Source of the DNA: Isurus oxyrinchus
Taxonomy: Eukaryota
Assembly (NCBI GenBank): GCA_026770705.1
Contig: JANJGN010000071.1
Span: 1,054,001-1,118,000, forward strand
Direction: 5' to 3'
Length of the DNA: 64,000 bases
Shown here: positions 1 to 64,000 of the stretch, piece after piece
Layout of the letters: the number at the start of each line of letters is the position of its first letter
Numbering within the stretch: position 1 is the first letter of the stretch
The notes under the pieces: model-generated
Told to the model about the DNA's origin: nothing
Seen by the model: the letters and a program-made list of their open reading frames with translations, nothing else
Database searches by the model: none
Translations under genes and position numbers: made by a program

Positions 1-2164
1 ATGGGAATACTTGGTCTATAACAATGAATGCAAAACATGCTGATCGAATTGACTTCAGGGATATACAGACAGGAGTTTAACAAATGGTTCTGCCAAGCAG
101 ATATAAGAGAAAGGAGGGGAAAAAGAAATATGGCAGTCTTCCACAAACACTGCTGGAAAAGAGCAGAAATGATTTCTCCCTCTCTCTCTCTCTGTCTGAA
201 GCTAACAGAATGTCTTCAACAATGTGCAAGTCTGAGCCAGATAAAATACAGGAATCTACAGAAAACCAACTAATTTAAAACAGCTTCAAACTTCACAGCC
301 TACGCTGTAGTACAAGCAAACGACTCTTTTAATTTTTTATTGGACTCTATAATTATNNNNNNNNNNNNNNNNNNNNNNNNNNNNNNNNNNNNNNNNNNNN
401 NNNNNNNNNNNNNNNNNNNNNNNNNNNNNNNNNNNNNNNNNNNNNNNNNNNNNNNNNNNNNNNNNNNNNNNNNNNNNNNNNNNNNNNNNNNNNNNNNNNN
501 NNNNNNNNNNNNNNNNNNNNNNNNNNNNNNNNNNNNNNNNNNNNNNNNNNNNNNNNNNNNNNNNNNNNNNNNNNNNNNNNNNNNNNNNNNNNNNNNNNNN
601 NNNNNNNNNNNNNNNNNNNNNNNNNNNNNNNNNNNNNNNNNNNNNNNNNNNNNNNNNNNNNNNNNNNNNNNNNNNNNNNATTATTTTTCCTCCAGTTAGA
701 TAACTAATAAACTTACTCTTTCTTTGACTCCACCAAACGTGGTTTAATTGGTTCATTCTTAACAATCAAAGAGACTTGCTTTGGAAATTGCATTTGGGGA
801 AAAATATATTTTAAACCCTTTTTTTCAACCAACCATAATTACCTCTTAAACATCTTAATCTCATTACTACTGAATTCAAAGCCCACATCTCAAAACATAC
901 AAGTTGGAAATTAGTTGTGACAGTTGTTTCAAGTTTCCCTCCAGGATTTGAACAGCTCAGCATTTACCATCTGTTATGTCATAACAGAGCTTCCTTCAAC
1001 TTAACCAACGAGCCAAAAATGTATTGAACTGTTTAAAGGAGACCTGTTTTTCAAAAGTACAAGATTAGGCATTGATCAAAAATGGCTGTCACGAGTCACC
1101 TGATTGCTGATACTGCAAACTTGATCACTTCTCTGGAAAGCTTCAAATGAATTGCACTACAGACATGTTGCATGAAAGTTCTCACTGAGGTGTGTCAGGG
1201 TCCACCTGAAACAGGGGCTCCATTAAAAATGCAAAGCGCTGGACTCTGATCACTGTAGGTCTATCAAGCTAATGGGAACTGCTCACCATGCAGATATTCA
1301 TCAGTCTTTCAAAACCTCTTGTGGAGGATGAAATACCTTCATCTCCTGTTGATTTATATCTTGAAATGCATCAAATGTTTCAGAGATGCAAAGATCAAAA
1401 AAGGGATTACTTGGTCTGCGACAATGAATGCAAGACATGCTGATCGAATTCCCTTTGGGAATATACAGACAGGAGTTTAACAACAGGTTCTGTCAAGCAG
1501 ATATAAGAGAAAGTAGGAGGAAAAAGAAAGATGGCAGTCACTCAAAAACACAGCTGGAAAAGAGCAGAAATTCTCTCTCTCTCTCTCTCTCTTTCTGAAG
1601 CTAACAGCGCATCTTCAACAAAGTGCAAATCTGAATCAAATCACCACCAGGATGCCACAGGAAACCAATTAACCTTGAACAGCTGCAAACGTCAACAATC
1701 TACACCTCAAAGACAAGCAATTGTATTAATCATATATTCTTTTAAATTTTTATTGGAATCTAANNNNNNNNNNNNNNNNNNNNNNNNNNNNNNNNNNNNN
1801 NNNNNNNNNNNNNNNNNNNNNNNNNNNNNNNNNNNNNNNNNNNNNNNNNNNNNNNNNNNNNNNNNNNNNNNNNNNNNNNNNNNNNNNNNNNNNNNNNNNN
1901 NNNNNNGTGAGTGTGTGTCTGTCTATGTACCCTTGTGAGTGAGTGTGTGTGTGTGTGTACATGTGTGCGTGTGGATTGTTGCATCTTTATTATTAACGTT
2001 ATTTAAAAATAGTGATCACACAAGCCTGGTTTCTAAGGAAATGAAACTGCAAACAATTTACAGTAAAGTGAAACGTACAGGAATAATCTATTTATTTTGA
2101 GCTGATGATATATAATTATACATGAGGCATGTTGCTAATTTCAAATGTCATCTGAAATATGGCA

Positions 2165-2455
2165 GGTCTGACAGAGCAGCATTCCCTCAGTGCCCACCCT
2201 CTGACAGTGCAGCACTCCCTCAGCATTGACCCTTTGAGGGTGCAGCACTCCTTCAGTATTGACCCTCTGGGAGTGCAGCACTCCCTCAGCACTGACCCTC
2301 TGGGAGTGCAGCTCTGCCTCAGTACCGACCCTCTGGAAGTGCAGCACTCCCTCAGTGCTAACCCTCCAACAGTGCAGCACTCTCTCAGTACTGACCCTCT
2401 GACAGTGCAGCACTCCCTCAATACTGACCCTCCAACAGTGCAGCACTCCCTCACT
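2165..2455 (-). repeat. 33-bp minisatellite derived from a DeuSINE/SacSINE1-like element
   Basis: Tandem unit cagtgcagcactccctcagtactgaccctctga; produces the spurious RECCTVRGSVL ORFs. Confidence 0.85.
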
Positions 2456-2519
2456 GGGAAGAGTCCGTCCGCATTTTACGCTGAAACCTTGAGACGGTCT
2501 CAAAATCCCAACCTTCCAT

Positions 2520-3174
2520 CTCAGAGAGAGAGAGTGCGTTTATGTGAGAGAGAGAGACAATGTATGTGTGAGAGACTGAGAGTGTGTATGTGTGAGAGAG
2601 CAAAAGAGAGGTAGAGTGTGTGTGCATGAGAGAGGGAGGTAGCTTGTGTGTGTGAGAGAGAGAGTGTGTGTGAGAGAAAGAGAACGTCTGTGAGAGTGAG
2701 AGAAAATTTATGTGTGAGAGAGAAAGATAGAGAGAATGTGCGTGTGAGATAACGTGTGTGCAAAAGAGAGTGTGTGTCTGTGAGAGAGTGTTTGTGTATG
2801 TGAGAGTGTGTGTGTGAGATCATGTGTGTGTGTGTGTTTGAGAAAGAGGGTGTGTGTGTTTGAGAGAGGGAGTGTGCGAGAAAGAGATGGTGTGAGTGTT
2901 TGAGGGAGGGGGAGATTGTGTGTTTGAGACAGGGAGTGAGAGAGAACATGTGTGTGAGAGAGAGAGTGTGTGTGTATGTGTGTGTGTGAAAGAGAAAGTG
3001 TTTGTGCAAAACAGTGTGTGTTTGAGAGTATGTGTGCATGTGTGAGTGTGTGTGTGTGTGTGCTAATGTTTGTGTCTGTGTGTGTGTGAGGGTTTGTGTG
3101 TGAGTGAGTTTGTGCGTTTGTGTGCGTGTGTGTGTGCATGTGTGTGCGTGAAAGAGTGTTTGTGCAAAAGAGTG
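2520..3174. repeat. (GA)n/(GT)n low-complexity tract
   Basis: Direct inspection. Confidence 0.95.
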
Positions 3175-3459
3175 NNNNNNNNNNNNNNNNNNNNNNNNNN
3201 NNNNNNNNNNNNNNNNNNNNNNNNNNNNNNNNNNNNNNNNNNNNNNNNNNNNNNNNNNNNNNNNNNNNNNNNNNNNNNNNNNNNNNNNNNNNNNNNNNNN
3301 NNNNNNNNNNNNNNNNNNNNNNNNNNNNNNNNNNNNNNNNNNNNNNNNNNNNNNNNNNNNNNNNNNNACAGTTACACACGTTGCTAGGGACCACTTTTCC
3401 GCCTCTCTGTCAGACTGTGTGTATCTGACAGCAGGTCAGGCAGAAATAGTCCAGAATGC

Positions 3460-3779
3460 GCTGTGGTTTTGTAGCATTGAAACAACGACATGAACTAAAT
3501 GAGTGCTGCACCAAATAAAGACATGGAGTTACCACACCAAAAAACCACGTGACATCCCCAGTTTCACATCTCCCTCAAACACAGAAAAACTGGGTTAACA
3601 CTGACCCTCCTCCCAGAGCCAGTTCACCTCGTGTCCGATGCAGTCAGGAGAGGAAGATCATTTCTCCTCCGATCCTGCTAAACTGAACATTTCCAGAATT
3701 AGATCAGCTCCCTGAAGTGTCTCCAGTTAGACATTCATCTGACAGGATTGACTCTACAACCCTGGGGACTCATTCTCCT
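3460..3779 (+). promoter_or_regulatory. Putative promoter and non-coding first exon of gene B
   Basis: RUNX-type TGTGGTT at 3462 and ACCACA near 3531, ETS-like GAGGAAG near 3650, strong donor cct|gtaagt at 3779/3780 upstream of the signal exon. Confidence 0.4.
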
Positions 3780-3825
3780 GTAAGTAAAACACTTGCTGCT
3801 CCTGTCAAATCTCTTCTGTACAGCA

Positions 3826-4098
3826 TGGTCTCTGGATGTCCCAGAACACTTTACAGTTGAGTTCACCCTTTTTTCGAAGTGTGGTTACTGTTGTAATGTA
3901 GGAAAGGCAGCAGCCAATTAGCGCACAGCAAGCTCCCACAAACAGCAATGTGATCATCTGTTTTTGGTGATGTTGGTTGAGGGATAAATACTGGTCCCAG
4001 GACACCGGGGAGATCTCCCCCCTGCTCTTCCTCCAAATAGTGGCTGTGGGATCTTTCACACCCGCCCGAGAGGGCAGACGGGGGACTCGGTTTAGTGT
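3826..4098 (-). mobile_element. DeuSINE/SacSINE1-like SINE
   Basis: Reverse complement of the element at 15545-15860 (gaagagcagggg...cccggtgtcctgg...tttatccctca...cacattgct...gtgggagcttgctgtgcg). Confidence 0.7.
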
Positions 4099-4679
4099 CT
4101 AATGTTGGACTAATCTCCAGGCGAGGTTGGCTGGATGGATTATTGACAAGGTCCATTCACCCTGTAAAGAGTTTCTCTGGTTTGAAATACCCGATCAAAC
4201 ATCGAGTTCTGTGTCTAAACCTTGTGTTGAAAAGACACCTTTCCAGCTCTTCACCTGCCATTAGCTTGTTGAGTCTTCACACGCTCCGTCTGTCCATGGC
4301 CAACCCCTCTTAGCTCATCCTTTCCTTGTCGTACATCGAGCTGTTCATCCTGACGGGTTCCCTCCTTCCCAGTAACACTCCATCTCCGACATCAAACTAA
4401 CTCCCAACACGTTGATGAATTGTATGGATTCCAGCGTCAGTTGGTTCTGTCTGAGGCTGTTTCTCTGATCGGGGACCGAGCTGTTCTGAATGGACATTGT
4501 GTTCAGTACTGATCCTCCGACAGTGCAGCACTCCCTCAGTACTTACCCTCTGACAGTGCAGCACGCCCTCAGTACTGATCCTCTGACAGTGCAGCACTCC
4601 CTCACCACTCCCTCACTGGGGAGAATCTACCTGGGTTTTGAGCTGAAATCATGAGCAGGTATTAAAACATTCTGTATCA

Positions 4680-7580
4680 GAGAGAGAGAGAGTGTCTGAG
4701 AGACAGAGAGAGACAGAGAGACTGTGTGAGAGAGAAAAAGAGATAGAGAGTGTGCATGTGTGAGGGAGAGTGTTTGTATATGAGGGAGAGAGTGTGCATG
4801 TGAGAGTGTGTGAGAGAGAGTGTGTGGGAGAGAGAGTGTGTTTGTGACAGAGAGTGTGTGTGTGTGTGCGAGGGAGAGAAAGAGGGAGACAGCAGAAGAG
4901 CGAGATGAAGAGAAATGTTAAATGTTTGAGAGAGAGAGAATGTGTGTGTCTGAGAGAGAGAGTGTGTGTGTGTGAGAGAGAGTGTGTGCTTGACAGAAAG
5001 AGAGATTGTGTTAGTTTTAGGGAAAGTGTGTGAGTGTGCGAGAGAGTGTTTGTGTCTGAGAGAGAGAGAGAATGTATTTGAGGGAGGGAGACAGAGAGAA
5101 TGTGTGTGTGAGAGAGAGAGAGATAGAGCAGAAGAGTGCGATAGAGAGAGATTGTGAGTGTTAGAGAGAGAATGTGTGTGTGTGAGAGAGAGAGATAGAG
5201 TAGAGGAGTGTGATAGAAGAGAGATTGTGAGTGTTAGAGAGAGAATGCGTGTGTGTGTGAGAGAGAGAGATAGAGCAGAAGAGTGTGATAGAGAGAGATT
5301 GTGAGTGTTAGAGAGAGAATGTGTGTGTGTGAGAGAGAGAGATAGAGCAGAAGAGTGTGATAGAGAGAGATTGTGTTTGTTAGAGAATGAGTGTGTGTGT
5401 GAGAGAGAGAGATAGAGCAGAAGAGTGGGATAGAGAGAGATTGTGAGTGCTGACAGAGAGAATGTGTGTGTAAGAGAGAGAGAGAGCAGAAGAGTGTGAT
5501 AGAGAGAGATTGTGAGTGTTAGAGAGAGAATGTATGTGTGTGAGAGAGAGAGAGAGAGTAGAAGAGTGGGATAGAGAGAGATTGTGAGTGTTAGAGAGAG
5601 AATGTGTGTGTGTGAGAGAGAGATAGAGCAGAAGAGTGCGATAGAGAGAGATTGTGTTTGTTAGAGAGAGAATGTGTGTGTGAGAGAGAGAGATAGAGCA
5701 GAAGAGTGCGATAGAGAGAGATTGTGAGTGTTAGAGAGAGAATGTGTGTGTGTGAGAGAGAGATAGATAGAGCAGAAGAGTGCGATAGAGAGAGATTGTG
5801 AGTGTTAGAGAGAGAATGTGTGTGTGTGAGAGAGAGAGAGAGAGAGCAGAAGAGTGCGATAGAGAGAGATTGTGAGTGTTAGAGAGAGGATGTGTGTGTG
5901 AGAGAGAGAGAGAGAGAGCAGAAGAGTGCGATAGAGAGAGATTGTGAGTGATAGAGAGAGAATGTGTGTGTGTGAGAGAGAGAGAGAGATAGAGCAGAAG
6001 AGTGCGATAGAGAGAGATTGTGAGTGTTAGAGAGAGAATGTGTGTGTGTGAGAGAAAGAGAGCAGAAGAGTGTGATAGAGATTGTGAGTGTTAGAGAGAG
6101 AATGTGTGTGTGTGAGAGAGAGAGAGAGCTAGAGCAGAAGAGTGTGATAGAGAGAGATTGTGAGTGTTAGAGAGAATGTGTGTGTGTGAGAGATAGAGAG
6201 AGAGTAGAAGAGTGGGATAGGGAGAGATTGTGAGTTTTAGAGAGAGAATGTGTGTGTGTGAGAGAGAGAGATAGAGCAGTAGAGTGCGATAGAGAGAGAT
6301 TGTGAGTGTTAGAGAGAGAATGTGTGTGTGTGAGAGAGAGAGATAGAACAGAAGAGTGTGATAGAGAGAGATTGTGTTTGTTAGAGAGAGAATGTGTGTG
6401 TGTGAGAGAGAGAGAGAGAGCAGAAGACTGCGATAGAGAGAGATTGTGTTTGTTAGAGAGTGAATGTGTGTGTGTGAGAGAGAGAGATAGAGCAGAAGAG
6501 TGTGATAGAGAGAGATTGTGAGTGTTAGAGAGAGAATGTGTGTTTGTGAGAGAGAGAGAGAGCAGAAGAGTGCGATAGAGAGAGATTGTGAGTGTTAGAG
6601 AGAGAATGTGTGTGTGTGCGAGAGAGAGAGATAGAGCAGAAGAGTGCGATAGAGAGAGATTGTGTTTGTTAGAGAGAGAATGTGTGTGTGTGAGAGAGAG
6701 AGAGAGATAGAGCAGAAGAGTGCGATAGAGAGAGATTGTGAGTGTTAGAGAGAGAATGTGTGTGTGAGAGAGAGAGAGATAGAGCAGAAGAGTGTGATAG
6801 AGAGAGATTGTGAGTGTTAGAGAGAAAATGTGTGTGTGTGAGAGAGAGAGATAGAGCAGAAGAGTGTGATAGAGAGAGATTGTGTTTGTTAGAGAGAGAA
6901 TGTGTGTGTGTGTGAGAGAGAGATAGAGCAGAAGAGTGTGATAGAGAGAGATTGTGAGTGTTAGAGAGAGAAGGTGTGTGTGTGTGAGAGAGAGATAGAG
7001 CAGAAGAGTGCGATAGAGAGAGATTGTGAGTGTTAGAGAGAGAATGTGTGTGTGTGAGAGAGAGAGATAGAGCAGAAGAGTGCGATAGAGAGAGATTGTG
7101 AGTGTTAGAGAGAGAATGTGTGTGAGAGAGAGAGATAGAGCAGAGGAGTGTGAAAGAGAGAGATTGTGAGTGTTCGAGAGAGAAAGTGTGTGTGAGAGAG
7201 AGAGAGACAGAGCAGAAGAGTGTGAAAGAGAGAGATTGTGAGTGTTAGAGAGAGAAAGTGTGTGTGAGAGAGAGAGATAGAGCAGAAGAGTGTGATAGAG
7301 AGAGATTGTGAGTGAAAGAGAGAGAATGAGTGTGTGTGTGTGTGAGAGAGAGAGATAGAGCAGAAGAGAGCGATAGAGAGAGAATGTGTGTGTGAGAGAG
7401 AGAGAGATAGAGCAGAAGAGTGTGACAGAGAGAGATTGAGTGTTAGAGAGAGAATGTGTGCGTGAGAGAGAGAGATAGAGCAGAGGAGTGTGATAGAGAG
7501 AGATTGTGAGTGTTAGAGAGAGAATGTGTGTGTGTGAGAGAGAGATAGAGCAGAAGAGTGCGATAGATAGAGATTGTGAG
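4680..7580. repeat. Compound GA/GT minisatellite (~65-72-bp unit from ~5080) preceded by low-complexity GA/GT
   Basis: Unit gagagagaatgtgtgtgtgtgagagagagagatagagcagaagagtgcgatagagagagattgtgagtgtta repeated more than 30 times. Confidence 0.95.
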
Positions 7581-7844
7581 GACTAAACTCACTGAGAGTA
7601 AAAGCTGGACACCCAGCACAGTGAGTGAGGGAACAATGAATTTTTGCCGTGTTTGGTGAATCGGTTTGCGATGTCCCTTCTCAATCTCTCCTTCCTTGTC
7701 TTGACATTAGTTTATTCCCTGGGGCTGTTTAACTCACTGAAAGGTGCCATTTAACCACAAGTTGTTGTTTGAGGAAGAAACACTGGGGACAATTTATGAA
7801 AAAGTCTCTGTCTTTATCATTTCCATTTAGATGAGGAACTGAAG

Positions 7845-7890
7845 ATGGGAGAGGTCGGTCTGATATTGATCTTCATCAGCTTGCTGCAAG
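7845..7890 (+). pseudogene. Gene B signal-peptide exon (coding part MGEVGLILIFISLLQG)
   Basis: Acceptor catttag at 7830, ATG at 7845, hydrophobic core, phase-1 donor CAAG|gtacaa; ends SLLQ like the gene A signal exon. Confidence 0.8.
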
Positions 7891-8219
7891 GTACAAATTC
7901 ATTACTGATCGGAACTCAGGGAATTGGATTCTTTCCTGGAGTGAGGAAGTGAACATTTAATTTTAGAGAACAGGGTTAGTGATCACACAGAGAGTGAGCG
8001 AATAGCGAGTCAGAGAATATAGCAAAAGCAAAAGTCTCATACGGACTCGAAACACCAACTCTGTTTCTCTCTCCACAGATGCTGTCAGACCTGCTGAGTT
8101 TTTCCAGCATTTTCTGTTTGTGCATCAGAGAGCTTGTTTCAATAGGAATGACAGTGCATTTATATAGCACCTTTAATGCAGTAAAACATCCTTATTGCTT
8201 CACAGGATTCCCCCACAAG

Positions 8220-8640
8220 GGGTAACATCCCCTCAGCATCCACCCTGTCAAACCCCCCACCACCTCAGAATCTTATATGTTTCAATAAGATCACCTCTCA
8301 TTCTTCTAAACTCCAATGGATACAGGGCCCAACCTGCTCAACATTTCCTCATAAGACAAACCCCCTTCATCCCAGGAATCAGCCCAGTGATCCTCCTCTG
8401 AACTGCCTCCAATGCAGAGTCTATCCCTCCCTAAGTAAGGAGACCAGAACTGTACACACTGCTCCTGATACAATCTCACCAACGCCCTGTACAGTTGTAG
8501 CAAGACTCCCCTCCTTTTATACTCCATCCCTTTGCAATAAAGGCCAACATTCCACTTGCCTTCCTCATTCCGTGCTGTTCCTGAATGCTGACTTTCTGTG
8601 ATTCATGTACAAGGACACCCAGATCCCTCTGTACCGCATT
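8220..8640 (-). mobile_element. CR1 LINE 3' RT fragment
   Basis: ORF MEYKRRGVLLQLYRALVRLYQEQCVQFWSPY matches the CR1 ORF2 C-terminal LYxxLVRPHLEYCVQFWSP motif. Confidence 0.85.
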
Positions 8641-8710
8641 CTGCTGCCTCTCTCCATTGAAGTAATATTCTGCTTTTTGATGTCCTGTCTCTTCCCTTGT
8701 TGCCTTTCAG

Positions 8711-9012
8711 GAGTGACGTCAGAGGGATGGTCTATGAAGGCGCTACCTCGGAGGGCCATCAGCAGCTCTTGTGTGGTTATTCTGTGTAGCTTTGACTTTC
8801 CTTCCCACTCTTACACAGCACTGCACGGAGCTTGGTATAAATATTGGTATAGATGGAAATATACCATCACATACACCAAAGATCCCAATTATGGGGTGGC
8901 CACATTCGTGGGACGTGCTAAAATAATCGGCGACTTGGAAGGGAAGAATTGTTCGGTGAGGATTGACAGTCTCAGAGCTGAAGACAGTGACGTGTATTAC
9001 ACCCAATTCTAA
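8711..9012 (+). pseudogene. Gene B Siglec V-set exon (MAG/sialoadhesin-like), truncated after DVYY
   Basis: Acceptor ctttcag at 8710; SSCVVILCSFDFP...HGAWY...FVGRAKIIGDLEGKNCSVRIDSLRAEDSDVYY shows the Siglec double-Cys and E-strand Cys. Sequence switches to Gypsy gag at ~9000; stop at 9010-9012. Confidence 0.8.
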
Positions 9013-10070
9013 ATCTTTTCACCAATTAGTCGTCCTCATGAAGATGTATTTTCAGCTGAAGCCGTGGGTAATAATGCAGAGGTTTAAGTTTAACTCCAGA
9101 GTAAGGGCCCAGGGAGAGTCCATCGCAACCTATACAGTGAAGTGGAAGCAGGTGACTGAGCACTGGGACCTTGGAGACACACTCAATGACATGTTGCGGG
9201 GCCGATTGGTTTGTGTCGTTCACCCCAACGCCATTCAGAGCTGTTTACTCGCAGAAGCCGACATCGATTTGAAGCGCACCATGGAAATAGCGCCAGGCAT
9301 GGAAAGTGCTGGGAGAGACTGGCAGGATTTACAGGATGTACAACATGGCGCCAGTCCTCAGCTGGGACAGGAAACAACCACCGGGCGTGAGGCTCAAACT
9401 GGAGAGAGAGAGAGAGAGAGACAGCCGCCAAGCGAGAGACAGTCTCTGCCGCTCCAGAAACTAAAAGGCTTCGTGGGAGTATTTCAGCAGCAACTCCGAA
9501 GTTGGCCTGTTCTCGATGTGGGGGGCATTGAGCACGTACTGGACACCTGCAGGTTCAAGGGGGCAGAATGCCATCACTGCCACAAGAAAGGGGCGGGTAA
9601 TAAAGCAATGCAGGGTGAAATCGAGACAGCCCATCAGACAGTGCACCAACGTGATGGAAGTGAATAATATCACAGAGCCTGAAGCTGCTGATACCGATGT
9701 CTATTCCCTGTCCAATGTCACAGTGGTAAAAACTGAACCTATAACCATCACAACCCAAGTGAATGGGCAGCCACTAGTAATGGGGCAGATACGGGAGCCT
9801 CAGACACAGTGGTGGAAGAGCCCACATTTAAACAGCTAAATGAAGGAACCCAGACGCTGAATTTAGAGCCAACAATGGATCAGCTGAAGACACACACTGG
9901 AGAATCCATACAGGGAAAGGACCTCATCCCAGTACCTGTGTCCTACAGGCAGCAGACAGCCCAGCTTCCAGTGATCATAGCGACAGGTGAGGGCCCTAGT
10001 CTTCTGGGCCGAGACTGGTTCCAGAAAACCAAGCTCAGCTGCTCTGAAATGTTTCACTGGAGGAGTTGCT
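9000..10070 (+). mobile_element. Ty3/Gypsy LTR-retrotransposon gag-protease remnant (K02A2.6-like)
   Basis: PWVIMQRFKFNSRVRAQGESIATY...LGDTLNDMLRGRLVC...LLAEAD gag motif, zinc-knuckle-like CRFKGAECHHCHKKG, frameshifted protease (VNGQPLVM / DTGA; GEGPSLLGRDW). Confidence 0.85.
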
Positions 10071-10369
10071 GAGTTGCTGGGGGAATATGAGAGTGTATCT
10101 CGGAATGAGTTTGAAGAATTGAAGCATCCTCACAGGCTGCAAGTGTCCCTCAGGTCAGAGTTGGTTCCACTGGAAAATCCTGAAGAGAAAGAAAGCGAAT
10201 TCTGTGCCGCTCTGAGCAAACTGAAGAAACAGTTGGCAGGGAAGACCCAACCATGTCCAATGTTCCAGGAGGAAGGCAAGAGATACAAGGAAGAGACTGA
10301 AGAGCTGAAGATTCAGCTGAATGAAACCAAAGAGGCAGTTACAGTATCACAACAAGTTTACAGTGCAGA

Positions 10370-10732
10370 AGGAGGCCATTCAGCCCCTTGAGCCTGTTAC
10401 ACAGGAACAGGAGGAGGCCATTCAGCCCCCTCAAGCCTGTTACACAGGAACAGGAGGAGGCCATTCAGTCCCCTCGAGCCTGTTACACAGGAACCAGAAG
10501 AGGCCCATTCAGCCCCCTCGAGACTGTTACACAGGAACAGGAGGAGGCCATTCAGCCCCCTCGAGCCTGTTACACAGGAACAGGAGGAGGCCATTCAGCC
10601 CCCTCAAGACTGTTACACAGAAACAGGAGGAGGCCATTCTGCCACTTATGTCCGTTATACAGGAACAGGAGGAGGCCATTCAGCCACTGATGCCCGTTAC
10701 ACAGGAACAGGAGGAGGCCATTCAGCCCCTTG
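10370..10732. repeat. ~41-43-bp minisatellite derived from the antisense CR1 3' tail
   Basis: Unit gcctgttacacaggaacaggaggaggccattcagcccctcga resembles the reverse complement of the CR1 tail at 13375-13415. Confidence 0.85.
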
Positions 10733-11119
10733 TAGGGTGTGGTGGTGTGTGTCAGCTTCACCTGCGACTTCTGAGCCGTCTGAATCACTCCCAATCCCTG
10801 GGTTCTAGACCTTGGACTTATTCGGGGCTTGTCACAAAGTGCAGCAGACAACTGGTTTTGGTGCAAGACAAAAACTGAGTTTACTGAAGTCACAAATGAA
10901 CTTATAACATTAGGATGACACTGAGATTATACAGACTTACAAAGTACACTGAGTTAAGAATGGGGAACACACGGCATAACGAGGGAGAATCACGCTACTA
11001 ATGCCCTTACCCTTGTCCCACCCCCAAACCCTAACTAAATTGCACTAGGAGAGGTCAGGGGTCATGCTCACCAACCCAGGGTTCCTTGACAGTTGGAAAT
11101 TTTGAGAACCCTTCAAGAG

Positions 11120-11735
11120 ATGGGGAGGGTTACAGGGGCTGGAGGAGGTTACAGAGATAGGGAGGGTTGTAGGGGCTGGAGGAGGTTACAGAGATAAGGA
11201 GTGTTGTAGGGGCTGGAGGAGGTTACAGAGATAGGGAGGGTTGTAAGTGCTGGAAGCTGTTCCAGAGATAGGGAGGGTTGTAGGGGCTGGAGGATGTTAC
11301 AGGTATAGGGAGGGTTGTAGGGGCTGGAGGATGACACAGAGATAGGGCGAGTTGCAGGGGGTGGAGCAGGTTGTAGAGATAGGGAGGGTTGTAGGGACTG
11401 GAAGAGATTACAGAAATAGGGAGGGTTGTGGTGGTTGGAGGATGTTACAGAGATGGGCAGGATTGTCAAGGCTGGTGGAGGCTTGGGAGATTATTAGGGT
11501 TACAGTGGCTAGAGGAGGTGACATGTATAGGGGTGTTGTCGGGCTGGAGGTTGTTACAGGGATAGGGAGGATTGTATGGGCTTGTGAAGGAGGTTACAGA
11601 TATAGGGAGGGTTGTGGGAGGTGGAGGAGGTTACAGAGATGGGGAGGATTGTAGGGGCAGGTGGAGGTTACAGAGATAGGGAGGGTTGTAGGGGCTGGAG
11701 GAAAGGGACAGAGAGAGGAGGTTACAGATATAGGG
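11120..11735 (+). repeat. ~38-bp minisatellite (L2-derived), G-rich orientation
   Basis: Unit gggagggttgtaggggctggaggaggttacagagata. Confidence 0.9.
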
Positions 11736-11897
11736 AGGGAGACAGTCAGAGAGAGAGCCTCCAGGAGATAGAGAGCGATAGAGAGATTGAGAGACAGACA
11801 GAGACTGAGAGAGGGGGAAGAGAGAAGGAGAGTGAGAGAGAGAGAGAGCGATTGTGAAAGATGGTGGAAGGGAAGAGTGGGGAGGAGGGGGCCTGAT

Positions 11898-12238
11898 GGT
11901 ATTTTCGCTGGACCAGTAATCCAGAGACCCAGTGTAATGCTCCTGGGACCCTGGTTAGAATCTCACCACAGCAGTTGGTGGAATTTCAATTCAATAAAAA
12001 CCTGGAATTAAAAGTCCGATGATGACCAGGAAACCATTGCTGATTCTTGTATTTGGGTCACAAATGCCCTTTAGGGAGGGAAATCTGCTGTCCTTACCTG
12101 GTCTGGCCTACATGTGACTCCAGACCCACAGCAATGTGGTTCACTTTTAAAAAGTGGCCTCTGAACAAGGGCAATTAGGGTTGGGCAATAAATGCTGGCC
12201 TAGGCAGTGATGTCCACATCACATGAAAGAATGAAATA
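11898..12238 (+). mobile_element. SINE sharing its 3' tail with a CR1-like LINE
   Basis: ggaaatctgctgtccttacctggtctggcctacatgtgactccaga...gggcaattagggttgggcaataaatgctggcct; related copies at ~27500-27650 and ~29030-29290. Confidence 0.6.
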
Positions 12239-12714
12239 AAAGGACAGAGAGGGACAGACAGAGTCGAGAGACACCCAGAATGAAAAAAAACACAGTAAAC
12301 ACTGGAAAATAAACATTCTGGTCTGATCTGGTCTTGTATACCTTCAAATGGAACACCAGTAAAACAGGGAAATAAGAGTACTGGGCCAAACTGTTAGAGA
12401 GGGTCACATTTAGAGAGAGAGAGAGAGAGAGAAAGAGGGAGACACTGAAAGAGATAAGGACAAGGAAAGAAAGAGTGAGAGAGAGAGAGACAGACAGAGA
12501 CACACAAAGAAGTAGAAAGAAAGTGATAGAGATGAAGCAGGAGAGAATGAGGAGAAAGATAGATAGATAGAGAGAGAGGATGGTAGAGAAAGAGAACGAG
12601 AGGAAAAGAGACAAAGGCAGAATGTGATGGAACACTGAATCCTTGTCTATGCGTTTTGAAATCCAGCCCAGAACTATCATTGGAAGATTCAGCGAGTGTC
12701 CAGTACAGGGGACC

Positions 12715-14340
12715 CAGCCCAACCTTCTCATCCTGACCTTCCCAGTGGGGCTGAAGAGGGCAGAGAGGAAACCTTCCTCTGTTATTCTGTTGTCGAATAA
12801 ACACAACAATTCTGGAACTCTGCCCTTTCTATCTCACGGATTAGAATATAAGGGGGCAGAGGTCATGCTTCAGTCTACATAAAGCCCTGGCTAGACCACA
12901 CCTGGAGTCACTGTGAGACATTCTGGGCCCCACACCTTAGGAAGGATATATTGACCTCGGAGGGAGAGCAGTGTCAGTTTACCAGAATGAGACCGGGACT
13001 CCAAGGGTTAAATCACAAGGAGAGATTAAACACAAACTCGGCTTGTATTCCCTGGAAGTTAGAATGTTAAGCAGGAGATTTGATGAAAGTTCGCATGATA
13101 ATAAGGGGAACAGATCGGGGGCGATAAAGAGAAACCATTTCCCCTGGTTGGGGGGAGTCTGGGACTCAGGGTCAGAGCCTAAAAAGGAATTAAATTAGGA
13201 AGTACAAAGGGTGGGAGAAATTTGGAACTCTCTTCCCCAAACAGGAACTGATGCACGATCAAGTTGTTCATTTTAAACCTGTGAGACTGATAGATTTTTG
13301 TTATCCAAAGGTATTAAAGGAGATGGGACAAAGCCATATGGGGCTAGTTTGCAGATCAGCCATGATCTCATTGAATGGTGGAGCAGGCTCGAGGGGCCAA
13401 ATGGCCTCCTCCTACCCTCATGTAATAGAAACTTACCTGTCAGAAGCCAGTTTATGTTGATGTGAGTCTGAGTCGATGACTGAACCCAGTTGGTAACTTG
13501 TTCCATACAAAGCAAGAACGTTCATGCCCTTCAATGTTCCTGGATAAACCATGAACAAAGCTGGTGACAGACAGTCTCCACATGGTAAACAGTTAACCCC
13601 TAAACCTCAGCGTAAATCAGTTCCCCCTCGAGGCCCCTTGTCCAAAATAAAAGCAACGCACACAATTTGTAAAATAGTAAGTGTAGCAATGAGAGGAGTA
13701 AGGGGTTAGGGGGCATGCGGTTCACCTGATTTGCCGACATAAGAACCAGCCCCTCTGTTTTTGCTACGTTGTGTTGCGTCAATATGAACACATATCTGCA
13801 CAAGGTGAAGGGCGTTGCGGAGGGACTGATAGTTCTCGGTGCCAGACAGTCAATGTCCCAGTGACCTTACTGCTGGTCCCAGGCCAGTGGGACAGGGAAC
13901 ATCGACACTGCAATATCCAGAAATGGGTGTGATACCACACAGCAACCCGCCCCCGGCTGTCCCCTTCAAGTGTTTCAGGTATAAGAGCAGGAAGCTCCTC
14001 TAGTTACAAACCAAAGCATCAAAGCAGAGCCAGAAGATCAGAAGAGACAGGCAGAGATGGGAAGCTCCCAGATGAAATGGCGACTTGTCTTGTTCACTCT
14101 GACTTTGCTGCTCTCCCTGCAGCTGAGTCACTTCTTCTCCTTGTCGAGGGTAAGCTAAGAGATGTCCCTCTGGGTGAGGTGTTTCTTGCACATGACTCTA
14201 CGTCTACCACCCAGATAGACTGGTCTCTTCCGCAGTTTGATATTATTATGTTCGTGCCTTTAATATTGTCGCCCTCTATGAATTTAACATCATTTCCTTC
14301 TGTCGTTTCCCCTGAAATTCTCATTCTTGTTTTCAATCCC
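12715..14340 (-). pseudogene. Possible degenerate NLR (NACHT-LRR) gene remnant
   Basis: 28-aa RI-type LRR-like LFDNRITEEGFLSALFSPTGKVRMRRLG (~12718-12801); LRR-like LGVNCL...LKGMNVLALYG ending at a minus-strand gtaagt donor near 13436; weak NACHT-like patches. Confidence 0.35.
12825..13418 (+). mobile_element. CR1 LINE 3' fragment with 3' tail
   Basis: GLEYKGAEVMLQ / KALARPHLE motifs; tail gatcagccatgatctcattgaatggtggagcaggctcgaggggccaaatggcct. Confidence 0.85.
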
Positions 14341-14349
14341 TCCTCAGCC

Positions 14350-15205
14350 ACTCCCTATCTCTGTAACCTCCACCAGGCCTTACAACCCTCCCTATCTCTG
14401 TAACCTCCTCCAGGCCCTACACCCCTCCCTATCTCTGTAACCTCCTCCAGCCGCTGCAACCCTCCCTATATCTGTAACCTCCTCCAGCCCCTACAACAAT
14501 CCCTATCTCTGTAACTTCCTCCAGCCCCTACAACTGTCCCTATCTCCGTAACCTCCTCCAGCCCCTACAACCCTCCCTATCTCTGTAACCTCCTCCAGCC
14601 CCTATAAACCTCCCTATCTCTGTAACCTCCTCCAGCCCCTACAACCCTACCTATCTCTGTAACCTCCCCCAGGCCCCACAACCCTCATGATCACTGTAAC
14701 CTCCTCTAGACCCTACAACCCTCCCTATCTCTGTAACCTGCTCCAGACCCTACAACCCTCCCTATCTCTGTAACCTCCTCCAGGCCCTACAACCCTCCCT
14801 ATCTCTGTAACCTCCTCCAGGCCCCACGACCCTCAGAATCACTGTAACCTCCTCCAGCCCCTACAATGCTCATGAACTCTATAACGTCCTCTCCACACTA
14901 TAACTCTCCCTATCTCTGTAACCTACTATGGCCCCTACAACAGTATCTATTTTGGTAACCTCCTCCAGCCTCTACAACCCTCCCTACCTCTGTAACCTCC
15001 TCCAGCCCCCACAACCCCCCCCATCTCTTTAACCTCCTACAGCCCCTACTCACCTCCCTATCTCTGTAACCTCCTACAGCCCCTACAACCTTCCCTATCT
15101 CTGTCACCTCCTACAGCCTCTAGAACCCTCCCTATCTCTGTTACCTCCTACAGCCTCTACAACCCTCCCTATCTCTGTAACCTCCTCCAGCCGGAACAAC
15201 CCTAC
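14350..15205 (-). repeat. ~38-bp minisatellite, inverted relative to 11120-11735
   Basis: Unit ctccctatctctgtaacctcctccagcccctacaacc. Confidence 0.9.
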
Positions 15206-15264
15206 CTAAATCTCTGGTCTGAGTCTCACTCCAGGGAATTCAGTCCCATAACGTCGGTCAACAC

Positions 15265-15860
15265 TCCGTGCTGAGGGAGTGCTGGACTGTCAGAGGGTCA
15301 GTAGTGTGGAAGTGTTGCACTATTGGAGGGACAGTACTGAGTGAGTGCTATACTGTCGGAGGTCAGTACTGAGGAAGTGCTGCATTGTTACAGGGTCAGT
15401 ACTGTGGAAGTGTTGCACTGTCGGAGGGTCAGTACTGAGGTAGCGCTGCACTGACGGAGGGACAATACTGTGGGAGTGCAGCACTATCGAAGTGTTAGTA
15501 CTGAGGGAGTGCTGCAGTGTCAAAGGGTTAGTACTGAGGGAGCACAACAATGTTGAATGAGACATTAAACTGAGTCCCCCGTCTGCCCTCTCGGGCGGGT
15601 GTGAAAGATCCCACAGCCACTATTTGGAGGAAGAGCAGGGGGTGTTCTCCCCGGTGTCCTGGGACCAATATTTATCCCTCACCCAACATCACCAAAAACA
15701 GATGATCTAGGCCATGATCACATTGCTATTTGTGGGATCTTGCTGTGCACAAATCAGCTGCCACATTTCCTACAGTGTGAGTGCACTTCAAAAACATCCT
15801 TCAGTGGCTGTGAAATGCTTTGGGATGTGGTGAAAGGCGTTAGAGAAATGCAAGTCTGTC
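15265..15860 (+). mobile_element. DeuSINE/SacSINE1-like SINE with internal 33-bp tandem expansion
   Basis: 33-bp units followed by gagacattaaactgag...gtctgccctctc...gaagagcagggg...tgaaaggcgttagagaaatgcaagt. Confidence 0.75.
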
Positions 15861-15956
15861 CTCCTCCCTCTCTCTCTCCTGTACCTCTCTCTCTCTCTCT
15901 CCCTCTCCCTCAATCCTCCTCTCACTTTCTCCCTGATAAATTCTTTCTTTTTGCAG

Positions 15957-16013
15957 GTTGACACTGCTTTAGGTTCTTCGACGATTGAGAAATCTGTGGA
16001 TTCCCCGGACACG
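15957..16013 (+). pseudogene. Orphan cytoplasmic exon (VDTALGSSTIEKSVDSPDT), phase 0-0
   Basis: Strong acceptor ttctttctttttgcag and donor ACG|gtaggt; 57 nt open; frame-compatible with the terminal exon at 18111. Confidence 0.55.
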
Positions 16014-16749
16014 GTAGGTGGAAATTCATTCCTTATTTTAAGGTTTCTCCCTGCTCGTTTCTTCCACAGAAAGTTTTCTGATTTCAAGCTGATTTCAGTG
16101 GCAGTCTGTCTCGGTTATACTCAGGAGGCATGTTTGAAATCGAGCCCCACCCCCCAACTTTTTTTGCAAAACTGGGAAGAGGCAATTCCAAGGAAGTGAA
16201 CATATCCCCACAGGAATTTTAAATGTAACCCACGCCGGGAATAGTGAGAGGGAGACTGATCCAGCCTGGGAGTGGGTTAAAGAGAGGCTGGGAGTCGAGA
16301 GTCGGAGAGAGGGATGGAATGGGGGAGGGAGGGATTGGAAGAGAGAGACAGAGAGTGGGACGGGGAGGGGTGAAAGGGAAAGAACATAGGTGGGAGAGAG
16401 TGACAGAGGGAGAAATTAAAGAGATGCAGAGTGAGGGAAAGTGAAAAGAGAAGAGAGATTGTCCAAGAGAGAGAAATTAACAGGAAAGGGAGAGTTACAG
16501 AGTGAGCGAAAGGTACAAAAATAGTGTGAGAGAGAGGGAGAGATACAGAGTGGGAGAAGGAGACAGGGGAGAGAGAGGGAGAGAGACAGGAAAAGGGAGA
16601 GAGGAGAGAAAGATTGGGAGAGAGGGCAATTGAGAGGAAGAGTAGGAGAGAGAGAGACAGGGAGAGGAGGAGTGGATGAGAGGAAGAGAGAGAGAGATAT
16701 GGAGCAGGAGAACACCTCCTCCGGTCCCGATGTTCCTCCAAAATCTCTG

Positions 16750-17045
16750 ACATTACTGCATCTCCCGGGTCCCCCTGATTCCCAACGCTCCACCATTGGT
16801 GGCCGTGCCTTCAGCTGCCTGGGGCCCTGAGCTCCGGAATACCCTCCCTTAACCTCTCTGCCTCTCTCTCTCTCTCTCCTTTAAGACGCTCCTTAAAAAC
16901 TGACATCTTTGACCAAGCTTTTGGTCACCTAACCCTAATATCTCCATATGTGACTCAGTGTTAGACTTCTCTCTGATTTACGCTCCGGTAATGTGGGCTG
17001 GGACATTTTGCAATATCAGAGGCGCTGTGTAAATGCAAGTTGTGA
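16750..17045 (+). mobile_element. L2 LINE 3' fragment
   Basis: GGRAFSCLGP motif followed by tttaagacgctccttaaaa...gaccaagcttttggtcacct. Confidence 0.7.
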
Positions 17046-17198
17046 GTGTTATGTGGAAGGGAGACCCCAGGCGGCAGTCAGTGCCAGAGACTGGAGTCAT
17101 TGTGTGCAGACCGTATCTAATCTCTCCGAATGCACAATCGGTTTGACTGTCAGCCAAAGCACTTTTGATATTTGATCCTTCTAACTGTTTATAACCAG

Positions 17199-17219
17199 GC
17201 CTACATCAAACACCGAGAG
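17199..17219 (+). pseudogene. Putative 21-nt cytoplasmic micro-exon (AYIKHRE)
   Basis: Branch point ctaac at 17181, acceptor ccag at 17198, donor GAG|gttggt; phase 0-0. Confidence 0.4.
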
Positions 17220-17544
17220 GTTGGTTAATCAACAGACACCTTAGAGGATCAAGTGAAAGACAAAGAGGACTTGCATTTCTCTAGCGCCTTCCAACACATC
17301 AGGACGTCCCAAAGTGTTTCGCAGACAATCAAGTGCTTTTTTTCTTTCATGTGAGGTCACTGATGTACTGTGGGAAAAGAATCAGCCATTGGCGCACAGT
17401 AAGATCCCACAGACAGCAGCATGATAATGACCAGCGCGCTCCCAGTACTTGCACTGCAAGTGTCAGTTCAGGATGTGTGCTCGATTCTCTGCAACTCTCA
17501 GCTCTGAGTTAAAAGGACCACCAGGCATAATTGAGAAATTACCG

Positions 17545-17965
17545 AGCTGTCGGAGGGTCAGTACCGGCGGGGGGGCAGGACAGTCGGAGGGTCAGTACTG
17601 AGGGGGTGCTGCATTGTCAGACGGTCAGTCTTGGAGTGCTGCACTGTCAGAGGGTCAGTACCGGCGGGGGACTGCACAGTCGGAGGGTCAGTACTGAGGG
17701 GGTGCTGCATTGTCAGACGGTCAGTACTGAGGGAGTGCTGCACTGTCAGAGGGTCAGGGCTAAGGGAGTGCTGCACTGATGGAGGGTCAGTACTGAGTGA
17801 GTGCTGCACTGTCAGAGGGTCAGTGCTAAGGGAGTGCTGCACTGTTGGAGGGTCAGTGCTAAGGAAGTGCTGCACTGTACAGAGGGAGTGTGAGACTGAC
17901 AGAGGGTCACTATTGAGGATGTGCTGCACAGTCGGGGGGGTCAGTACTGAGGGAGCACTGCACTG
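17545..17965 (+). repeat. 33-bp SINE-derived minisatellite
   Basis: Tandem cagtactgagggagtgctgcactgtcagagggt. Confidence 0.85.
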
Positions 17966-18110
17966 CCATAGGTGGTTTCTTTCAGATGACATGAGAGAGA
18001 GGGTTAAACCCACTGAGACAAGACTGACACTAATGAGGCTGCTCAATAATTTAACCCTATCAGTGCCAGTAAATAATGTGAGGATGTCTTCTGTTTCCAT
18101 TTCTCTGTAG

Positions 18111-18359
18111 GGTAAACAGAACGTGCTGATTACTGAGCCCCGGAACACAACCAGAGACACAACTAGTGAGGGGGAGACCCCAGCTCCCCGGGGTCTCTCT
18201 GAAGGTGCATTGGGAGGCGATGCTGGACATTGGCACATCGACAATCCCAACGGCCTTCTCTACGCCAATCCCCAAGTATTGAGGATGTCCAGTGATGATG
18301 GGTCTGTCCACAGGGAAGAGGAGACGGAATACGCACAGATCAGGTTCGAGCATAACTGA
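18111..18359 (+). pseudogene. Orphan Siglec terminal cytoplasmic exon, copy 1 (LLYANP; TEYAQI)
   Basis: Acceptor ctctgtag; paralogue of 45563-45811; AATAAA at 18891; no TM exon upstream in the window. Confidence 0.8.
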
Positions 18360-18556
18360 ATGAGAAATGGGGAGTGGGAGTGAGGAGGTGTGAGGGTGGG
18401 GGTAGTGATTGAGATTCCTGGGAACAAGAAACAACCCACTGGGGGAGAGGGGGAGAGAGGGAGGAAGGGATGCGATTGGGCTGCGGTTGCTGTGGTTTGG
18501 AATGAAATGCTTCTCCAGAGAGGACTGGATGCTGAGCCACTGGGGATAGAGATTCA

Positions 18557-18595
<39 letters not shown>

Positions 18596-18934
18596 TCTTT
18601 GTCTTTCTTTCTGTGTCTGTCACTCATTCTCTATCTCCAGCTCCTCCTTTAAGATGCCCGTTAATAACTGACTTTGTTGACTCAGCTGTTGGTCTCCTGT
18701 CCCTTATATCTCCTCATGTGCCTCAGAGTCAGGTGAAGATGTGACTAACAATTCCCGGATGAGCCTTGGGACATTTTGCTACATTAAAGGTCCTATATAA
18801 ATGCAAGTAGTTGCAGTAAGTCTGATCTGCTTCGATTAACAATGGAACCACAAAGGCTCCTTCGACAGGGCGTGTGTGCAGGAGGATCCCAATAAATACA
18901 TTGAGCTGTGAGATTTTTAATTCTTACATCGAAT

Positions 18935-19385
18935 GTGGCTGTCACTGGTGATGCCAGCATTAATGCCCATCCCTAATTGCCCTTGAGAAGGTGGTGGTGA
19001 TCAGCCTTCTTGACCCGCTGCAGTCCATGTGGTGTAGGTACACCCACAGTGCTGTTAGGGAGGGAGTTCCAGGATTTTGACCCAGTGACAGTGAAGGAAC
19101 GATGATATATTTCCAAGTCAGGATGGTGAGTGGCTTGGAGGGGAACTTCCAGGTGGTGGTGTTCCCATGTGTCTGCTGCCCTTGTCCTTCTAGATGGTAG
19201 AGGTCGTGGGTTTGGAAGGTGCTGTTGAAGGAGCCTTGCTGAGTTGCTGCAGTGCATCTTGTAGATGGTACACACACTGCTTCCACTGTGTGTTCGTTGT
19301 GGAGGGAGTGAATGTTTAATGTGGGGGATGGGGTGTTGATCAATCGGGCTGCTTTGTCCTGGATGGTGTCAAGCTTCTTGATTCT
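18935..19385 (-). mobile_element. CR1-like LINE 3' end
   Basis: CTIYKMHCSNSARLLQQHLPNPRP...GSKSWNSLPNSTVGVPTPHGLQRVKKADHHHLLKGN; same family as 46995-48070. Confidence 0.8.
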
Positions 19386-19514
19386 GTGCTTTGTATAGAA
19401 CTGATTTAAAGAGACAGTCCCAGTCGTTGGTCTAAGATTACAGTGGGCTCTGTGTCTGTGCTACACTGACTCTCTGCTATATGATAACCACAGTGTGATA
19501 TTTTGTTATTACAG

Positions 19515-19596
19515 GAGAAAGACAGCGATGGAGGAGAGAGTTTCAGGGACCAGTGACATTGCATTGACCCCCAGTCCACTCTCTGTGAAGCACCAG
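19515..19596 (+). pseudogene. Orphan Siglec juxtamembrane cytoplasmic exon (RKTAMEERVSGTSDIALTPSPLSVKHQ)
   Basis: Paralogue of 44193-44274 with the same splice sites. Confidence 0.8.
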
Positions 19597-19731
19597 GTAC
19601 AGGAGCTGTTTACACTCACTCCAAAGCTTCAATCTCAGTGTGTAGACAACACATGTCCCAGATTCCCAGCCCAGTTACCCACTGATTTGTACCTGTGGAG
19701 TCAGCAATGGTTCAGTATCATGCTGTCTCTC

Positions 19732-20489
19732 TGTTATGACACAGCAACTGGTAAAGGCTGTTGTTTAAAATCCCAGAGGGAAACTTTAAACAACTGTCAT
19801 AACCTATATTTCCCAGTGGAATGTTTGAGATGCAGCTCTAAATTCAGGAATAAGACCATCAGTTCTTGAGATGGGTTTATATCAAACTACATGAGACATT
19901 TATTAATTTTCACAAGTTAATCATATGCACATGGCTACAAACTAGTATTATCATAACTATTTAACAAATTCCCAAACTAACGTCCTCTAAGACAACCCAT
20001 AGACTTTAAGCAGATTCCAAGCGAAGCATTTTCACCTCAGAAATTCCAAATGAGGTTCCTTTTACTTTGGTTCCTTTGCAGACAGGTGTAGGCTTACAGC
20101 TGCTTTGATGTTACAAGCCTCTGCTCTGCACACACAAAACTGCTCAAGTTATACCCAGTGCTTCTCTTTGAATGTAAATTCTCATTGTATCATCAGGACC
20201 TTTGATCTCCATCTCTTCTAACTATAAATCCCGTTTCATAGTATCAATTTTATTAGTAATATAAACATTGATTGGTTTAAGAATTCACTCCCAGGCTTTG
20301 AATCCTCCTTTTAAAAATGCAATATGCCTCTTTACCTCTTTGTTTACATCTCAAAACTACTATACATAAAAGTACCCAGACCGGCTGTCTTTAATCCAAT
20401 TAAAACACACACACACACACCCACAGACTAAACCTCTGTTTAAAAAGACAATTTCCAATTACAATACATACATTAATAGATTCATAACG
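19732..20489 (-). mobile_element. Solo LTR-like insertion
   Basis: Termini TGTTATGA...TCATAAC; absent from the paralogous intron at ~44410; same family at 24105-24931 and, in the opposite orientation, 46102-46994. Confidence 0.65.
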
Positions 20490-20614
20490 CTCAGTCTCTG
20501 ACCCTTCATCTCTCTCTCTCTCTCTCATCCTCTCTCTGATTACAAGATTCATGTTATTGAGCCTCACACCAGGCACCTGAGTGCAGAATCCAAGCCGACA
20601 CTGGCCAGAGCCAT

Positions 20615-20900
20615 TACCGAGGGAGTGCAAGACTGACAGAGGGTCAGTACTGAGGGAGTGCTGCACTGTCAGAGGGTCAGTACTGAGGGAGTGCTGCACT
20701 GTCAGAGGGTCAGTACTGAGGAAGACCTGTACTGTCGGAGGGTCAGTACTGAGGGAGTGCTGCACTGCTGGAGGGTCAGTACTGAGGGAGCGCTGCACTG
20801 TCGGAGGGTCAGTACTGAGGGAGTGCTGCACTGTTGGATGGTCAGCATTGAGGAAGTGCTGCACTATCGAAGGGTCAGTACTGAGGGAGCACTGCACTGC
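20615..20900 (+). repeat. 33-bp SINE-derived minisatellite
   Basis: Tandem units as above. Confidence 0.85.
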
Positions 20901-21044
20901 CATAGGTGTTTTCTTTCATAAGACATGTGAGAGAGGGTTAAACCCACTGACCCACGACTGACACTAACGAGGCTGCAGAATATTTTAACCCTATCAGTGC
21001 CAGTAAATGATGTGAGGATGCCTTCTGTTTCCATTTCTCTGTAG

Positions 21045-21293
21045 GGTAAACAGAACGTGCTGATTACTGAGCCCCGGAACACAACCAGAGACACAACTAG
21101 CGAGGGGGAGACCCCAGCTCCCTGGGGTGTCTCTGAATGTGCAGTGGGAGGCGATGCTGGACATGGGAACCCTGACAATCCCGACGAGCTTCTCTACGCC
21201 AATCCCCAAGTCTTCAGGGTGCCCAGTGGTGATGGGTCTGTCCACAGGGAAGAGCAGACGGAATACGCACAGATCAGATTCAAGAGAAACTGA
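21045..21293 (+). pseudogene. Orphan Siglec terminal cytoplasmic exon, copy 2 (LLYANP; TEYAQI)
   Basis: Acceptor ctctgtag; GKQNVLITEP...TEYAQIRFKRN*; AATAAA at 21901. Confidence 0.8.
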
Positions 21294-22439
21294 GCGTGAA
21301 AAAGGCAGAGGTGGTCAGGAGGTTTGTGGATGGTGGCAGGGATGAAGATTCTTGGGAACATGAGACAACCCACTGGGGGAGAGGGGGAGAGAGGGAGGAA
21401 GGGACTGAATGGGTCTGTGGTTGGTGTGGTTTGGAATGAAATGTTTCCCCAGTGACGACTTGATGCTGAGTCATTGGGGACAGAGATTCAGTNNNNNNNN
21501 NNNNNNNNNNNNNNNNNNNNNNNNNNNNNNNNNNNNNNNNNNNNNNNNNNNNNNNNNNNNNNNNNNNNNNNNNNNNNNNNNNNNNNNNNNNNNNNNNNNN
21601 NNNNNNNNNNNNNNNNNNNNNNNNNNNNNNNNNNNNNNNNNNNNNNNNNNNNNNNNNNNNNNNNNNNNNNNNATTAACTGGCTTTGTGAAATCAGCTTTT
21701 TGTCACCTGTCCCTAATACCTCATTATGTGTCTCTGAGATGGATTTATATGTAGGTAACAATCCCCTGAAGAGATTTGGGACAGTTTGTTACATTAAGTG
21801 TGCCATATAAATGCAAGTTGTTGCAGGAAAGTTGATTTGCCTCGATTCAGAATGGTAATTCGGAGGGTCCATCGACAGGGCGTGTGTGCAACAGCCTCGC
21901 AATAAATGCATTGCACGGCAACAACTAAGCATGTCCTTTGATGCTGATGCATCCCAGTACTGCTGTGTGGACACATCACAACCGAGGGACTGCCTGACTG
22001 CGTGCAGCCAACATGGCCGAATAGTAATTAGCAGAAATGTGATGTCACTGAACTTTGTTGACATTTCAGAAAGTGCTTTCTGAATTCTGCAACTTGTTTA
22101 TTCTGTGATAGATTACAAGAAGCCTTTGCATTTTCTATAATATTACATTTATTGTCACAAGGGATTGAAATGCCCAGACACCACCAACTGGAAGTTCGCC
22201 TCCAAGACACACATCATCCTGATTTTGAAATATATCGCCATTCCTTCAGTGCCACTAGGGTCAAAATCTTGGACTTCCTTCTCTAACTGCATTGTGGGTG
22301 TACCTACACCACATGGACTGCAGAGGTTCAGGAAGGCAGCTCACCACCACCTTCTCAAGGTAATTAGGGATGGGCCATAAATGCTGGCCTAGCCAGTGAT
22401 GCCCACTTCCCATGGAAGAATGAATATATAAAATATAAA

Positions 22440-25345
22440 GTTGGAACAAATGAATGAAGTTATAGCACAAATAGAGATTAATGGGTACGATAAGATGGAC
22501 ACTGCAGAGAGTTGGTTGCAAAGTGACCAAGGTTGGAAATTGAAAATTGAAGGATATTTGGAATCTTTGAAAGGATAGGAAAAATGAAAAGGAGGTGGGG
22601 TAGCTCTCTTAATAAAAGATGAGACCTGTAAAGTAGTGAGAAATGATTTTGGCTCAGATGTCAAGATGCACAGTCAGTTTGGGTGAACATAAGGAATTGC
22701 AAGGGAAAGAAATCACTGGTGGGTTGGTTTATACTCCCCCCTGAATGTAGTTACACTGCAGGGGTAGATTATAAATCAATACATGAGGAGGTTTATGAGA
22801 AAGGCACCACATTAATCATGGGAGTTTTCAATCGTCATATGGATTAGCCAAATCAGATTAGCAAATGTAGCTTTCAGCGAGGTTATACAGATTGTATTCA
22901 GGACAGTATTTTAGAACAATCCAACATGGAACCAACCAGGGAAGAGGCTGTTTTAGTCCTGGCAATGTTTAATGAGACAAGACTAATTAACATCTCATTG
23001 TAAAGGACCCTCAAGGGAAGAGTAATCATACGGTGTTGAAATTTAATATTCAGTTTAGAAACTTGGGTCTTAAGCTAGTGTCATAAACTTAACTAAAGGC
23101 AATTACAAGGGTTAAAAGTAGAGTCGGCCCAAGTAGAGTGGGACAGCAGGTTAAAGGGGGGTGGGTAGGTGAAGAGTAATAGGCATCTAAAGAGATGTTT
23201 CATAAATTCCAATGAAGATATTTTCCAGTAAGAAAGAAAGAATCTATAAAAAGGATGGAGCATCGGTGGCTAACTCAGGAAGCTAAGGACGGTATCCAAT
23301 TGTGAGATAAAGCCGGCAATGTTGGGATGCTTAGTGATAGGCTGGAGATTGGGAATATTTGAGAAACCAGAAAAGTGAGGGGAGAAATATAAGGAGGCAG
23401 AAATGATGATATGAGAGTAAACTAGCAAGAACCATAAACAATGACAGTGAGATGTTGTACATTAAAATAAGAGAGAAGCTACAGTAATAATGGGACACAT
23501 AGAAAATCAGACTGGGGAATTAATAATGGGGAACAAGAAAATGACAGAGACATTCAACAAGAATTTTGTGTCTGTCTTCACAGTAAAAATCTCTAAAACC
23601 ATCCCAATAGCAGGAGAAAGTCACGGTGCAACAAGGAGGGAGGAACATAAAACAATCACTATCACCAGAGAAAAAGTATTAAGAAAACTAATGAGACAAA
23701 TGCTGACAAGTCCCATGGAGCAGACGGCCTGAATGTGAGGGTCTGAAAGGAAATGGCTGCAGAGACGGTGGATGCATTGGTTGTAATCTTCCAGAATTCC
23801 TTAGATTATGGGAAGGTCCCAGCGGATTGGAAAAACATAAATGAAACACCTCTGTTCAATAAAGGGAGGAGGCAGAAAGCAAGAAACCACAGGTCAGTTA
23901 GTCTAATATCTGTCATTGGGAAAATACCAGAATTCATTATGAAGGAGGGAGCAGCAGGACATTTAGAAAACCATAATTCAATCAGACAGAGTCAACATGG
24001 GTTTGTGAAAGGGATATCATGTTTGAAAAAATAATTAGATTTCCTCGAGGATGTAACAAGTGGATTGGATAATGGGGAACCTGTAGATGTGGTGTATTAG
24101 GGACTATGACACAGCCAAGGGTAAAGGCTGAGTTGTTCAAATCCCAGAGGGAAAATTGAAACAACTGTCATAACCCAATTTTGCTATTTGTAATTTCGAG
24201 ATGAAGACTTTGATTTCAGTAGGAATAAGACCACCGAGGATTGTGGGTTTTTTATATAAAACTAAATAGACCATTTATTAACTTAACAACAAAATTAACA
24301 TATACACATTGGCTACAAATAACTACTATAATAACTTTTTAACAAATCCCCCAACTAATCATCCCCATGTAAATCTCTACTAAGGCAACAATGAACCATT
24401 GACATAATATAGACACCAGGCAAAGCACATTTGACATTACGAATTCCGAATGAGGTTCCTTTGCAAGTTGGTTGGAGGCTACAGGCTGGTTCGGTCTGAA
24501 ATGCTCCTGCCTCACACACACAAACTCCTTCCTTTATATAGCTAGCTTTCCCTTTGAATGTAAATTTTCCATTGTATCACTCGGACTTCTGAACTCCAGC
24601 TCTTCGAACAATAAAACCCCCTTTCATAGCACCAATTTCATTAGTAAGTTCAAGAAAAAACACATCTTTTGGCTCCTTCTAACTAGGTGCAAGATTTTAC
24701 CCCCAGTCTGGAATGGTTTATTCAACAATTGCAAATGAACACTTTACTGTTCTCCTCACAATTCACCCAATTAACATCTCAAAACTACTAAACATCAAAG
24801 CACACAGACCAGCTGGCTTTAATCCAATTAAGACACACACAGACACACACCTATACATGGACCACCACTAGAATTCTATTTTAAATAATAATTTCCAAGC
24901 ATATTTCACACACAAATATCTCTTCATGACACTGGATTTCCAAAAGGCATTCGATAAGGCCCCACATCAAAGGATACTGCACAGGGTGAAATTGGATGGT
25001 GTTGGAGGGGATATATTAATATGGATAGAGGACTGGCTAACTGACAGGAAACAGAGAGCCAGGATAAATGGGTGATTTTCAGCTTGGTAAACTGTAACTA
25101 GTGGAGAGCCACAGGGATCAGTGCTGAGGCCTCAACTAGTCACAATCTACATTAGTGACTTGGATGAAGGGACTGACTGTACTGTAGGCAGATTTTCTGA
25201 CTGTGCGGTGAAGATAGGTAGGAAATATATAAGCTGGGCAGGAAAGCAAATTGTGAGGAGGACATAAAGAGGCTGCAGAGGGAGATAAATAGTTTCAGTG
25301 AGTGGATAAAATAATGAGTGGATGGAATATAAGGAGTGAAAATGT
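22440..25345 (+). mobile_element. Degenerate CR1 LINE ORF2 (endonuclease + RT), interrupted by an LTR
   Basis: GGGVALLIK endonuclease motif; PADWKNINETPLFNKG...SVSLISVIGK...QHGFVKG; VDVVY | LDFQKAFDK split by the insert. Confidence 0.85.
24105..24931 (-). mobile_element. Solo LTR nested in CR1 RT
   Basis: tatgacacagcc...aaatcccagagggaaa...tcatgaca, homologous to 19732-20489; separates the CR1 VDVVY and LDFQKAFD codons. Confidence 0.7.
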
Positions 25346-25444
25346 CAGGGTGTCCAGCTGATCCTACTTGTTCTGTTCTTATATTCTTATACAGACACAG
25401 GGTTTACTGACAGTGCACAGCAAAGTGCTGTTCACTCACTTTGT

Positions 25445-25588
25445 TCCAACTTCCTCATTTTGTCTCACAGAGACACATCAGCTCTTTCTAATTAAATACA
25501 CAGAGGGAGCAGCACAGGAAGAGGTCATTCAGCCCAAGCAGAGCGTGTGGGCAGTTCCTCCCCAGGCGAGCAGTCGGACAGGTCCTGG
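25445..25588 (+). promoter_or_regulatory. Gene A putative promoter and non-coding exon 1
   Basis: PU.1/ETS site aacttcctcattt at 25448-25460, TATA-like attaaata at ~25491, donor ctgg|gtaagt at 25588; conserved upstream of gene D. Confidence 0.6.
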
Positions 25589-26021
25589 GTAAGTAACGGA
25601 ACGATTGGAATTCACTTCCACGACCAACACCGTCCTTTGCTGATGTTGTGACTTTATAAAGACAGATTCCAATGATTGATGCCTTTGAAAGATTTCTACT
25701 GATTATTGAGATCTGGGTGTGAGGCTCAAGTCTGTTGTACAGAACATCTTTCTAGCTCAAGGGACATGAGCTTGGGGATGGCCTGAGGTGGTGAAAGCGG
25801 CTATAGAAATGCAAGTCCTTCATTGTTTTTCTTTCTGAAAGCCTTGTAACTCTCTGCAGAGCACCAATCATCCCACAGAGAATCAAATTAGTCTGTGAAG
25901 ATATTGTCTAAAAGCAGTTCTGATCTCTCGAGAGCATTCGGACAAGAGGTGAGGTCTCATTAACTCCTTTCTCTTTCAGAACTTCAGAGTTAGAAGCTGA
26001 GGAAATATCTGAGAGTGGACC

Positions 26022-26061
26022 ATGATTCGGAAATCTTACTTCCTCCTGTCACTTCTCCAAG
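26022..26061 (+). CDS. Gene A (Siglec-like) signal-peptide exon, coding part MIRKSYFLLSLLQ
   Basis: Acceptor ctctttcag at 25979; ggaccATG; phase-1 donor CAAG|gtaata; in frame with the V-set exon. Confidence 0.85.
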
Positions 26062-26933
26062 GTAATACCATCGTCAGCTCGGACAGATTTATGGTTAATA
26101 GTCTTTGTAAAAGATCATTCTTATTGAGCTCTGATAGGGAACTGATTCAGCAGTGATCCAGTGTACAAACTCACACCAAGTCCCATTCACCCATCACCCC
26201 TGTGCTCACTGATATACACTGACTCCCTGTCTGACAGCAGAATTGGAGGACAGCAGAGGTCTTGCAGGGTTGTAGGGGCTGAAGGAGTGTACAGGGATAG
26301 GCAGGTTTGTAGCAGCTAGAGCAGAATCTTAAAATTCAGTTGTTGTCGGACGTTGGTCACTGAGCGATGGGGATTGATGGGTTGAGTAGAGAAGCAGAGA
26401 TAAATACTGGTGGATGAAGCCTATCCTAATGCGAGGTCTCCAATAGCAATGGCCTGAAATTTTTGTTCTTTGCTGCCTGTATTCAAAATTACCCATGAAG
26501 ACAACACAGCAGCTCCCAGAATAGACAGGCTGTTCAGTGTCACACTTCCTGTCCATTCTCACCTTGCTAGATACTTCAATAAGGGAGCAAGATAACTGAA
26601 AGAGAGAAGAAGATGAAGCCGTTTGTGTGTAATTCTGTCAAATATTCCGAGTTATCATGAGTGTCTCTGATCTGCTGCAGAGTTTAAATTTCACAGAATC
26701 TGAGCACTTTGCAGCTCAGAGAGAGACCATTGACTCACTGCCTGAAAGGGCGGTGGAAGCAGATTCAACAGGAACTTTCAGAAGGGGAACTGGATAAATA
26801 CTTGAAGGGAAATTTGCAGGGCTGTGTGAAAGGTGCTGGAGAGGAATTGGGAAAGAGCCAGCACATGCACGATGGGTCAAATGAGCTCCTCCTGTGTTGT
26901 ATCATTCAACAATCAGACAATTTAAGACCCTTG

Positions 26934-28157
26934 TCAGCAAATCTTCAGAATCCTGCTGAATCACAGATGTTTCAGAAGGACAGGGAACAAGAGGTTTCTG
27001 GTATCAGCGTTTCATGTGGGGCCCAGTTCAGTTTGAACAAAAAAATGACAACAGCATCTTTGAAAGTCATGAACCCACCACAGCGGCACCTCCGACACAT
27101 GCAGAGCTCAGGCTAGAGGCGCTTTGTTAGTGTGTTTCACAGTGTCTGCTGGTGTAGGGTCAGTGCTGAGCTTGGGGACAAGTCAGTCTACAATGCTGCA
27201 TCGGAATCAACAATACAACAATATGGGGTTTGGATCAGAAATAATCCCTTAGACAATGAGGATCCAAAGAGATTCCTTAGACAATGAGGATCCAAAGAGA
27301 TTCCTTTGGCAGTAAGAATCCAAAGAGATTCCTTATTCCATCGGTTGTCTAACTGGGGTCCATGATTTTCCAAGGGGTCCTTGGCAGAATCAAATTATCG
27401 AGCAATAGTGTGTAAAACACCGGAGAGAACGGGAAAGGTGGGATCAATGGAAAACTGTTCACTCTGTTTACACTAATGGGAGTTAGTCTCAGTAATGGAG
27501 ACCATGAAACTATCATCGATTGTCATACACACCCATCTGGTTCACTAATGGCCTTTAGGGAAGGAAATCTGCCGTCTATATCTGGTCTGGCCTACATGTG
27601 ACTCCAGACTCATAGCAACGTGGTTCCTCTGAAATGTCCGAGCAAACCATCCAGTTCTCACCATGCTAGAAACTTCAATAAGGGAGTAAGATAACTGAAA
27701 GAGAGAAGGAAGGTAAAGCTGCTCATGTGGATAGATGTCAAATATCCTGAGTGATCATGATTGTCTCTACTCTGCTACAGAGATTATGTCACGGGACATT
27801 AGAGATGGGCAGCAAATGCTGGCCTTGGCAGCGACGCCCACATCCCATGAATGAATACATTTACAAAATCTTATTACTTGGAAGGTGCAAGTGCAGGTTG
27901 TTATGATCCTTGAGCAGACCCTCTCAGCACTGACCCTACTCCAGCAGACCCTGTGAAACACACTAACAAAGCGCCTCTCGCCTGAGCTCTGCATGTGTCG
28001 GAGGTGCCGCTGTGGTGGGTTCATGACTTTCAAAGATGGTGTTGTTTATTTGTTCAAACTGAACTGGGCCCCACACAAAACGCTGATACCAGAAACCTCT
28101 TGTTCCCTGTCCTTCTGAAATATCCGTGACTTCAGCAGGATTCTGAAGAGTTGCTGA
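26934..28157. repeat. ~235-bp inverted repeat (26934-27170 / 27923-28157) in gene A intron 2
   Basis: Arms are reverse complements; both give the peptide KVMNPPQRHLRHMQSSG on opposite strands in the ORF track. Confidence 0.85.
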
Positions 28158-29519
28158 TGGAGGAACAGACACCCAATTTTTTTTGATAATTTACAGTTAG
28201 GAACCAATAATATTTTGTTTCAAGTAGACGAGGTTTGAGATTTAAGACGCTTGCAAAGAGAATAGAGCTACAAGATTCCATGGCTTTTAAACAAACAAAA
28301 ATAAACTTTACTGCACCAGCTCAGAAAGATAAAATAATTCACAATGTCCACCTTATACCCTAACATGCTGGGTTAATATGAGCTCATGTGAATTAACAGG
28401 CAAACTGTGGTCTCACAGCCAAACTACTCATTAAATTGTAAACGCGACCAAGATAGAGCCCATGGATTTCACAACAACCCACCCGGACATCAGTGAACAC
28501 TGTCAGTCAACCAATCTCACTGAAACTCTGTTTCTCTCATGAGGGATTCCAGTCTTCAACTTCGAAGATCTTGCCTCGGAATTCTCTCCAAAAGTCGCTT
28601 CAACTCGGATGGCCTCAGTGACGTTCCACCTCACAGGGTTTCTATCTCTTCTCCTGAGGCTCCATTGCCCTGGATTCCCGACTATATACTCAAGCACCAC
28701 TAGGTTTAGATGAAAGGTTTTGATTGACTGGGTAGACAGAGAATGTTCCCTCTTGTGGGCAGGAGAATAACTAGAGGCCGAGTGATTGGTGATTCCTTAA
28801 ACATTGAAGAGGGAATGAACACCAATCAGATTGAATCAGATTAGCCAATCAGCTGTGTTGAAGAGCAGACAGGAATGTTAGGCTAATTAGTGATTCATGA
28901 CGGTGATAATGGGGGGAGTTCTGAGGGCTCCTAATCCATTGTCCTGTCTTGTAAATCAGCACTGAATGGATCTCAATTGGTGCGTCTTGTAGACACTGTG
29001 TTGGGTGGAAGACTGGCTTCACTAAGGGGAAGTGGTAGCAGAGAGGTATTGTCACTGGGCTAGTATTCCAGAGGCCCAGGGTGATGCTCTGGGGCCCTGG
29101 GTGTGAATCTTATCACAGCAGATGAATGGGATTAAAAAGCCTGGTTCACTGATCACCTATAGGGAAGGAAATCTGCCACTCTTACCCAGTCTGGCCTACA
29201 TGTCACTTCAAACCCAAAGCTATGTGGTTGACTCTTAAATACCTCTGGTGGACATGGGATGGGTAATAAATCCCATGAATGAATAATTTGAAAAAAAGCT
29301 AAACAGTGTCCTGAGGACCATGAGCTAATGTAGAATGAACTTGTCCACTCCTGCGTCCAGGATTCTCTTCCATCCATTGTGAAACCTTGAGGAGTTCCTT
29401 GTGTGTCCTGTAGATGGTCCACACTGCAGCCAATGTGCCCCAGTGATGGAGGGGGTGGATATCAAGTCTAATGGATTGAAAAAACATCCAGAATTAAGTA
29501 TTGATATTTCTCTCCACAG

Positions 29520-29885
29520 TTGGACTGTCACAAGAGTGGAAAGGTGACACTCCACGAGAGGTGACAGCGCAGGAAGGTTCCTGTGTACAGATTCCATGTC
29601 ATTACAGTTATCCATCACATTTGGAAAAGCAACCACGAGTTGGAATCTGGTTTAATAATGAGGAATGGAGAACATCGTCTATAGCCTTTCACTCCAAGGA
29701 TCACAGTCACGAGTTACCTCGGTTCCACCATCGGACCCGGCTGTCTGGAGACCTGAAAGATGGTGACTGTTCCCTGATTATAAAGAACATCAGACGGGAA
29801 GATGCAGGACCTTATTTTTTCAGAATAGAATTTGACAGCAGAAATAAATACAGCTACTATCCTGTAACCCAGCTTCACGTTTCTG
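29520..29885 (+). CDS. Gene A Siglec V-set (sialic acid-binding) domain exon
   Basis: EGSCVQIPC, GIWF, GDLKDGDCSL, EDAGPYFFRIE (essential Arg), NKYSY; 366 nt, phase 1-1, canonical ag/gtaag. Confidence 0.93.
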
Positions 29886-30743
29886 GTAAGTGCTGTGTTA
29901 TAATTACTCAACAATTCACATCCAACACTCAATGGGAAACAACACAAACTGTGACGTTTACATATTAACACAAAACACAGCTTATTATAACACATTGTCT
30001 GATTCTCAATAACCTGCTGACAGCTTCCAGTTCAGTCCTAAAGCAACCTCTAAAATCACTTTAATATCAATGATGAAAAGCATTAACTGTATTATCAGGT
30101 TATCCACTCCCATCAATCTCTCCTGTCCTGTTTAAAAGTCTGACTTATCGATAAAAGAAAGATGTGCATTTCTGCAGCGCAATTTACCACCTCAGGAGGA
30201 TCCAAATCCCTTCACAGCCAATGAAATTATTCCTGAATTGTAGTCACAGATGTTAAACACAGCAGGCAGTTTGTGCACAGCAAGATCCAACAAACCACAA
30301 GGTGATAAATCACCCAGATCACTGAGGAAATGAGAAGCCAGTGAACTCAAACCTCTGGTCTGATGAAGAGTCATACGGACTCGAAACGTTAACCCTGTCT
30401 TCCTCTCCACTGATACTATCAGACCTGCTGAGTCTTTCCAGCAATTTTTGTTTTGGTTTCAGATTTCCAGCATCCGCAGTATTCTGCTTTTAACTCCAAT
30501 CTCTGGTCTGAGCCTCTTCTCTCATCCAGTGTTCTCAATTCACATGTCTCGGAGTGAACGTGTATTAAGCTGAGAGACAGAAACACTACTGCCAAAGAGC
30601 AAGAAAATCTTTCCTGATCATTGTAACCTCTCAGTTCTGATATCATCCTTGTAAAAGTGCTTTCTCTTGTGGGACTGTGGTTTCTATTTGAACTGATGCT
30701 TCACGTTATATTTCTCTAAAAGGATCCATTCTCTGTCTGTTAG

Positions 30744-31040
30744 ATTTCACAGATAAACCCATGATATTCCCTGCTGAAATTATTGCAGGAAAGCGTGTGG
30801 ATGTAAGCTGCACCTTCAACACAACGTGCAATGGAACAGCAGCACCTGTCTTAACCTTGGACACTCCCACTGACGTACGTGGATCAGTCTCAAACACTGT
30901 AACTCAGCATGGTGTCACTCTGACCTATACTTCTGTTCTGACCCTGATCCCATCACTCAAACACCACGGACACACACTCAGCTGCAGAGTGAGATATCCA
31001 TCTGTTTCATCGGAGCGGACCCTCGTACTAACTGTGCAAG
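30744..31040 (+). CDS. Gene A Siglec domain-2 C2-set exon
   Basis: DFTDKP...VSCTFNTTCNGTAAP (extra Cys for the D1-D2 disulfide)...TSVLTLIPSLKHHGHTLSCRV; 297 nt, phase 1-1. Confidence 0.92.
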
Positions 31041-31259
31041 GTAAGAATGGACACCCTTCATTCTACATTAGCTAGAAAGCTCTACATAGTACATTGCAAG
31101 ATCCCACAACTGCATTGCGTTTAGCAACAAATCAATAGTCTTTAACTGATACAAATTCACCTCTGACACTGCAGCAGTCCCTGAATACTGATTCTCCAAC
31201 ACTGCAGCACTCCCTCAGTACTGAGTCTTGTTCACAATGAAATCTTTAATTGTTCTTAG

Positions 31260-31352
31260 ATGTACCACAGAATCTCTCATTTACTTCGCTTGATATGATT
31301 AATGCTTCATCGATCAATATAATTGAGGGGTTCATAACCATCACTGTGGAAT
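31260..31352 (+). CDS. Gene A internally deleted C2 mini-exon (31 aa); inclusion uncertain
   Basis: Start and end of the C2 repeat exon joined at gagggg (189 nt deleted); splice sites and frame intact. Confidence 0.5.
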
Positions 31353-32018
31353 GTGAGTTAATGCAAACTTCAACATCACTCACACACACGCACACACACA
31401 CACACACACACACATGCAGAAACACACACAATCTCAACTCACACAAGCACACACACACACACATGCATAGACAGACACACGTGCGCACACACACACAAAC
31501 ACACATGAGTGCGTGCACACACACAGATCCTTATTTTACAGAAACATACACACACAAGCCAACACACACATACACACACAAAAACATGTGGGTTCCCTCT
31601 CCTCTCCCAGTGCTGCACTGGAGTCTCAGTATCAGCTTCTATTCTTTGTTGATGAAAGGTAAACTCCAGATCATCAAGACACTGAACTGGATGGAGCAAC
31701 CTCCTGAAGAGTGAATTGTAGATTTACCCCTCAGTGCTCCATTGGTCAAATACAATTCATTGCCTTTGAAGCCCTTGGGGACATCCTGAGGATCTGAAAG
31801 GGAGTTTCCTGCATTCTAGATGGACACCTCCACTGGTGGGAGAATGTAACTGCAGTGTGACAGTTTACATAGGCAGTGCCCATTGTAAATGTGAAATAAG
31901 TTCTTATCCTGAGGGAATGTACCTGGAAATGCATTCAGACATCAGATACAGAGACATGATGCATGGAGTCTTGCTGTGCACTATATTTGCTCATATTAAA
32001 ATCTTTCTATGTTTATAG

Positions 32019-32300
32019 ATGCACCACGGAATCTCTCAATTACTTCTCTTGATATGATTAACGCTTTATCGATCGATGTAATTGAGGGGAATTCTGCAGT
32101 GATAATCTGCTCTGTCGAGAGCTTCCCAGCTTCTAACCTGACGTGGCGACATCTTAATGTCCCAATGAACAGAACAAGTTCCAGCAATGAGCTGTGGTTG
32201 GTGATTCCTCACGTTACATCCAGGGACACTGGAGACTATCAGTGTGTGGCAGAGAATGTATATGGAGCAGTGGAGGGGTTCATAACCATCACTGTGGAAC
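32019..32300 (+). CDS. Gene A C2 repeat exon 1
   Basis: 282 nt, phase 1-1; IICSVESFPASNLTW...DTGDYQCVAEN. Confidence 0.9.
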
Positions 32301-32326
32301 GTGAGTTACTGCAAACTTCAACATCA

Positions 32327-32373
<47 letters not shown>

Positions 32374-32980
32374 ACACACGTGCACACTACTCATAAACAT
32401 ACACACACATTCACTCATGCACAGAAATATACACAAAGACACACTCACATATGCGCAAACACATACACACATGCACACACAGACGCATGCGTGCATACTC
32501 ACACAAACACACTCACATGTGCAGAAACACAAACACAAACACATACACACACATGAGGTCCCTCTCCTCTCTCAGTGCCGCACTGGAGTCTTGGTATCAG
32601 CTCTGATTCTGTGTTGAAGGAAGGTAAACTCCAGATCAGCAAGACCCTGAATTGGATGAGCAACCTCCTGAACAGAGAAATGTAAATTTACCCCTCAGTG
32701 CTCCATCAATCAAATACAATTCATTCCCGTAAATCCCTTGGCAAAATCTTGAGGATGTGAAAGTTTCTTTCATTCTAGGTGGACAGCACCTCTACTGGTG
32801 GGAGAATGTAACTGTAGTTTGACTGTTTACATAGGCAGTGCCCATTATAAATTTGACAGTGGAAGTTATATGGAGGGAAGGTACCCGGAATTGCATACAG
32901 ACATCAGATACAGAGAGATGATGCATGGAGTCTTGCTGTAAATTGTGCTTGCTCACATTAAACACTTGATTTGTTTTTAG

Positions 32981-33262
32981 ATGCAGCACAGGATCTCTCA
33001 TTTACTTCACTTGAAATGATTAATGCTTCATCAATCAATATAATTGAGGGGAATTCTGCAGTGATAATCTGCTCTGTCGAGAGCTTCCCAGCTTCTAACC
33101 TGACGTGGCGACATCTTAATGTCCCAATGAACAGAACAAGTTGCAACAATGAGCTGTGGTTGGTGATTCCTCATGTTACATCCAGGGACACTGGAGACTA
33201 TCTGTGTGTGGCAGAGAATGAACATGGAGCAGTGGAGGGATTCATAACCATCACTGTGGAAT
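32981..33262 (+). CDS. Gene A C2 repeat exon 2
   Basis: 282 nt, phase 1-1; extra Cys (NRTSCNN), DYLC. Confidence 0.9.
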
Positions 33263-34005
33263 GTGAGTGCACACAGACATCTACATCACACAAACACACA
33301 CACACATGCAAAAACACTCATGTGTAGACACAAACATGCACGCTTACACACAAACATACGTTCAAACACATACACAGAAACACACACAAACTCAACTCAC
33401 ACATACAATCATTCATGCGCACACGTAGACACACGTATACACACACACTCCCTCAAGCACAGATGTACACACGCAGACCCACATACACACGCGTGCCCAC
33501 ACATGCGCAGACAGACACGCGCATACACACAAATACAAACTCACTTGTGCAGAAATACACACACACACACAAGTGTGAGATCCCTCTCCTCTCTCAGTGC
33601 TGCACTGGAGTTTTGGTATCAGCTCTGATTCTGTGTTGAAGGAAGGTAAACTCCAGATCAGCAAGACCCTGAATTGGATGAGCAACTTCCTGAACGGAGA
33701 ATTGTAGATTTACTCCTCAGTGCTCCATCGATCAAATACAATTCACGGGCTTTCAATCCCTTGGGGGCATCTTGAGAGTGTTAAAGGATGTTTGTTTCAT
33801 TCTAGGTGGACAGCAACTCTGTTGGTGGGAGAATGCAACTGCAGTGTGACAGTTTACATAGGAAGTGCCCATTATAAATGTGACAGTATTTTTTCCTGCG
33901 GGAAGGTACCTGGAAATGCATTCCAACATCAGATACAGAGAGATGATGCATGGAGTCTTGCTGTGCACTGTGCTTGCTCACAGTAAAATCTTTATTTGTT
34001 TTTAG

Positions 34006-34287
34006 ATGCTCCACAGAATCTCTCAATTACTTCTCTTGATATGATTAATGCTTCGTCGATCAATATAATTGAGGGGAATTCTGCAGTGATAATCTGCTCT
34101 GTCGAGAGCTTCCCAGCTTCTAACCTGACGTGGCGACATCTTAATGTCCCAATGAACAGAACCAGTTCCAACAATGAGCTGTGGTTAGTGATTCCTCACG
34201 TTACATCCAGGGACACTGGAGACTATCAGTGTGTGGCAGAGAATGAACATGGAGCAGTGGAGGGGTTCATAACCATCACTGTGGAAT
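34006..34287 (+). CDS. Gene A C2 repeat exon 3
   Basis: 282 nt, phase 1-1, intact. Confidence 0.9.
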
Positions 34288-34316
34288 GTGAGTTAACGCA
34301 AACTTCAACATCACTC

Positions 34317-34358
<42 letters not shown>

Positions 34359-35029
34359 ATGTAGGCACACACATGCATAATTATACACACACAGTCATAC
34401 ACGTACAAACACATACACAGGAAAATACACACCCATCTCAAACACACACATATTCATGCCCACACATAGACACACACATGCACATACTCTCACTCATGGA
34501 CAGACGTAGACACACAGACACACGCGCATGCACACACACAGATGCATGTGTGCATACACACACAAACACACTCACATGTGCAGTAACACAAACACACACA
34601 TACACACGCGTGAGTTCTCAGTGCTGCACTGGAGTCTTAGTATGAGTTCCGATTCTGTGTTGAAGGAAGGTAAACTCCAGATCAACAAGACCCTGAATCG
34701 GATGAGCAACCTCCTGAACAGAGAATTGTAGACTTACCCCTCAGTGCTCCATCGATCAAATACAATTCATTGCCTATCAAGCCCTTGGGGACATCCTGAG
34801 GATATGAAAGCAAACTTCTTTCATTCTAGATGGGCAACACCTCTGCTGGTGGGAGAATGCAATTGCAGTGTGACAGTTTACATAGGCAGTGTCAATTATA
34901 AATGTGCCATAAGACCTTATCCTGAGGGAAGTTACCTGGAAATGCATTCAGACATCAGACACAGAGACATGATGCATGGCGTCTTGTGCACTATGTTGCT
35001 CACGTTAAAATCTTTATATATATATATAG

Positions 35030-35311
35030 ATGCATCATTGAATCTCTCAATTAATTCTCTTGATATGATTAACGCTTCATCGATCAATATGATTGAGGGG
35101 AATTCTGCAGTGATAATCTGCTCTGTCAAGAGCTTCCCAGCTTCTAACCTGACGTGGCGACATCTTAATGTCCCAATGAACAGAACAGGTTCCAACAATG
35201 AGCTGTGGTTGGTGATTCCTCACGTTACATCCAGGGACACTGGAGACTATCAGTGTGTGGCAGAGAATGAACATGGAGCAGTGGAGGGGTTCATAACCAT
35301 CACTGTGGAAC
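35030..35311 (+). CDS. Gene A C2 repeat exon 4 (acceptor preceded by a (TA)n run)
   Basis: 282 nt open frame; weak polypyrimidine tract. Confidence 0.8.
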
Positions 35312-35357
35312 GTGAGTTAATGCCAACTCAACATCTCTCTCATACACGCACACACAC

Positions 35358-35393
<36 letters not shown>

Positions 35394-36122
35394 GCACACA
35401 CACACACACACTCATGTGTAGACACATACGTGCACATTTACACACACAGTCATACACGTGCAAAAACAGACACAGAAACACACATACACTCAACTCACAC
35501 GCACACACTCACACAGGCACACATATAGACATACACATGCACTCACGTTCACTCATGCACAGACGTATACACAAAGACACACTCACATATGCGCAAACAC
35601 ATACACACACGCACACACAGACACATGCGTGCATACACACACAAACACACTCACATGTGCAGAAACACAAACACACACATACACACGCATGAGGTCCCTC
35701 TCCTCTCTCAGGGCTGCACTGGAGTCTTGGTATCAGCTCCGATTCTGTGTTGAAGGAAGGTAAACTCCAGATCAACAAGACCCTGAATTGGATGGAGCAA
35801 CCTCCTGAACAGAGAATTGTAGACTTACCCCTCAGAGCTCCATCGATCAAATACAATTCATTGCCTATCAAGCCCTTGGCAAAATCCTGAGGATGTGCAA
35901 GGAAGTTTCTTTCATTCTAGGTGAACAGCACCTCTACTGGTGGGAGAATGTAACTGTAGTTTGACTGTTTACATAGGCAGTGCCCATTATAAATTTGACA
36001 GTGGAAGTTATATGGAGGGAAGGTATCTGGAAATGCATACAGACATCAGATACAGAGAGATGATGTATGGAGTCTTGCTGTGCATGCTGCTTGCTCACAT
36101 TAAAAACTTTATTTGTTTTTAG

Positions 36123-36404
36123 ATGCTCCACAGAATCTCTCAATTAATTCTCTTGATATGATTAATGCTTCATCGATCAATATAATTGAGGGGAATTCTG
36201 CAGTGATAATCTGCTCTGTCGAGAGCTTCCCAGCTTCTAACCTGACGTGGGGACATCTTAATGTCCCAATGAACAGAACAAGTTCCAACAATGAGCTGTG
36301 GTTGGTGATTCCTCACGTTACATCCAGGGACACTGGAGACTATCTGTGTGTGGCAGAGAATGAACATGGAGCAGTGGAGAGATTCATAACCATCACTGTG
36401 GAAT
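36123..36404 (+). CDS. Gene A C2 repeat exon 5 (chimeric)
   Basis: 282 nt; 5' part like exon 8, 3' part like exon 2. Confidence 0.88.
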
Positions 36405-37151
36405 GTGAGTGCACACAGACTTCAACATCACACACACAAACACACACACACATGCAAAAACACTCATGTGTAGACACAAACATGCACGCTTACACACAAA
36501 CATACGTTCAAACACATACACAGAAACACACACAAACTCAACTCACACATACAATCATTCATGCGCACACGTAGACACACGTATACACACACACTCCCTC
36601 AAGCACAGATGTACACACGCAGACCCACATACACACGCGTGCCCACACATGCGCAGACAGACACGCGCATACACACAAATACAAACTCACTTGTGCAGAA
36701 ATACACACACACACACAAGTGTGAGATCCCTCTCCTCTCTCAGTGCTGCACTGGAGTTTTGGTATCAGCTCTGATTCTGTGTTGAAGGAAGGTAAACTCC
36801 AGATCAGCAAGACCCTGAATTGGATGAGCAACTTCCTGAACGGAGAATTGTAGATTTACTCCTCAGTGCTCCATCGATCAAATACAATTCACGGGCTTTC
36901 AATCCCTTGGGGGCATCTTGAGAGTGTTAAAGGATGTTTGTTTCATTCTAGGTGGACAGCAACTCTGTTGGTGGGAGAATGCAACTGCAGTGTGACAGTT
37001 TACATAGGAAGTGCCCATTATAAATGTGACAGTATTCTTTCCTGCGGGAAGGTACCTGGAAATGCATTCCAACATCAGATACAGAGAGATGATGCATGGA
37101 GTCTTGCTGTGCACTGTGCTTGCTCACAGTAAAATCTTTATTTGTTTTTAG

Positions 37152-37433
37152 ATGCTCCACAGAATCTCTCAATTACTTCTCTTGATATGATTAATGCTTC
37201 GTCGATCAATATAATTGAGGGGAATTCTGCAGTGATAATCTGCTCTGTCGAGAGCTTCCCAGCTTCTAACCTGACGTGGCGACATCTTAATGTCCCAATG
37301 AACAGAACCAGTTCCAACAATGAGCTGTGGTTAGTGATTCCTCACGTTACATCCAGGGACACTGGAGACTATCAGTGTGTGGCAGAGAATGAACATGGAG
37401 CAGTGGAGGGGTTCATAACCATCACTGTGGAAT
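37152..37433 (+). CDS. Gene A C2 repeat exon 6
   Basis: 282 nt; same protein sequence as exon 3. Confidence 0.88.
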
Positions 37434-38175
37434 GTGAGTTAACGCAAACTTCAACATCACTCACACGCACACAGACACACACACACACACACACACACAG
37501 ACACATGTAGGCACACACATGCATAATTATACACACACAGTCATACACGTACAAACACATACACAGGAAAATACACACCCATCTCAAACACACACATATT
37601 CATGCCCACACATAGACACACACATGCACATACTCTCACTCATGGACAGACGTAGACACACAGACACACGCGCATGCACACACACAGATACATGTGTGCA
37701 TACACACACAAACACACTCACATGTGCAGTAACACAAACACACACATACACACGCGTGAGTTCTCAGTGCTGCACTGGAGTCTTAGTATGAGTTCCGATT
37801 CTGTGTTGAAGGAAGGTAAACTCCAGATCAACAAGACCCTGAATTGGATGAGCAACCTCCTGAACAGAGAATGGTAGACTTACCCCTCAGTGCTCCATCG
37901 ATCAAATACAATTCATTGCCTATCAAGCCCTTGGGGACATCCTGAGGATGTGAAAGCAAACTTCTTTCATTCTAGATGGGCAACACCTCTGCTGGTGGGA
38001 GAATGCAATTGCAGTGTGACAGTTTACATAGGCAGTGTCAATTATAAATGTGCCATAAGACCTTATCCTGAGGGAAGTTACCTGGAAATGCATTCAGACA
38101 TCAGACACAGAGACATGATGCATGGCGTCTTGTGCACTATGTTGCTCACGTTAAAATCTTTATATATATATATAG

Positions 38176-38457
38176 ATGCATCATTGAATCTCTCAATTAA
38201 TTCTCTTGATATGATTAACGCTTCATCAATCAATATAATTGAGGGGAATTCTGCAGTGATAATCTGCTCTGTCGAGAGCTTCCCAGCTTCTAACCTGACG
38301 TGGCGACATCTTAATGTCCCAATGAACAGAACAGGTTCCAACAATGAGCTGTGGTTGGTGATTCCTCACGTTACATCCAGGGACACTGGAGACTATCAGT
38401 GTGTGGCAGAGAATGAACATGGAGCAGTGGAGGGGTTCATAACCATCACTGTGGAAC
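38176..38457 (+). CDS. Gene A C2 repeat exon 7 (acceptor preceded by a (TA)n run)
   Basis: 282 nt; near-copy of exon 4. Confidence 0.8.
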
Positions 38458-38503
38458 GTGAGTTAATGCCAACTCAACATCTCTCTCATACACGCACACA
38501 CAC

Positions 38504-38539
<36 letters not shown>

Positions 38540-39270
38540 GCACACACACACACACACACTCATGTGTAGACACATACGTGCACATTTACACACACAGTCA
38601 TACACGTGCAAAAACAGACACAGAAACACACATACACTCAACTCACACGCACACACTCACACAGGCACACATATAGACATACACATGCACTCACGTTCAC
38701 TCATGCACAGACGTATACACAAAGACACACTCACATATGCGCAAACACATACACACACGCACACACAGACACATGCGTGCATACACACACAAACACACTC
38801 ACATGTGCAGAAACACAAACACACACATACACACGCATGAGGTCCCTCTCCTTTCTCAGGGCTGCACTGGAGTCTTGGTATCAGCTCCGATTCTGTGTTG
38901 AAGGAAGGTAAACTCCAGATCAACAAGACCCTGAATTGGATGGAGCAACCTCCTGAACAGAGAATTGTAGACTTACCCCTCAGAGCTCCATCGATCAAAT
39001 ACAATTCATTGCCTATCAAGCCCTTGGCAAAATCCTGAGGATGTGCAAGGAAGTTTCTTTCATTCTAGGTGAACAGCACCTCTACTGGTGGGAGAATGTA
39101 ACTGTAGTTTGACTGTTTACATAGGCAGTGCCCATTATAAATTTGACAGTGGAAGTTATATGGAGGGAAGGTATCTGGAAATGCATACAGACATCAGATA
39201 CAGAGAGATGATGTATGGAGTCTTGCTGTGCATGCTGCTTGCTCACATTAAAAACTTTATTTGTTTTTAG

Positions 39271-39552
39271 ATGCTCCACAGAATCTCTCAATTAATTCTC
39301 TTGATATGATTAATGCTTCATCGATCAATATAATTGAGGGGAATTCTGCAGTGATAATCTGCTCTGTCGAGAGCTTCCCAGCTTCTAACCTGACGTGGGG
39401 ACATCTTAATGTCCCAATGAACAGAACAAGTTCCAACAATGAGCTGTGGTTGGTGATTCCTCACGTTACATCCAGGGACACTGGAGACTATCAGTGTGTG
39501 GCAGAGAATGAACATGGAGCAGCGGAGGGATTCATAACCATCACTGTGGAAC
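39271..39552 (+). CDS. Gene A C2 repeat exon 8
   Basis: 282 nt, phase 1-1. Confidence 0.9.
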
Positions 39553-40529
39553 GTGAGTTAACACAAGCTTCAACATTACTCTCACATATACACAGACACA
39601 CTCATACACACACACACACACACACACGTGCACACAAACAAGCATTCATGTGCAATCCCACATGTCCACAGGTGTGTACGCCTGCATGCTCACACACAGA
39701 AGGAAACATACACAGAATCACACGTGTGCTTGCTCACACACACACACACAGACATGTGTGAGTTGTCTGTTCTCCCTGTGCTGCACTGGAGCGTTGCTCC
39801 AGATTCTGCTCTGAAACACTGACGACATCAGCTGAACAAGACCCTGTATTGGACGAGCAGCCCCCTGCACAGAGAATTGTAGGTTTATCACCCCATTATT
39901 CTAAAGCAATTCCTCCACTGTCAAATCTCCATAAATATCCTGATGATGTGAAAGACATTTTCTTTTCTTCTAGCCCGACAGTGTCTCCTCTGGTGGAAGG
40001 CTGTAATTACAGCGTGACAGTTTACATATCCACATGCAGCAAGAGCTGAACAACATTCAGCTTGGGCTGAGACAATTAATGCATCACAAGTACCAGGCAG
40101 TGATCATGTCCAACAAGAGAGAATCTAACCATCTCCCCTTGATGTTCAGTGAGTTTACTATCACAGAATCCCCCACAATCAACATCCTGGGGGATGTTAA
40201 CCAAACAACTAACTGGACCGGCCATAAATACTGTGGCTACAGGAGCCGGTCAGAGGCTGGGAATTCTGTGGGGGTGAAAAACTCACCACCACCTCCTCAA
40301 GGGCAATTAGGGATGGGTAATAAATGCTGGTCTAGATAGATACAGCCACTTCCCATGAATGTACAAAAAGAAAAACACCGGCAGTGACCATTATAAAAGT
40401 TGACATAGGAACTTAAAACAGGAAAGAACTCTTGAAATGCACATAGACACCAAATAGAGAGAGATGTATCATGGAGTCTTGCTGTGCACTGTGTTTGCTC
40501 ACAATGAAACCACCTTTATTTGTATCTAG

Positions 40530-40811
40530 ATGCACCACGGAACCCATCAATTACTTCTCTTGATATGATTAACGCTTCATCGATCAATATAATTGAGGGG
40601 AATTCTGCAGTGATAATCTGCTCTGTCGAGAGCTTCCCAGCTTCTAACCTGACGTGGCGACATCTTAATGTCCCAATGAACAGAACAAGTTCCAACAATG
40701 AGCTGTGGTTGGTGATTCCTCACGTTACATCCAGGGACACTGGAGACTATCAGTGTGTGGCAGAGAATGAACATGGAGCAGTGGAGGGGTTCATAACCAT
40801 CACTGTGGAAC
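40530..40811 (+). CDS. Gene A C2 repeat exon 9
   Basis: 282 nt, phase 1-1. Confidence 0.9.
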
Positions 40812-41568
40812 GTGAGTTACTGCAAACTTCAACTTCACTCACACACACACACACACACACATACACACACACACACACGTGTAGGCACACACATGCACAC
40901 TTATACACACACAGTCATACACGTGCAAACACATACAGAGGAATATATATACACAACTCACACACACACACACATTCATGCCCACACATAGACACACACA
41001 TGCACATTCACTCACTCTTGGACAGACATTGACACACAGACATGCGTGCATGCGCACACACAGATACATGTGTGCATACACACACAAGCACACTCACTTC
41101 TGCAGAAACACAAACACTCACACACTCTCACACATACACAAATATGAGTTCCCTCTCCCCTCTCAGGGTGCACTGGAGTCTCGGTATCAGCTCTGATTCT
41201 GTGTTGAACGAAGGTAAACTCCAGATCAACAAGTCCCTGAACTGGAGGAGCAACTTTCTGAACAGAGAATGGTAGATTTACCCCTCAGTGCTCCATCAAT
41301 CAAACATTGCCTGTCAAGCCCTTGGCGAAATCCTGAGAATATGAAAGCAAGCTTCTTTCATTCTAGAGTGACAACACCTCTACTGGTGGGAGAATGCAAT
41401 TGCAGTGTGACAGTTTACATAGGCAGTGTCCATTAAAAATGTGGCATAAGACCTTATCTTGAGGGAAGTTACCTGAAAATGCATTCAGACATCAGATACA
41501 GAGACATGATGCATGGAGTCTTGCTGTGCACTATGTTTGCTCACGTTAAAATCTTTATATGTTTTTAG

Positions 41569-41850
41569 ATGCATCACGGAATCTCTCAATCAATTCTCTT
41601 GATATGATTAACGCTTCATCGATCAATATGATTGAGGGGAATTCTGCAGTGATAATCTGCTCTGTCAAGAGCTTCCCAGCTTCTAACCTGACGTGGCGAC
41701 ATCTTAATATCCCAATGAACAGAACAAATTCCAACAATGAGCTGTGGTTGGTGATTCCTCACGTTACATCCAGGGACACTGGAGACTATCAGTGTGTGGC
41801 AGAGAATGAACATGGAGCAGTGGAGGGGTCCATAACCATCACTGTGGAAC
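41569..41850 (+). CDS. Gene A C2 repeat exon 10
   Basis: 282 nt, phase 1-1. Confidence 0.9.
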
Positions 41851-42515
41851 GTGAGTTACTGCAAACTTCAACATCACTCACACACACACACATACACACA
41901 CAGACACACACACACACACACGCACACACACACACACGCACACACATACACATAAACAGGTGCACGTAAACATGCGTTCATATTTAATCCCATGTCTGCA
42001 CAGGTGTGCACGCCTGTATGCTCACACACAGAAGCATACATACAGAATCACACGTGTGCTTGCTCACACACACACACAGACATGTGTGCGTTGTCTGTTC
42101 TCCCTGTGCTGCACTGGAGTGTTGCTGCAGATTCTGCTCTGAAACACTGACGACATCAGCTGAACAAGACCCTGTATTGGACGAGCAGCCCCCTGCACAG
42201 AGAATTGTAGGTTTATCACTCAATACCCCATTATTCTAAAGCAATTCCTCCACTGTCAAATCCCTGTGAACATCCTGATGATGTGAAAGACATTTTCTTT
42301 TCTTCTAGCCTGACAGTGTCTCCTCTGGTGGAAGGCTGTAATTACAGCGTGACAGTTTACATATCCACACGCAGCAAGAGCTGAGCAACACTCAGCTTGG
42401 GCTGAGAAATGACAATTAATGTTCATGCCACACAAGTACCAGGGAGAGCTGTTCCTTGTATTGACCCTTGGGATTGTTTATCCCAACCTGATAGGGCAGA
42501 GGGAGCCCAGGTTGT

Positions 42516-42582
42516 GACTATCAGTGTGTGGCAGAGAATGAACATGGAGCAGTGGAGGGGTTCATAACCATCACTGTGGAAT
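42516..42582 (+). pseudogene. 3' fragment of an additional C2 repeat exon
   Basis: DYQCVAENEHGAVEGFITITVE plus donor gtgagt; 5' part missing. Confidence 0.8.
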
Positions 42583-42596
42583 GTGAGTGTGGAGAT

Positions 42597-42850
42597 ACAT
42601 TTGTTTGTTTGTTGTCTCCGTGGTCTCCGTGGAGCCATTGGGATCGTGTTGTTTTTAATCCAGTTTTCTTCAATCCTCGCTCAGTCCACGTTATCCACAC
42701 ATCCAATTTTTCCTCTCCCTTTCTGTTTTTGCTCTCAGTTTCTCCTTCAATGGTTGTCAGGACAAGGCTGTCAGATCTTCGTTTCCAATCTCCATACTTG
42801 ACGACCTTTCTCTCTCTAACTGTCCTGAACAACCCTTTTAATTGCTGAAC
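42597..42850 (-). mobile_element. RTE-clade LINE 3' fragment
   Basis: LFRTVRERKVVKYGDWKRRSDSLVLTTIEGETESKNRKG resembles the RTE C-terminus (KRKLKYFGH...IEGKVEGKRRRGRP); (CAAA)n-like tail. Confidence 0.6.
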
Positions 42851-43401
42851 TTCTCATTCTTTAATTGATAAATATTATATATAAATGTTACATGGATTAC
42901 TTTGAAATGCAATACCTGTATTCATAAATTGCTTAGAAATGACTAAACATTCAACAGCCAATGAAGCATTATCGAAGTGAGCTCACTGTTGTAAAGGAGG
43001 AAACACAGGTACTGATTTGTACACAGCAAGATCCCACAAACCACCGTGTCTTAATGACCTGATAGGCGATTATTTCAATGAGGTTGGTTGTTTAATGTGT
43101 AGAGAGACTACATACCCTTTAGGGAGGGAAGCATGTCTCGATGTGGATGTGACTCCAGTCTCAGACACCAACATGGTTAACTCACACCTGCCCTGTGAAC
43201 TGGTCTCCCAGTTTGGGACAAACCAGTGGATCAGGAGGAAGACCCCCCACCACCTTCTCAAGGGGAAACTAGGGATGGACAATAAATGTCAGCATTGCCC
43301 GAGAATGAGTATTTAAACACTGAGTGAGTGTATCGCTTCTCGAGATACATCGGAGCATCATTGTAAACCTGTAGTGCAGTAATTAATGGCTGTTTTTACA
43401 G

Positions 43402-43498
43402 GTAGAGACTCCAGTAAAGGGACAGTAGGATTGTTCACAGCTGGGATCATGTTGAGTGTTTTCCTGGCTGGAATCTTCATCTTCATCTGTGTGAGAAA
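43402..43498 (+). CDS. Gene A transmembrane exon (RDSSKGTVGLFTAGIMLSVFLAGIFIFICVRK)
   Basis: Acceptor ttttacag; uncharged hydrophobic segment of about 22 aa; phase 1-2; donor gtaagt. Confidence 0.88.
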
Positions 43499-44192
43499 GT
43501 AAGTCTGAAGATTTAACTTGATTTTAATATAAACATTTGCTTCAATGTTCTTTCCTGAAGTCGGTGATTGTTTCCCTTGTGTTAAGCGCCAGATGCCTCT
43601 CCCTAACTGGTCTCTTTATCCGTTATGATCCAGAGAGTGTTTTTCATTGCCCGTTATCCAGATGAATAATAATCAGTTGCTGTGATCTGGAAGGTGCTGC
43701 CTGAAAGGGCGCTGGAAGCAGATTCAATAGGAACTTTCAAAAGGGGAATTGGATAAATACTTGAAGGGGGAACATTTGAAGGGCTATGGGGGGAAGAGCA
43801 GGGGTGGAGGGGGGGGTCAAAATATGGCGTGTTATTATAATGATATTATACCTTAGGCTTATTTACTGTATAAGACAGAAAACACCAATCACTCATAGGG
43901 GATTTGGTGAGAATGTTAATGATTTGTTTATCAAGAGTCGGCTCGAGAACAGTTATACATACGAAGAAAGCTTGAAGGCATCAGAGCTGTGAGTGTGTGT
44001 TCTGCTCAAAGCAAATGTCAAACTGAGATTGGATCACATGACACACTTCCATTATAGTGATGTCACGCTGATACCCCTTATTGGAACTAGAGACAGTCCA
44101 GTCGTTGGTGTAAGGTTACAGTGGGCTCTGTGTCTGTGCTGCACTGACTCTCTGCTATATGATAACCACAGTGTGATATTGTGTTATTGCAG

Positions 44193-44274
44193 GAGAAAGA
44201 CAGCAATGGAGGAGAGAGGTTCAGGGACCAATTACATTGCATTGACCCTCAGGTCACTCTCTGTGAAGCACCAG
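44193..44274 (+). CDS. Gene A cytoplasmic exon 1 (RKTAMEERGSGTNYIALTLRSLSVKHQ)
   Basis: Phase 2-0, in frame with the TM and terminal exons. Confidence 0.85.
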
Positions 44275-44487
44275 GTACAGGAACTGTTTACACTCACTCC
44301 AAAGCTTCAACCTCAGTGTGTACACAACACGTATACCAGATTCTCAGCCGGGTTACACACAGATATCGCCCTGTGAAGTCAGCAATGGCTCAGTGGTCAG
44401 CACTGTCTCTCGCTCCCTGCCTCTGTCTCCCTCCATCACTCGCTCTTTGACCAGAAACCTGAACACAATAATGACAAGGCACCTGAT

Positions 44488-45375
44488 GTCAGTACTGAGG
44501 GAGTGCTGCACTGTCAGAGGGTCAGTAGTGAGGGAGTGCTGCACTGTCGGAGTGTCAGTACTGAGGGAGTGCTGCACTGTCGGAGGGTCAGTACTGAGGG
44601 TGTGTTGCACTGTCAGAGGATCAGTACTGAGGGAGTGCTGCACTGTTGGAGGGTCAGTACTGAGGGAGTGTTGCACTGTCAGAGTGCCAGTACTAAGGGA
44701 GTGTTGCACTGTCAGAGGGTCAGTACTAAGGGAGTGCGGCACTGTCGGAGGGTCAGTACTGAGGGAGTGTTGCACTGTCAGAGGGTCAGTACTGAGGGAG
44801 TGCTGCACTGTCGGAGGGTCAGTACTGAGGGAGTGCTGCACTGTCAGAGGGTCAGTTACTGAGGGAGTGCTGGACAGTCGGTGGGTCAGTAATGAGGGAG
44901 TGCTGCACTGTCTGATGGTCAGTACTGATGGTGTGCTGGACGTTTGGAGTATCAGCACTGAGGCAGTGCTGCACTGTCAGAGGGTCAGTACTGAGGGAGT
45001 GCTGGACTGTCAGAGGGTCAGTACTGAGGGAGTGCTGCACTGTCAGAGGGTCAGTACTGAGGTAGTGCTGCACTGTCAAAGGGTCAGTACTGAGGGAGTA
45101 CTGCACTGTCGGAGGGTCTGTAGTGAGGGAGTGCTGCACTGTCAGAGGGTCAGTACTGAGGGAGTGCTGCACTGTCAGAGGATCAGTATTGAGGGAGTGC
45201 TGCACTGTCAGAGGGTCAGTATTGAGGGAGTGCCGCACTGTCAGAAGGTCAGTACTGAGGGAGTGCTGCACTGTCAGAGGGTCAGTGCTGAGGGAGTGCT
45301 GCACTGTCAGAGGGTCAGTTGTGAGGGAGTGCTGCACTGTCAGAGGGTCAGTAGTGAGGGAGTGCTGCACTGTTG
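44488..45375 (+). repeat. 33-bp SINE-derived minisatellite (~27 copies)
   Basis: Tandem cagtactgagggagtgctgcactgtcagagggt. Confidence 0.9.
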
Positions 45376-45562
45376 CAGTGCGATAGAGATTAAATTATTA
45401 AGAGAGAGAGAAAGCGAGATAGAAAGATGACAGAGAAAGAGAGTGAAAAAAAGGCTTAAACCCACTGAGACACGACTGACCCTAACCCGGCTGCAGAATA
45501 ATTTAACCCTATCAGTGCCAGTAAATGATGTGAGGATGTCTTCTGTTTCCATTTCTCTGTAG

Positions 45563-45811
45563 GGTAAACAGAACGTGCTGATTACTGAGCCCCAGAACAC
45601 AACCAGAGACACAACTAGTGAGGGGGAGACCCCAGCTCCCCGGGATCTCTCTGAAGGTCCAGTGGGAGGCGATGTTGGACATGGGAACCCCGACAATACC
45701 GACGACCTTCTCTACGCCAACATCAACTTTTCAAAGCTGCCCAGCGGTGACAGGACTGTGCACAGGAGCGAGGACACGGAATACACACAGATCAGGTTCC
45801 AGAAAAACTGA
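45563..45811 (+). CDS. Gene A terminal cytoplasmic exon with ITIM (LLYANI) and ITSM (TEYTQI)
   Basis: Acceptor ctctgtag, phase 0; DDLLYANINF...EDTEYTQIRFQKN*, the tail layout of CD33-related Siglecs. Confidence 0.9.
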   Translation, partial: GKQNVLITEPQNTTRDTTSEGETPAPRDLSEGPVGGDVGHGNPDNTDDLLYANINFSKLPSGDRTVHRSEDTEYTQIRFQKN

Positions 45812-45999
45812 GTGTGAAACAGGGAGCGGGGCTGTGGGGTGTGTGCAGCCAACATGGCCAAATAGTAATGAACAGAAATATGATGTTGCTCAACTTTTTT
45901 TATTGGTTCTGAGTGAGCTTTCTGAATGCTGCACCTTTTTCCATGCTGTAAAAGATTGTAAGAAGCTTATGGGTTATGTATAATTTTACATCTGTTAAT

Positions 46000-48070
46000 A
46001 CAAGGTGAGGTGAGAGTGACTGACCTTAACATTAAGGCTGCATTTGACCGAGTGTGGCCTCTGGGAGCCCGAGCATAACTGGAGTCATTGTGAATCAGGG
46101 GTGGTACGAAAGTATAATAATTTGCATAATATTTTCCTGGTTTGTTTTAAAGTAGGTTTATGGGTGTGAGTGTAGATGGGTCTGTCTGTGTAGTTTAATT
46201 ACATCTGGAGTCAGGTAGACTGCAAGTTTGAGATTATCAAAAGAAGCTAGATGTAGAAATGTACTTGAAATGCTAATGAGAACACATGGAGGCTGTGTTA
46301 GCATGTAAGGTGTGAAGGGGTTGTTTAGATTTCAAAGGGATGTTGGTCTGTTTAGGACAAGCCAATAAGCAAAGCTAAGGAGTTTTTTTTTAATTTTACC
46401 CAAACTTCATTGACAATATTGGCAACATGAAAGTTTATATTATGGGAAAGATACAGTTCCAAAGAATTTACACATCAAAGAGAGAGAAACATGTATAAAG
46501 GAGAATGAAAGGCTATGTTGGGGGCCATGTAAGATCTAACAGGAGTGTGTGAAACAGGCTTGAAGAAGCCTCCAGGCATTTGTGCATAAGTCTGTTATGT
46601 TCAGTAAATAAAGTTGGAGAAATCCATTTAGAATTCCACTGTCAAGTGTGTGCTGTGTTAACTCGCTGGGTTTGTTTTTAATCTAAAATTGTATTTTGGA
46701 CTGTTGCCTTAAACGGGCTCTGTAACTGGGAGTCAGGTTAATTAGGAATTTGAGAATTTATTTTAGTTGTAACTAACCGTGGTATTATGTCTGTGCTTGA
46801 AATCTTTTATTTTGTTAATAAATATCCTAATCAAATTTTTAAAATGTCTAAAGGTTGTGGTCAACTCATTACTCCAGAATTCAGTGCACGCATCTTGTAA
46901 TAAATACAAATTGCAAACTATTGTGATAGCATGACCAATTTTCCCTTGTGGATTTGGAGCACCAAGCACACATCATCTGCCATGTCATGTCACAGGGAAA
47001 ACTCTCCACTCGTTGGATTCATACCAAGTACAAAGGAAGGTGGTTGTGGTTGTTGGAGGTCAGTCATCTCAGTTCCAGGATATCACTGCAGGAGTTGCTC
47101 AGTGTAGTGTCCTAGGCCCAACCATCTTCAGCTGCTTCATCAATGACATTCATTCTATCAGATGGTCAGAATTATGGATGGTCACTGATGATTGCACAAC
47201 GTTCAACATCATTCATGACTCATCAGATGCTGAAGCAGTCCATGTCCAAATGCAGCAAGACCTGGACAATATCCAGGCTTGGCCTGACAAGTGGCAAGTA
47301 ACATTCATGCCACACAAGTGCCAGGCAATGACCATCTCCAACCAGAGAGAATATATCCATCTCCCCTTAATGTCCAATAGCATCACCATTGCTGAATCCC
47401 CCACTATCAACACTCTGGGGGTTATCATTGACTAGAAACTGAACTGGACTAGCCATATAAAAACTGTGACTATAAGAGCAGGCCAGAGCCTGGGAATCCT
47501 GTGGTGAGTAACTCGCCTACTGACTCCCCAAAGCCTGTCCACCAACCTCAAGGCACAGGTCAGGAGTGTGATGGAATACTCTCCACCTGTCTAGGTGAGT
47601 GCAGCTCTAACAACACTCAAGAAGCTCGACATCGTCCAGGACAAAGCAGCCCCGCTTGATTTGCACCCCATCCACAAACATTCTCTCCCTCCACAACTGA
47701 CGCACAGTGGCAGCAGTGTGTGTACCATCTACAAGATGCAACACAGGGAGTCACCAAGCCTCCTTAGACAGCACCTTCCAAACACATGATCACTACCATC
47801 TCGAAGGACAAGGGCAGCAGAAACATGGGAACACCACCACCTGGAAGTTCCCCTCCAAGTCACTCACCATCCTGACTTGGAAATATATCACCGTTCCTTC
47901 ACTGTCGCTGGGTCAGAATCCTGCAACTCCCTCCCAAACAGTTCTGTGGGTGTACATACACCACAGGGACTGCAGCAGCTCAAGAAGACAGCTCACCCCC
48001 ATATTCTCAAGGACAATTAGGGATGGGCAATAAATTCTGGCCTAGCCAGTGTCAGTGAATGAATACAAAA
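46000..48070 (+). mobile_element. CR1-like LINE 3' half, interrupted by an LTR
   Basis: IKAAFDRVW...GQSSQFQDITAGVAQCSVLGPTIFSCFIND...QQDLDNIQAW; 3' tail ggacaattagggatgggcaataaa. Confidence 0.85.
46102..46994 (+). mobile_element. Solo LTR nested in the LINE
   Basis: TG...CA termini, flanking gggg/ggga near-duplication, AATAAA at 46607 and 46817; reverse-complement similarity to 19732-20489. Confidence 0.7.
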
Positions 48071-48459
48071 AAGAAGCTATTAAAATGCCCTGACATTTCT
48101 GTACAGTTTTATCAAATTAAATACGTACTCTAGTGAATAATTTCATTCTCCAAGGCACCACTTCCTGTTGTCACATGCCCTTCTGATTATTTAAATTCCT
48201 GTGTCATTGGTAATGGAACATTCCCATGTAAACATGTCACACTGTAATTACAGCCTCCTGCCAGGGGTGGTGCTCTAGTGTCCTACCTTTGCTTCTCAGA
48301 GACTGGAGGAGCTGTATACTTTGTGTTTACAATATTAGTAGCACTCAGGCGTGACCAAGGATATTCTTTTGGCCAAGTTTACGATGTTGCTAAGATACAA
48401 TGGCCCCCTGGGATTATTCCTACTGCGTTACAAGGTTGAATTGAAGAGATTTTTGAAGT

Positions 48460-49025
48460 GTCTGGCACAGTTTTATGAAGGTCCCCTCACACCCAATCTG
48501 GAGTCACTGGGTTCAGTCCAGAACACCGCACCTCAGGGAGGATATATTGTCCTTGGAGGGGGTGCTGTGCAGAGTCACCAGAACGATCCCGGGGCTGAAA
48601 GGGTTAAATCCCGAGGACAGGTTGCACAGACCAGGCTTGTGTTCCCTCCAGTCTCGAAGATTAAGGGGTGATCTAATCGAGGGGTTTAAGATGATTAAAG
48701 GATTCGATGGGGTCGATAGAGAGAAACTATTTCCCCTGGTGGTGGGGGTGAGGTGAGGGGGGGTCCAGAACAAGGGGGCAGAACATTAACATTGGAGCCA
48801 GGCCATTCAGGGGGTGATGTCAGGAAGCACTTCTTCACACAAAGCGGGGGTGGAAATCTGGAACTCTCTCCCCCAGAAAAAGCTGTCGAGACTGGGAGGG
48901 GTCAATTGTAAATTTCAAAACTGAGATTGGGAGATTGTTGTTGGGTCGGGGGTTAAGGGTCACGGAACCGAGGTGGGTGGATGGGGCTAAGATACAAATC
49001 GGACATGATCCAATCAAATGTTAGG
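48460..49025 (+). mobile_element. CR1 LINE 3' fragment
   Basis: PHLREDILSLEGV...SLQSRRLRGDLIEGFKMIKGFDGVDREKLFPLV. Confidence 0.85.
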
Positions 49026-50427
49026 ACGGTGACTCTCAGGGAGGCTGGCCCAACCCCAGACGCAGCCGTCTCTGTGACCTGCTTCAACCCTGTTGGTCAG
49101 CAATGACAACATGAGTTGATGTTAGCCTGATATGTAGTGCATGGAGGGATATTACTCTCCAGGGTGTGTGTGCATCACAGTGCTCATTCACATGTGTTCC
49201 ATGTGCACCTACATCAGCTGTGTAGACATACAAGCCTCAATGCTGCATCCGGGGAATGTGCCATGTCTCACACCTTAGCTGCAGCACGACCCTTCCCTTG
49301 GAGCTCTGTGTGCTCGAGACATATTTTGTTATTTTTTCCTGCCGTCTCTGTGTCCCCCGACCCGGGAGTGAAAATCCGGCCTTAACTTCCACTTTCTAGT
49401 GTCTGAGACAAGAAGCAATGAGTGAGTGGGCTGACGGTCAGGATTAATGCTGTTAATCTGTGTTTGAGGGGCTGTGAATTCTCGGGGGACTAGTTACTCT
49501 CTGAGCTGCAGCTTCCAAATCCTTATTTGATGCCGTGCATGTGGGGTTGGAAGATTTTTTTAAAACCACAGGCAGTTCACAGAAACCCACAGGAAACCCA
49601 CAGAGAGACAGTCACTGGGAAACACACTCACTCCTTGTGGTTTCACCTTTTAACCACATCCTGTCTGTGTGGCTTAAATGTTAAACACACCGGCCACACT
49701 CAGGGAGGTTTCACTCTGTGAAGCGCTTGCTCTCTCTCTCTCACAAACACATTCACACACGTACAGACACACACAGACACACACATACACACATACATAC
49801 AGACATACACAGAGACACACAGGCACGCACACACACACACTCTCACTCACACACACGCACACACACATACACAAACACACATACACACGCTCACACACTT
49901 ACAGACAGACACACACATACACACATACACACACACACACTCACTCACACACAGGCAAACACACACACAAATATCCTGACAGCAAACTGCGATTAAGAGC
50001 TTCCTACAACTTAACTAACAGAACAAAGACATATTGAACTGTCTGAAAGTGGCCTGTTTTTCAAAGAAATACAAGATTGTACACAGATCAAAAATGGCTG
50101 ACACAAGTCATCTGATTGCTGATACTGTGAAGTTGATCACTTCTCTGGAAAGGTTCAAATGAATTGCAATGCAGACCTGTTGCATGGAAGTTCATGCCTG
50201 GTGTTTGTCAGGGTTCACTTCAAACAGGGGCGCTCTTAAAAGGAAGGCATTAAAATGCAAAGTGCTGGACTTTGATCAGCTGTAGTTCTATCAAAACAGT
50301 AGGAACTGCTCACCAAGTGGATAATCATCAGCCATTCAAAACCCCCTGTGGAGGATACAATACCCCCATCTCCTGTTGATTTATATTTTGAAATGCATCA
50401 AATGTTTTGGAGATGCAAAGATAAAAA

Positions 50428-52023
50428 ATGGGAATACTTGGTCTATAACAATGAATGTAAAACATGCTGATCGAATTGACTTCAGGGATATACAGACAGG
50501 AGTTTAACAAATGGTTCTGCCAAGCAGATATAAGAGAAAGGAGGAGGAAAAAGAAATATGGCAGTCTTCCACAAACACTGCTGGAAAAAAGCAGAAATGA
50601 TTTCTCCCTCCCACTCTTTCTGTTCCTCTCTCTCTCTCTCTCTCTGTCTGAAGCTAACAGAGAGTCTTCAACAACGTGCAAGTCTGAGCCAGATGAAATA
50701 CAGGAATCTGCCGAAAACCAACTAATTTAAAACAGCTTCAAACTTCACAGCCGACGCTGCAGTACAAGCAAATGACACTTAATTTTTTATTGGACTCTAT
50801 AATTATTTTACCTCTGATATCTGTGTGTATGTTTATGTGTGTGTCTGTGTGTGTGTGCCTGTGTGTCTGTTTGTGTGTGTGTGTGTGCTTGTCTGTGTGT
50901 GTGTGTGTTGTGTCTGTGTGAGCGTGTCTGTGTGTGTGCATTTGCCTGTGTGTGCGTGTGAGCCTGTCTGTGTGTGTGTCTGTGCACCTGTCTGTGTGAG
51001 TGTGTGTATGTGTGTGTAATTAAAAAATTAAAATGTGTCCCATTTTTATTATTTTTTCTCCAGTTAGGTAACTAATAAACTGACTCTTTCTTTGACTCAA
51101 CCAAACATGGTTTAATTGGTTCATTCTTAACAACCAAAGAGACTTGTTTTGGAAATTGCATTTGGGGGAAAATATATTTTAAACCCTTTCTTTCAACCAA
51201 CCATAATTACCTGTTAAACCTCTTAACCTCATTACTACTGAATTCAAAGCCCACATCTCAAAACATACAAGTTGGAAATTAGTTGTGACAGTTGTTTCAA
51301 GTTTCCCTCCAGGATTTGAACAGCTCAGCATTTACCATCTGTTATGTCATAACAGAGCTTCCTTCAACTTAACCAACGAGCCAAAAATGTATTGAACTGT
51401 TTAAAGGAGACCTGTTTTTCAAAAGTACAAGATTAGGCTCTGATCATAAATGGCTGTCACGAGTCACCTGATTGCTGATACTGCAAACTTGATCACTTCT
51501 CTGGAAAGCTTCAAATGAATTGCACTACAGACATGTTGCATGAAAGTTCTCACTGAGGTGTGTCAGGGTCCACTTGAAACAGGGGCTCCCTTAAAAATGC
51601 AAAGCGCTGGACTTTGATCACTGTAGGTCTATCAAGGTAATGGGAACTGCTCACCATGCAGATATTCATCAATCATTCAAAACCCCTTGTGGAGGATGAA
51701 ATGCCTCCATCTCCTGTAGATTTATATCTTGAAAAGCATCAAATGTTTCAGAGATGCAAAGATCAAAAAAGGGATTACTTGGTCTGCAACAATGAATGCA
51801 AGACATGCTGATCGAATTCCCTTTTATATGTGTGTATGTGTGTGTGTGTCTGCGTGTGCATTCTGACTGAGCCGAGTTCACAGTTTCACACGTTGCTAGG
51901 GACCACTTTTCCGCCTCTCTGTCAGACTGTGTGTATCTGACAGCAGGTCAGGCAGAAATAGTCCAGAATGTACTGTGGTTTTGTAGCATTGAAACAACGA
52001 CATGAACTAAATGAGTGCTGCAT
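50428..52023. repeat. Segmental duplicate of 1-3510 with an internal deletion
   Basis: Near-identical blocks; the (TG)-rich 50806-51045 occupies the position of the N gap at 357-679. Confidence 0.85.
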
Positions 52024-52025
52024 CA

Positions 52026-52090
52026 CTATCAGTGTGTGGCAGAGAATGAACGTGGAGCAGTGGAGGGATTTATAACCATCTCTGTAGAAC
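52026..52090 (+). pseudogene. Gene C: 3' fragment of a C2 exon fused to the duplicated upstream region
   Basis: YQCVAENERGAVEGFITISVE plus donor gtgagt. Confidence 0.8.
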
Positions 52091-52124
52091 GTGAGTTACA
52101 CAGAATTGAACATTCTCTTGTTGT

Positions 52125-53160
52125 TAGCTCATGGGATGTGGGCATTGTTGACAAGGCCAGAAATTATTGCCCATTTGTAACTGCCCCTTGAGGAGGTGGT
52201 GGTGAGTTGCCTTCTTTAACCACTGCAGTCCATGTGGTGTAGGCACACCCACAGTGCTGTTAGGGAGGGAGTTCCAGGATTTTGACCCAGCGACAGTGAA
52301 GGAACGGCCGATAAAGTTCCAAGTCCAGGGCAGACCACCACCTCATGTTCACCTCCAAATCACAAACCACACTGACTTGGAACTGTCCTGGTGGAAGAGG
52401 TTAAGGGTTTGGAAAGTGCTGTCGAAGGAGCCTAGGTGAGTTGCTGCAGTGCATCTTGTAGATGGTGCACACTGCTGCCATTGTGTGCCAGTGGTGGAGG
52501 GTATGAATGTTTATGCTGGTGGATGGGCTGTCGATCAAACAAGCTGCTCCTGGATGGTGTCGAGCTTCTTGAGTGTTGTTGGAGCCGCACTCATCCAGCC
52601 AAGTGGAGATTATTCCATCACACTCCTGACTTCTGCCTTGTCGATGGTGGACAGGCTTTGGGGAGTCAGGAGGTGAGTTACTCACCACAGAGTACCCAGC
52701 CTCTGACCCGCTCTTAGCCACATTATTTCCTGTTGCCAGGTGATTGCCAGGGCCAACAGCCTTTGCTGTATTCAGTATCATCAGCTGATTCCTGATGTCA
52801 CGTGGAGTCAATCGAATTGTCTGAAAGCTGACATCTGTGATGCTGGGACCCTCTGGAGGAGGCCGAGATGGAGCATCCACTCAGCACTTCTGGCTGAACA
52901 TGGTTGCCAATGCTTCAGCCTTGTCGTTTGCACTGATGTGCTGAGCTCCCCCATCATTAAGGATGGGGATATTTGTGGAACATCCTCCTCCTGTTAGATC
53001 TTTAATTGTCCATCACCATTCATGACTGGATGTGGCAGGACTGCAGAGCTTAGATCTGACCCGTTGGTTGAGGGATCGCTTTGCTCTGTCTATAGCATGT
53101 TGTTTCCGCTGTTTGGCGTGTATGTAGTCCTGTGTGTCACCTCAGCAGCTTGGCACCTCT
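52125..53160 (-). mobile_element. CR1-like LINE remnant
   Basis: AVCTIYKMHCSNSPRLLRQHFPNP; same family as 46995-48070. Confidence 0.8.
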
Positions 53161-53351
53161 GTTATATGTGAATCCTCCTTATAGAAACCTGCATGTACAT
53201 GGATATTATCAATAAATATTACATAGATAAATGTTATTTGTATAGACCTTTCATGCATAGACAATATCACTTCACAAGTTCAGAATTACTACATGTACAT
53301 AGGGAACCATTCTCAAACTGTACCGGAGTCATTCATTGGCTGATTTTACAG

Positions 53352-53448
53352 GGCGAGATTCCAATGAATGGAAAGCAGGATTGCTTGGAGCTGGAATCTG
53401 TTTGAGTGTTGGACTGAGTGGATTCTTCATCTTCAAGTGTGTGAGAAA
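53352..53448 (+). pseudogene. Gene C transmembrane exon (RDSNEWKAGLLGAGICLSVGLSGFFIFKCVRK)
   Basis: 97 nt, phase 1-2, paralogue of 43402-43498, canonical splice sites. Confidence 0.8.
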
Positions 53449-53724
53449 GTAAGTGTGAAGGTTTAATTGGTTGTTTTTGAAAATGTTTTCTTCAACCTTC
53501 GCTCCTTATAGAAAAAACTTGCATTTCTATAGCACCTTTTACAATCCAAAACCCTTCACAGCCCCTGAAGAGTTTTGATGTTCAATCACTATTGAACACC
53601 TCATCCTACACTCCCTGTTTGACAACTCAGTCCTGTAACTGGCAGTTTTGACCCGGACCATAAAATACCCTGTGACCCCTTGAGGATGTGAAAGGTGCTA
53701 TATAAATGAAAACCTTTCTTTCGT

Positions 53725-54172
53725 TAGTGCATGCAATCTCATTCCATTTTCCATGTTTCATTCACTCTCTCTTATCTCCACTAATGCTGGCCTTCTCATT
53801 CTCTCTCTCATTCACTCTCTCTCCAATCTCCACTAATGCCCTCCTTCTCATTCTCTCTCTCATTCACTCTCTCTCCAATCTCCACTAATGCTCTCCTTCT
53901 CATTATGTCTCTCATTCACTTTCTCTCCAATCTCCACTAATGCTCTCCTTCTCATTCTCTCTCTCATTCACTCTCTCTCTTATCTCCACTAATTCACTCC
54001 TTCACATTCTTTCCATCATTCACTCTCTCTCCAATCTCCACTAACGCTCTATTTCTCATTCTCTCTCTCATTCACTCTCTCTCCTATCTCCACTAATGCT
54101 CTCCTTCTCATTCTCTCTCTCATTCACTCTCTCTCCAATCTCCACTAATGCTCTCCTTCTCATTCTCTCTCT
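53725..54172. repeat. ~50-bp CT-rich minisatellite
   Basis: Unit ctccactaatgctctccttctcattctctctctcattcactctctctccaat. Confidence 0.9.
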
Positions 54173-54399
54173 CGTCCTCTTACACGTTGTTCAGTCTCTC
54201 ACATTTTTAAGGAGCGCTGAGCTACATCTGCTCCTTCAGAAGATCCACCTCAACACCTGGAGTGAGCAGAGAATTGCAACTCGCTCAACGACTGCTCAGC
54301 TTTACACAGGAATCACGTCACAGAGTCAGGACAAAAAGGGTTAACAGTTTTCTTTCAACACAACACTAAGGCCCTACGTTTCAATGAAAGGGTTTTCAC

Positions 54400-54715
54400 A
54401 ATTGTTCCCCAATTCCTGATTTTGTCTCACAGAGACACATCAACCCTTTCTCATTAAATACACAGAGGGAGCAGCACAGGAAGAGGTCATTCAGCCCAAG
54501 CAGAGCGTGTGGGCAGTTCCTCCCCAGGCGAGCAGTCGGACAGGTCCTGGGTAAGTAACGGAACGATTGGAACTCACTTCCATGACCAACACCGTCCTTT
54601 GTTGATGTTGTGACTTTATAAAGACAGATTCCAATGATTGATGCCTTTGAAATATTTCTACTGATTATTGAGATCTGGGTGTGAGGCTCAAGTCTGTTGT
54701 ACAGAACATCTTTCT
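54400..54715 (+). repeat. Duplicated copy of the gene A promoter/exon 1 and start of intron 1
   Basis: Matches 25440-25755; donor at 54550; ETS site altered (aattcctgat). Confidence 0.8.
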
Positions 54716-55061
54716 GGTTAAATTATGCAGACAGGTTACACACAGTCTACAATTATATTCACTCGGGCCTAGAAGATTAAGGAGTGATCTAATTGAGGGG
54801 TTCAAACTGATTAAACACTCGATAGGGTCGATAGAGAGAAGCTATTCCCTCGGGTGGGGGTGGGTGGTGGGGGTCGGGTGGAGTCCAGAACAAGGGGGCC
54901 GGAACTTCAGATTGGAGCCAGGCCGTTCAGGGGTGATGTCAGGAAGCACTTCTTCACACAAAGGGGAGTGGAAATCTGGAACTCTCTCCCCAATAATCAA
55001 ACCCAACACCGAATACACATCATGTTGATTGTCACTCTGTCCATTTCCATCTCTATTACAG

Positions 55062-55166
55062 AAGAGAGGCGAGGGGAAAGCAGGAATCAAATCGAACCAC
55101 CGTGTTGATGAATATCGAGGTCCTGTTTATGAAAACTGTGAGCGTGGTTGGGCTTTGAGGAATCAG
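55062..55166 (+). pseudogene. Gene C cytoplasmic exon (KRGEGKAGIKSNHRVDEYRGPVYENCERGWALRNQ)
   Basis: Acceptor ctattacag, donor CAG|gtgagt, 105 nt, phase 0-0. Confidence 0.7.
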
Positions 55167-55302
55167 GTGAGTCACACACCACAGGATCACCAGCCTCTCA
55201 GCTGCTCCAGTAGCCTGGTTATTGATATGGCTGCTCCAGTCCTGTATCTGCAATGTTTTATACAGTCACTCCCAAACCCAACCAAACTCACACCCAACAC
55301 CA

Positions 55303-55652
55303 TTCAGAATCAATAATCAAACCCCGTTCAGTATCAATAATCAAACCCCGTTCAGTATCAATAATCAAACCCCATTCAGTATCAATAATCAAACCCCGTT
55401 CAATATCAATAAGCAAACCCCGTTCAGTATCAATAATCAAACCCCGATCAGTATCAATAAACAAACCCCATTCTGTATCAATAATCAAACCCCGCTCAGA
55501 ATCAATAATCAAACCCCGTTCAGTATCAATAATCAAACCCCGTTCAGAATCAATAATCAAATCCCGTTCAGAATCAATAATCAAACCCCGTTCAGAATCA
55601 ATAATCAAACCCCGTTCAGTATCAATAATCAAACCCTGTTCAGTATCAATAA
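55303..55652. repeat. 24-bp minisatellite
   Basis: Unit atcaataatcaaaccccgttcagt, about 14 copies. Confidence 0.95.
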
Positions 55653-55751
55653 TTAATGTATCCATTGTGGGTGGAATTTTCGATTTGGATCAATAATTCT
55701 AAACACTGATCACTCTGATTGTCACTCTGATCATTTCTGTTTCTATTACAG

Positions 55752-55868
55752 AAGAAAGATGAGAAGGATCTGGAAATGAAATCTAACCGCGGAGTCAATC
55801 CTGATACAGATGATGATCTTTACGCAAACTGTGAATTTGCCAAGGATTCTGTTTATGGGAATTTATAA
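55752..55868 (+). pseudogene. Gene C terminal exon (KKDEKDLEMKSNRGVNPDTDDDLYANCEFAKDSVYGNL*)
   Basis: Acceptor ctattacag, phase 0, stop at 55866-55868; acceptor region homologous to that of the preceding exon. Confidence 0.7.
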
Positions 55869-56984
55869 ACTGAGCAAGAATGAGACACACACAGTGTAGG
55901 GAGAATACAGAACGGGAGAATCATTCAAAACTCTAACTTACCTTCCTAATATCCACAGGAACTCACTCCCAGGAAATAGATTTAAACCTCTTGTTACAAT
56001 CTGATGGAATTTCTTCGGAATGATCTATCCAGGATGATTGTCTGTGGGTTTCAATTCGAACATCCTCCTTCAGAATTGTCCCTCCCTGTTGGAAACATCC
56101 TTCTCTCCATTCTGATTGTAAATGTCTTTAGATATCGTTCGATGATGTACCAGGACAGAACGGACAAATTCAATCCCGTGTCCATGATTATGAGTTAATT
56201 TTCATTCTGTTATTCACCTTCCTGTCAGTCAGTGTTTACAGAATATTCATCAGCCAGTGTAGACTTCAGGAAATGCAGGATCGGTGGATAATTGGAGCAG
56301 AGGAGATAGGCAAAATTTACTCAGCATTTTGTAATCAAATGTATTTTTAGATATATATTTGGATTTTACACTTCATCGTTAAACAGCAAAACTAACAGCA
56401 ATCTGGGAAACAGGGAAACAATTTGTTTGGAGATTTGAGAAATTCTCTGCAGCTCAGAGGAGAACAGATGTGCTACAGTGCCACCACTGGTGGGAGGACA
56501 TCATTTCAGCGTGACATGTTTACATTGATGTTGCCAGTGAACATAGGAAATTATGATGTGAAAAATTGGTTGCAGGTTTACCTTCTTCAGAAGTTCATGG
56601 ATGGATGAGACAGCTTTGATAACAGAATGAGATATAGCTGCAATAAACCTCAATTTTAGTCTTTCACACTTGGAGAGTACAATTAGCATCCATTCTGAAG
56701 GCTGAGTGGATGGGTGGACTGTGCGATGTGTTTCAGATCACAGAGACCAACATCCTTGATCCTGGTTCTGCTCTATGTTTGATGACATTCTTGGATAAAA
56801 GATTGGGAAAATAAATAATCCTCCTGCATTGATCTGTAACTGGTCTCTCCATCTGTCAATGTCCTGAGGAGAGAATTGGGTTTGAGGTCCAAAATCAGAT
56901 GCATACTTTGACTGCCCATTGAATAGGAACAGGAGGAGGCCATTCAGCCCCCTCGAACCTGCTACACAGGAACAAGAGAGCACC

Positions 56985-57200
56985 TGAAATAAAAACAGAA
57001 AATGCTGGAGAAACTGAGTAGGTCTGGCAGCATCTGAGGAGAGATAAACAGAATTAACATTTCGAGTCCGTATGACCCTTCTTCAGAGTCTCAAAGCAAA
57101 AACTCTGTTTCTCTCTCCACAGCTGCTGCCAGACTTGCTGAGTTAATGCAGCATTTTCTGTTTTTAGTTCAGATTTACAGCATCTGCAGTATTTATTTTC
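56985..57200. mobile_element. Palindromic Penelope-associated short element; related pieces at ~8030-8120, 30355-30495 and 61445-61580
   Basis: aaaacagaaaatgctgg...ctggcagc / gctgccag...cagcattttctgttttt inverted arms. Confidence 0.6.
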
Positions 57201-57202
57201 AA

Positions 57203-58625
57203 TGAGAGGAGGACATTCAGCCCCTCGAGCCTGTTACACAGGAACAGGAGGAGGCCCATTCTGTCCCCTTGAGCCAGTTACACAGGAACAGGAGGAGGCC
57301 CATTCTATCCCTTTGAACCTGTTACACAGGAACAGGAGGAGGCCCATTCTGTCCCCTCGAGCCTGTTACACAGGAACAGGAGGAGGCCCATTCTGTCCCC
57401 TTGAGCCAGTTACACAGGAACAGGAGGAGGCCCATTCACCCTCCTCGAGCCGGTTACACAGGAACAGGAGGAGGCCCATTCTGTCCCCTTGAGCCTGTTA
57501 CACAGGTACAGGAGACCCATTCAGTCTCCACCACCTTGTTACACAGGAACATTAGGGGCTCCATTCAGCCACTCAAGCCTGTTCCACATGAACGGGAACA
57601 AAAACAAAAATAGCTGGAAAAACTCAGCAGGTCTGACAGGATCTGCGGAGAGGAAGACACTTGACGTTTTGGGTCTGTATGACTCTTCATCAGAACTAAG
57701 GGAATCGAGAAATGAGGTGACGTTTTAGCTGGTAGAGGGGGGTGGGACAGGTAGAGCTGGATTGTGGGCCAGTGATAGGTGGAGGCAAAGAAGAGGTTGC
57801 CAAAGATGTGATAGACAAAAGGACAAAGGGGTGTTGACGGTGGTGATATTATCTGAGGAATGTGCTAATGGGGACATTAAGGGTAGAAAGCAGGACGAGC
57901 AAGAGACAGATAGTCCTAGTGGGGGTGGGGTGGGGGAAAGGATTGAAATAGGCTAAAAGGTAGAGATACAACAACAGATGTAAAACATTTAAAAATAATG
58001 GAAATAGGTGGGAAAAGAAAAATATATAAATAAAATAAATATTAAAAATGATCAATGATTGGAAAAGGGAGATTGGAAAGGGGGTGGGGATGGAGGAGAG
58101 AGTTCATGATCTGAAATTGTTGAACTCAATATTCAGTCGGGAAGGCTGTAAAGTGCCAGGTCGGAAGATGAGGTGTTGTTCCTCCAGTTTGTGTTGGGCT
58201 TCACTGGAACAATGCAGCAGGCCAAGGACAGACATGTGGGCATGAGAGCAGGGTGGGGTGTTAAAATGGCAAGCGACAGGGAGGTCTGGGTCATGCTTGT
58301 GGACAGACCGAAGGTGTTCATCAGAGCGATCACCCAGTCTGTGTTTGGTCTGTCCCATGTAGAGGAGACCACATTGGGAGCAGTGAAGGCAGTAGATTAA
58401 ATTGAGGGAAGTGCAAGTGAAATGCTGCTTCCAATGATGCTCCTAATGTACTCGAGCCTGGTACACAGGAACTGGGGAAGGCCAATTCAGCCCCTTTAGC
58501 CTTTTACACAGGAACAGGAGGAGGCCCATTCAGCCCCTCGAGCCTATAACACAGGAACAGGAGGAGGCCCATTCAGCCCACTCAAGCCTGTTACACAGGA
58601 ACAGGAGGAGGCCCATTCAGCCCAA
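57203..58625. repeat. ~42-bp CR1-tail-derived minisatellite (57203-57595, 58450-58625) split by a Penelope element
   Basis: Same unit as 10370-10732. Confidence 0.85.
57596..58432 (-). mobile_element. Penelope-like retroelement 3' end (GIY-YIG endonuclease)
   Basis: GQTKHRLGDRSDEHLRSV...LPVACHFN...KLEEQHLIFRPGTLQPSRLNIEFNNFR. Confidence 0.85.
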
Positions 58626-58759
58626 GCAGAGCGTGTGGGCAGTTCCTGTCCAGGCGAGCAGTCGGACAGGTCCCGGGTAAGTAATGGATCGATTGGAAAT
58701 CACGGGGGAAGTTCTGAGGGCTCCTAATCCATTGTCCTGTCTTCTAAATCAGCACCTTA

Positions 58760-59035
58760 ATACTGACCCTTCAACAGTGCGGTACTCCCTCAGTACTGAT
58801 CCTCCAACAGTGCAGCACTCCCTGATTAATGTCCCTCTGACAGTGCAGCACTCCCACAGTACTGACCCTCCAACAGTGCAGCACTCCCTGATAAATGTCC
58901 CTCTGACAGTGCAGCACTCCCTCAGTACTGACCCTCAAACAGTGGAGATCTCCCTCAGTACTGACCTTACAATAGTGCAACACTCGCTCAGTAATGACCA
59001 TCCGACAGTGCAGCACTCCCTCAGTACTGACACTG
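58760..59035 (-). repeat. 33-bp SINE-derived minisatellite
   Basis: Tandem units. Confidence 0.85.
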
Positions 59036-59264
59036 GGGAGTTTCAGTCTACTCTGTGGGGCAGACGTCCCATGAATGGGGTCTTGAATCCCACAACGTTC
59101 TGACCCCCTGAATTTGGCTGTGAAACCCACTGACCCACAGGAGAAACTCCTGGTCAATGACTGTCCTGTCCACCTCTGAGCAGAAATATCACCACAGGGT
59201 CAGGACACAAACGGTTAACAGTTCACCAACATCTCAAAACAAGAGCTGCTCTGTCACTTTGATC

Positions 59265-59406
59265 CAACTTCCTCATTTTGTCTCACAGAGACACATCAAC
59301 CCTTTCTCATTAAATACACAGAGGGAGCAGCACAGGAAGAGGTCATTCAGCTCAAGCAGAGCGTGTGGGCAGTTCCTCCCCAGGCGAGCAGTCGGACAGG
59401 TCCTGG
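59265..59406 (+). promoter_or_regulatory. Gene D putative promoter and non-coding exon 1
   Basis: Copy of 25445-25588 with an intact ETS site and gtaagt donor. Confidence 0.55.
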
Positions 59407-59815
59407 GTAAGTAACGGAACGATTGGAATTCACTTCCACCACCAACACCGTCCTTTGTTGTTGTTGTGACTTTATAAAGACAGATTCCAATGATTGATGC
59501 CTTTGAAAGATTTTTACTGATAATTGAGATCTGGTGTGAGGCTCAAGTCTGTTATACAGAACATCTTTCTAGCTCAAGGGATGAGGGAAGTGCAGAGACA
59601 TGAGATTTGGGATGCCCTGAGGTAGTGAAAGGTGCTATGGAAATGCAAATCCTTCATTGTTTGTCTTTCTTACAGCCTTGTAACTCTCTGCAGAGCACCT
59701 ATCATCCCACAGAGAATCAAATTATTCTGTGAAGACATTGTCTAAAAGCAGTTCTGATCTCTCGAGAGCATTCGGACAAGAGGTGAGGTCTCATTAACTC
59801 CTTTCTCTTTCACAG

Positions 59816-59894
59816 CTTGAGAGTGAGATGTGGATGGAATATCTGGGAGTGGACGATGATCGGGAAATCTACTTCCTCTTGTCACTTTCCCAAG
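59816..59894 (+). pseudogene. Gene D signal-peptide exon (1-nt deletion relative to gene A)
   Basis: ATG at 59856 to the donor is 39 nt, versus 40 nt in gene A. Confidence 0.75.
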
Positions 59895-60597
59895 GTAATA
59901 TCATCATCAGCTCAGACAGATTTATGTTTAACAGTCTTTGTAAAAGATCATTCTTATCTCTTAATCTCTGTAACCTCCTGCAACTCACCCAAACAACTTC
60001 CCAGATCTCTGTGTTACTCCAATTCCGGCCTCTTGACCATCCCCCGATTCCCATCACTCCAATACTGGCGGCCGGGCCTTCAGCTGCCTGGGGCCTGAGC
60101 TCTGGAATTCACTCCCTAAACCTCGGGGATGGAGGAGATCAGAGGGTTTCATTTTACTGAGAATCACCACGACCACATCACAGCTGCAGTCAGAATAGAC
60201 AGAGAGTCCAGCCCTCACACTTCCTGCACAGTTTCACCATAGCAACCACAATATGGAAATTTAAAAATACTGAAAGTTAAACTGAAGCTCAAACCAGTCA
60301 GTGTAGAGAGATGAGATGTTTACACAGTTTCCCTGTGTATCTTGTAGACACTGTGTTGGATGGAAGACTGGCTTCTCTAAACAGGGTCCTGAGGACCATG
60401 AGCCAATGTAGAATGAACTTGTCCACTCCTGTGTCCAGGATTCTCTTCCCTCCGTTGTGAAACCTTGGGGGGTTCTTTGTGTGTCCTGTAGATGGTCCAC
60501 ACTGCAGCCACAGTGCCCCAGTGATGGAGGGGGTGGATATCAAGTCTAGTGGATCTACAAACCATCCAGAGTTAAATATTGATATTTCTCTCCCCAG

Positions 60598-60973
60598 TTG
60601 GACTGTCACAAGAGTGGAAAGGCGACACTCCACGAGAGGTGACAGCGCAGGAAGGTTCGTGTGTACAGATTCCATGTCATTACAGTTAATCATCACATTT
60701 CGTAGGGAGATCACGTGTCGGAATCTGGTTGAAAGGAATAGATGGGAACCCACAGCCTAAATGGTCTATAGCCTTTCATTCCGAGGGTCACAGTCACAGG
60801 GATCAAAGATTCCGCCATCGTACCCGGCTGTCTGGAGACCTGAAAGATGGCGACTGTTCCCTGATTATAAACAAAATCAGACGGGAAGATGCAGGACCTT
60901 ATTTTTTTCAGAATATAATTTGACAACAGGAATAGATACAACTATTATCCTGTAACCCGGCTTCATGTTTCTG
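60598..60973 (+). pseudogene. Gene D Siglec V-set exon (premature TAA at 60687-60689; +1 T frameshift at ~60902-60908)
   Basis: Clear paralogue of 29520-29885 with two disabling lesions. Confidence 0.88.
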
Positions 60974-61832
60974 GTAAGTGCTGTGTTATAATTACTCAAC
61001 AATTCACATTCAACACTCAATGGGAAATAACACAAACTGTGACGTTTACAAATTAACACAAAACACAGCTTATTATAACACACTGTCTGATTCTCAATAA
61101 CCTGGTGATAGCTTCCAGTTCAGTCCGAAAGTAACCTCTAATACTCACTTTAATATCAATGATGAAAAGCATTAACTGTATTATCAGGTTATCCACTCCC
61201 ATCAATCTCTCCTGTCCTGTTTAAAAGTCTGACGTATCGATAAAAGAAAGATGTGCATTTCTGCAGCGCAATTTACCACCTCAGGAGGATCCAAATCCCT
61301 TCACAGCCAATGAAATTATTCCTGAATTGTCGTCACAGATGTTAAACACAGCAGGCAGTTTGTGCACAGCAAGATCCAACAAACCACAAGGTGATAAATC
61401 ACCCAGATCACTGAGGAAATGAGAAGCCAGTGAACTCAAACCTCTGGTCTGATGAAGAGTCATACGGACTCGAAACGTTAACCCTGTCTTCCTCTCCACT
61501 GATACTGTCAGACCTGCTGAGTCTTTCCAGCAATTTTTGTTTTGGTTTCAGATTTCCAGCATCCGCAGTATTCTGCTTTTAACTCCAATCTCTGGTCTGA
61601 GCCTCTTCTCTCATCCAGTGTTCTCAATTCACATGTCTCGGAGTGAACGTGTATTAAGCTGAGAGACAGAAACACTACTGCCAAAGAGCAAGAAAATCTT
61701 TCCTGATCATTGTAACCTCTCAGTTCTGAGATCATCCTTGTAAAAGTGCTTTCTCTTGTGGGACTGTGGTTTCTATTTGAACTGATGCTTCACGTTATAT
61801 TTGTCTAAAAGGATCCATTCTCTGTCTGTTAG

Positions 61833-62129
61833 ATTTCACAGATAAACCCACGATATTCCCTGCTGAAATTATTGCAGGAAAGCATGTGGATGTAAGCTGC
61901 ACCTTCAACACAACGTGCAATGGAACAGCAGCACCTGTCTTAACCTGGGAAACTCCCACTGACGTACCTGGATCAGTCTCAAACACTGTAACTCAGCATG
62001 GTGTCACTCTGACCTATACTTCTGTTCTGACCCTGATCCCATCACTCAAACACCACGGACACACTCTCAGCTGCAGAGTGAGATATCCATCTGTTTCATC
62101 GGAGCGGACCCTCGTACTAACTGTACAAG
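61833..62129 (+). pseudogene. Gene D domain-2 C2 exon (frame intact)
   Basis: Near-identical to 30744-31040; retains Trp (LTWET). Confidence 0.88.
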
Positions 62130-62455
62130 GTAAGAATGGACACCCTTCATTCTACATCAGCACTCCCTCAGCGCTGACCCTCTGACAGTGCAGCCCGTTC
62201 TCAGTATCCACATTCTCAGACCTCTCAAAGTGCTTCACAGTCGATAGAAGTTAATTGATATTTATTTGATTATTGCTGAATGAAGAGACAAGCTGTCTAA
62301 AGTTTTCATCTCACAGACAGTATTCTCCATGGCAACACCTCCACCTATCAGAGACCACTTGCCAACCAATCAGCACTCTCTTCCCATTAAGTATAAATTG
62401 TTGTTCACTTTCTGTTGGTTATCGTGCGAACGGGCTTCTTGATTCCTGCCCTGAG

Positions 62456-62603
62456 ATCTTAATGTCCCAAAATTCAGAACAAGTTCCAACAATGAGCTGT
62501 GGTTGGTGATTCCTCACGTTACATCCAGGGACATGGACACTATCAATGTGTTCAGAGAATGAACATGGAGCAGTGGAGGGGTTCATAACCATCACTGTGG
62601 AAC
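62456..62603 (+). pseudogene. Gene D degenerate 3' half of a C2 repeat exon
   Basis: NELWLVIPHVTSRD...ENEHGAVEGFITITVE with indels. Confidence 0.8.
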
Positions 62604-64000
62604 GTGAGTGTACACAGACTTCAACATCTCTCTCAGATTCGAACACTACACAAACGCCCTCAAACATACAGACCTAAATAGACACGTGTAGACACACATA
62701 TATGACCACACACAAAGACACACTCACAAACAAACACACTAGCACAAGACTCCCTCATGGGTTACCTGACCTCCCTCAGTACTGCACTGGAGAGTGGGCT
62801 GCATTCTGGGATTTGTGTTCCCATTCGTATTTATGGAAGAATATGGAAATTACTCGTACAAACACTCAGATGCATAGAGGCACTCGTAGATACTATCTGC
62901 TTCTCCAACTCTCTCTCTCTCCCTTTAAGGAGCTACCTGAAACCTAACCCTTTGACGAAGAACTAGTCCCAACTCCTCCTTATCTGATTCTGTGATTTCT
63001 TTTGTGTATCTGAGAGTAAAAGAGAGGTGAAGAGGTTTAGTACGAGAATTCTTGCTGGTGAAAAGCTTACATCTTGTTCTCATTATTTCCGTGCACATAT
63101 TTCCCAGTATGTCCAATGCCCCTGTTTATAATGATGACTGCCTATGTAAACGTCACGCTGTAGTTACAGCCTCCCACCAGTGGTGGCATTGTAGCACTTA
63201 ATCCTTGTGTTTCCCAGCTTTTCAAGCAACTCCACTTCCCAGTTTGCTACACAAGCTGTGAGTTCATCAGAATTAAATTATTTCTCAAACAGTAGATTTG
63301 ATAACTCATTTTATTGAAAACTTCCTCAGTGCCTCCCTGAAGGGTTTACACTCTCCGGGAAGCAGGAATAGGCTGGATGTTGGGGAGTTCATCTTTTCCC
63401 AGAGAGTAGGGATCCTCAGGAATGTGCTGTCAGTGGGTGTGGTGGTTGCTGATTCTCTGTCACCTTCAAGAGGGATCTGGAGTGGTTACTGACTGGGGGA
63501 GAGATCATGGAAGCGGAGAATGATACAGCACAGGAGGAGGCCATTCAGCCCATTGTGCCTGTGCCAGATCTTTCAATGATCTATCCAATCAGATCCACTA
63601 ACCACCACTCCACCTTGCCCCCATCTTCCTCCTTCAAGTGTTTATCCAATTTCCCTTTCGAAAGTTCCTATTGAATCTGCTTCCACCGCCCTTTCAGGCA
63701 GCACCTTCCAGATCACAACAACTCGCTCTGTCAAAACAAATTCTCCTCATCTCCCCCTCCGGTTCATCAATCTGTTTCCCTCTGGTTACCGACCCTCCTG
63801 CCCCTTAAATACATCAATACTATTCACCTCAACCACTCCCAGTGGGAGCGAGTTCCACATTCTCCCCTCTCTCTGGGTAAAGATTGGAACTGTTTATTAA
63901 GCGGGGGGTGTAAGTCCATGGGGGAGTCCATCTCGATCCTGCCCGATTCGCACACGCGTCCGAGATGGATTTCCACCCTGCACTAAACGTTTCCAGAATT

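Follow-up and report, generated by a model that had tools for sequence, protein, structure and literature searches.

A complete inhibitory Siglec-type receptor gene amid broken copies and spare signaling-tail modules in Isurus oxyrinchus

Introduction

Mammalian CD33-related Siglecs (e.g., Siglec-5, CD33, and Siglec-7/8) combine a V-set domain, characterized by a conserved arginine and a cysteine pattern, with C2 domains and a cytoplasmic tail in which a proximal ITIM (LxYAxIxF) precedes a distal TEYxxI motif. The paired receptors Siglec-5/14 and Siglec-11/16, the subject of two papers (PMC4042635, PMC5701461), are neighboring genes with near-identical ligand-binding exons and different 3′ ends. 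In CD22 (Siglec-2), Grb2 is bound by the Y4 pYXNV site, which has a share in inhibition (PMC5302901). Fish genomes are stated to be without CD33-related Siglecs in a teleost-focused paper, the accessible part of which does not mention sharks (PMC7226832). A Siglec-type family has already been named by NCBI annotation in other sharks, where automatic elasmobranch models carry the labels CD33-like, Siglec-10/12/13, MAG-like, and hemicentin-like; a literature search for a paper on this family retrieved none.

Results and Discussion

A shark Siglec-type cluster with one complete gene

The window analyzed here, 64,000 nucleotides of the Isurus oxyrinchus assembly GCA_026770705.1 (contig JANJGN010000071.1, positions 1,054,001 to 1,118,000), harbors a single complete inhibitory Siglec-type receptor gene amid broken copies and spare signaling-tail modules. 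It is probably part of a Siglec gene cluster of lamniform-type sharks that owes its present form to tandem duplication, unequal exchange, insertion, and decay, and it illustrates the rebuilding of receptor families via duplication and loss. The assignment to a Siglec cluster of cartilaginous fish, proposed by a sequence-only reading, is borne out by homology: the closest gene models come from Carcharodon carcharias and Cetorhinus maximus, and chance similarity is excluded by tblastn E-values of 1e-30 to 1e-65. Exon-level identity to the automatic models of these two species is 84–100%, with the same module order. Between 18 and 56 kb, the window is colinear with residues 1221-2090 of the great-white (Carcharodon) model P0156, the common order being tail exon B1, cyt1, tail exon B2, a copy of cyt1-C, V, C2, C2 repeats, TM-C, and cyt1-3. 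In the window, but not in the colinear part of P0156, the C2 array is separated from the YxN cassette by an inhibitory cassette, and decayed units are present that the NCBI elasmobranch models do not have.

The sequence features noted earlier were confirmed. All three tail kinds, a shared C2 exon end, and homologous transmembrane (TM) exons lie on the + strand (as does every feature described below) at their reported positions. As had been claimed for genes A and C, the C2 exon ends at 42517-42588 and 52025-52096 are 91.7% identical over 72 nt, and the TM exon regions at 43346-43556 and 53296-53506 are 74% identical in nucleotides (62.5% in peptides). V-set exons occur at three places. At least four co-oriented units with three kinds of tail are indeed present, but they do not amount to four functional genes: among the roughly five units, gene A alone has a complete structure, and "units" are not to be equated with genes.

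Gene A

Gene A (26.0-45.8 kb) comprises a leader, a V-set exon, a C2 exon, ten tandem C2 exons, a TM exon, and two tail exons, with AG/GT sites, matched phases, and open frames in all exons. The leader exon (26022..26061; MIRKSYFLLSLLQ, donor gtaata) is followed by a phase 1-1 V-set exon (29520..29885; 90% identical to P0280) bearing the FFRIE arginine and a CxxxxC...C cysteine pattern, and by a first C2-set exon of 297 nt, also phase 1-1 (30744..31040; 92% identical to P0156). Pfam matches include V-set and Ig_CD22. The V-set best matches Siglec-5 (E 1.4e-15, FFRIE aligned to FFRVE), then MAG, sialoadhesin, and CD33, all of which score alike, so that the ranking of matches sets no subgroup. 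The tandem C2 array (31260..41850), recognized by splice sites, open frames, and Ig_3/I-set matches, contains a 3.1-kb higher-order repeat. It includes an internally deleted 93-nt copy (31260-31352) and ten intact 282-nt phase 1-1 exons starting at 32019, 32981, 34006, 35030, 36123, 37152, 38176, 39271, 40530, and 41569; the second of these was read from the acceptor ...tttag, the script solution being 32987 and 276 nt. A 5′-truncated C2 remnant consisting of the last 24 codons (42511..42582) stands ahead of the TM exon (TM-A, 43402..43498). Cytoplasmic exon 1 (44193..44274) contains TNYIAL, a motif also found in P0175, and the last exon (45563..45811) encodes the ITIM LLYANI, the ITSM TEYTQI, and the stop. 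This layout of a TM exon and two cytoplasmic exons is presumably that of CD33-type genes.

Gene A should encode a long type I membrane receptor with about 12 Ig domains; long forms are also found in relatives, namely P0280 (1393 aa, Carcharodon) and P0010 (1463 aa, Stegostoma). Its V-set retains the sialic-acid arginine, and sialic acid is the presumptive ligand. The predicted tail has an ITIM next to the membrane and an ITSM distally, as in mammalian CD33-type inhibitory Siglecs, and tyrosine phosphorylation would be expected to recruit SHP-type phosphatases and thereby damp the cell. While gene A thus resembles CD33-related Siglecs in V-set, C2 arrangement, and both tail motifs, it differs from them by its ten tandem near-identical C2 exons and the extra TNYIAL site.

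Decayed units on either side

Module 1 (7.8-21.3 kb) appears to be the remains of a second gene with an arginine-less, "MAG-like" V type. Its leader exon (unit 1, 7845..7890; MGEVGLILIFISLLQ, donor gtacaa) is identical in 16/16 residues to the start of P0154, the Carcharodon MAG-like isoform X4. Only the 5′ part of the V-set exon (V′, 8710..8998) is present, with matches to sialoadhesin (E 3.4e-9), MAG, and Siglec-5 and 89% identity to P0154 residues 9-112; it breaks off after ...DSDVYY. Homology stops at 9000; the sequence beyond is unrelated and contains, in a different frame, an ORF of 234 aa. A search of the whole window recovered neither the remainder of the V exon nor the C2 exons that come next in P0154/P0156, and tblastn with the TM, cyt1, and C2 exons of these models gave no match between 9 and 18 kb. 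Further downstream lies a double tail made up of exon B1 (18111..18359; LLYANP..TEYAQI; 78% identical to P0156 residues 1221-1306), which has an internal AG|GT just before its stop, a tyrosine-free copy of cytoplasmic exon 1 with canonical splice sites (19515..19596; SDIAL), and the terminal exon B2 (21045..21293; LLYANP..TEYAQI; 88-89% identical to the P0180 and P0151 tails). The ITIM of B1 and B2 carries a proline at +3 (LLYANP), with YxN and ITSM kept. The module retains a leader, a V exon cut at about 8998, and the conserved double tail (B1, cyt1 copy, B2), and has probably lost C2, TM, and first cytoplasmic exons. Because of this loss, no receptor is possible as assembled; since the draft is gapped and satellite DNA fills 10-17.5 kb, the missing exons could be an assembly loss.

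Module 3 (59.8-62.6 kb) is best read as a copy of the gene A head with a disabled leader and V exon. The unit at 60-62.6 kb (unit 4) is a 94.6% copy of that head. In its leader region (59828..59894), a 1-nt deletion has shifted the frame relative to the MIGKS start, and its V exon (60598..60973) has an in-frame TAA (60687-60689), 10 nt more than the V exon of gene A, and an additional T at the FFR codons. The first C2 exon (61833..62129) is intact and 97.6% identical in nucleotides to its gene A counterpart; the following C2 repeat exon fragment (62458..62603) is 5′-truncated and frameshifted, and the unit continues past the window. Compared with gene A, the V exon is 85.8% identical and the adjoining intron 98.4%, a patchy pattern that suggests sequence exchange. 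The truncation of unit 1 and the stop and frameshifts of unit 4 agree with the birth-and-death decay proposed earlier.

The YxN cassette

In module 2 (52.0-55.9 kb), a TM exon and three further exons make up a complete YxN cassette that has no 5′ exons of its own. Ahead of it lies a second 5′-truncated C2 remnant (52025..52090). The TM exon (TM-C, 53352..53448; 100% identical to P0155) has an acceptor and a donor used in RNA contigs. Exon cyt1 (54466..54550) is without tyrosine, determines the reading frame, and is frequently skipped; cyt2 (55062..55166) encodes DEYRGP and VYENC, and the last exon (55752..55868; 92% identical to P0156) LYANC...VYGNL and the stop. Further copies of cyt1 are located about 0.5 kb upstream of the gene A leader (25505..25588; peptide identical to 54467-54550), where 25441-25753 is 96.5% identical to 54402-54715, and upstream of the unit 4 leader (59323..59406, with a partial copy at 58614-58673).

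The alignment of RNA contigs covered 51.9-56.9 kb, a range outside gene A. Logan contigs from runs X1-X3 and X5 contain the GT..AG joints 53448>54466, 53448>55062 (X1-X3), 54550>55062, and 55166>55752. Skipping of cyt1 brings cyt2 into the +1 frame with a stop at 55156-55158, and yields a tyrosine-free tail. Use of the 52025..52090 remnant was not seen in the contigs, whose loose end differs from it at 3/22 letters. The contigs share 95-99% identity with the window, and those of X1 and X2 differ from it at every listed 3′UTR site (55898-55937); given these differences of 1-5% and the 3′UTR mismatches, some or all contigs may derive from an allele or paralog.

Like the CD22 Grb2 site pYxNV, the cassette ends in YxN[LIVM], and VYENC and LYANC provide two further Y-x-N sites, so that its tyrosines could serve as docking sites for Grb2-family adaptors. 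A similar end (...YENM...VYSNV) is found in the turtle CD22-like model P0018, and a double-YxN end is widespread, occurring in 29 of 266 retrieved proteins, these 29 being from sharks, rays, and skates. In contrast to CD22, the YxN tail is entirely devoid of an ITIM, its tyrosines are located at the very C-terminus, and its Grb2 site is a putative one. The earlier description of this tail as "ITAM-like" does not hold: YxN is the conserved feature, and resemblance to an ITAM is limited to tyrosine spacing. ITAM identity was rejected on the C at +3 of the first tyrosine, a position occupied by C, W, F, Y, or T in the 28 tails compared.

Tail lineages across sharks

In gene models of two lamniform sharks, each of the three tails occurs with both V types, and the proposed shuffling of ectodomain and tail modules holds at the level of predicted genes. 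Predicted genes with the alternative tails do exist, contrary to the condition under which the earlier proposal was to be refuted: a Siglec V-set is joined to the LLYANP tail in P0151/P0280 and to the YxN tail in P0014, P0154, and P0167. These models are automatic, and P0156, P0217, and P0196 are plainly read-through chimeras. In three species and with both V types, A-type tail exons are 84-100% alike, B-type exons 73-89%, and exons of different types 66-77%; judged by these identities, the tail types are old lineages.

Competing explanations

How the YxN cassette is used in Isurus may be explained in different ways. It might be a silent leftover of a lost gene, with all spliced contigs stemming from near-identical paralogs elsewhere in the genome. 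This we consider possible but somewhat doubtful: the contigs are 1-5% off the window, all X1 and X2 depth carries the other letter at 55898-55937, and the upstream exon of the cassette itself is truncated, but none of the four exons has lost its open frame or its canonical splice sites, the window's own letter is present in part of the X1 depth at 55100 and 55842, and the peptides match Carcharodon models at 92-100% identity. Alternatively, the gene A head and C2 array might be spliced either to the inhibitory cassette (43.4-45.8 kb) or, skipping it, to the YxN cassette (53.35-55.87 kb), with cyt1 skipping giving a tyrosine-free form. The stretch from 45.8 to 52.0 kb holds no leader, V, or first C2 exon, the 22 letters spliced onto the TM-C acceptor equal the ends of five gene A C2 exons rather than that of the adjacent truncated exon, and Cetorhinus P0167/P0176 as well as the last segment of Carcharodon P0156 join gene A's V type and C2 repeats to TM-C. 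However, the same 22-mer is found at 62582, it is one letter off the last complete C2 exon of gene A (at 41829), and contigs cannot link distant exons; this alternative splicing is tentative and rather unlikely.

A working paired-receptor system, with at least four functional Siglec genes whose near-identical heads bear inhibitory, ITIM-less, or activating (ITAM-like) tails, is improbable. It would account for three tail kinds and similar heads in one window and for every head/tail combination among related sharks, and the cluster does resemble Siglec-5/14 and Siglec-11/16 in its neighboring units with near-identical ligand-binding exons and different 3′ ends. Yet one unit only is complete, the YxN tail falls outside the ITAM consensus, and no charged residue was found in the hydrophobic core of either TM exon (TM-A, TM-C). 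Unlike in the mammalian pairs, a charged-TM, adaptor-dependent activating module like that of Siglec-14/16 is not among the three tails; the near-identical partner of gene A does exist at 60-62.6 kb, but its leader and V exon are dead. The earlier interpretation as a whole is partly supported. We likewise give little credence to an assembly artefact, i.e., a gapped draft in which tandem repeats have collapsed and exons of intact genes are missing or misplaced. Highly repetitive sequence makes up the C2 array, long satellites occupy 4.7-7.6, 10.3-11.7, and 14.3-15.5 kb, and the window has four N gaps (357-679, 1764-1906, 3175-3367, and 21493-21672), of which those at 1764-1906 and 3175-3367 are sited in simple-repeat DNA. 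None of the gaps overlaps an assigned exon, however. For each of the gaps 357-679 and 21493-21672, a paralogous stretch of the window is colinear with the flanks, with unchanged order and orientation, which supports continuity across both gaps. Moreover, the order of the pieces agrees with the independent great-white model, and the lesions of unit 4 consist of point changes within unique sequence that is well assembled.

Gene A and its Siglec-type V exon

Gene A, read on the + strand between 26.0 and 45.8 kb, is one complete gene whose splice sites and phases were followed exon by exon. Its leader exon (26022-26061, peptide MIRKSYFLLSLLQ) is followed by a V exon (29520-29885), a first C2 exon of 297 nt (30744-31040), a 93-nt C2 copy with an internal deletion (31260-31352), ten C2 repeats of 282 nt each in phase 1-1 (32019 to 41850), a 5′-truncated C2 remnant (42511-42582), and a transmembrane (TM) exon, TM-A (43402-43498), with a hydrophobic core free of charged residues. 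The cytoplasmic part consists of exon 1 (44193-44274), carrying TNYIAL, and the last exon (45563-45811), where a proximal LLYANI satisfying the ITIM consensus [ILVS]xYxx[ILV] and a distal ITSM-type TEYTQI make up the tail layout of CD33-related Siglecs. Similarly long models are available from Carcharodon (P0280, with nine C2 repeats in 1393 aa) and from Stegostoma (P0010, 1463 aa), P-numbers denoting protein models of other elasmobranchs. Exons of the window served as single queries in the homology searches, one at a time.

The features noted in a sequence-only reading were confirmed on the + strand by tblastn of exon-sized pieces, by Pfam and by a search of solved structures. The 18 best solved-structure matches of the gene A V exon are all Siglecs, with E-values from 1.4e-15 to 9.8e-9; CD33-related Siglecs (Siglec-5 at 1.4e-15, CD33, and Siglec-8) score no differently from MAG and sialoadhesin, all at 1e-15 to 1e-14, and Pfam returns V-set (1.1e-13) and Ig_CD22 (1.2e-11). 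The conserved F-strand arginine (FFRxE) that Siglecs require for sialic acid binding is present, FFRIE of gene A being aligned to FFRVE of Siglec-5, as is the Siglec cysteine pattern, a CxxxxC in strand B plus a strand E cysteine (SCVQIPC and DCSL in gene A, LCVLVPC and NCSL in Siglec-5). The closest relatives are shark and ray models named CD33-like, Siglec-8/10/12/13, MAG-like, or hemicentin-like by NCBI; of the 1518 proteins recovered at E<=0.001 by HMMER, unfiltered and with the V exon as query, 36 scored at E<=1e-30.

TNYIAL in exon 44193-44274 constitutes an extra tyrosine motif, common to Carcharodon P0175; SDIAL takes its place in the copy at 19.5 kb and in most relatives. The homology between 19.4 and 44.1 kb was at first read as a TM exon, an assignment that was dropped since the frames contain no hydrophobic run and the splice sites identify cytoplasmic exon 1. 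Within the C2 array, exons recur in groups of three as a higher-order repeat some 3.1 kb long, over 32328-39652 (32330-36451 versus 35466-39601, 97.5% identity). The first intron of gene A contains an inverted repeat (26967-27118 versus 28123-27975), the counterpart of which is wrongly translated as the N-terminus of great white P0280.

Three tail types joined to two V types

The tail exons at 18.1, 21.0, and 45.6 kb share 67-72% protein identity with each other. The two former fail the ITIM consensus, with a proline at +3 in all six B-type (LLYANP) tail exons compared. The ITIM region in the tail of gene A is matched by the last exon of the third, YxN-type tail (NPD..DD.LYAN, E 0.003 in a window-sized search), so the three tails are diverged versions of one ancestral tail. 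Identity reaches 91.7% between the C2 exon ends at 42.5 and 52.0 kb and, at the DNA level, 74% between the TM exons at 43.4 and 53.4 kb. Across species, tail exons cluster by type and not by species or head: ITIM-type exons share 84-100% identity among themselves and proline-type exons 73-89%, compared with 66-77% across types.

Heads and tails occur in every combination among Carcharodon and Cetorhinus models. The V type of gene A occurs with an ITIM tail in P0004, with an LLYANP tail in P0151 and P0280, and with a YxN tail in P0167, P0176, P0014, and P0153. The arginine-less V type, represented in the window by the V′ exon at 8.7 kb, is joined to an ITIM tail in P0179, an LLYANP tail in P0180, and a YxN tail in P0154 and P0160. 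The sequence-only reading had proposed a birth-and-death cluster in which modules are shuffled, and both elements of this interpretation hold. Four working genes and an ITAM-like activating tail do not. Isoforms of one gene differing in their tails were not found, the five Mobula isoforms differing at the N-terminus only. P0004 and P0179, from the same Cetorhinus contig, have different V types and tail exons that are 100% identical; they may share one physical tail cassette.

The YxN cassette is expressed as a type

The YxN cassette consists of TM-C (53352-53448), cyt1 (54466-54550, 85 nt), cyt2 (55062-55166), and cyt3 (55752-55868), all on the + strand with canonical splice sites and open frames. 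The interval from 45.8 to 52.0 kb holds neither a leader nor a V or first C2 exon. Transcripts were sought in Logan contigs from four sequencing runs, aligned to 51900-56900 only; X1, X2, and X3 represent one sample, coded organism A, and X5 is coded organism B. The runs were taken as probable RNA, and their spliced joints show that RNA is present in them. All joints follow GT..AG: TM-C is joined to cyt1 (53448>54466) in X5, cyt1 to cyt2 (54550>55062) and cyt2 to cyt3 (55166>55752) in X2, X3, and X5, and TM-C directly to cyt2 (53448>55062), with cyt1 skipped, in X1, X2, and X3. Skipping of the 85-nt exon shifts 55062-55166 into the +1 frame, whose translation contains no tyrosine and reaches a stop at 55156-55158. 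The skipping joint, present in 3/3 runs of one sample, gives rise to a short tyrosine-free tail.

Expression of the cassette type is thereby observed, and expression of this window's own copy is likely. The contigs are 95-99% like the window and agree with it unevenly at variant sites: the entire X1 and X2 depth departs from the window at 55898-55937, and part of the X1 depth agrees with it at 55100 and 55842. In the contigs, the 22-letter stretch spliced onto the start of TM-C matches the ends of five gene A C2 exons and the copy at 62582, with a one-letter mismatch to the last full C2 exon of gene A. The truncated exon at 52.0 kb was a further candidate for this 5′ partner and was rejected, differing at 3 of the 22 letters.

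Concerning its signaling class, the cassette contains YEN, YAN, and YGN, which conform to the Grb2-type pYxN consensus (tyrosine with asparagine at +2) and are predicted sites of this kind. Of 266 proteins retrieved, 29 terminate in a YxN-type end (Yx[NS], 6-9 residues, YxN[LIVM]); they belong to skates, stingrays, and both galean and squalomorph sharks. With the P0014 tail as query, a protein homology search found only four proteins, and with the gene A tail exon alone it gave no candidate within the length window applied. The idea that this tail is ITAM-like and activating was not sustained. Against the ITAM format (YxxL/I, 6-8 residues, YxxL/I), the window offers YANC, seven residues, and YGNL, of which only the spacing fits; contrary to the ITAM consensus, the first tyrosine is never followed by L/I at +3 in the 28 homologous tails listed, this position being occupied by C, W, F, Y, or T. 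Nor need a YxN tail be activating, given the precedent of the CD22 pYXNV site, a Grb2-binding site that takes part in inhibition (PMC5302901).

Exact peptide copies of cyt1 with intact splice sites lie at 25505-25588 and 59323-59406, each roughly 0.5 kb ahead of a leader exon, that of gene A and that of unit 4 (59.8-62.6 kb), respectively, and a partial copy lies at 58614-58673. Great white and basking shark models P0155, P0217, P0196, and P0280 run on across copies of this kind into the leader of the next gene, so read-through transcripts between neighboring genes may exist. The 6-kb stretch between the end of gene A and the YxN cassette contains a reverse-transcriptase fragment (RVT_1, E 8e-6, 47013-47432), the single Pfam match among ten transposon-like ORFs.

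A possible single gene with two cassettes in series

A tentative and rather doubtful reading, yet the most interesting point raised by the window, is that gene A chooses between two complete TM-plus-tail cassettes arranged in series within a single shark Siglec gene. Splicing to the proximal cassette would yield an inhibitory ITIM/ITSM receptor, splicing to the distal one a Grb2-type YxN receptor, and skipping of the 85-nt exon of the distal cassette would add a third, tyrosine-free form. If true, a single locus, and not two genes, would supply a paired receptor. The window is colinear from 18 to 56 kb with residues 1221-2090 of P0156, a great white read-through model in which the C2 repeats pass directly to TM-C with no inhibitory cassette in between.

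As for conventional pairing of two genes, near-identical ectodomain exons are found, the stretch 29299-31072 of gene A being 94.6% identical to 60377-62161 of unit 4. However, the proposed partner with intact frames is contradicted by a leader frameshift and by a TAA and a frameshift in the V exon of the unit at 60 kb, and an adaptor-type partner with a charged TM and a short tail is equally lacking in the window, neither TM-A nor TM-C having a charged residue in its hydrophobic core.

In mammals, rapidly evolving Siglec clusters with exchangeable signaling ends have been described. Two further tail types are added here: the ITIM-to-proline variant is conserved in at least three lamniform genomes and the double-YxN end from sharks to skates, and the relics of the window record how heads and tails recombine. 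The shark cluster's inhibitory tail has the ITIM-plus-TEYxxI layout of CD33-related Siglecs, which suggests that this design predates the split between cartilaginous and bony vertebrates. A teleost study puts the number of conserved Siglecs in fish at four and states that CD33-related members are missing from fish genomes (PMC7226832). A literature search found no study of elasmobranch, shark, or cartilaginous-fish Siglecs; most subscription journals lay outside this search. The whale-shark genome paper, in its accessible text, mentions Siglecs once, within a list (PMC8455134). The family has already been named by automatic annotation in many species.

Relics on either side of gene A

Unit 1 (7.8-21.3 kb) retains a leader on the + strand (7845-7890), identical in 16/16 residues to Carcharodon P0154, and a V exon (8710 to about 9000, + strand) that is 89% identical to P0154 up to about 9000, where the match ends. 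This V′ exon is of Siglec type too (sialoadhesin, 3.4e-9 in the solved-structure search); it has Q in the arginine column of FFRxE, right where the exon breaks off, and its relative P0154 reads YYFYVD at this site. The ORF following 8998 may be a retroelement gag. In lenient tblastn with exon peptides and pieces of P0154 and P0156, the interval from 9 to 18 kb gave neither the rest of the V exon nor the following C2 exons, a TM exon, or a first cytoplasmic exon. Two satellite arrays that share one unit and run in opposite orientation (11.1-11.7 and 14.3-15.2 kb) occupy the stretch where the missing exons would be expected.

Further downstream on the + strand follow tail B1 (18111-18359), a copy of cytoplasmic exon 1 (19515-19596), and tail B2 (21045-21293). 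An AG|GT is retained immediately ahead of the stop in B1 and is absent from B2. A first tail of this kind, the copy of cytoplasmic exon 1, and a second tail are spliced in series in Carcharodon P0217 and P0156 and in Cetorhinus P0261; the double tail is therefore regarded as a conserved arrangement and not as two separate gene ends.

Unit 4 is a disabled copy of the head of gene A, 85.8% identical in the V exon, 98.4% in the intron, and 97.6% in the C2 exon. Its leader is frameshifted by a 1-nt deletion. The V exon contains the TAA at 60687-60689, is 10 nt longer, and has an extra T at the FFR codons, the arginine of this copy at 60.6 kb being lost through the frameshift. Of its C2 exons, the first is intact and the one after it a frameshifted fragment. 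Differences between the two V exons (29520-29885 versus 60598-60973) are bunched at 29611-29734, which could reflect either a patch converted from a different paralog or rapid evolution of the loops that face the ligand.

Assembly gaps and repeats

The four N gaps of the window (357-679, 1764-1906, 3175-3367, and 21493-21672) overlap none of the assigned exons. The flanks of gap 357-679 (1-356 and 680-1456) correspond to 50428-50806 and 51048-51824, with order and orientation preserved, and those of gap 21493-21672 (21200-21490 and 21675-21913) to 18266-18556 and 18665-18903. Continuity across these two gaps is supported by the colinearity of their flanks with paralogous stretches; gaps 1764-1906 and 3175-3367 sit in simple repeats.

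A minisatellite, to which a period of 33 bp was assigned because its self-matches are spaced in 33-bp steps, immediately precedes every ITIM-type tail exon, including those with the proline variant (17.5-18.0, 20.4-20.9, and 44.4-45.4 kb), and recurs at 2.1-2.5 and 58.7-59.1 kb. It may favor unequal exchange of tail modules.

Follow-up and report, generated by a model that had tools for sequence, protein, structure and literature searches.

The nearly identical introns and second domains (D2), yet strongly different V-set loops, of two Siglec-like genes of Isurus oxyrinchus, here called A and D, are best read as concerted evolution with old, probably selected islands of loop sequence, as in the opsins, rather than as a fresh arms race. 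We consider it likely that gene conversion and unequal crossing-over even out the flanks and the framework of this gene family and that old loop types have been spared, probably by selection for several specificities. The original prediction had described loops that diverged within a constant background; our results reverse that direction, in that the flanks were recently evened out and the loop types are old. Since old loop types sit on young flanks, the contrast between A and D would mostly be an old difference laid bare and not fast recent change.

The window (the whole stretch analysed, 64,000 nucleotides of contig JANJGN010000071.1) holds the following features of the two genes:

26022..26061, + strand: leader exon of gene A, 40 nt, in frame, followed by a GT donor
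29299..29519, + strand: part of the upstream intron of gene A common to 60377-60597 of gene D, 8.1% diverged
29520..29885, + strand: V-set exon of gene A, open, with an A-class C-C' loop
29596..29723, + strand: island of divergence between A and D (B-C loop, C-C' loop, C'-D), class distance 0.24-0.50, Fst 0.85-0.96
29823..29872, + strand: F-G loop and G strand, a second module that assorts separately, with two main types
29886..30743, + strand: V-D2 intron of gene A, homogenised across loop classes
30744..31040, + strand: D2 (C2-set) exon of gene A
32019..41850, + strand: ten tandem C2 exons of gene A, 282 nt each, all open, with AG/GT ends
43402..43498, + strand: membrane-spanning exon of gene A, a hydrophobic stretch without a charged residue
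44193..44274, + strand: first tail exon of gene A, with the tyrosine motif TNYIAL
45563..45811, + strand: last exon of gene A, with the ITIM-type LLYANI and a distal TEYTQI
59856..59894, + strand: leader exon of gene D, 39 nt, frameshifted by a one-base deletion (40 nt in A)
60598..60973, + strand: V-set pseudo-exon of gene D, with a D-class loop
60974..61832, + strand: V-D2 intron of gene D, 98.3% identical to that of A
61833..62129, + strand: D2 exon of gene D
62453..62604, + strand: C2 fragment after gene D, 5'-truncated

Gene A is an open inhibitory-type gene. Its full model is open throughout and encodes 1316 residues, and the GT-AG junction at the ends of its V-D2 intron is found joined in contigs of related organisms. 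Its D2 codon at 30857 encodes Leu, the position being Trp in 114 of 114 homologous matches, and no RNA data set is listed as containing its V exon. Gene D is a pseudogene, truncated and carrying four lesions. In addition to its leader deletion, the V exon carries an in-frame TAA at codon 30 (60687-60689) and an extra T in the run 60902-60908, a one-base frameshift, with a TAA at 60916-60918; the codon for the essential Arg is present, but out of frame. Beyond its D2 exon, C2 exons (other than the truncated fragment), membrane exons and tail exons are lacking up to the start of the next gene, about 3.6 kb beyond the end of the window. Selection cannot at present be acting on D as a membrane receptor. 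A homopolymer error was rejected as the source of its frameshift, which is common to 15 of 63 D-class exons; the codon-30 stop likewise occurs in 13 of the 63, and lesions held in common with paralogs are not assembly errors.

The V-set of gene A resembles Siglec-5 (phmmer E about 1e-15) and sialoadhesin (1e-14), and its best PDB matches by sequence and fold are the V-sets of Siglec-5, -7, -8 and -9, CD33 and sialoadhesin/MAG. An alignment-based model (pLDDT 89.8, TM 0.87 to sialoadhesin) replaced a poor single-sequence fold (pLDDT 61). Trp6, Arg101 and Tyr110 align with Trp2, Arg97 and Trp106 of sialoadhesin, respectively, and Cys21, Cys26, Cys83 and Y-F-F-R align with Siglec-5; with a second Cys in D2, A has the cysteine pattern of Siglecs (two in strand B, one in strand E, none in strand F and an extra one in D2). 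Of 99 distinct open exons, 92 retain the essential strand-F Arg; the others include 5 with Thr and 1 with Lys. The uncharged membrane segment, the ITIM (signature as given in PMC7226832) and the distal ITIM-like motif are inhibitory CD33-related features absent in D, and A is about as similar to CD33-related Siglecs as to sialoadhesin and MAG. The changes between A and D fall on loops around the essential Arg, and the divergence island matches in position the C-C' specificity loop of Siglec-7, here a predicted binding face; that this loop sets glycan specificity in Siglec-7/9, as stated in the original prediction, is described in PMC7165337.

Direct comparison of A and D showed that the peptides first quoted for their V exons match the sequence exactly, as do the F-G differences and the one-base frameshift of D. 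The near-identity claimed for their introns holds downstream (29886-30743 versus 60974-61832), with 14 mismatches in 858 columns and one gap (1.6%), but not upstream, where 18 of the 221 shared positions differ; D2 is near-identical as claimed, with 7 mismatches in 297 (2.4%). At 35 mismatches in 358 aligned columns (9.8%) plus 7 gaps, the V exon is more diverged than the downstream intron (Fisher p=7e-10) but not than the upstream intron (p=0.56). Mismatches are clustered, with a maximum of 19 per 100 columns (p=5e-5), and the longest identical run spans 222 bases (p=0.003; 20,000 permutations). The loop changes, which the original prediction expected not to be mostly synonymous, are raised over the framework (pS 0.115, pN 0.017) at both kinds of site, with pS 0.35 and pN 0.27 in loops exclusive of the unalignable C-C' loop (9 versus 12 codons). 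Synonymous sites are thus raised as much as replacement sites, as expected if the loops are an older block. A and D were also considered as a recent duplicate pair, which was rejected: neither is the other's nearest relative.

Both genes belong to a large family. A 26-base framework motif had 524 matches in this shark genome and none in the control, which puts the Siglec-like V exons at about 500, A and D being two of them; both haplotypes may be included in these numbers, and a V exon is not equivalent to a gene, as tandem V genes are common. Motifs for the C-C' loop classes matched 272 (P), 90 (A), 68 (D) and 66 (M) times. Among 58 genes with this intron, the distance between the A and D classes was 30.5% in B-C/C, 22.9% in C'/C'-D, 10.6% in F-G and 3.9% in D-E-F, falling to 1.6% in the 3' intron and 2.1% in D2; within classes the latter two were 1.3-1.7% and 1.5-2.2%, respectively. 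The flanks are therefore as alike between loop classes as within them, and for the intron of gene D most genes of its own class are more distant than some of the A and P classes. The D class is largely broken: 53 of its 63 full exons carry lesions and 10 are open, so that a view of the class as wholly dead, based on the first 34 copies, was dropped. Seven copies have an intact leader, but in none of them does a membrane exon precede the next gene, and no D-class copy was seen joined to a membrane exon.

Recombination within the family is significant. A PHI-like test on 54 distinct genes was positive (p=0.0005, Rm 57), incompatibility rises and r2 falls with distance, and Fst between the A and D classes, 0.95 at C-C', declines to about 0.05 in the intron, which bears out the patchwork recombination or conversion suggested at the outset, conversion as its molecular type being inferred. 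Part of the Fst peak at C-C' is built in, since this loop is what defines the classes; the same does not apply to the results on the flanks and across species. Likeness of flanks together with recombination, the combination expected of opsin-type concerted evolution, is thus found here.

The loop types extend well beyond this species. Of 13 other species examined, 9 have P-type loops, namely 8 other sharks from four shark groups and a sawfish, and the P motif is nearly unchanged from lamniforms to sevengill shark, sawshark and sawfish, whose D2 identity is 71-86%. For D2, identity is 88.3% when genes of different classes are compared in one species and 80.2% when genes of one class are compared across species; framework distances are 0.123 and 0.189, respectively. 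A framework tree of 62 columns, with 44 of its 61 forks open, rejects P as a single clade (AU p=0.012), and the loop classes still group on it (12 changes versus 23 when shuffled), which indicates that homogenisation of the framework is only partial. A loop island that goes by class across species, with framework and D2 going by species, is thus seen at the protein level only. C-C' and G-strand types are also paired across species, 27 of 29 A loops (a class loosely defined across species) with one type and 19 of 28 P loops with the other (p=1.5e-6). No D-type loop was found among 145 V domains from 119 proteins of other species, and a loop-directed search gave 5 proteins at 45-55% only; as protein sets leave out pseudogenes, this is weak evidence for its absence elsewhere.

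We propose that gene conversion, acting as the homogenising force, and unequal crossing-over keep the introns, D2 and the V framework uniform. At the predicted sugar-binding face a small number of old loop types would escape this, probably because several binding specificities are maintained by selection. New loop types may occasionally arise, such as M in lamniforms and D in this lineage. A diverged loop with indels would also block conversion tracts physically, and segmental duplication would multiply live and dead copies alike.

The original prediction offered diversifying selection as one of its two readings, under which an ongoing arms race drives the loops apart and the flanks are simply young. 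We regard this as improbable, even though the changes surround the essential Arg, the M, D, K and W loop types are very different and lineage-restricted, and primate V-set domains are reported to evolve faster than D2 (PMC6288428). In a two-ratio codon model dN/dS was higher in loops than in framework (1.07 versus 0.49, p=3e-4), but within the scope of the codon models, which lies outside the unalignable between-class C-C' loop, no segment was significantly above 1 (B-C/C 1.16, p=0.55; F-G 1.24, p=0.55) and no site class exceeded 1, so that the arms-race expectation of dN/dS above 1 at binding sites is not borne out. Count-based ratios were 0.69 in framework and 0.88 in loops (84 exons), and synonymous tree length was not longer in loop segments (1.4-1.9) than in framework (1.4-2.2; 99 open exons). 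A value close to 1 in the loops is equally compatible with relaxed constraint and with positive and purifying selection acting together. The balance of synonymous and replacement changes between A and D and the pseudogene state of D also speak against an arms race, and rapid turnover of the P class is made less likely by the conservation of its loop in several shark orders and a sawfish.

Somewhat less probable again is a neutral escape, in which indels and mismatches in tolerant surface loops blocked conversion and the classes persist with the same function. The islands do coincide with indels, loop dN/dS is near 1, and the D class, most of whose exons are broken, retains its island and has spread together with its shared lesions; as its 68 copies keep their loops and none is seen with a membrane exon, an island needs no selection in the short run. 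This reading sits poorly with a P loop that stays near-constant over distances at which D2 decays, and with the pairing of C-C' and G-strand types across species, although short non-crossover tracts could mimic the latter without selection. A single local event, in which the A-like neighbour 31 kb away overwrote or recombined with the intron and D2 of D to leave an old V on a young body, would account for the stepwise fall in divergence (8% upstream, then 5% and 0.7% along the intron) and the long identical run, but is very improbable, as A and D are not mutual closest relatives in any segment, their intron distance equals the family average and the pattern is family-wide.

On the preferred reading of concerted evolution, a broader scenario can be offered tentatively: hundreds of inhibitory-type Siglec heads may be built from a few interchangeable binding modules older than the shark-ray split, with conversion keeping the scaffold uniform and occasionally reshuffling modules, to give a large innate glycan-recognition library. 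The modules meant are the C-C' loop types and the G-strand types. The classes form a ready test set of almost identical scaffolds in which only the C-C' loop or the G-strand aromatic (Tyr/His at 110) varies, and Siglec specificity rules could be read from such natural swaps.

Gene A shares with CD33-related Siglecs and sialoadhesin/MAG a V-set followed by C2 domains, the essential Arg and the odd cysteine pattern, and with the inhibitory CD33-related Siglecs an ITIM and distal tyrosine motif; its ten tandem C2 domains set it apart from this mammalian comparison set. This inhibitory anatomy in a shark contrasts with the statement of a 2020 teleost Siglec paper that fish genomes are without inhibitory CD33-related Siglecs (PMC7226832). 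Direct homologs, 52-90% identical and closest in lamniform sharks, are the shark and ray proteins that carry the automatic database labels Siglec-10/12/13-like, CD33-like and MAG-like; we found no published work on loop classes or copy number of such genes in sharks or rays. In mammalian Siglecs, too, the V-set is reported to change faster than D2 (PMC6288428), and the Siglec-11/16 and Siglec-5/14 pairs are described as showing repeated conversion between paralogs, relaxed constraint and frequent null copies (PMC5701461; PMC6288428). As fast V-set evolution and conversion are known there, the observation on A and D alone is ordinary; less so are several hundred V exons, loop classes that outlast the splits of shark orders and the repeated evening out of the rest of the gene. 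Mouse is described as having five CD33-related genes (PMC4384638), in contrast to the hundreds of V exons and discrete loop classes of this shark, and conversion in Siglec-11/16 and 5/14 makes the binding domain alike, whereas in the shark family everything is evened out except the binding loops. The closest parallel lies in the red/green opsins, where introns are homogenised within species and a short exonic island, named a 'peak of divergence', is shared across species (PMC3924837); that system comprises two genes with known functional residues, and the shark family hundreds of copies, at least four classes and two separately assorting modules of predicted function.

The original prediction held that the V-set loops of two Siglec-like genes, A and D (V exons at window 29520-29885 and 60598-60973), have diverged while the introns and the following C2-set exon (D2) remain nearly identical, and the peptides quoted for both genes match the sequence exactly. 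Across the V exon 35 of 358 columns are mismatched (9.8%) with 7 gaps, compared with 9 of 170 in the first stretch of the downstream (V-D2) intron, 5 of 688 in its remainder and 7 of 297 in D2, and mismatches are clustered far more than chance predicts. V exon divergence differs from that of the downstream intron (p=7e-10) and shows no significant difference from that of the upstream intron (p=0.56), whose shared part differs at 18 of 221 columns (8.1%); of the two introns, therefore, only the downstream one is near-identical, and the observation is confirmed in part.

A and D are members of a large family rather than a pair. The genome contains 524 occurrences of a 26-base framework motif (control, 0), and motifs for the C-C' loop classes P, A, D and M occur 272, 90, 68 and 66 times, respectively, on one common set of contigs, these counts representing exons rather than genes and possibly including both haplotypes. 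Among 190 full V exons analysed, a sample enriched by design for the A and D classes, 121 are open and encode 92 distinct proteins; on the first 2.56 Mb of one contig (C52), 75 of 101 sampled full V exons are open. A fifth loop class, K, has no open exon among five (loci L099, L102, L109, L120 and L130). The essential Arg is replaced by Thr in 5 of 10 distinct open M- or W-class exons (e.g. M-class L076, L080 and L094), and these exons usually lie first in tandem V genes. Nine P-type V-exon motifs stand in tandem about 2 kb apart (G000:C52:2280476-2296477), with runs of two to four common elsewhere, an arrangement that might represent multi-V receptors or splice cassettes.

Among 58 genes sharing the intron type of A (31 A, 22 D and 5 P), the distance between the A and D classes is 7.5% upstream and 5.9% in strands A-B, reaches 30.5% in B-C/C and 22.9% in C'/C'-D, and is 3.9% in D-E-F, 10.6% in F-G, 4.4, 2.5 and 1.6% along the intron and 2.1% in D2; in the 3' intron and D2, between-class distances equal those within classes. 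For 54 distinct genes (229 informative sites), four-gamete incompatibility climbs from 0.11 to 0.27 with distance between sites, and recombination is significant in a PHI-like permutation test (p=0.0005; 0/2000). Fst is 0.95 at C-C' but has dropped to ~0.05 by 200 bases from the donor. Rm is 57, a value that recurrent mutation can inflate, as it cannot the trend of incompatibility with distance. G strands fall into two main types that cut across the C-C' classes (first/second type: open A 33/5, open P 5/49, broken D 41/11, open D 1/9); they carry Tyr versus His at the site aligned with sialoadhesin Trp106 (window 29823-29872 and paralogs).

Comparison across species, using 145 V domains from 119 homologous proteins, indicates that the loop types are old. 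In the 13 species retained, a set that leaves out other rays and one MAG-like domain, P-type loops occur in nine (great white, basking shark, smooth-hound, two catsharks, bamboo shark, sawshark, sevengill shark and sawfish) and A-type loops, more loosely defined, in ten; M-type loops are confined to the two lamniforms, and no D-type loop was found in any of the homologous proteins. A contig from presumed-RNA run X2 differs from the D loop region at 8 of 196 bases. Framework distance is 0.123 between classes within species versus 0.189 between species within class, with D2 identities of 88.3% and 80.2%, respectively. A framework tree built from 70 domains requires 12 changes for taxon labels (shuffled, 35) and 12 for class labels (shuffled, 23); holding P together as one group is rejected (AU p=0.012), and resolution of the tree is weak. 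In alignment, the P loop corresponds to the C-C' loop of Siglec-7, a segment reported (PMC7165337) to switch specificity between Siglec-7 and -9.

Between A and D, pS and pN are 0.35 and 0.27 in alignable loops (p=0.77) and 0.115 and 0.017 in the framework. When each segment is given its own tree, dN/dS across 99 distinct open exons is below 1 in the framework (A-B 0.44, D-E-F 0.51), and pooled values are 1.07 for loops versus 0.49 for framework (p=3e-4). An ongoing arms race at the loops is unlikely: individual loop values (B-C/C 1.16, C'/C'-D 0.98, F-G to end 0.99) do not differ from 1, a level towards which unused copies among the open exons may draw them, and site mixtures over open exons give no class above 1. 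Since C-C' cannot be aligned between classes, these codon tests omit its between-class comparison, and episodic selection when a class first arose is possible. A purely neutral escape from conversion is likewise unlikely.

The family has discrete loop classes, common to several species, whose flanks have been evened out across classes, with recombination. The original interpretation, diversifying selection or patchwork conversion at the binding site as is typical of a host-pathogen arms race, is supported in part; we consider concerted evolution with spared loop islands the probable explanation. Under such concerted evolution, intron, D2 and framework would be homogenised throughout a multi-megabase cluster by unequal crossing-over and by conversion tracts that are short but frequent, while tracts across the loops would be rarer owing to mismatches and indels, and would likely be removed when they erased a useful specificity. 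New loop types would occasionally appear and either spread or die yet keep being copied, as D has been.

In gene D itself the leader is frameshifted, codon 30 is a stop, and an extra T and another stop are also present; the gene breaks off in a C2 fragment and lacks a membrane exon. All 68 D-class places were examined: five are 5'-truncated, and of the 63 full exons 53 are disrupted by a small set of shared lesions and 10 are open, seven of these with an intact leader. These lesions were copied by duplication, so D copy number says little about selection. No membrane exon precedes the next gene in any of the seven:

L138, L149, L150, L154, L157, L160, L147: D-class genes whose leader and V exon are open, without a membrane exon

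In six of these genes, read-through past D2 would meet a stop within 1-18 codons, and the seven could encode secreted decoys.

In the gene A model, leader, V and D2 are followed by ten C2 exons, a membrane exon without charge and two tail exons; it is open across 1316 residues and includes an ITIM-type LLYANI and a distal TEYTQI. In both sequence and fold (model pLDDT 89.8; TM 0.87 to sialoadhesin), the V domain of A matches Siglec-5, sialoadhesin, CD33, Siglec-8 and MAG, with Trp6, Arg101 and Tyr110 aligned to sialoadhesin Trp2, Arg97 and Trp106, which we take to be sialic acid contacts. The role of the essential Arg is stated for Siglec-7/9 in PMC7165337. D2 has Leu at a site occupied by Trp in 114/114 homologous hits and 54/58 paralogs, a change that may impair folding:

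Window 30857-30859: Leu-for-Trp codon in D2 of gene A

Three other A-class genes share this Leu. Named homologs all come from sharks or rays, the nearest (89-90%) from lamniforms. Presumed-RNA contigs from related organisms (X1 and X2, one sample; X7) connect V with D2 using the same GT-AG boundaries, which supports the exon model of the family, not expression of A.

Elsewhere in the window, a distant, broken V-set exon (8690-9080; 31% to A) is close to a divergent N-terminal domain of sevengill-shark protein P0039 and belongs to a separate Siglec/MAG-like lineage within the cluster. Tail exons at 18111-21300 form repeated modules (a two-exon tail, then a second copy), as they do in L171-L173 and L167 on the 3' side of the membrane exon; tyrosine motifs are altered in the first copy, and alternative tails with different signalling are possible. 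An orphan C2 fragment with a second membrane-exon type lies at 52025-53448, away from any V exon of this family, and a mini-exon-like fusion of C2 exon start and end with AG/GT ends at 31260-31351 recurs in L110 and L147.

Within a literature coverage that leaves out most subscription journals, no study of copy number or loop classes in shark Siglecs turned up, and the accessible text of the whale-shark genome paper contains a single mention of Siglecs. The shark loops show the same pattern as the "peak of divergence" described for opsins in PMC3924837. In primate Siglecs, according to PMC6288428, PMC13358205 and PMC5701461, the first Ig domain evolves faster and paired Siglecs undergo conversion; there, however, conversion makes the binding domains alike, whereas in the shark family the binding domains are spared.

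Follow-up and report, generated by a model that had tools for sequence, protein, structure and literature searches.

Activating Siglecs are described as coupled to DAP10 or DAP12, with DAP12 engaged through a charged residue of the transmembrane (TM) segment (PMC13233462, PMC7226832). A locus of the shark Isurus oxyrinchus raises the question of whether a Siglec may also signal through tyrosines of its own: within the 64,000-nucleotide stretch of DNA analyzed here (the window), four exons between 53352 and 55868 encode a membrane anchor and a tail with three YxN sites. To our preferred reading, based on sequence comparison, we assign a probability of roughly 0.55, namely that sharks and rays share a conserved Siglec class, to which this anchor and tail belong, and that the class would be adaptor-free, Grb2-coupled in the manner of ITT-like receptors, and the activating partner of ITIM Siglecs.

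An uncharged anchor and a tail with three YxN sites

Siglec-type genes are clustered in tandem on the + strand of the window, and within this cluster the TM, linker, T1 and T2 exons form a single open frame with canonical splice sites (Table 1). A first-pass annotation had proposed that two paralogous phase-0 exons encode PVYENC and DDDLYANC-EFAKDSV-YGNL-stop, and both were found as claimed, on the + strand, together with the three YxN sites and the YxxC-x7-YxxL spacing. The paralogy of T1 and T2 also held up, with acceptor regions 86% identical over 43 nt (E ~2e-9) and a protein-level score of 36, where shuffles averaged 18 (p=0.002). What the annotation had missed was the phase 2-0 exon linking TM to tail, which it had called not visible: this linker exists, is joined by RNA to both the TM exon and T1, and lies within the RefSeq model P0001. 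A search pattern of acidic-YxN, 6-8 residues, YxN and stop, built post hoc from the window tail itself, matched once in the window and in none of 100 shuffled windows. The TM exon is 78% identical to that of the ITIM gene, and the features expected of a DAP12-coupled type are absent, the TM core being without charge and the tail, of ~100 aa, carrying three tyrosine motifs. TM cores of relatives are likewise uncharged, the exception being a Glu in P0047.

Table 1. Features of the YxN cassette and of the upstream ITIM-type gene (window coordinates)
Feature	Coordinates	Strand	Description
Gene A, ITIM-type Siglec	26022-45811	+	Open frame of 1316 aa; upstream of the cassette
Gene A V exon	29520-29885	+	Essential Arg present
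Gene A TM exon	43402-43498	+	97 nt
Gene A linker exon	44193-44274	+	Phase 2-0
Gene A terminal exon	45563-45811	+	LLYANI and TEYTQI
C2-set Ig exon remnant, 3′ 66 nt	52025-52090	+	Last C2 exon; from paralogue alignments and a partial C2 match
TM exon	53352-53448	+	Phase 1 to 2, 97 nt; uncharged hydrophobic core; RNA loose end to C2 exon end
Linker exon	54466-54550	+	85 nt, phase 2 to 0, AG/GT, open; RNA joints on both sides; RefSeq P0001
Tail exon T1	55062-55166	+	Phase 0-0; PVYENC, Tyr at 55128; T2 paralogue
Terminal tail exon T2	55752-55868	+	Phase 0; DDDLYANC-EFAKDSV-YGNL-stop, Tyr at 55821 and 55854

Gene A, upstream of the cassette, consists of a signal peptide, a V domain, 11 C2 exons, TM, linker and terminal exon. 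Its V domain gave best PDB matches to Siglec-5 (E 1e-15, with the Arg aligned), sialoadhesin and CD33, scores that do not discriminate among Siglec-5, sialoadhesin, CD33 and MAG, and the species-named relatives of the window V exon come from sharks and rays only. The C2 array comprises ten near-identical tandem exons; the C2 exon at 31260-31352 has an internal deletion, and another C2 exon persists as a remnant ahead of the TM exon. Elsewhere in the window, 18111-21293 contains two ITIM-type terminal exons and one linker with no TM nearby; the first motif of these ITIM exons reads LLYANP, so that the ITIM +3 residue is gone, while EYAQI is retained, and the white-shark models P0026 and P0044 join such ITIM exons in tandem. 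Gene B, at 59322-62603, is a Siglec pseudogene: its V exon contains a stop and a frameshift, and a C2 exon is truncated.

The linker sequence itself recurs. The exon at 54466-54550 is 100% identical to 25504-25588, an exon upstream of the gene A signal-peptide exon, and almost all signal-peptide exons seen are preceded, at ~500 nt, by an exon with the linker sequence (the copies in the window are 100% and 99% identical). Further copies lie at 59322-59406 and, in part, at 58591-58676. A comparison of 23 upstream with 32 linker copies across ~310 nt gave a divergence of 4.5% between the two groups and of 3.2-3.8% inside them, and the basking-shark models P0037 and P0040 run linker, upstream copy and the next gene together, out of frame. 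Judging from these alignments, one exon appears to have two roles, as a coding linker and, likely, as part of the 5′ UTR.

Splicing of the tail family

Splice evidence comes from contigs of 4 of 21 listed runs, presumed to be RNA, compared with 53250-56400. The TM-linker joint (53448-54466; contigs of runs X6 and X7, from two studies), the linker-T1 joint (54550-55062; X2 and X7) and the T1-T2 joint (X2 and X7) all have GT..AG borders, and the loose ends of an X1 contig match the C2 exon end ahead of the TM exon. Because the contigs carry fixed differences from the window, for example at 55835, they derive from paralogues or other species, and what they demonstrate is splicing of the tail family, not of the window copy. 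The first-pass idea would have been overturned had these exons never been spliced to a Siglec TM; at the family level the idea withstood this check, with RNA joints running from the C2 end through to T2. As these joints span only that interval, the link from V domain to tail rests on genomic frames and RefSeq models. Among the latter, the white-shark models P0001 (with T1) and P0002 (T1 absent in frame) reproduce the exon order of the window; their V domain is without the essential Arg.

Contigs of X1 and X2, which come from the same sample, additionally contain a TM-to-T1 joint (53448-55062) that omits the linker. This joint shifts the frame and thus yields a short tail from which all tyrosines are lost; with its stop 8 nt ahead of the last junction, the linker-skipped form is a possible decoy isoform.

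State of the window copy

Only 66 nt of a C2 exon lie between the last exon of gene A (ending at 45811) and the TM exon. Intact paralogues align over 52025-53460, and their homology ends upstream of 52025, in the middle of a C2 exon, so the window copy is without signal peptide, V domain and full C2 exons. For comparison we examined 41 loci, namely the window and 20 kb at each of 40 fetched loci, the first 20 of these being the best window-exon matches and the next 20 lying along contig C52. The same break behind an ITIM exon recurs at 6 of the 41 (the window, L021, L022, L023, L026 and L032), and as these six are 97-99% identical, they probably record one deletion copied several times recently. 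The window copy is thus quite probably a non-functional remnant from which everything from the promoter to the C2 exons has been lost, save the 66 nt. The annotation had already suspected a dead copy, and that suspicion survives in the deleted ectodomain, although the cause it gave, an absent linker, was wrong. A search for a rescue acceptor upstream of the C2 remnant was discarded: 10 of 11 in-phase AG sites lead to stops, and at the eleventh, which is open, the pyrimidine tract is poor.

The sole route by which the window copy could still be used is as an alternative 3′ end of gene A, in which the last C2 exon of that gene (41850) would be joined to 53352 and the ITIM tail swapped for a YxN tail. 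The phases agree (C2 donor and TM acceptor are both phase 1), gene A is open, all four cassette exons are open with canonical sites, and the arrangement behind an ITIM exon recurs at those six of 41 loci. Yet with six loci 97-99% identical, exon intactness is no sign of selection; poly(A) signals follow gene A at 46607-46899, and no transcript among the contigs compared can be assigned to the window copy. We regard this use of the cassette as rather unlikely, and it concerns the window copy only.

Conservation of the tandem YxN motif in sharks and rays

Across a set of 120 proteins, 23 match a tandem-tyrosine pattern and reduce to 19 distinct motifs. Because that pattern demanded Asn at the last tyrosine, proteins were re-selected by TM and linker only, blind to the motif, which gave 31 of 120: 21 with a tandem-tyrosine exon, 3 with an ITIM (at borderline scores) and 7 with other ends. 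All 21 motif-blind tandem tails have Asn+2 at the last tyrosine and a 7-residue spacer. The conserved motif can be written acidic-Y-x-N-C-x7-Y-x-N-V/I/L/M. Both asparagines are retained in 17 of the 19 distinct motifs, and at the first tyrosine Asn+2 occurs in 17, Cys+3 in 16 and Asp or Asn at -2 in all 19; +3 is Cys, Phe or Trp, with Leu or Ile in 0/19. At the last tyrosine, +3 is more variable (Val 10, Ile 3, Leu 2, Met 2, Lys 1, Thr 1), so that the Leu of the window YGNL is a minority state (2/19). The spacer is 7 residues long in 18/19, and an acidic residue occupies -3 in 12/19.

These counts recast two first-pass labels. The tail had been called intrinsically ITAM-like, and the window motif does have ITAM spacing and the -3 acid; it carries Cys at the first +3, however, and no relative (0/19) fits the consensus D/ExxYxxL/I-x6-8-YxxL/I, with Asn+2 conserved instead. 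A canonical ITAM was accordingly set aside for all 19 distinct motifs. SVYGNL had been read as a loose ITIM, which the window sequence does fit, but just 5 of 19 relatives carry a loose form and 1 of 19 a strict one.

The tail class occurs in the sharks Carcharodon, Cetorhinus, Mustelus, Chiloscyllium, Hemiscyllium, Rhincodon, Stegostoma, Heptranchias and Pristiophorus, and, with a differing TM, in the rays Mobula, Hemitrygon, Rhinoraja, Hypanus and Pristis. Models from Scyliorhinus and Heterodontus contain the TM type, with no complete YxN tail seen in them. As several of these taxa have one terminal exon only, T1 probably arose later, by duplication. RefSeq gives the class automatic names such as 'sialic acid-binding Ig-like lectin 13' or 'MAG-like', and a protein search with the tail region of P0070 returned only 4 proteins, all already in the set.

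A large tail family in one genome

Exact matching across the Isurus genome found 124 sites for a 23-nt T2 core, 152 for a 26-nt ITIM exon end and 0 for a control; these numbers leave out variants and may contain uncollapsed alleles and pseudogenes. Among the sites listed, YxN-type and ITIM-type tails interleave on both strands over several megabases, and tail-bearing contigs include C52, C71, C121, C150, C189, C323 and C385. The genome holds a very large Siglec cluster with at least 124 YxN-type and at least 152 ITIM-type tail ends, any alleles and pseudogenes included.

Nine of the 41 loci contain clean frames from signal peptide to T2 of 557-680 aa (7 of them within the second 20), and three further loci open once a single exon with a bad donor is skipped. 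The other 29 are broken, partial or without a signal peptide within 20 kb: eight have T2 alone, six show the truncation seen in the window, and 15 more contain stops, frameshifts or incomplete exons or show no signal peptide within range. The essential Arg is present in at least one V domain of all 12 assembled YxN frames. YxN motifs are kept in 41/41 T2 copies and 32/32 T1 copies, although at 98-100% identity among copies this universal retention is weak evidence. V domain followed by C2-set domains, TM and tail are found in one gene in the nine clean frames and in the RefSeq models P0038, P0039, P0070 and P0075, which supports assignment of the tail to a Siglec-type gene family; sialic-acid binding is predicted from the Arg. 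Taken as a family, the YxN tail is spliced, conserved and amplified, a real Siglec class whose mode of action is most likely that of a multiple ITT/Grb2 module.

The eight loci with T2 alone (L037, L063, L071, L075, L077, L083, L085 and L097) have the 5′ end of a Siglec on the opposite strand ~4-5 kb upstream, and this common neighbour suggests a common inversion breakpoint. At L031, L034, L039 and L040 the T1 acceptor is mutated; no V exon, the divergent P0001 kind aside, was found within 14 kb upstream of their C2 exons.

Pairing with ITIM Siglecs and possible origin from the ITIM

The protein set is not limited to YxN tails: it includes proteins with ITIM tails, as well as a class whose tail is short and whose TM segment contains an Arg (ILGIRAVIF). 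On a tree of 89 V domains, in which ITIM is the default label and takes in some truncated tails, the YxN label changes 18 times, at least 9 of these changes being forced by supported branches; tail labels are nevertheless more clustered than in shuffles. Individual pairs are strikingly close: the V exons of gene A (ITIM) and of locus L069 (YxN) are identical at 362 of 366 nt, and the V domains of Heptranchias P0075 and P0081 at 98% of amino acids. Such sharing is what is seen in paired receptors that have exchanged their ectodomains, and the functions of the two classes would be opposite.

The tail itself may descend from an ITIM. Its first YxN motif resembles an ITIM in which the -2 and +3 positions have been swapped, with Asp/Asn and Cys in place of Leu and Ile, and alignment to the gene A ITIM (NPD-TDDDLYANCEFAK vs NPDNTDDLLYANINFSK) scored 53 (shuffle p=2e-4, in a comparison chosen post hoc); hhalign gave a probability of 17% for YxN motif against ITIM. 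Comparison of the two linker exons gave no signal of homology (p 0.67), nor did that of T1 with the ITIM exon (p 0.63). Given the ITIM-like first motif, and given that each type of tail comes after a TM exon of 97 nt and a linker of phase 2-0, derivation of the YxN tail from an ITIM is plausible.

Proposed signalling by the tail: Grb2 docking and its alternatives

The adaptor-independent, Grb2-coupled type proposed at first pass remains the best reading that the sequence offers, given the uncharged TM and the conserved Asn+2. With Asn+2 kept and Leu/Ile+3 not, the tail favours Grb2-type docking over a Syk-binding ITAM, and since Grb2-family adaptors are predicted to dock at its YxN tyrosines, of which there are two or three, direct activation is likely. 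Binding of a sialylated ligand would cluster the receptor, a Src-family kinase would phosphorylate the tyrosines preceded by acidic residues, and Grb2, Grap or Gads would bind pYxN at up to three sites; these adaptors could then engage Vav, PI3K, PLC-gamma and Sos-ERK, as modelled on the ITT-like motif of DNAM-1. We infer this route from ligand through Src kinase and Grb2 to Vav, PI3K and PLC-gamma by analogy, and by it the YxN receptor would serve as a counter to microbes that exploit its inhibitory twin. The shark ITIM, however, also has Asn+2 (18/19); inheritance may thus account for YxN without selection for Grb2, and the motif does not by itself imply activation. Nor is the fixed 7-residue spacer with Cys+3 explained by Grb2; a tandem-SH2 partner would fit these better.

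Syk binding requires Leu or Ile at +3. Were T2 nonetheless a non-canonical ITAM, its doubly phosphorylated YxxC-x7-YxxV/L, with Cys and Val replacing Leu/Ile, would bind the tandem SH2 domains of Syk or ZAP70, which could be compatible with Grb2 binding as well. The constant spacer, the -3 acids and a hydrophobic last +3 in 17/19 speak for such a use, and ITAM-like variants are described in eutherian CEACAMs (PMC2832619, PMC5112662). It is made unlikely by the complete lack of matches (0/19) to the consensus (taken from PMC5112662), by Leu/Ile at the last +3 in only 5/19 and never at the first, by Lys and Thr at the last +3, and by T1, which is a single-tyrosine motif. The tail could also be inhibitory or modulatory, either with SVYGNL as a loose ITIM for SHP-1/2 or with Grb2 as a bridge to SHIP1 or Cbl. 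Grb2 bridging to SHIP1 or Cbl is known from the ITT-like motif of TIGIT. SxYxxL does agree with [I/V/L/S]xYxx[L/V] (PMC7226832), and the post hoc alignment of the first motif to the gene A ITIM lends this idea some weight; against it stand the scarcity of loose (5/19) and strict (1/19) ITIMs, the first-motif residues at -2 (Asp/Asn, against Leu in the ITIM class) and +3 (Cys, against Ile), the weak hhalign support for ITIM homology, and the separate existence of an ITIM class with common V domains, so that we hold an inhibitory tail to be quite unlikely. Little probability falls to a third possibility, in which the motifs are mainly YxxPhi sorting signals for AP-2 and the proteins endocytic or clearance Siglecs that themselves signal little. 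YxxPhi is matched by the C-terminal YxNV/I/L/M in 17/19, and the same question has been raised for ITAM-like CEACAM tails (PMC2832619), but sorting needs neither Asn+2, nor upstream acidic residues, nor two extra YxNC motifs, all of which are conserved.

One lead concerns the cysteine. Y744 of G-CSFR is a YxxC motif. It recruits STAT3 weakly (PMC2275144); no paper on a YXXC motif was found in the accessible literature, and STAT3 docking at YxxC remains a lead.

Relation to known receptors and meaning for the Siglec family

The shark genes resemble the paired CD33-related Siglecs (Siglec-5/14, Siglec-11/16) in their V-set domain with essential Arg and C2 domains, and in having near-identical ectodomains on inhibitory and other members within one cluster. 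Unlike DAP12-paired Siglecs, the YxN members combine an uncharged TM core with a tail that has tyrosines of its own. That tail is reminiscent of ITT-like receptors (DNAM-1/CD226, membrane IgG, CD28 and DAP10), whose acidic-hydrophobic-Tyr-x-Asn arrangement corresponds to the Grb2 SH2 consensus pYxNx (PMC4647266, PMC4263166): the D/E-I-Y-V/M-N motif of DNAM-1 is described as binding Grb2, with Asn+2 essential and a change at +3 tolerated (PMC4647266), and YxN is described as strictly kept in the IgG tail (PMC4263166). Those receptors are non-Siglecs with one motif; the shark class has two or three per tail, at a constant distance from one another, and its Cys+3 is conserved. A YxN site with proposed Grb2 binding is also described for catfish LITR (PMC4810170).

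The nearest design is that of CEACAM3 and the ITAM or ITAM-like CEACAMs of Xenopus and marsupials, paired receptors in which the activating member signals through its own tail (PMC5112662, PMC2832619); activating CEACAMs of Xenopus and marsupials are reported to have conserved YxN motifs (PMC5112662, PMC2832619). CEACAMs, however, belong to another ectodomain family, and in their ITAMs YxxL is retained and phase-0 introns interrupt the motif. In sharks a single exon encodes the tandem motif, whose first tyrosine is without YxxL/I.

Beyond cartilaginous fish, Siglec-like proteins that end in YxN-M/V, with no evident ITIM, number several among the best 150 of 5233 profile matches. P0157, P0136, P0144 and P0223, from frog, turtle and arapaima, have an uncharged TM and a C-terminal YxN-M/V. 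Ten of the profile matches were looked up, two frogs, a turtle and arapaima among them, and the YxN-M/V-ended proteins lack the YxNC-x7 form. The whale-shark genome paper names Siglecs once and, in the portion available, does not mention their tails (PMC8455134), and the accessible literature on shark and fish Siglecs, which includes few subscription journals, held no account of a YxN tail class. A far broader scenario can be imagined, to which we attach low odds: hundreds of Siglec genes in one cartilaginous-fish locus, signalling in three ways (by ITIM, by coupling to an adaptor, or by a self-signalling tandem YxN tail rewired from the ITIM), the YxN mode being an old vertebrate design lost in mammals, to which the similar frog, turtle and bony-fish proteins would attest, and ectodomain-less cassettes flipping genes from inhibitory to activating by alternative splicing.

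The own-tyrosine and probably Grb2-coupled class of the preferred reading is kept in sharks and rays, with more than 100 tail copies in one genome beside ~150 inhibitory tails, and may record the conversion of an inhibitory motif into an activating one. If the reading is right, a Siglec tail with its own tyrosines would be a third signalling mode for the family, and paired Siglecs, with the pressure from microbes that mimic sialic acid, would date back to cartilaginous fish.
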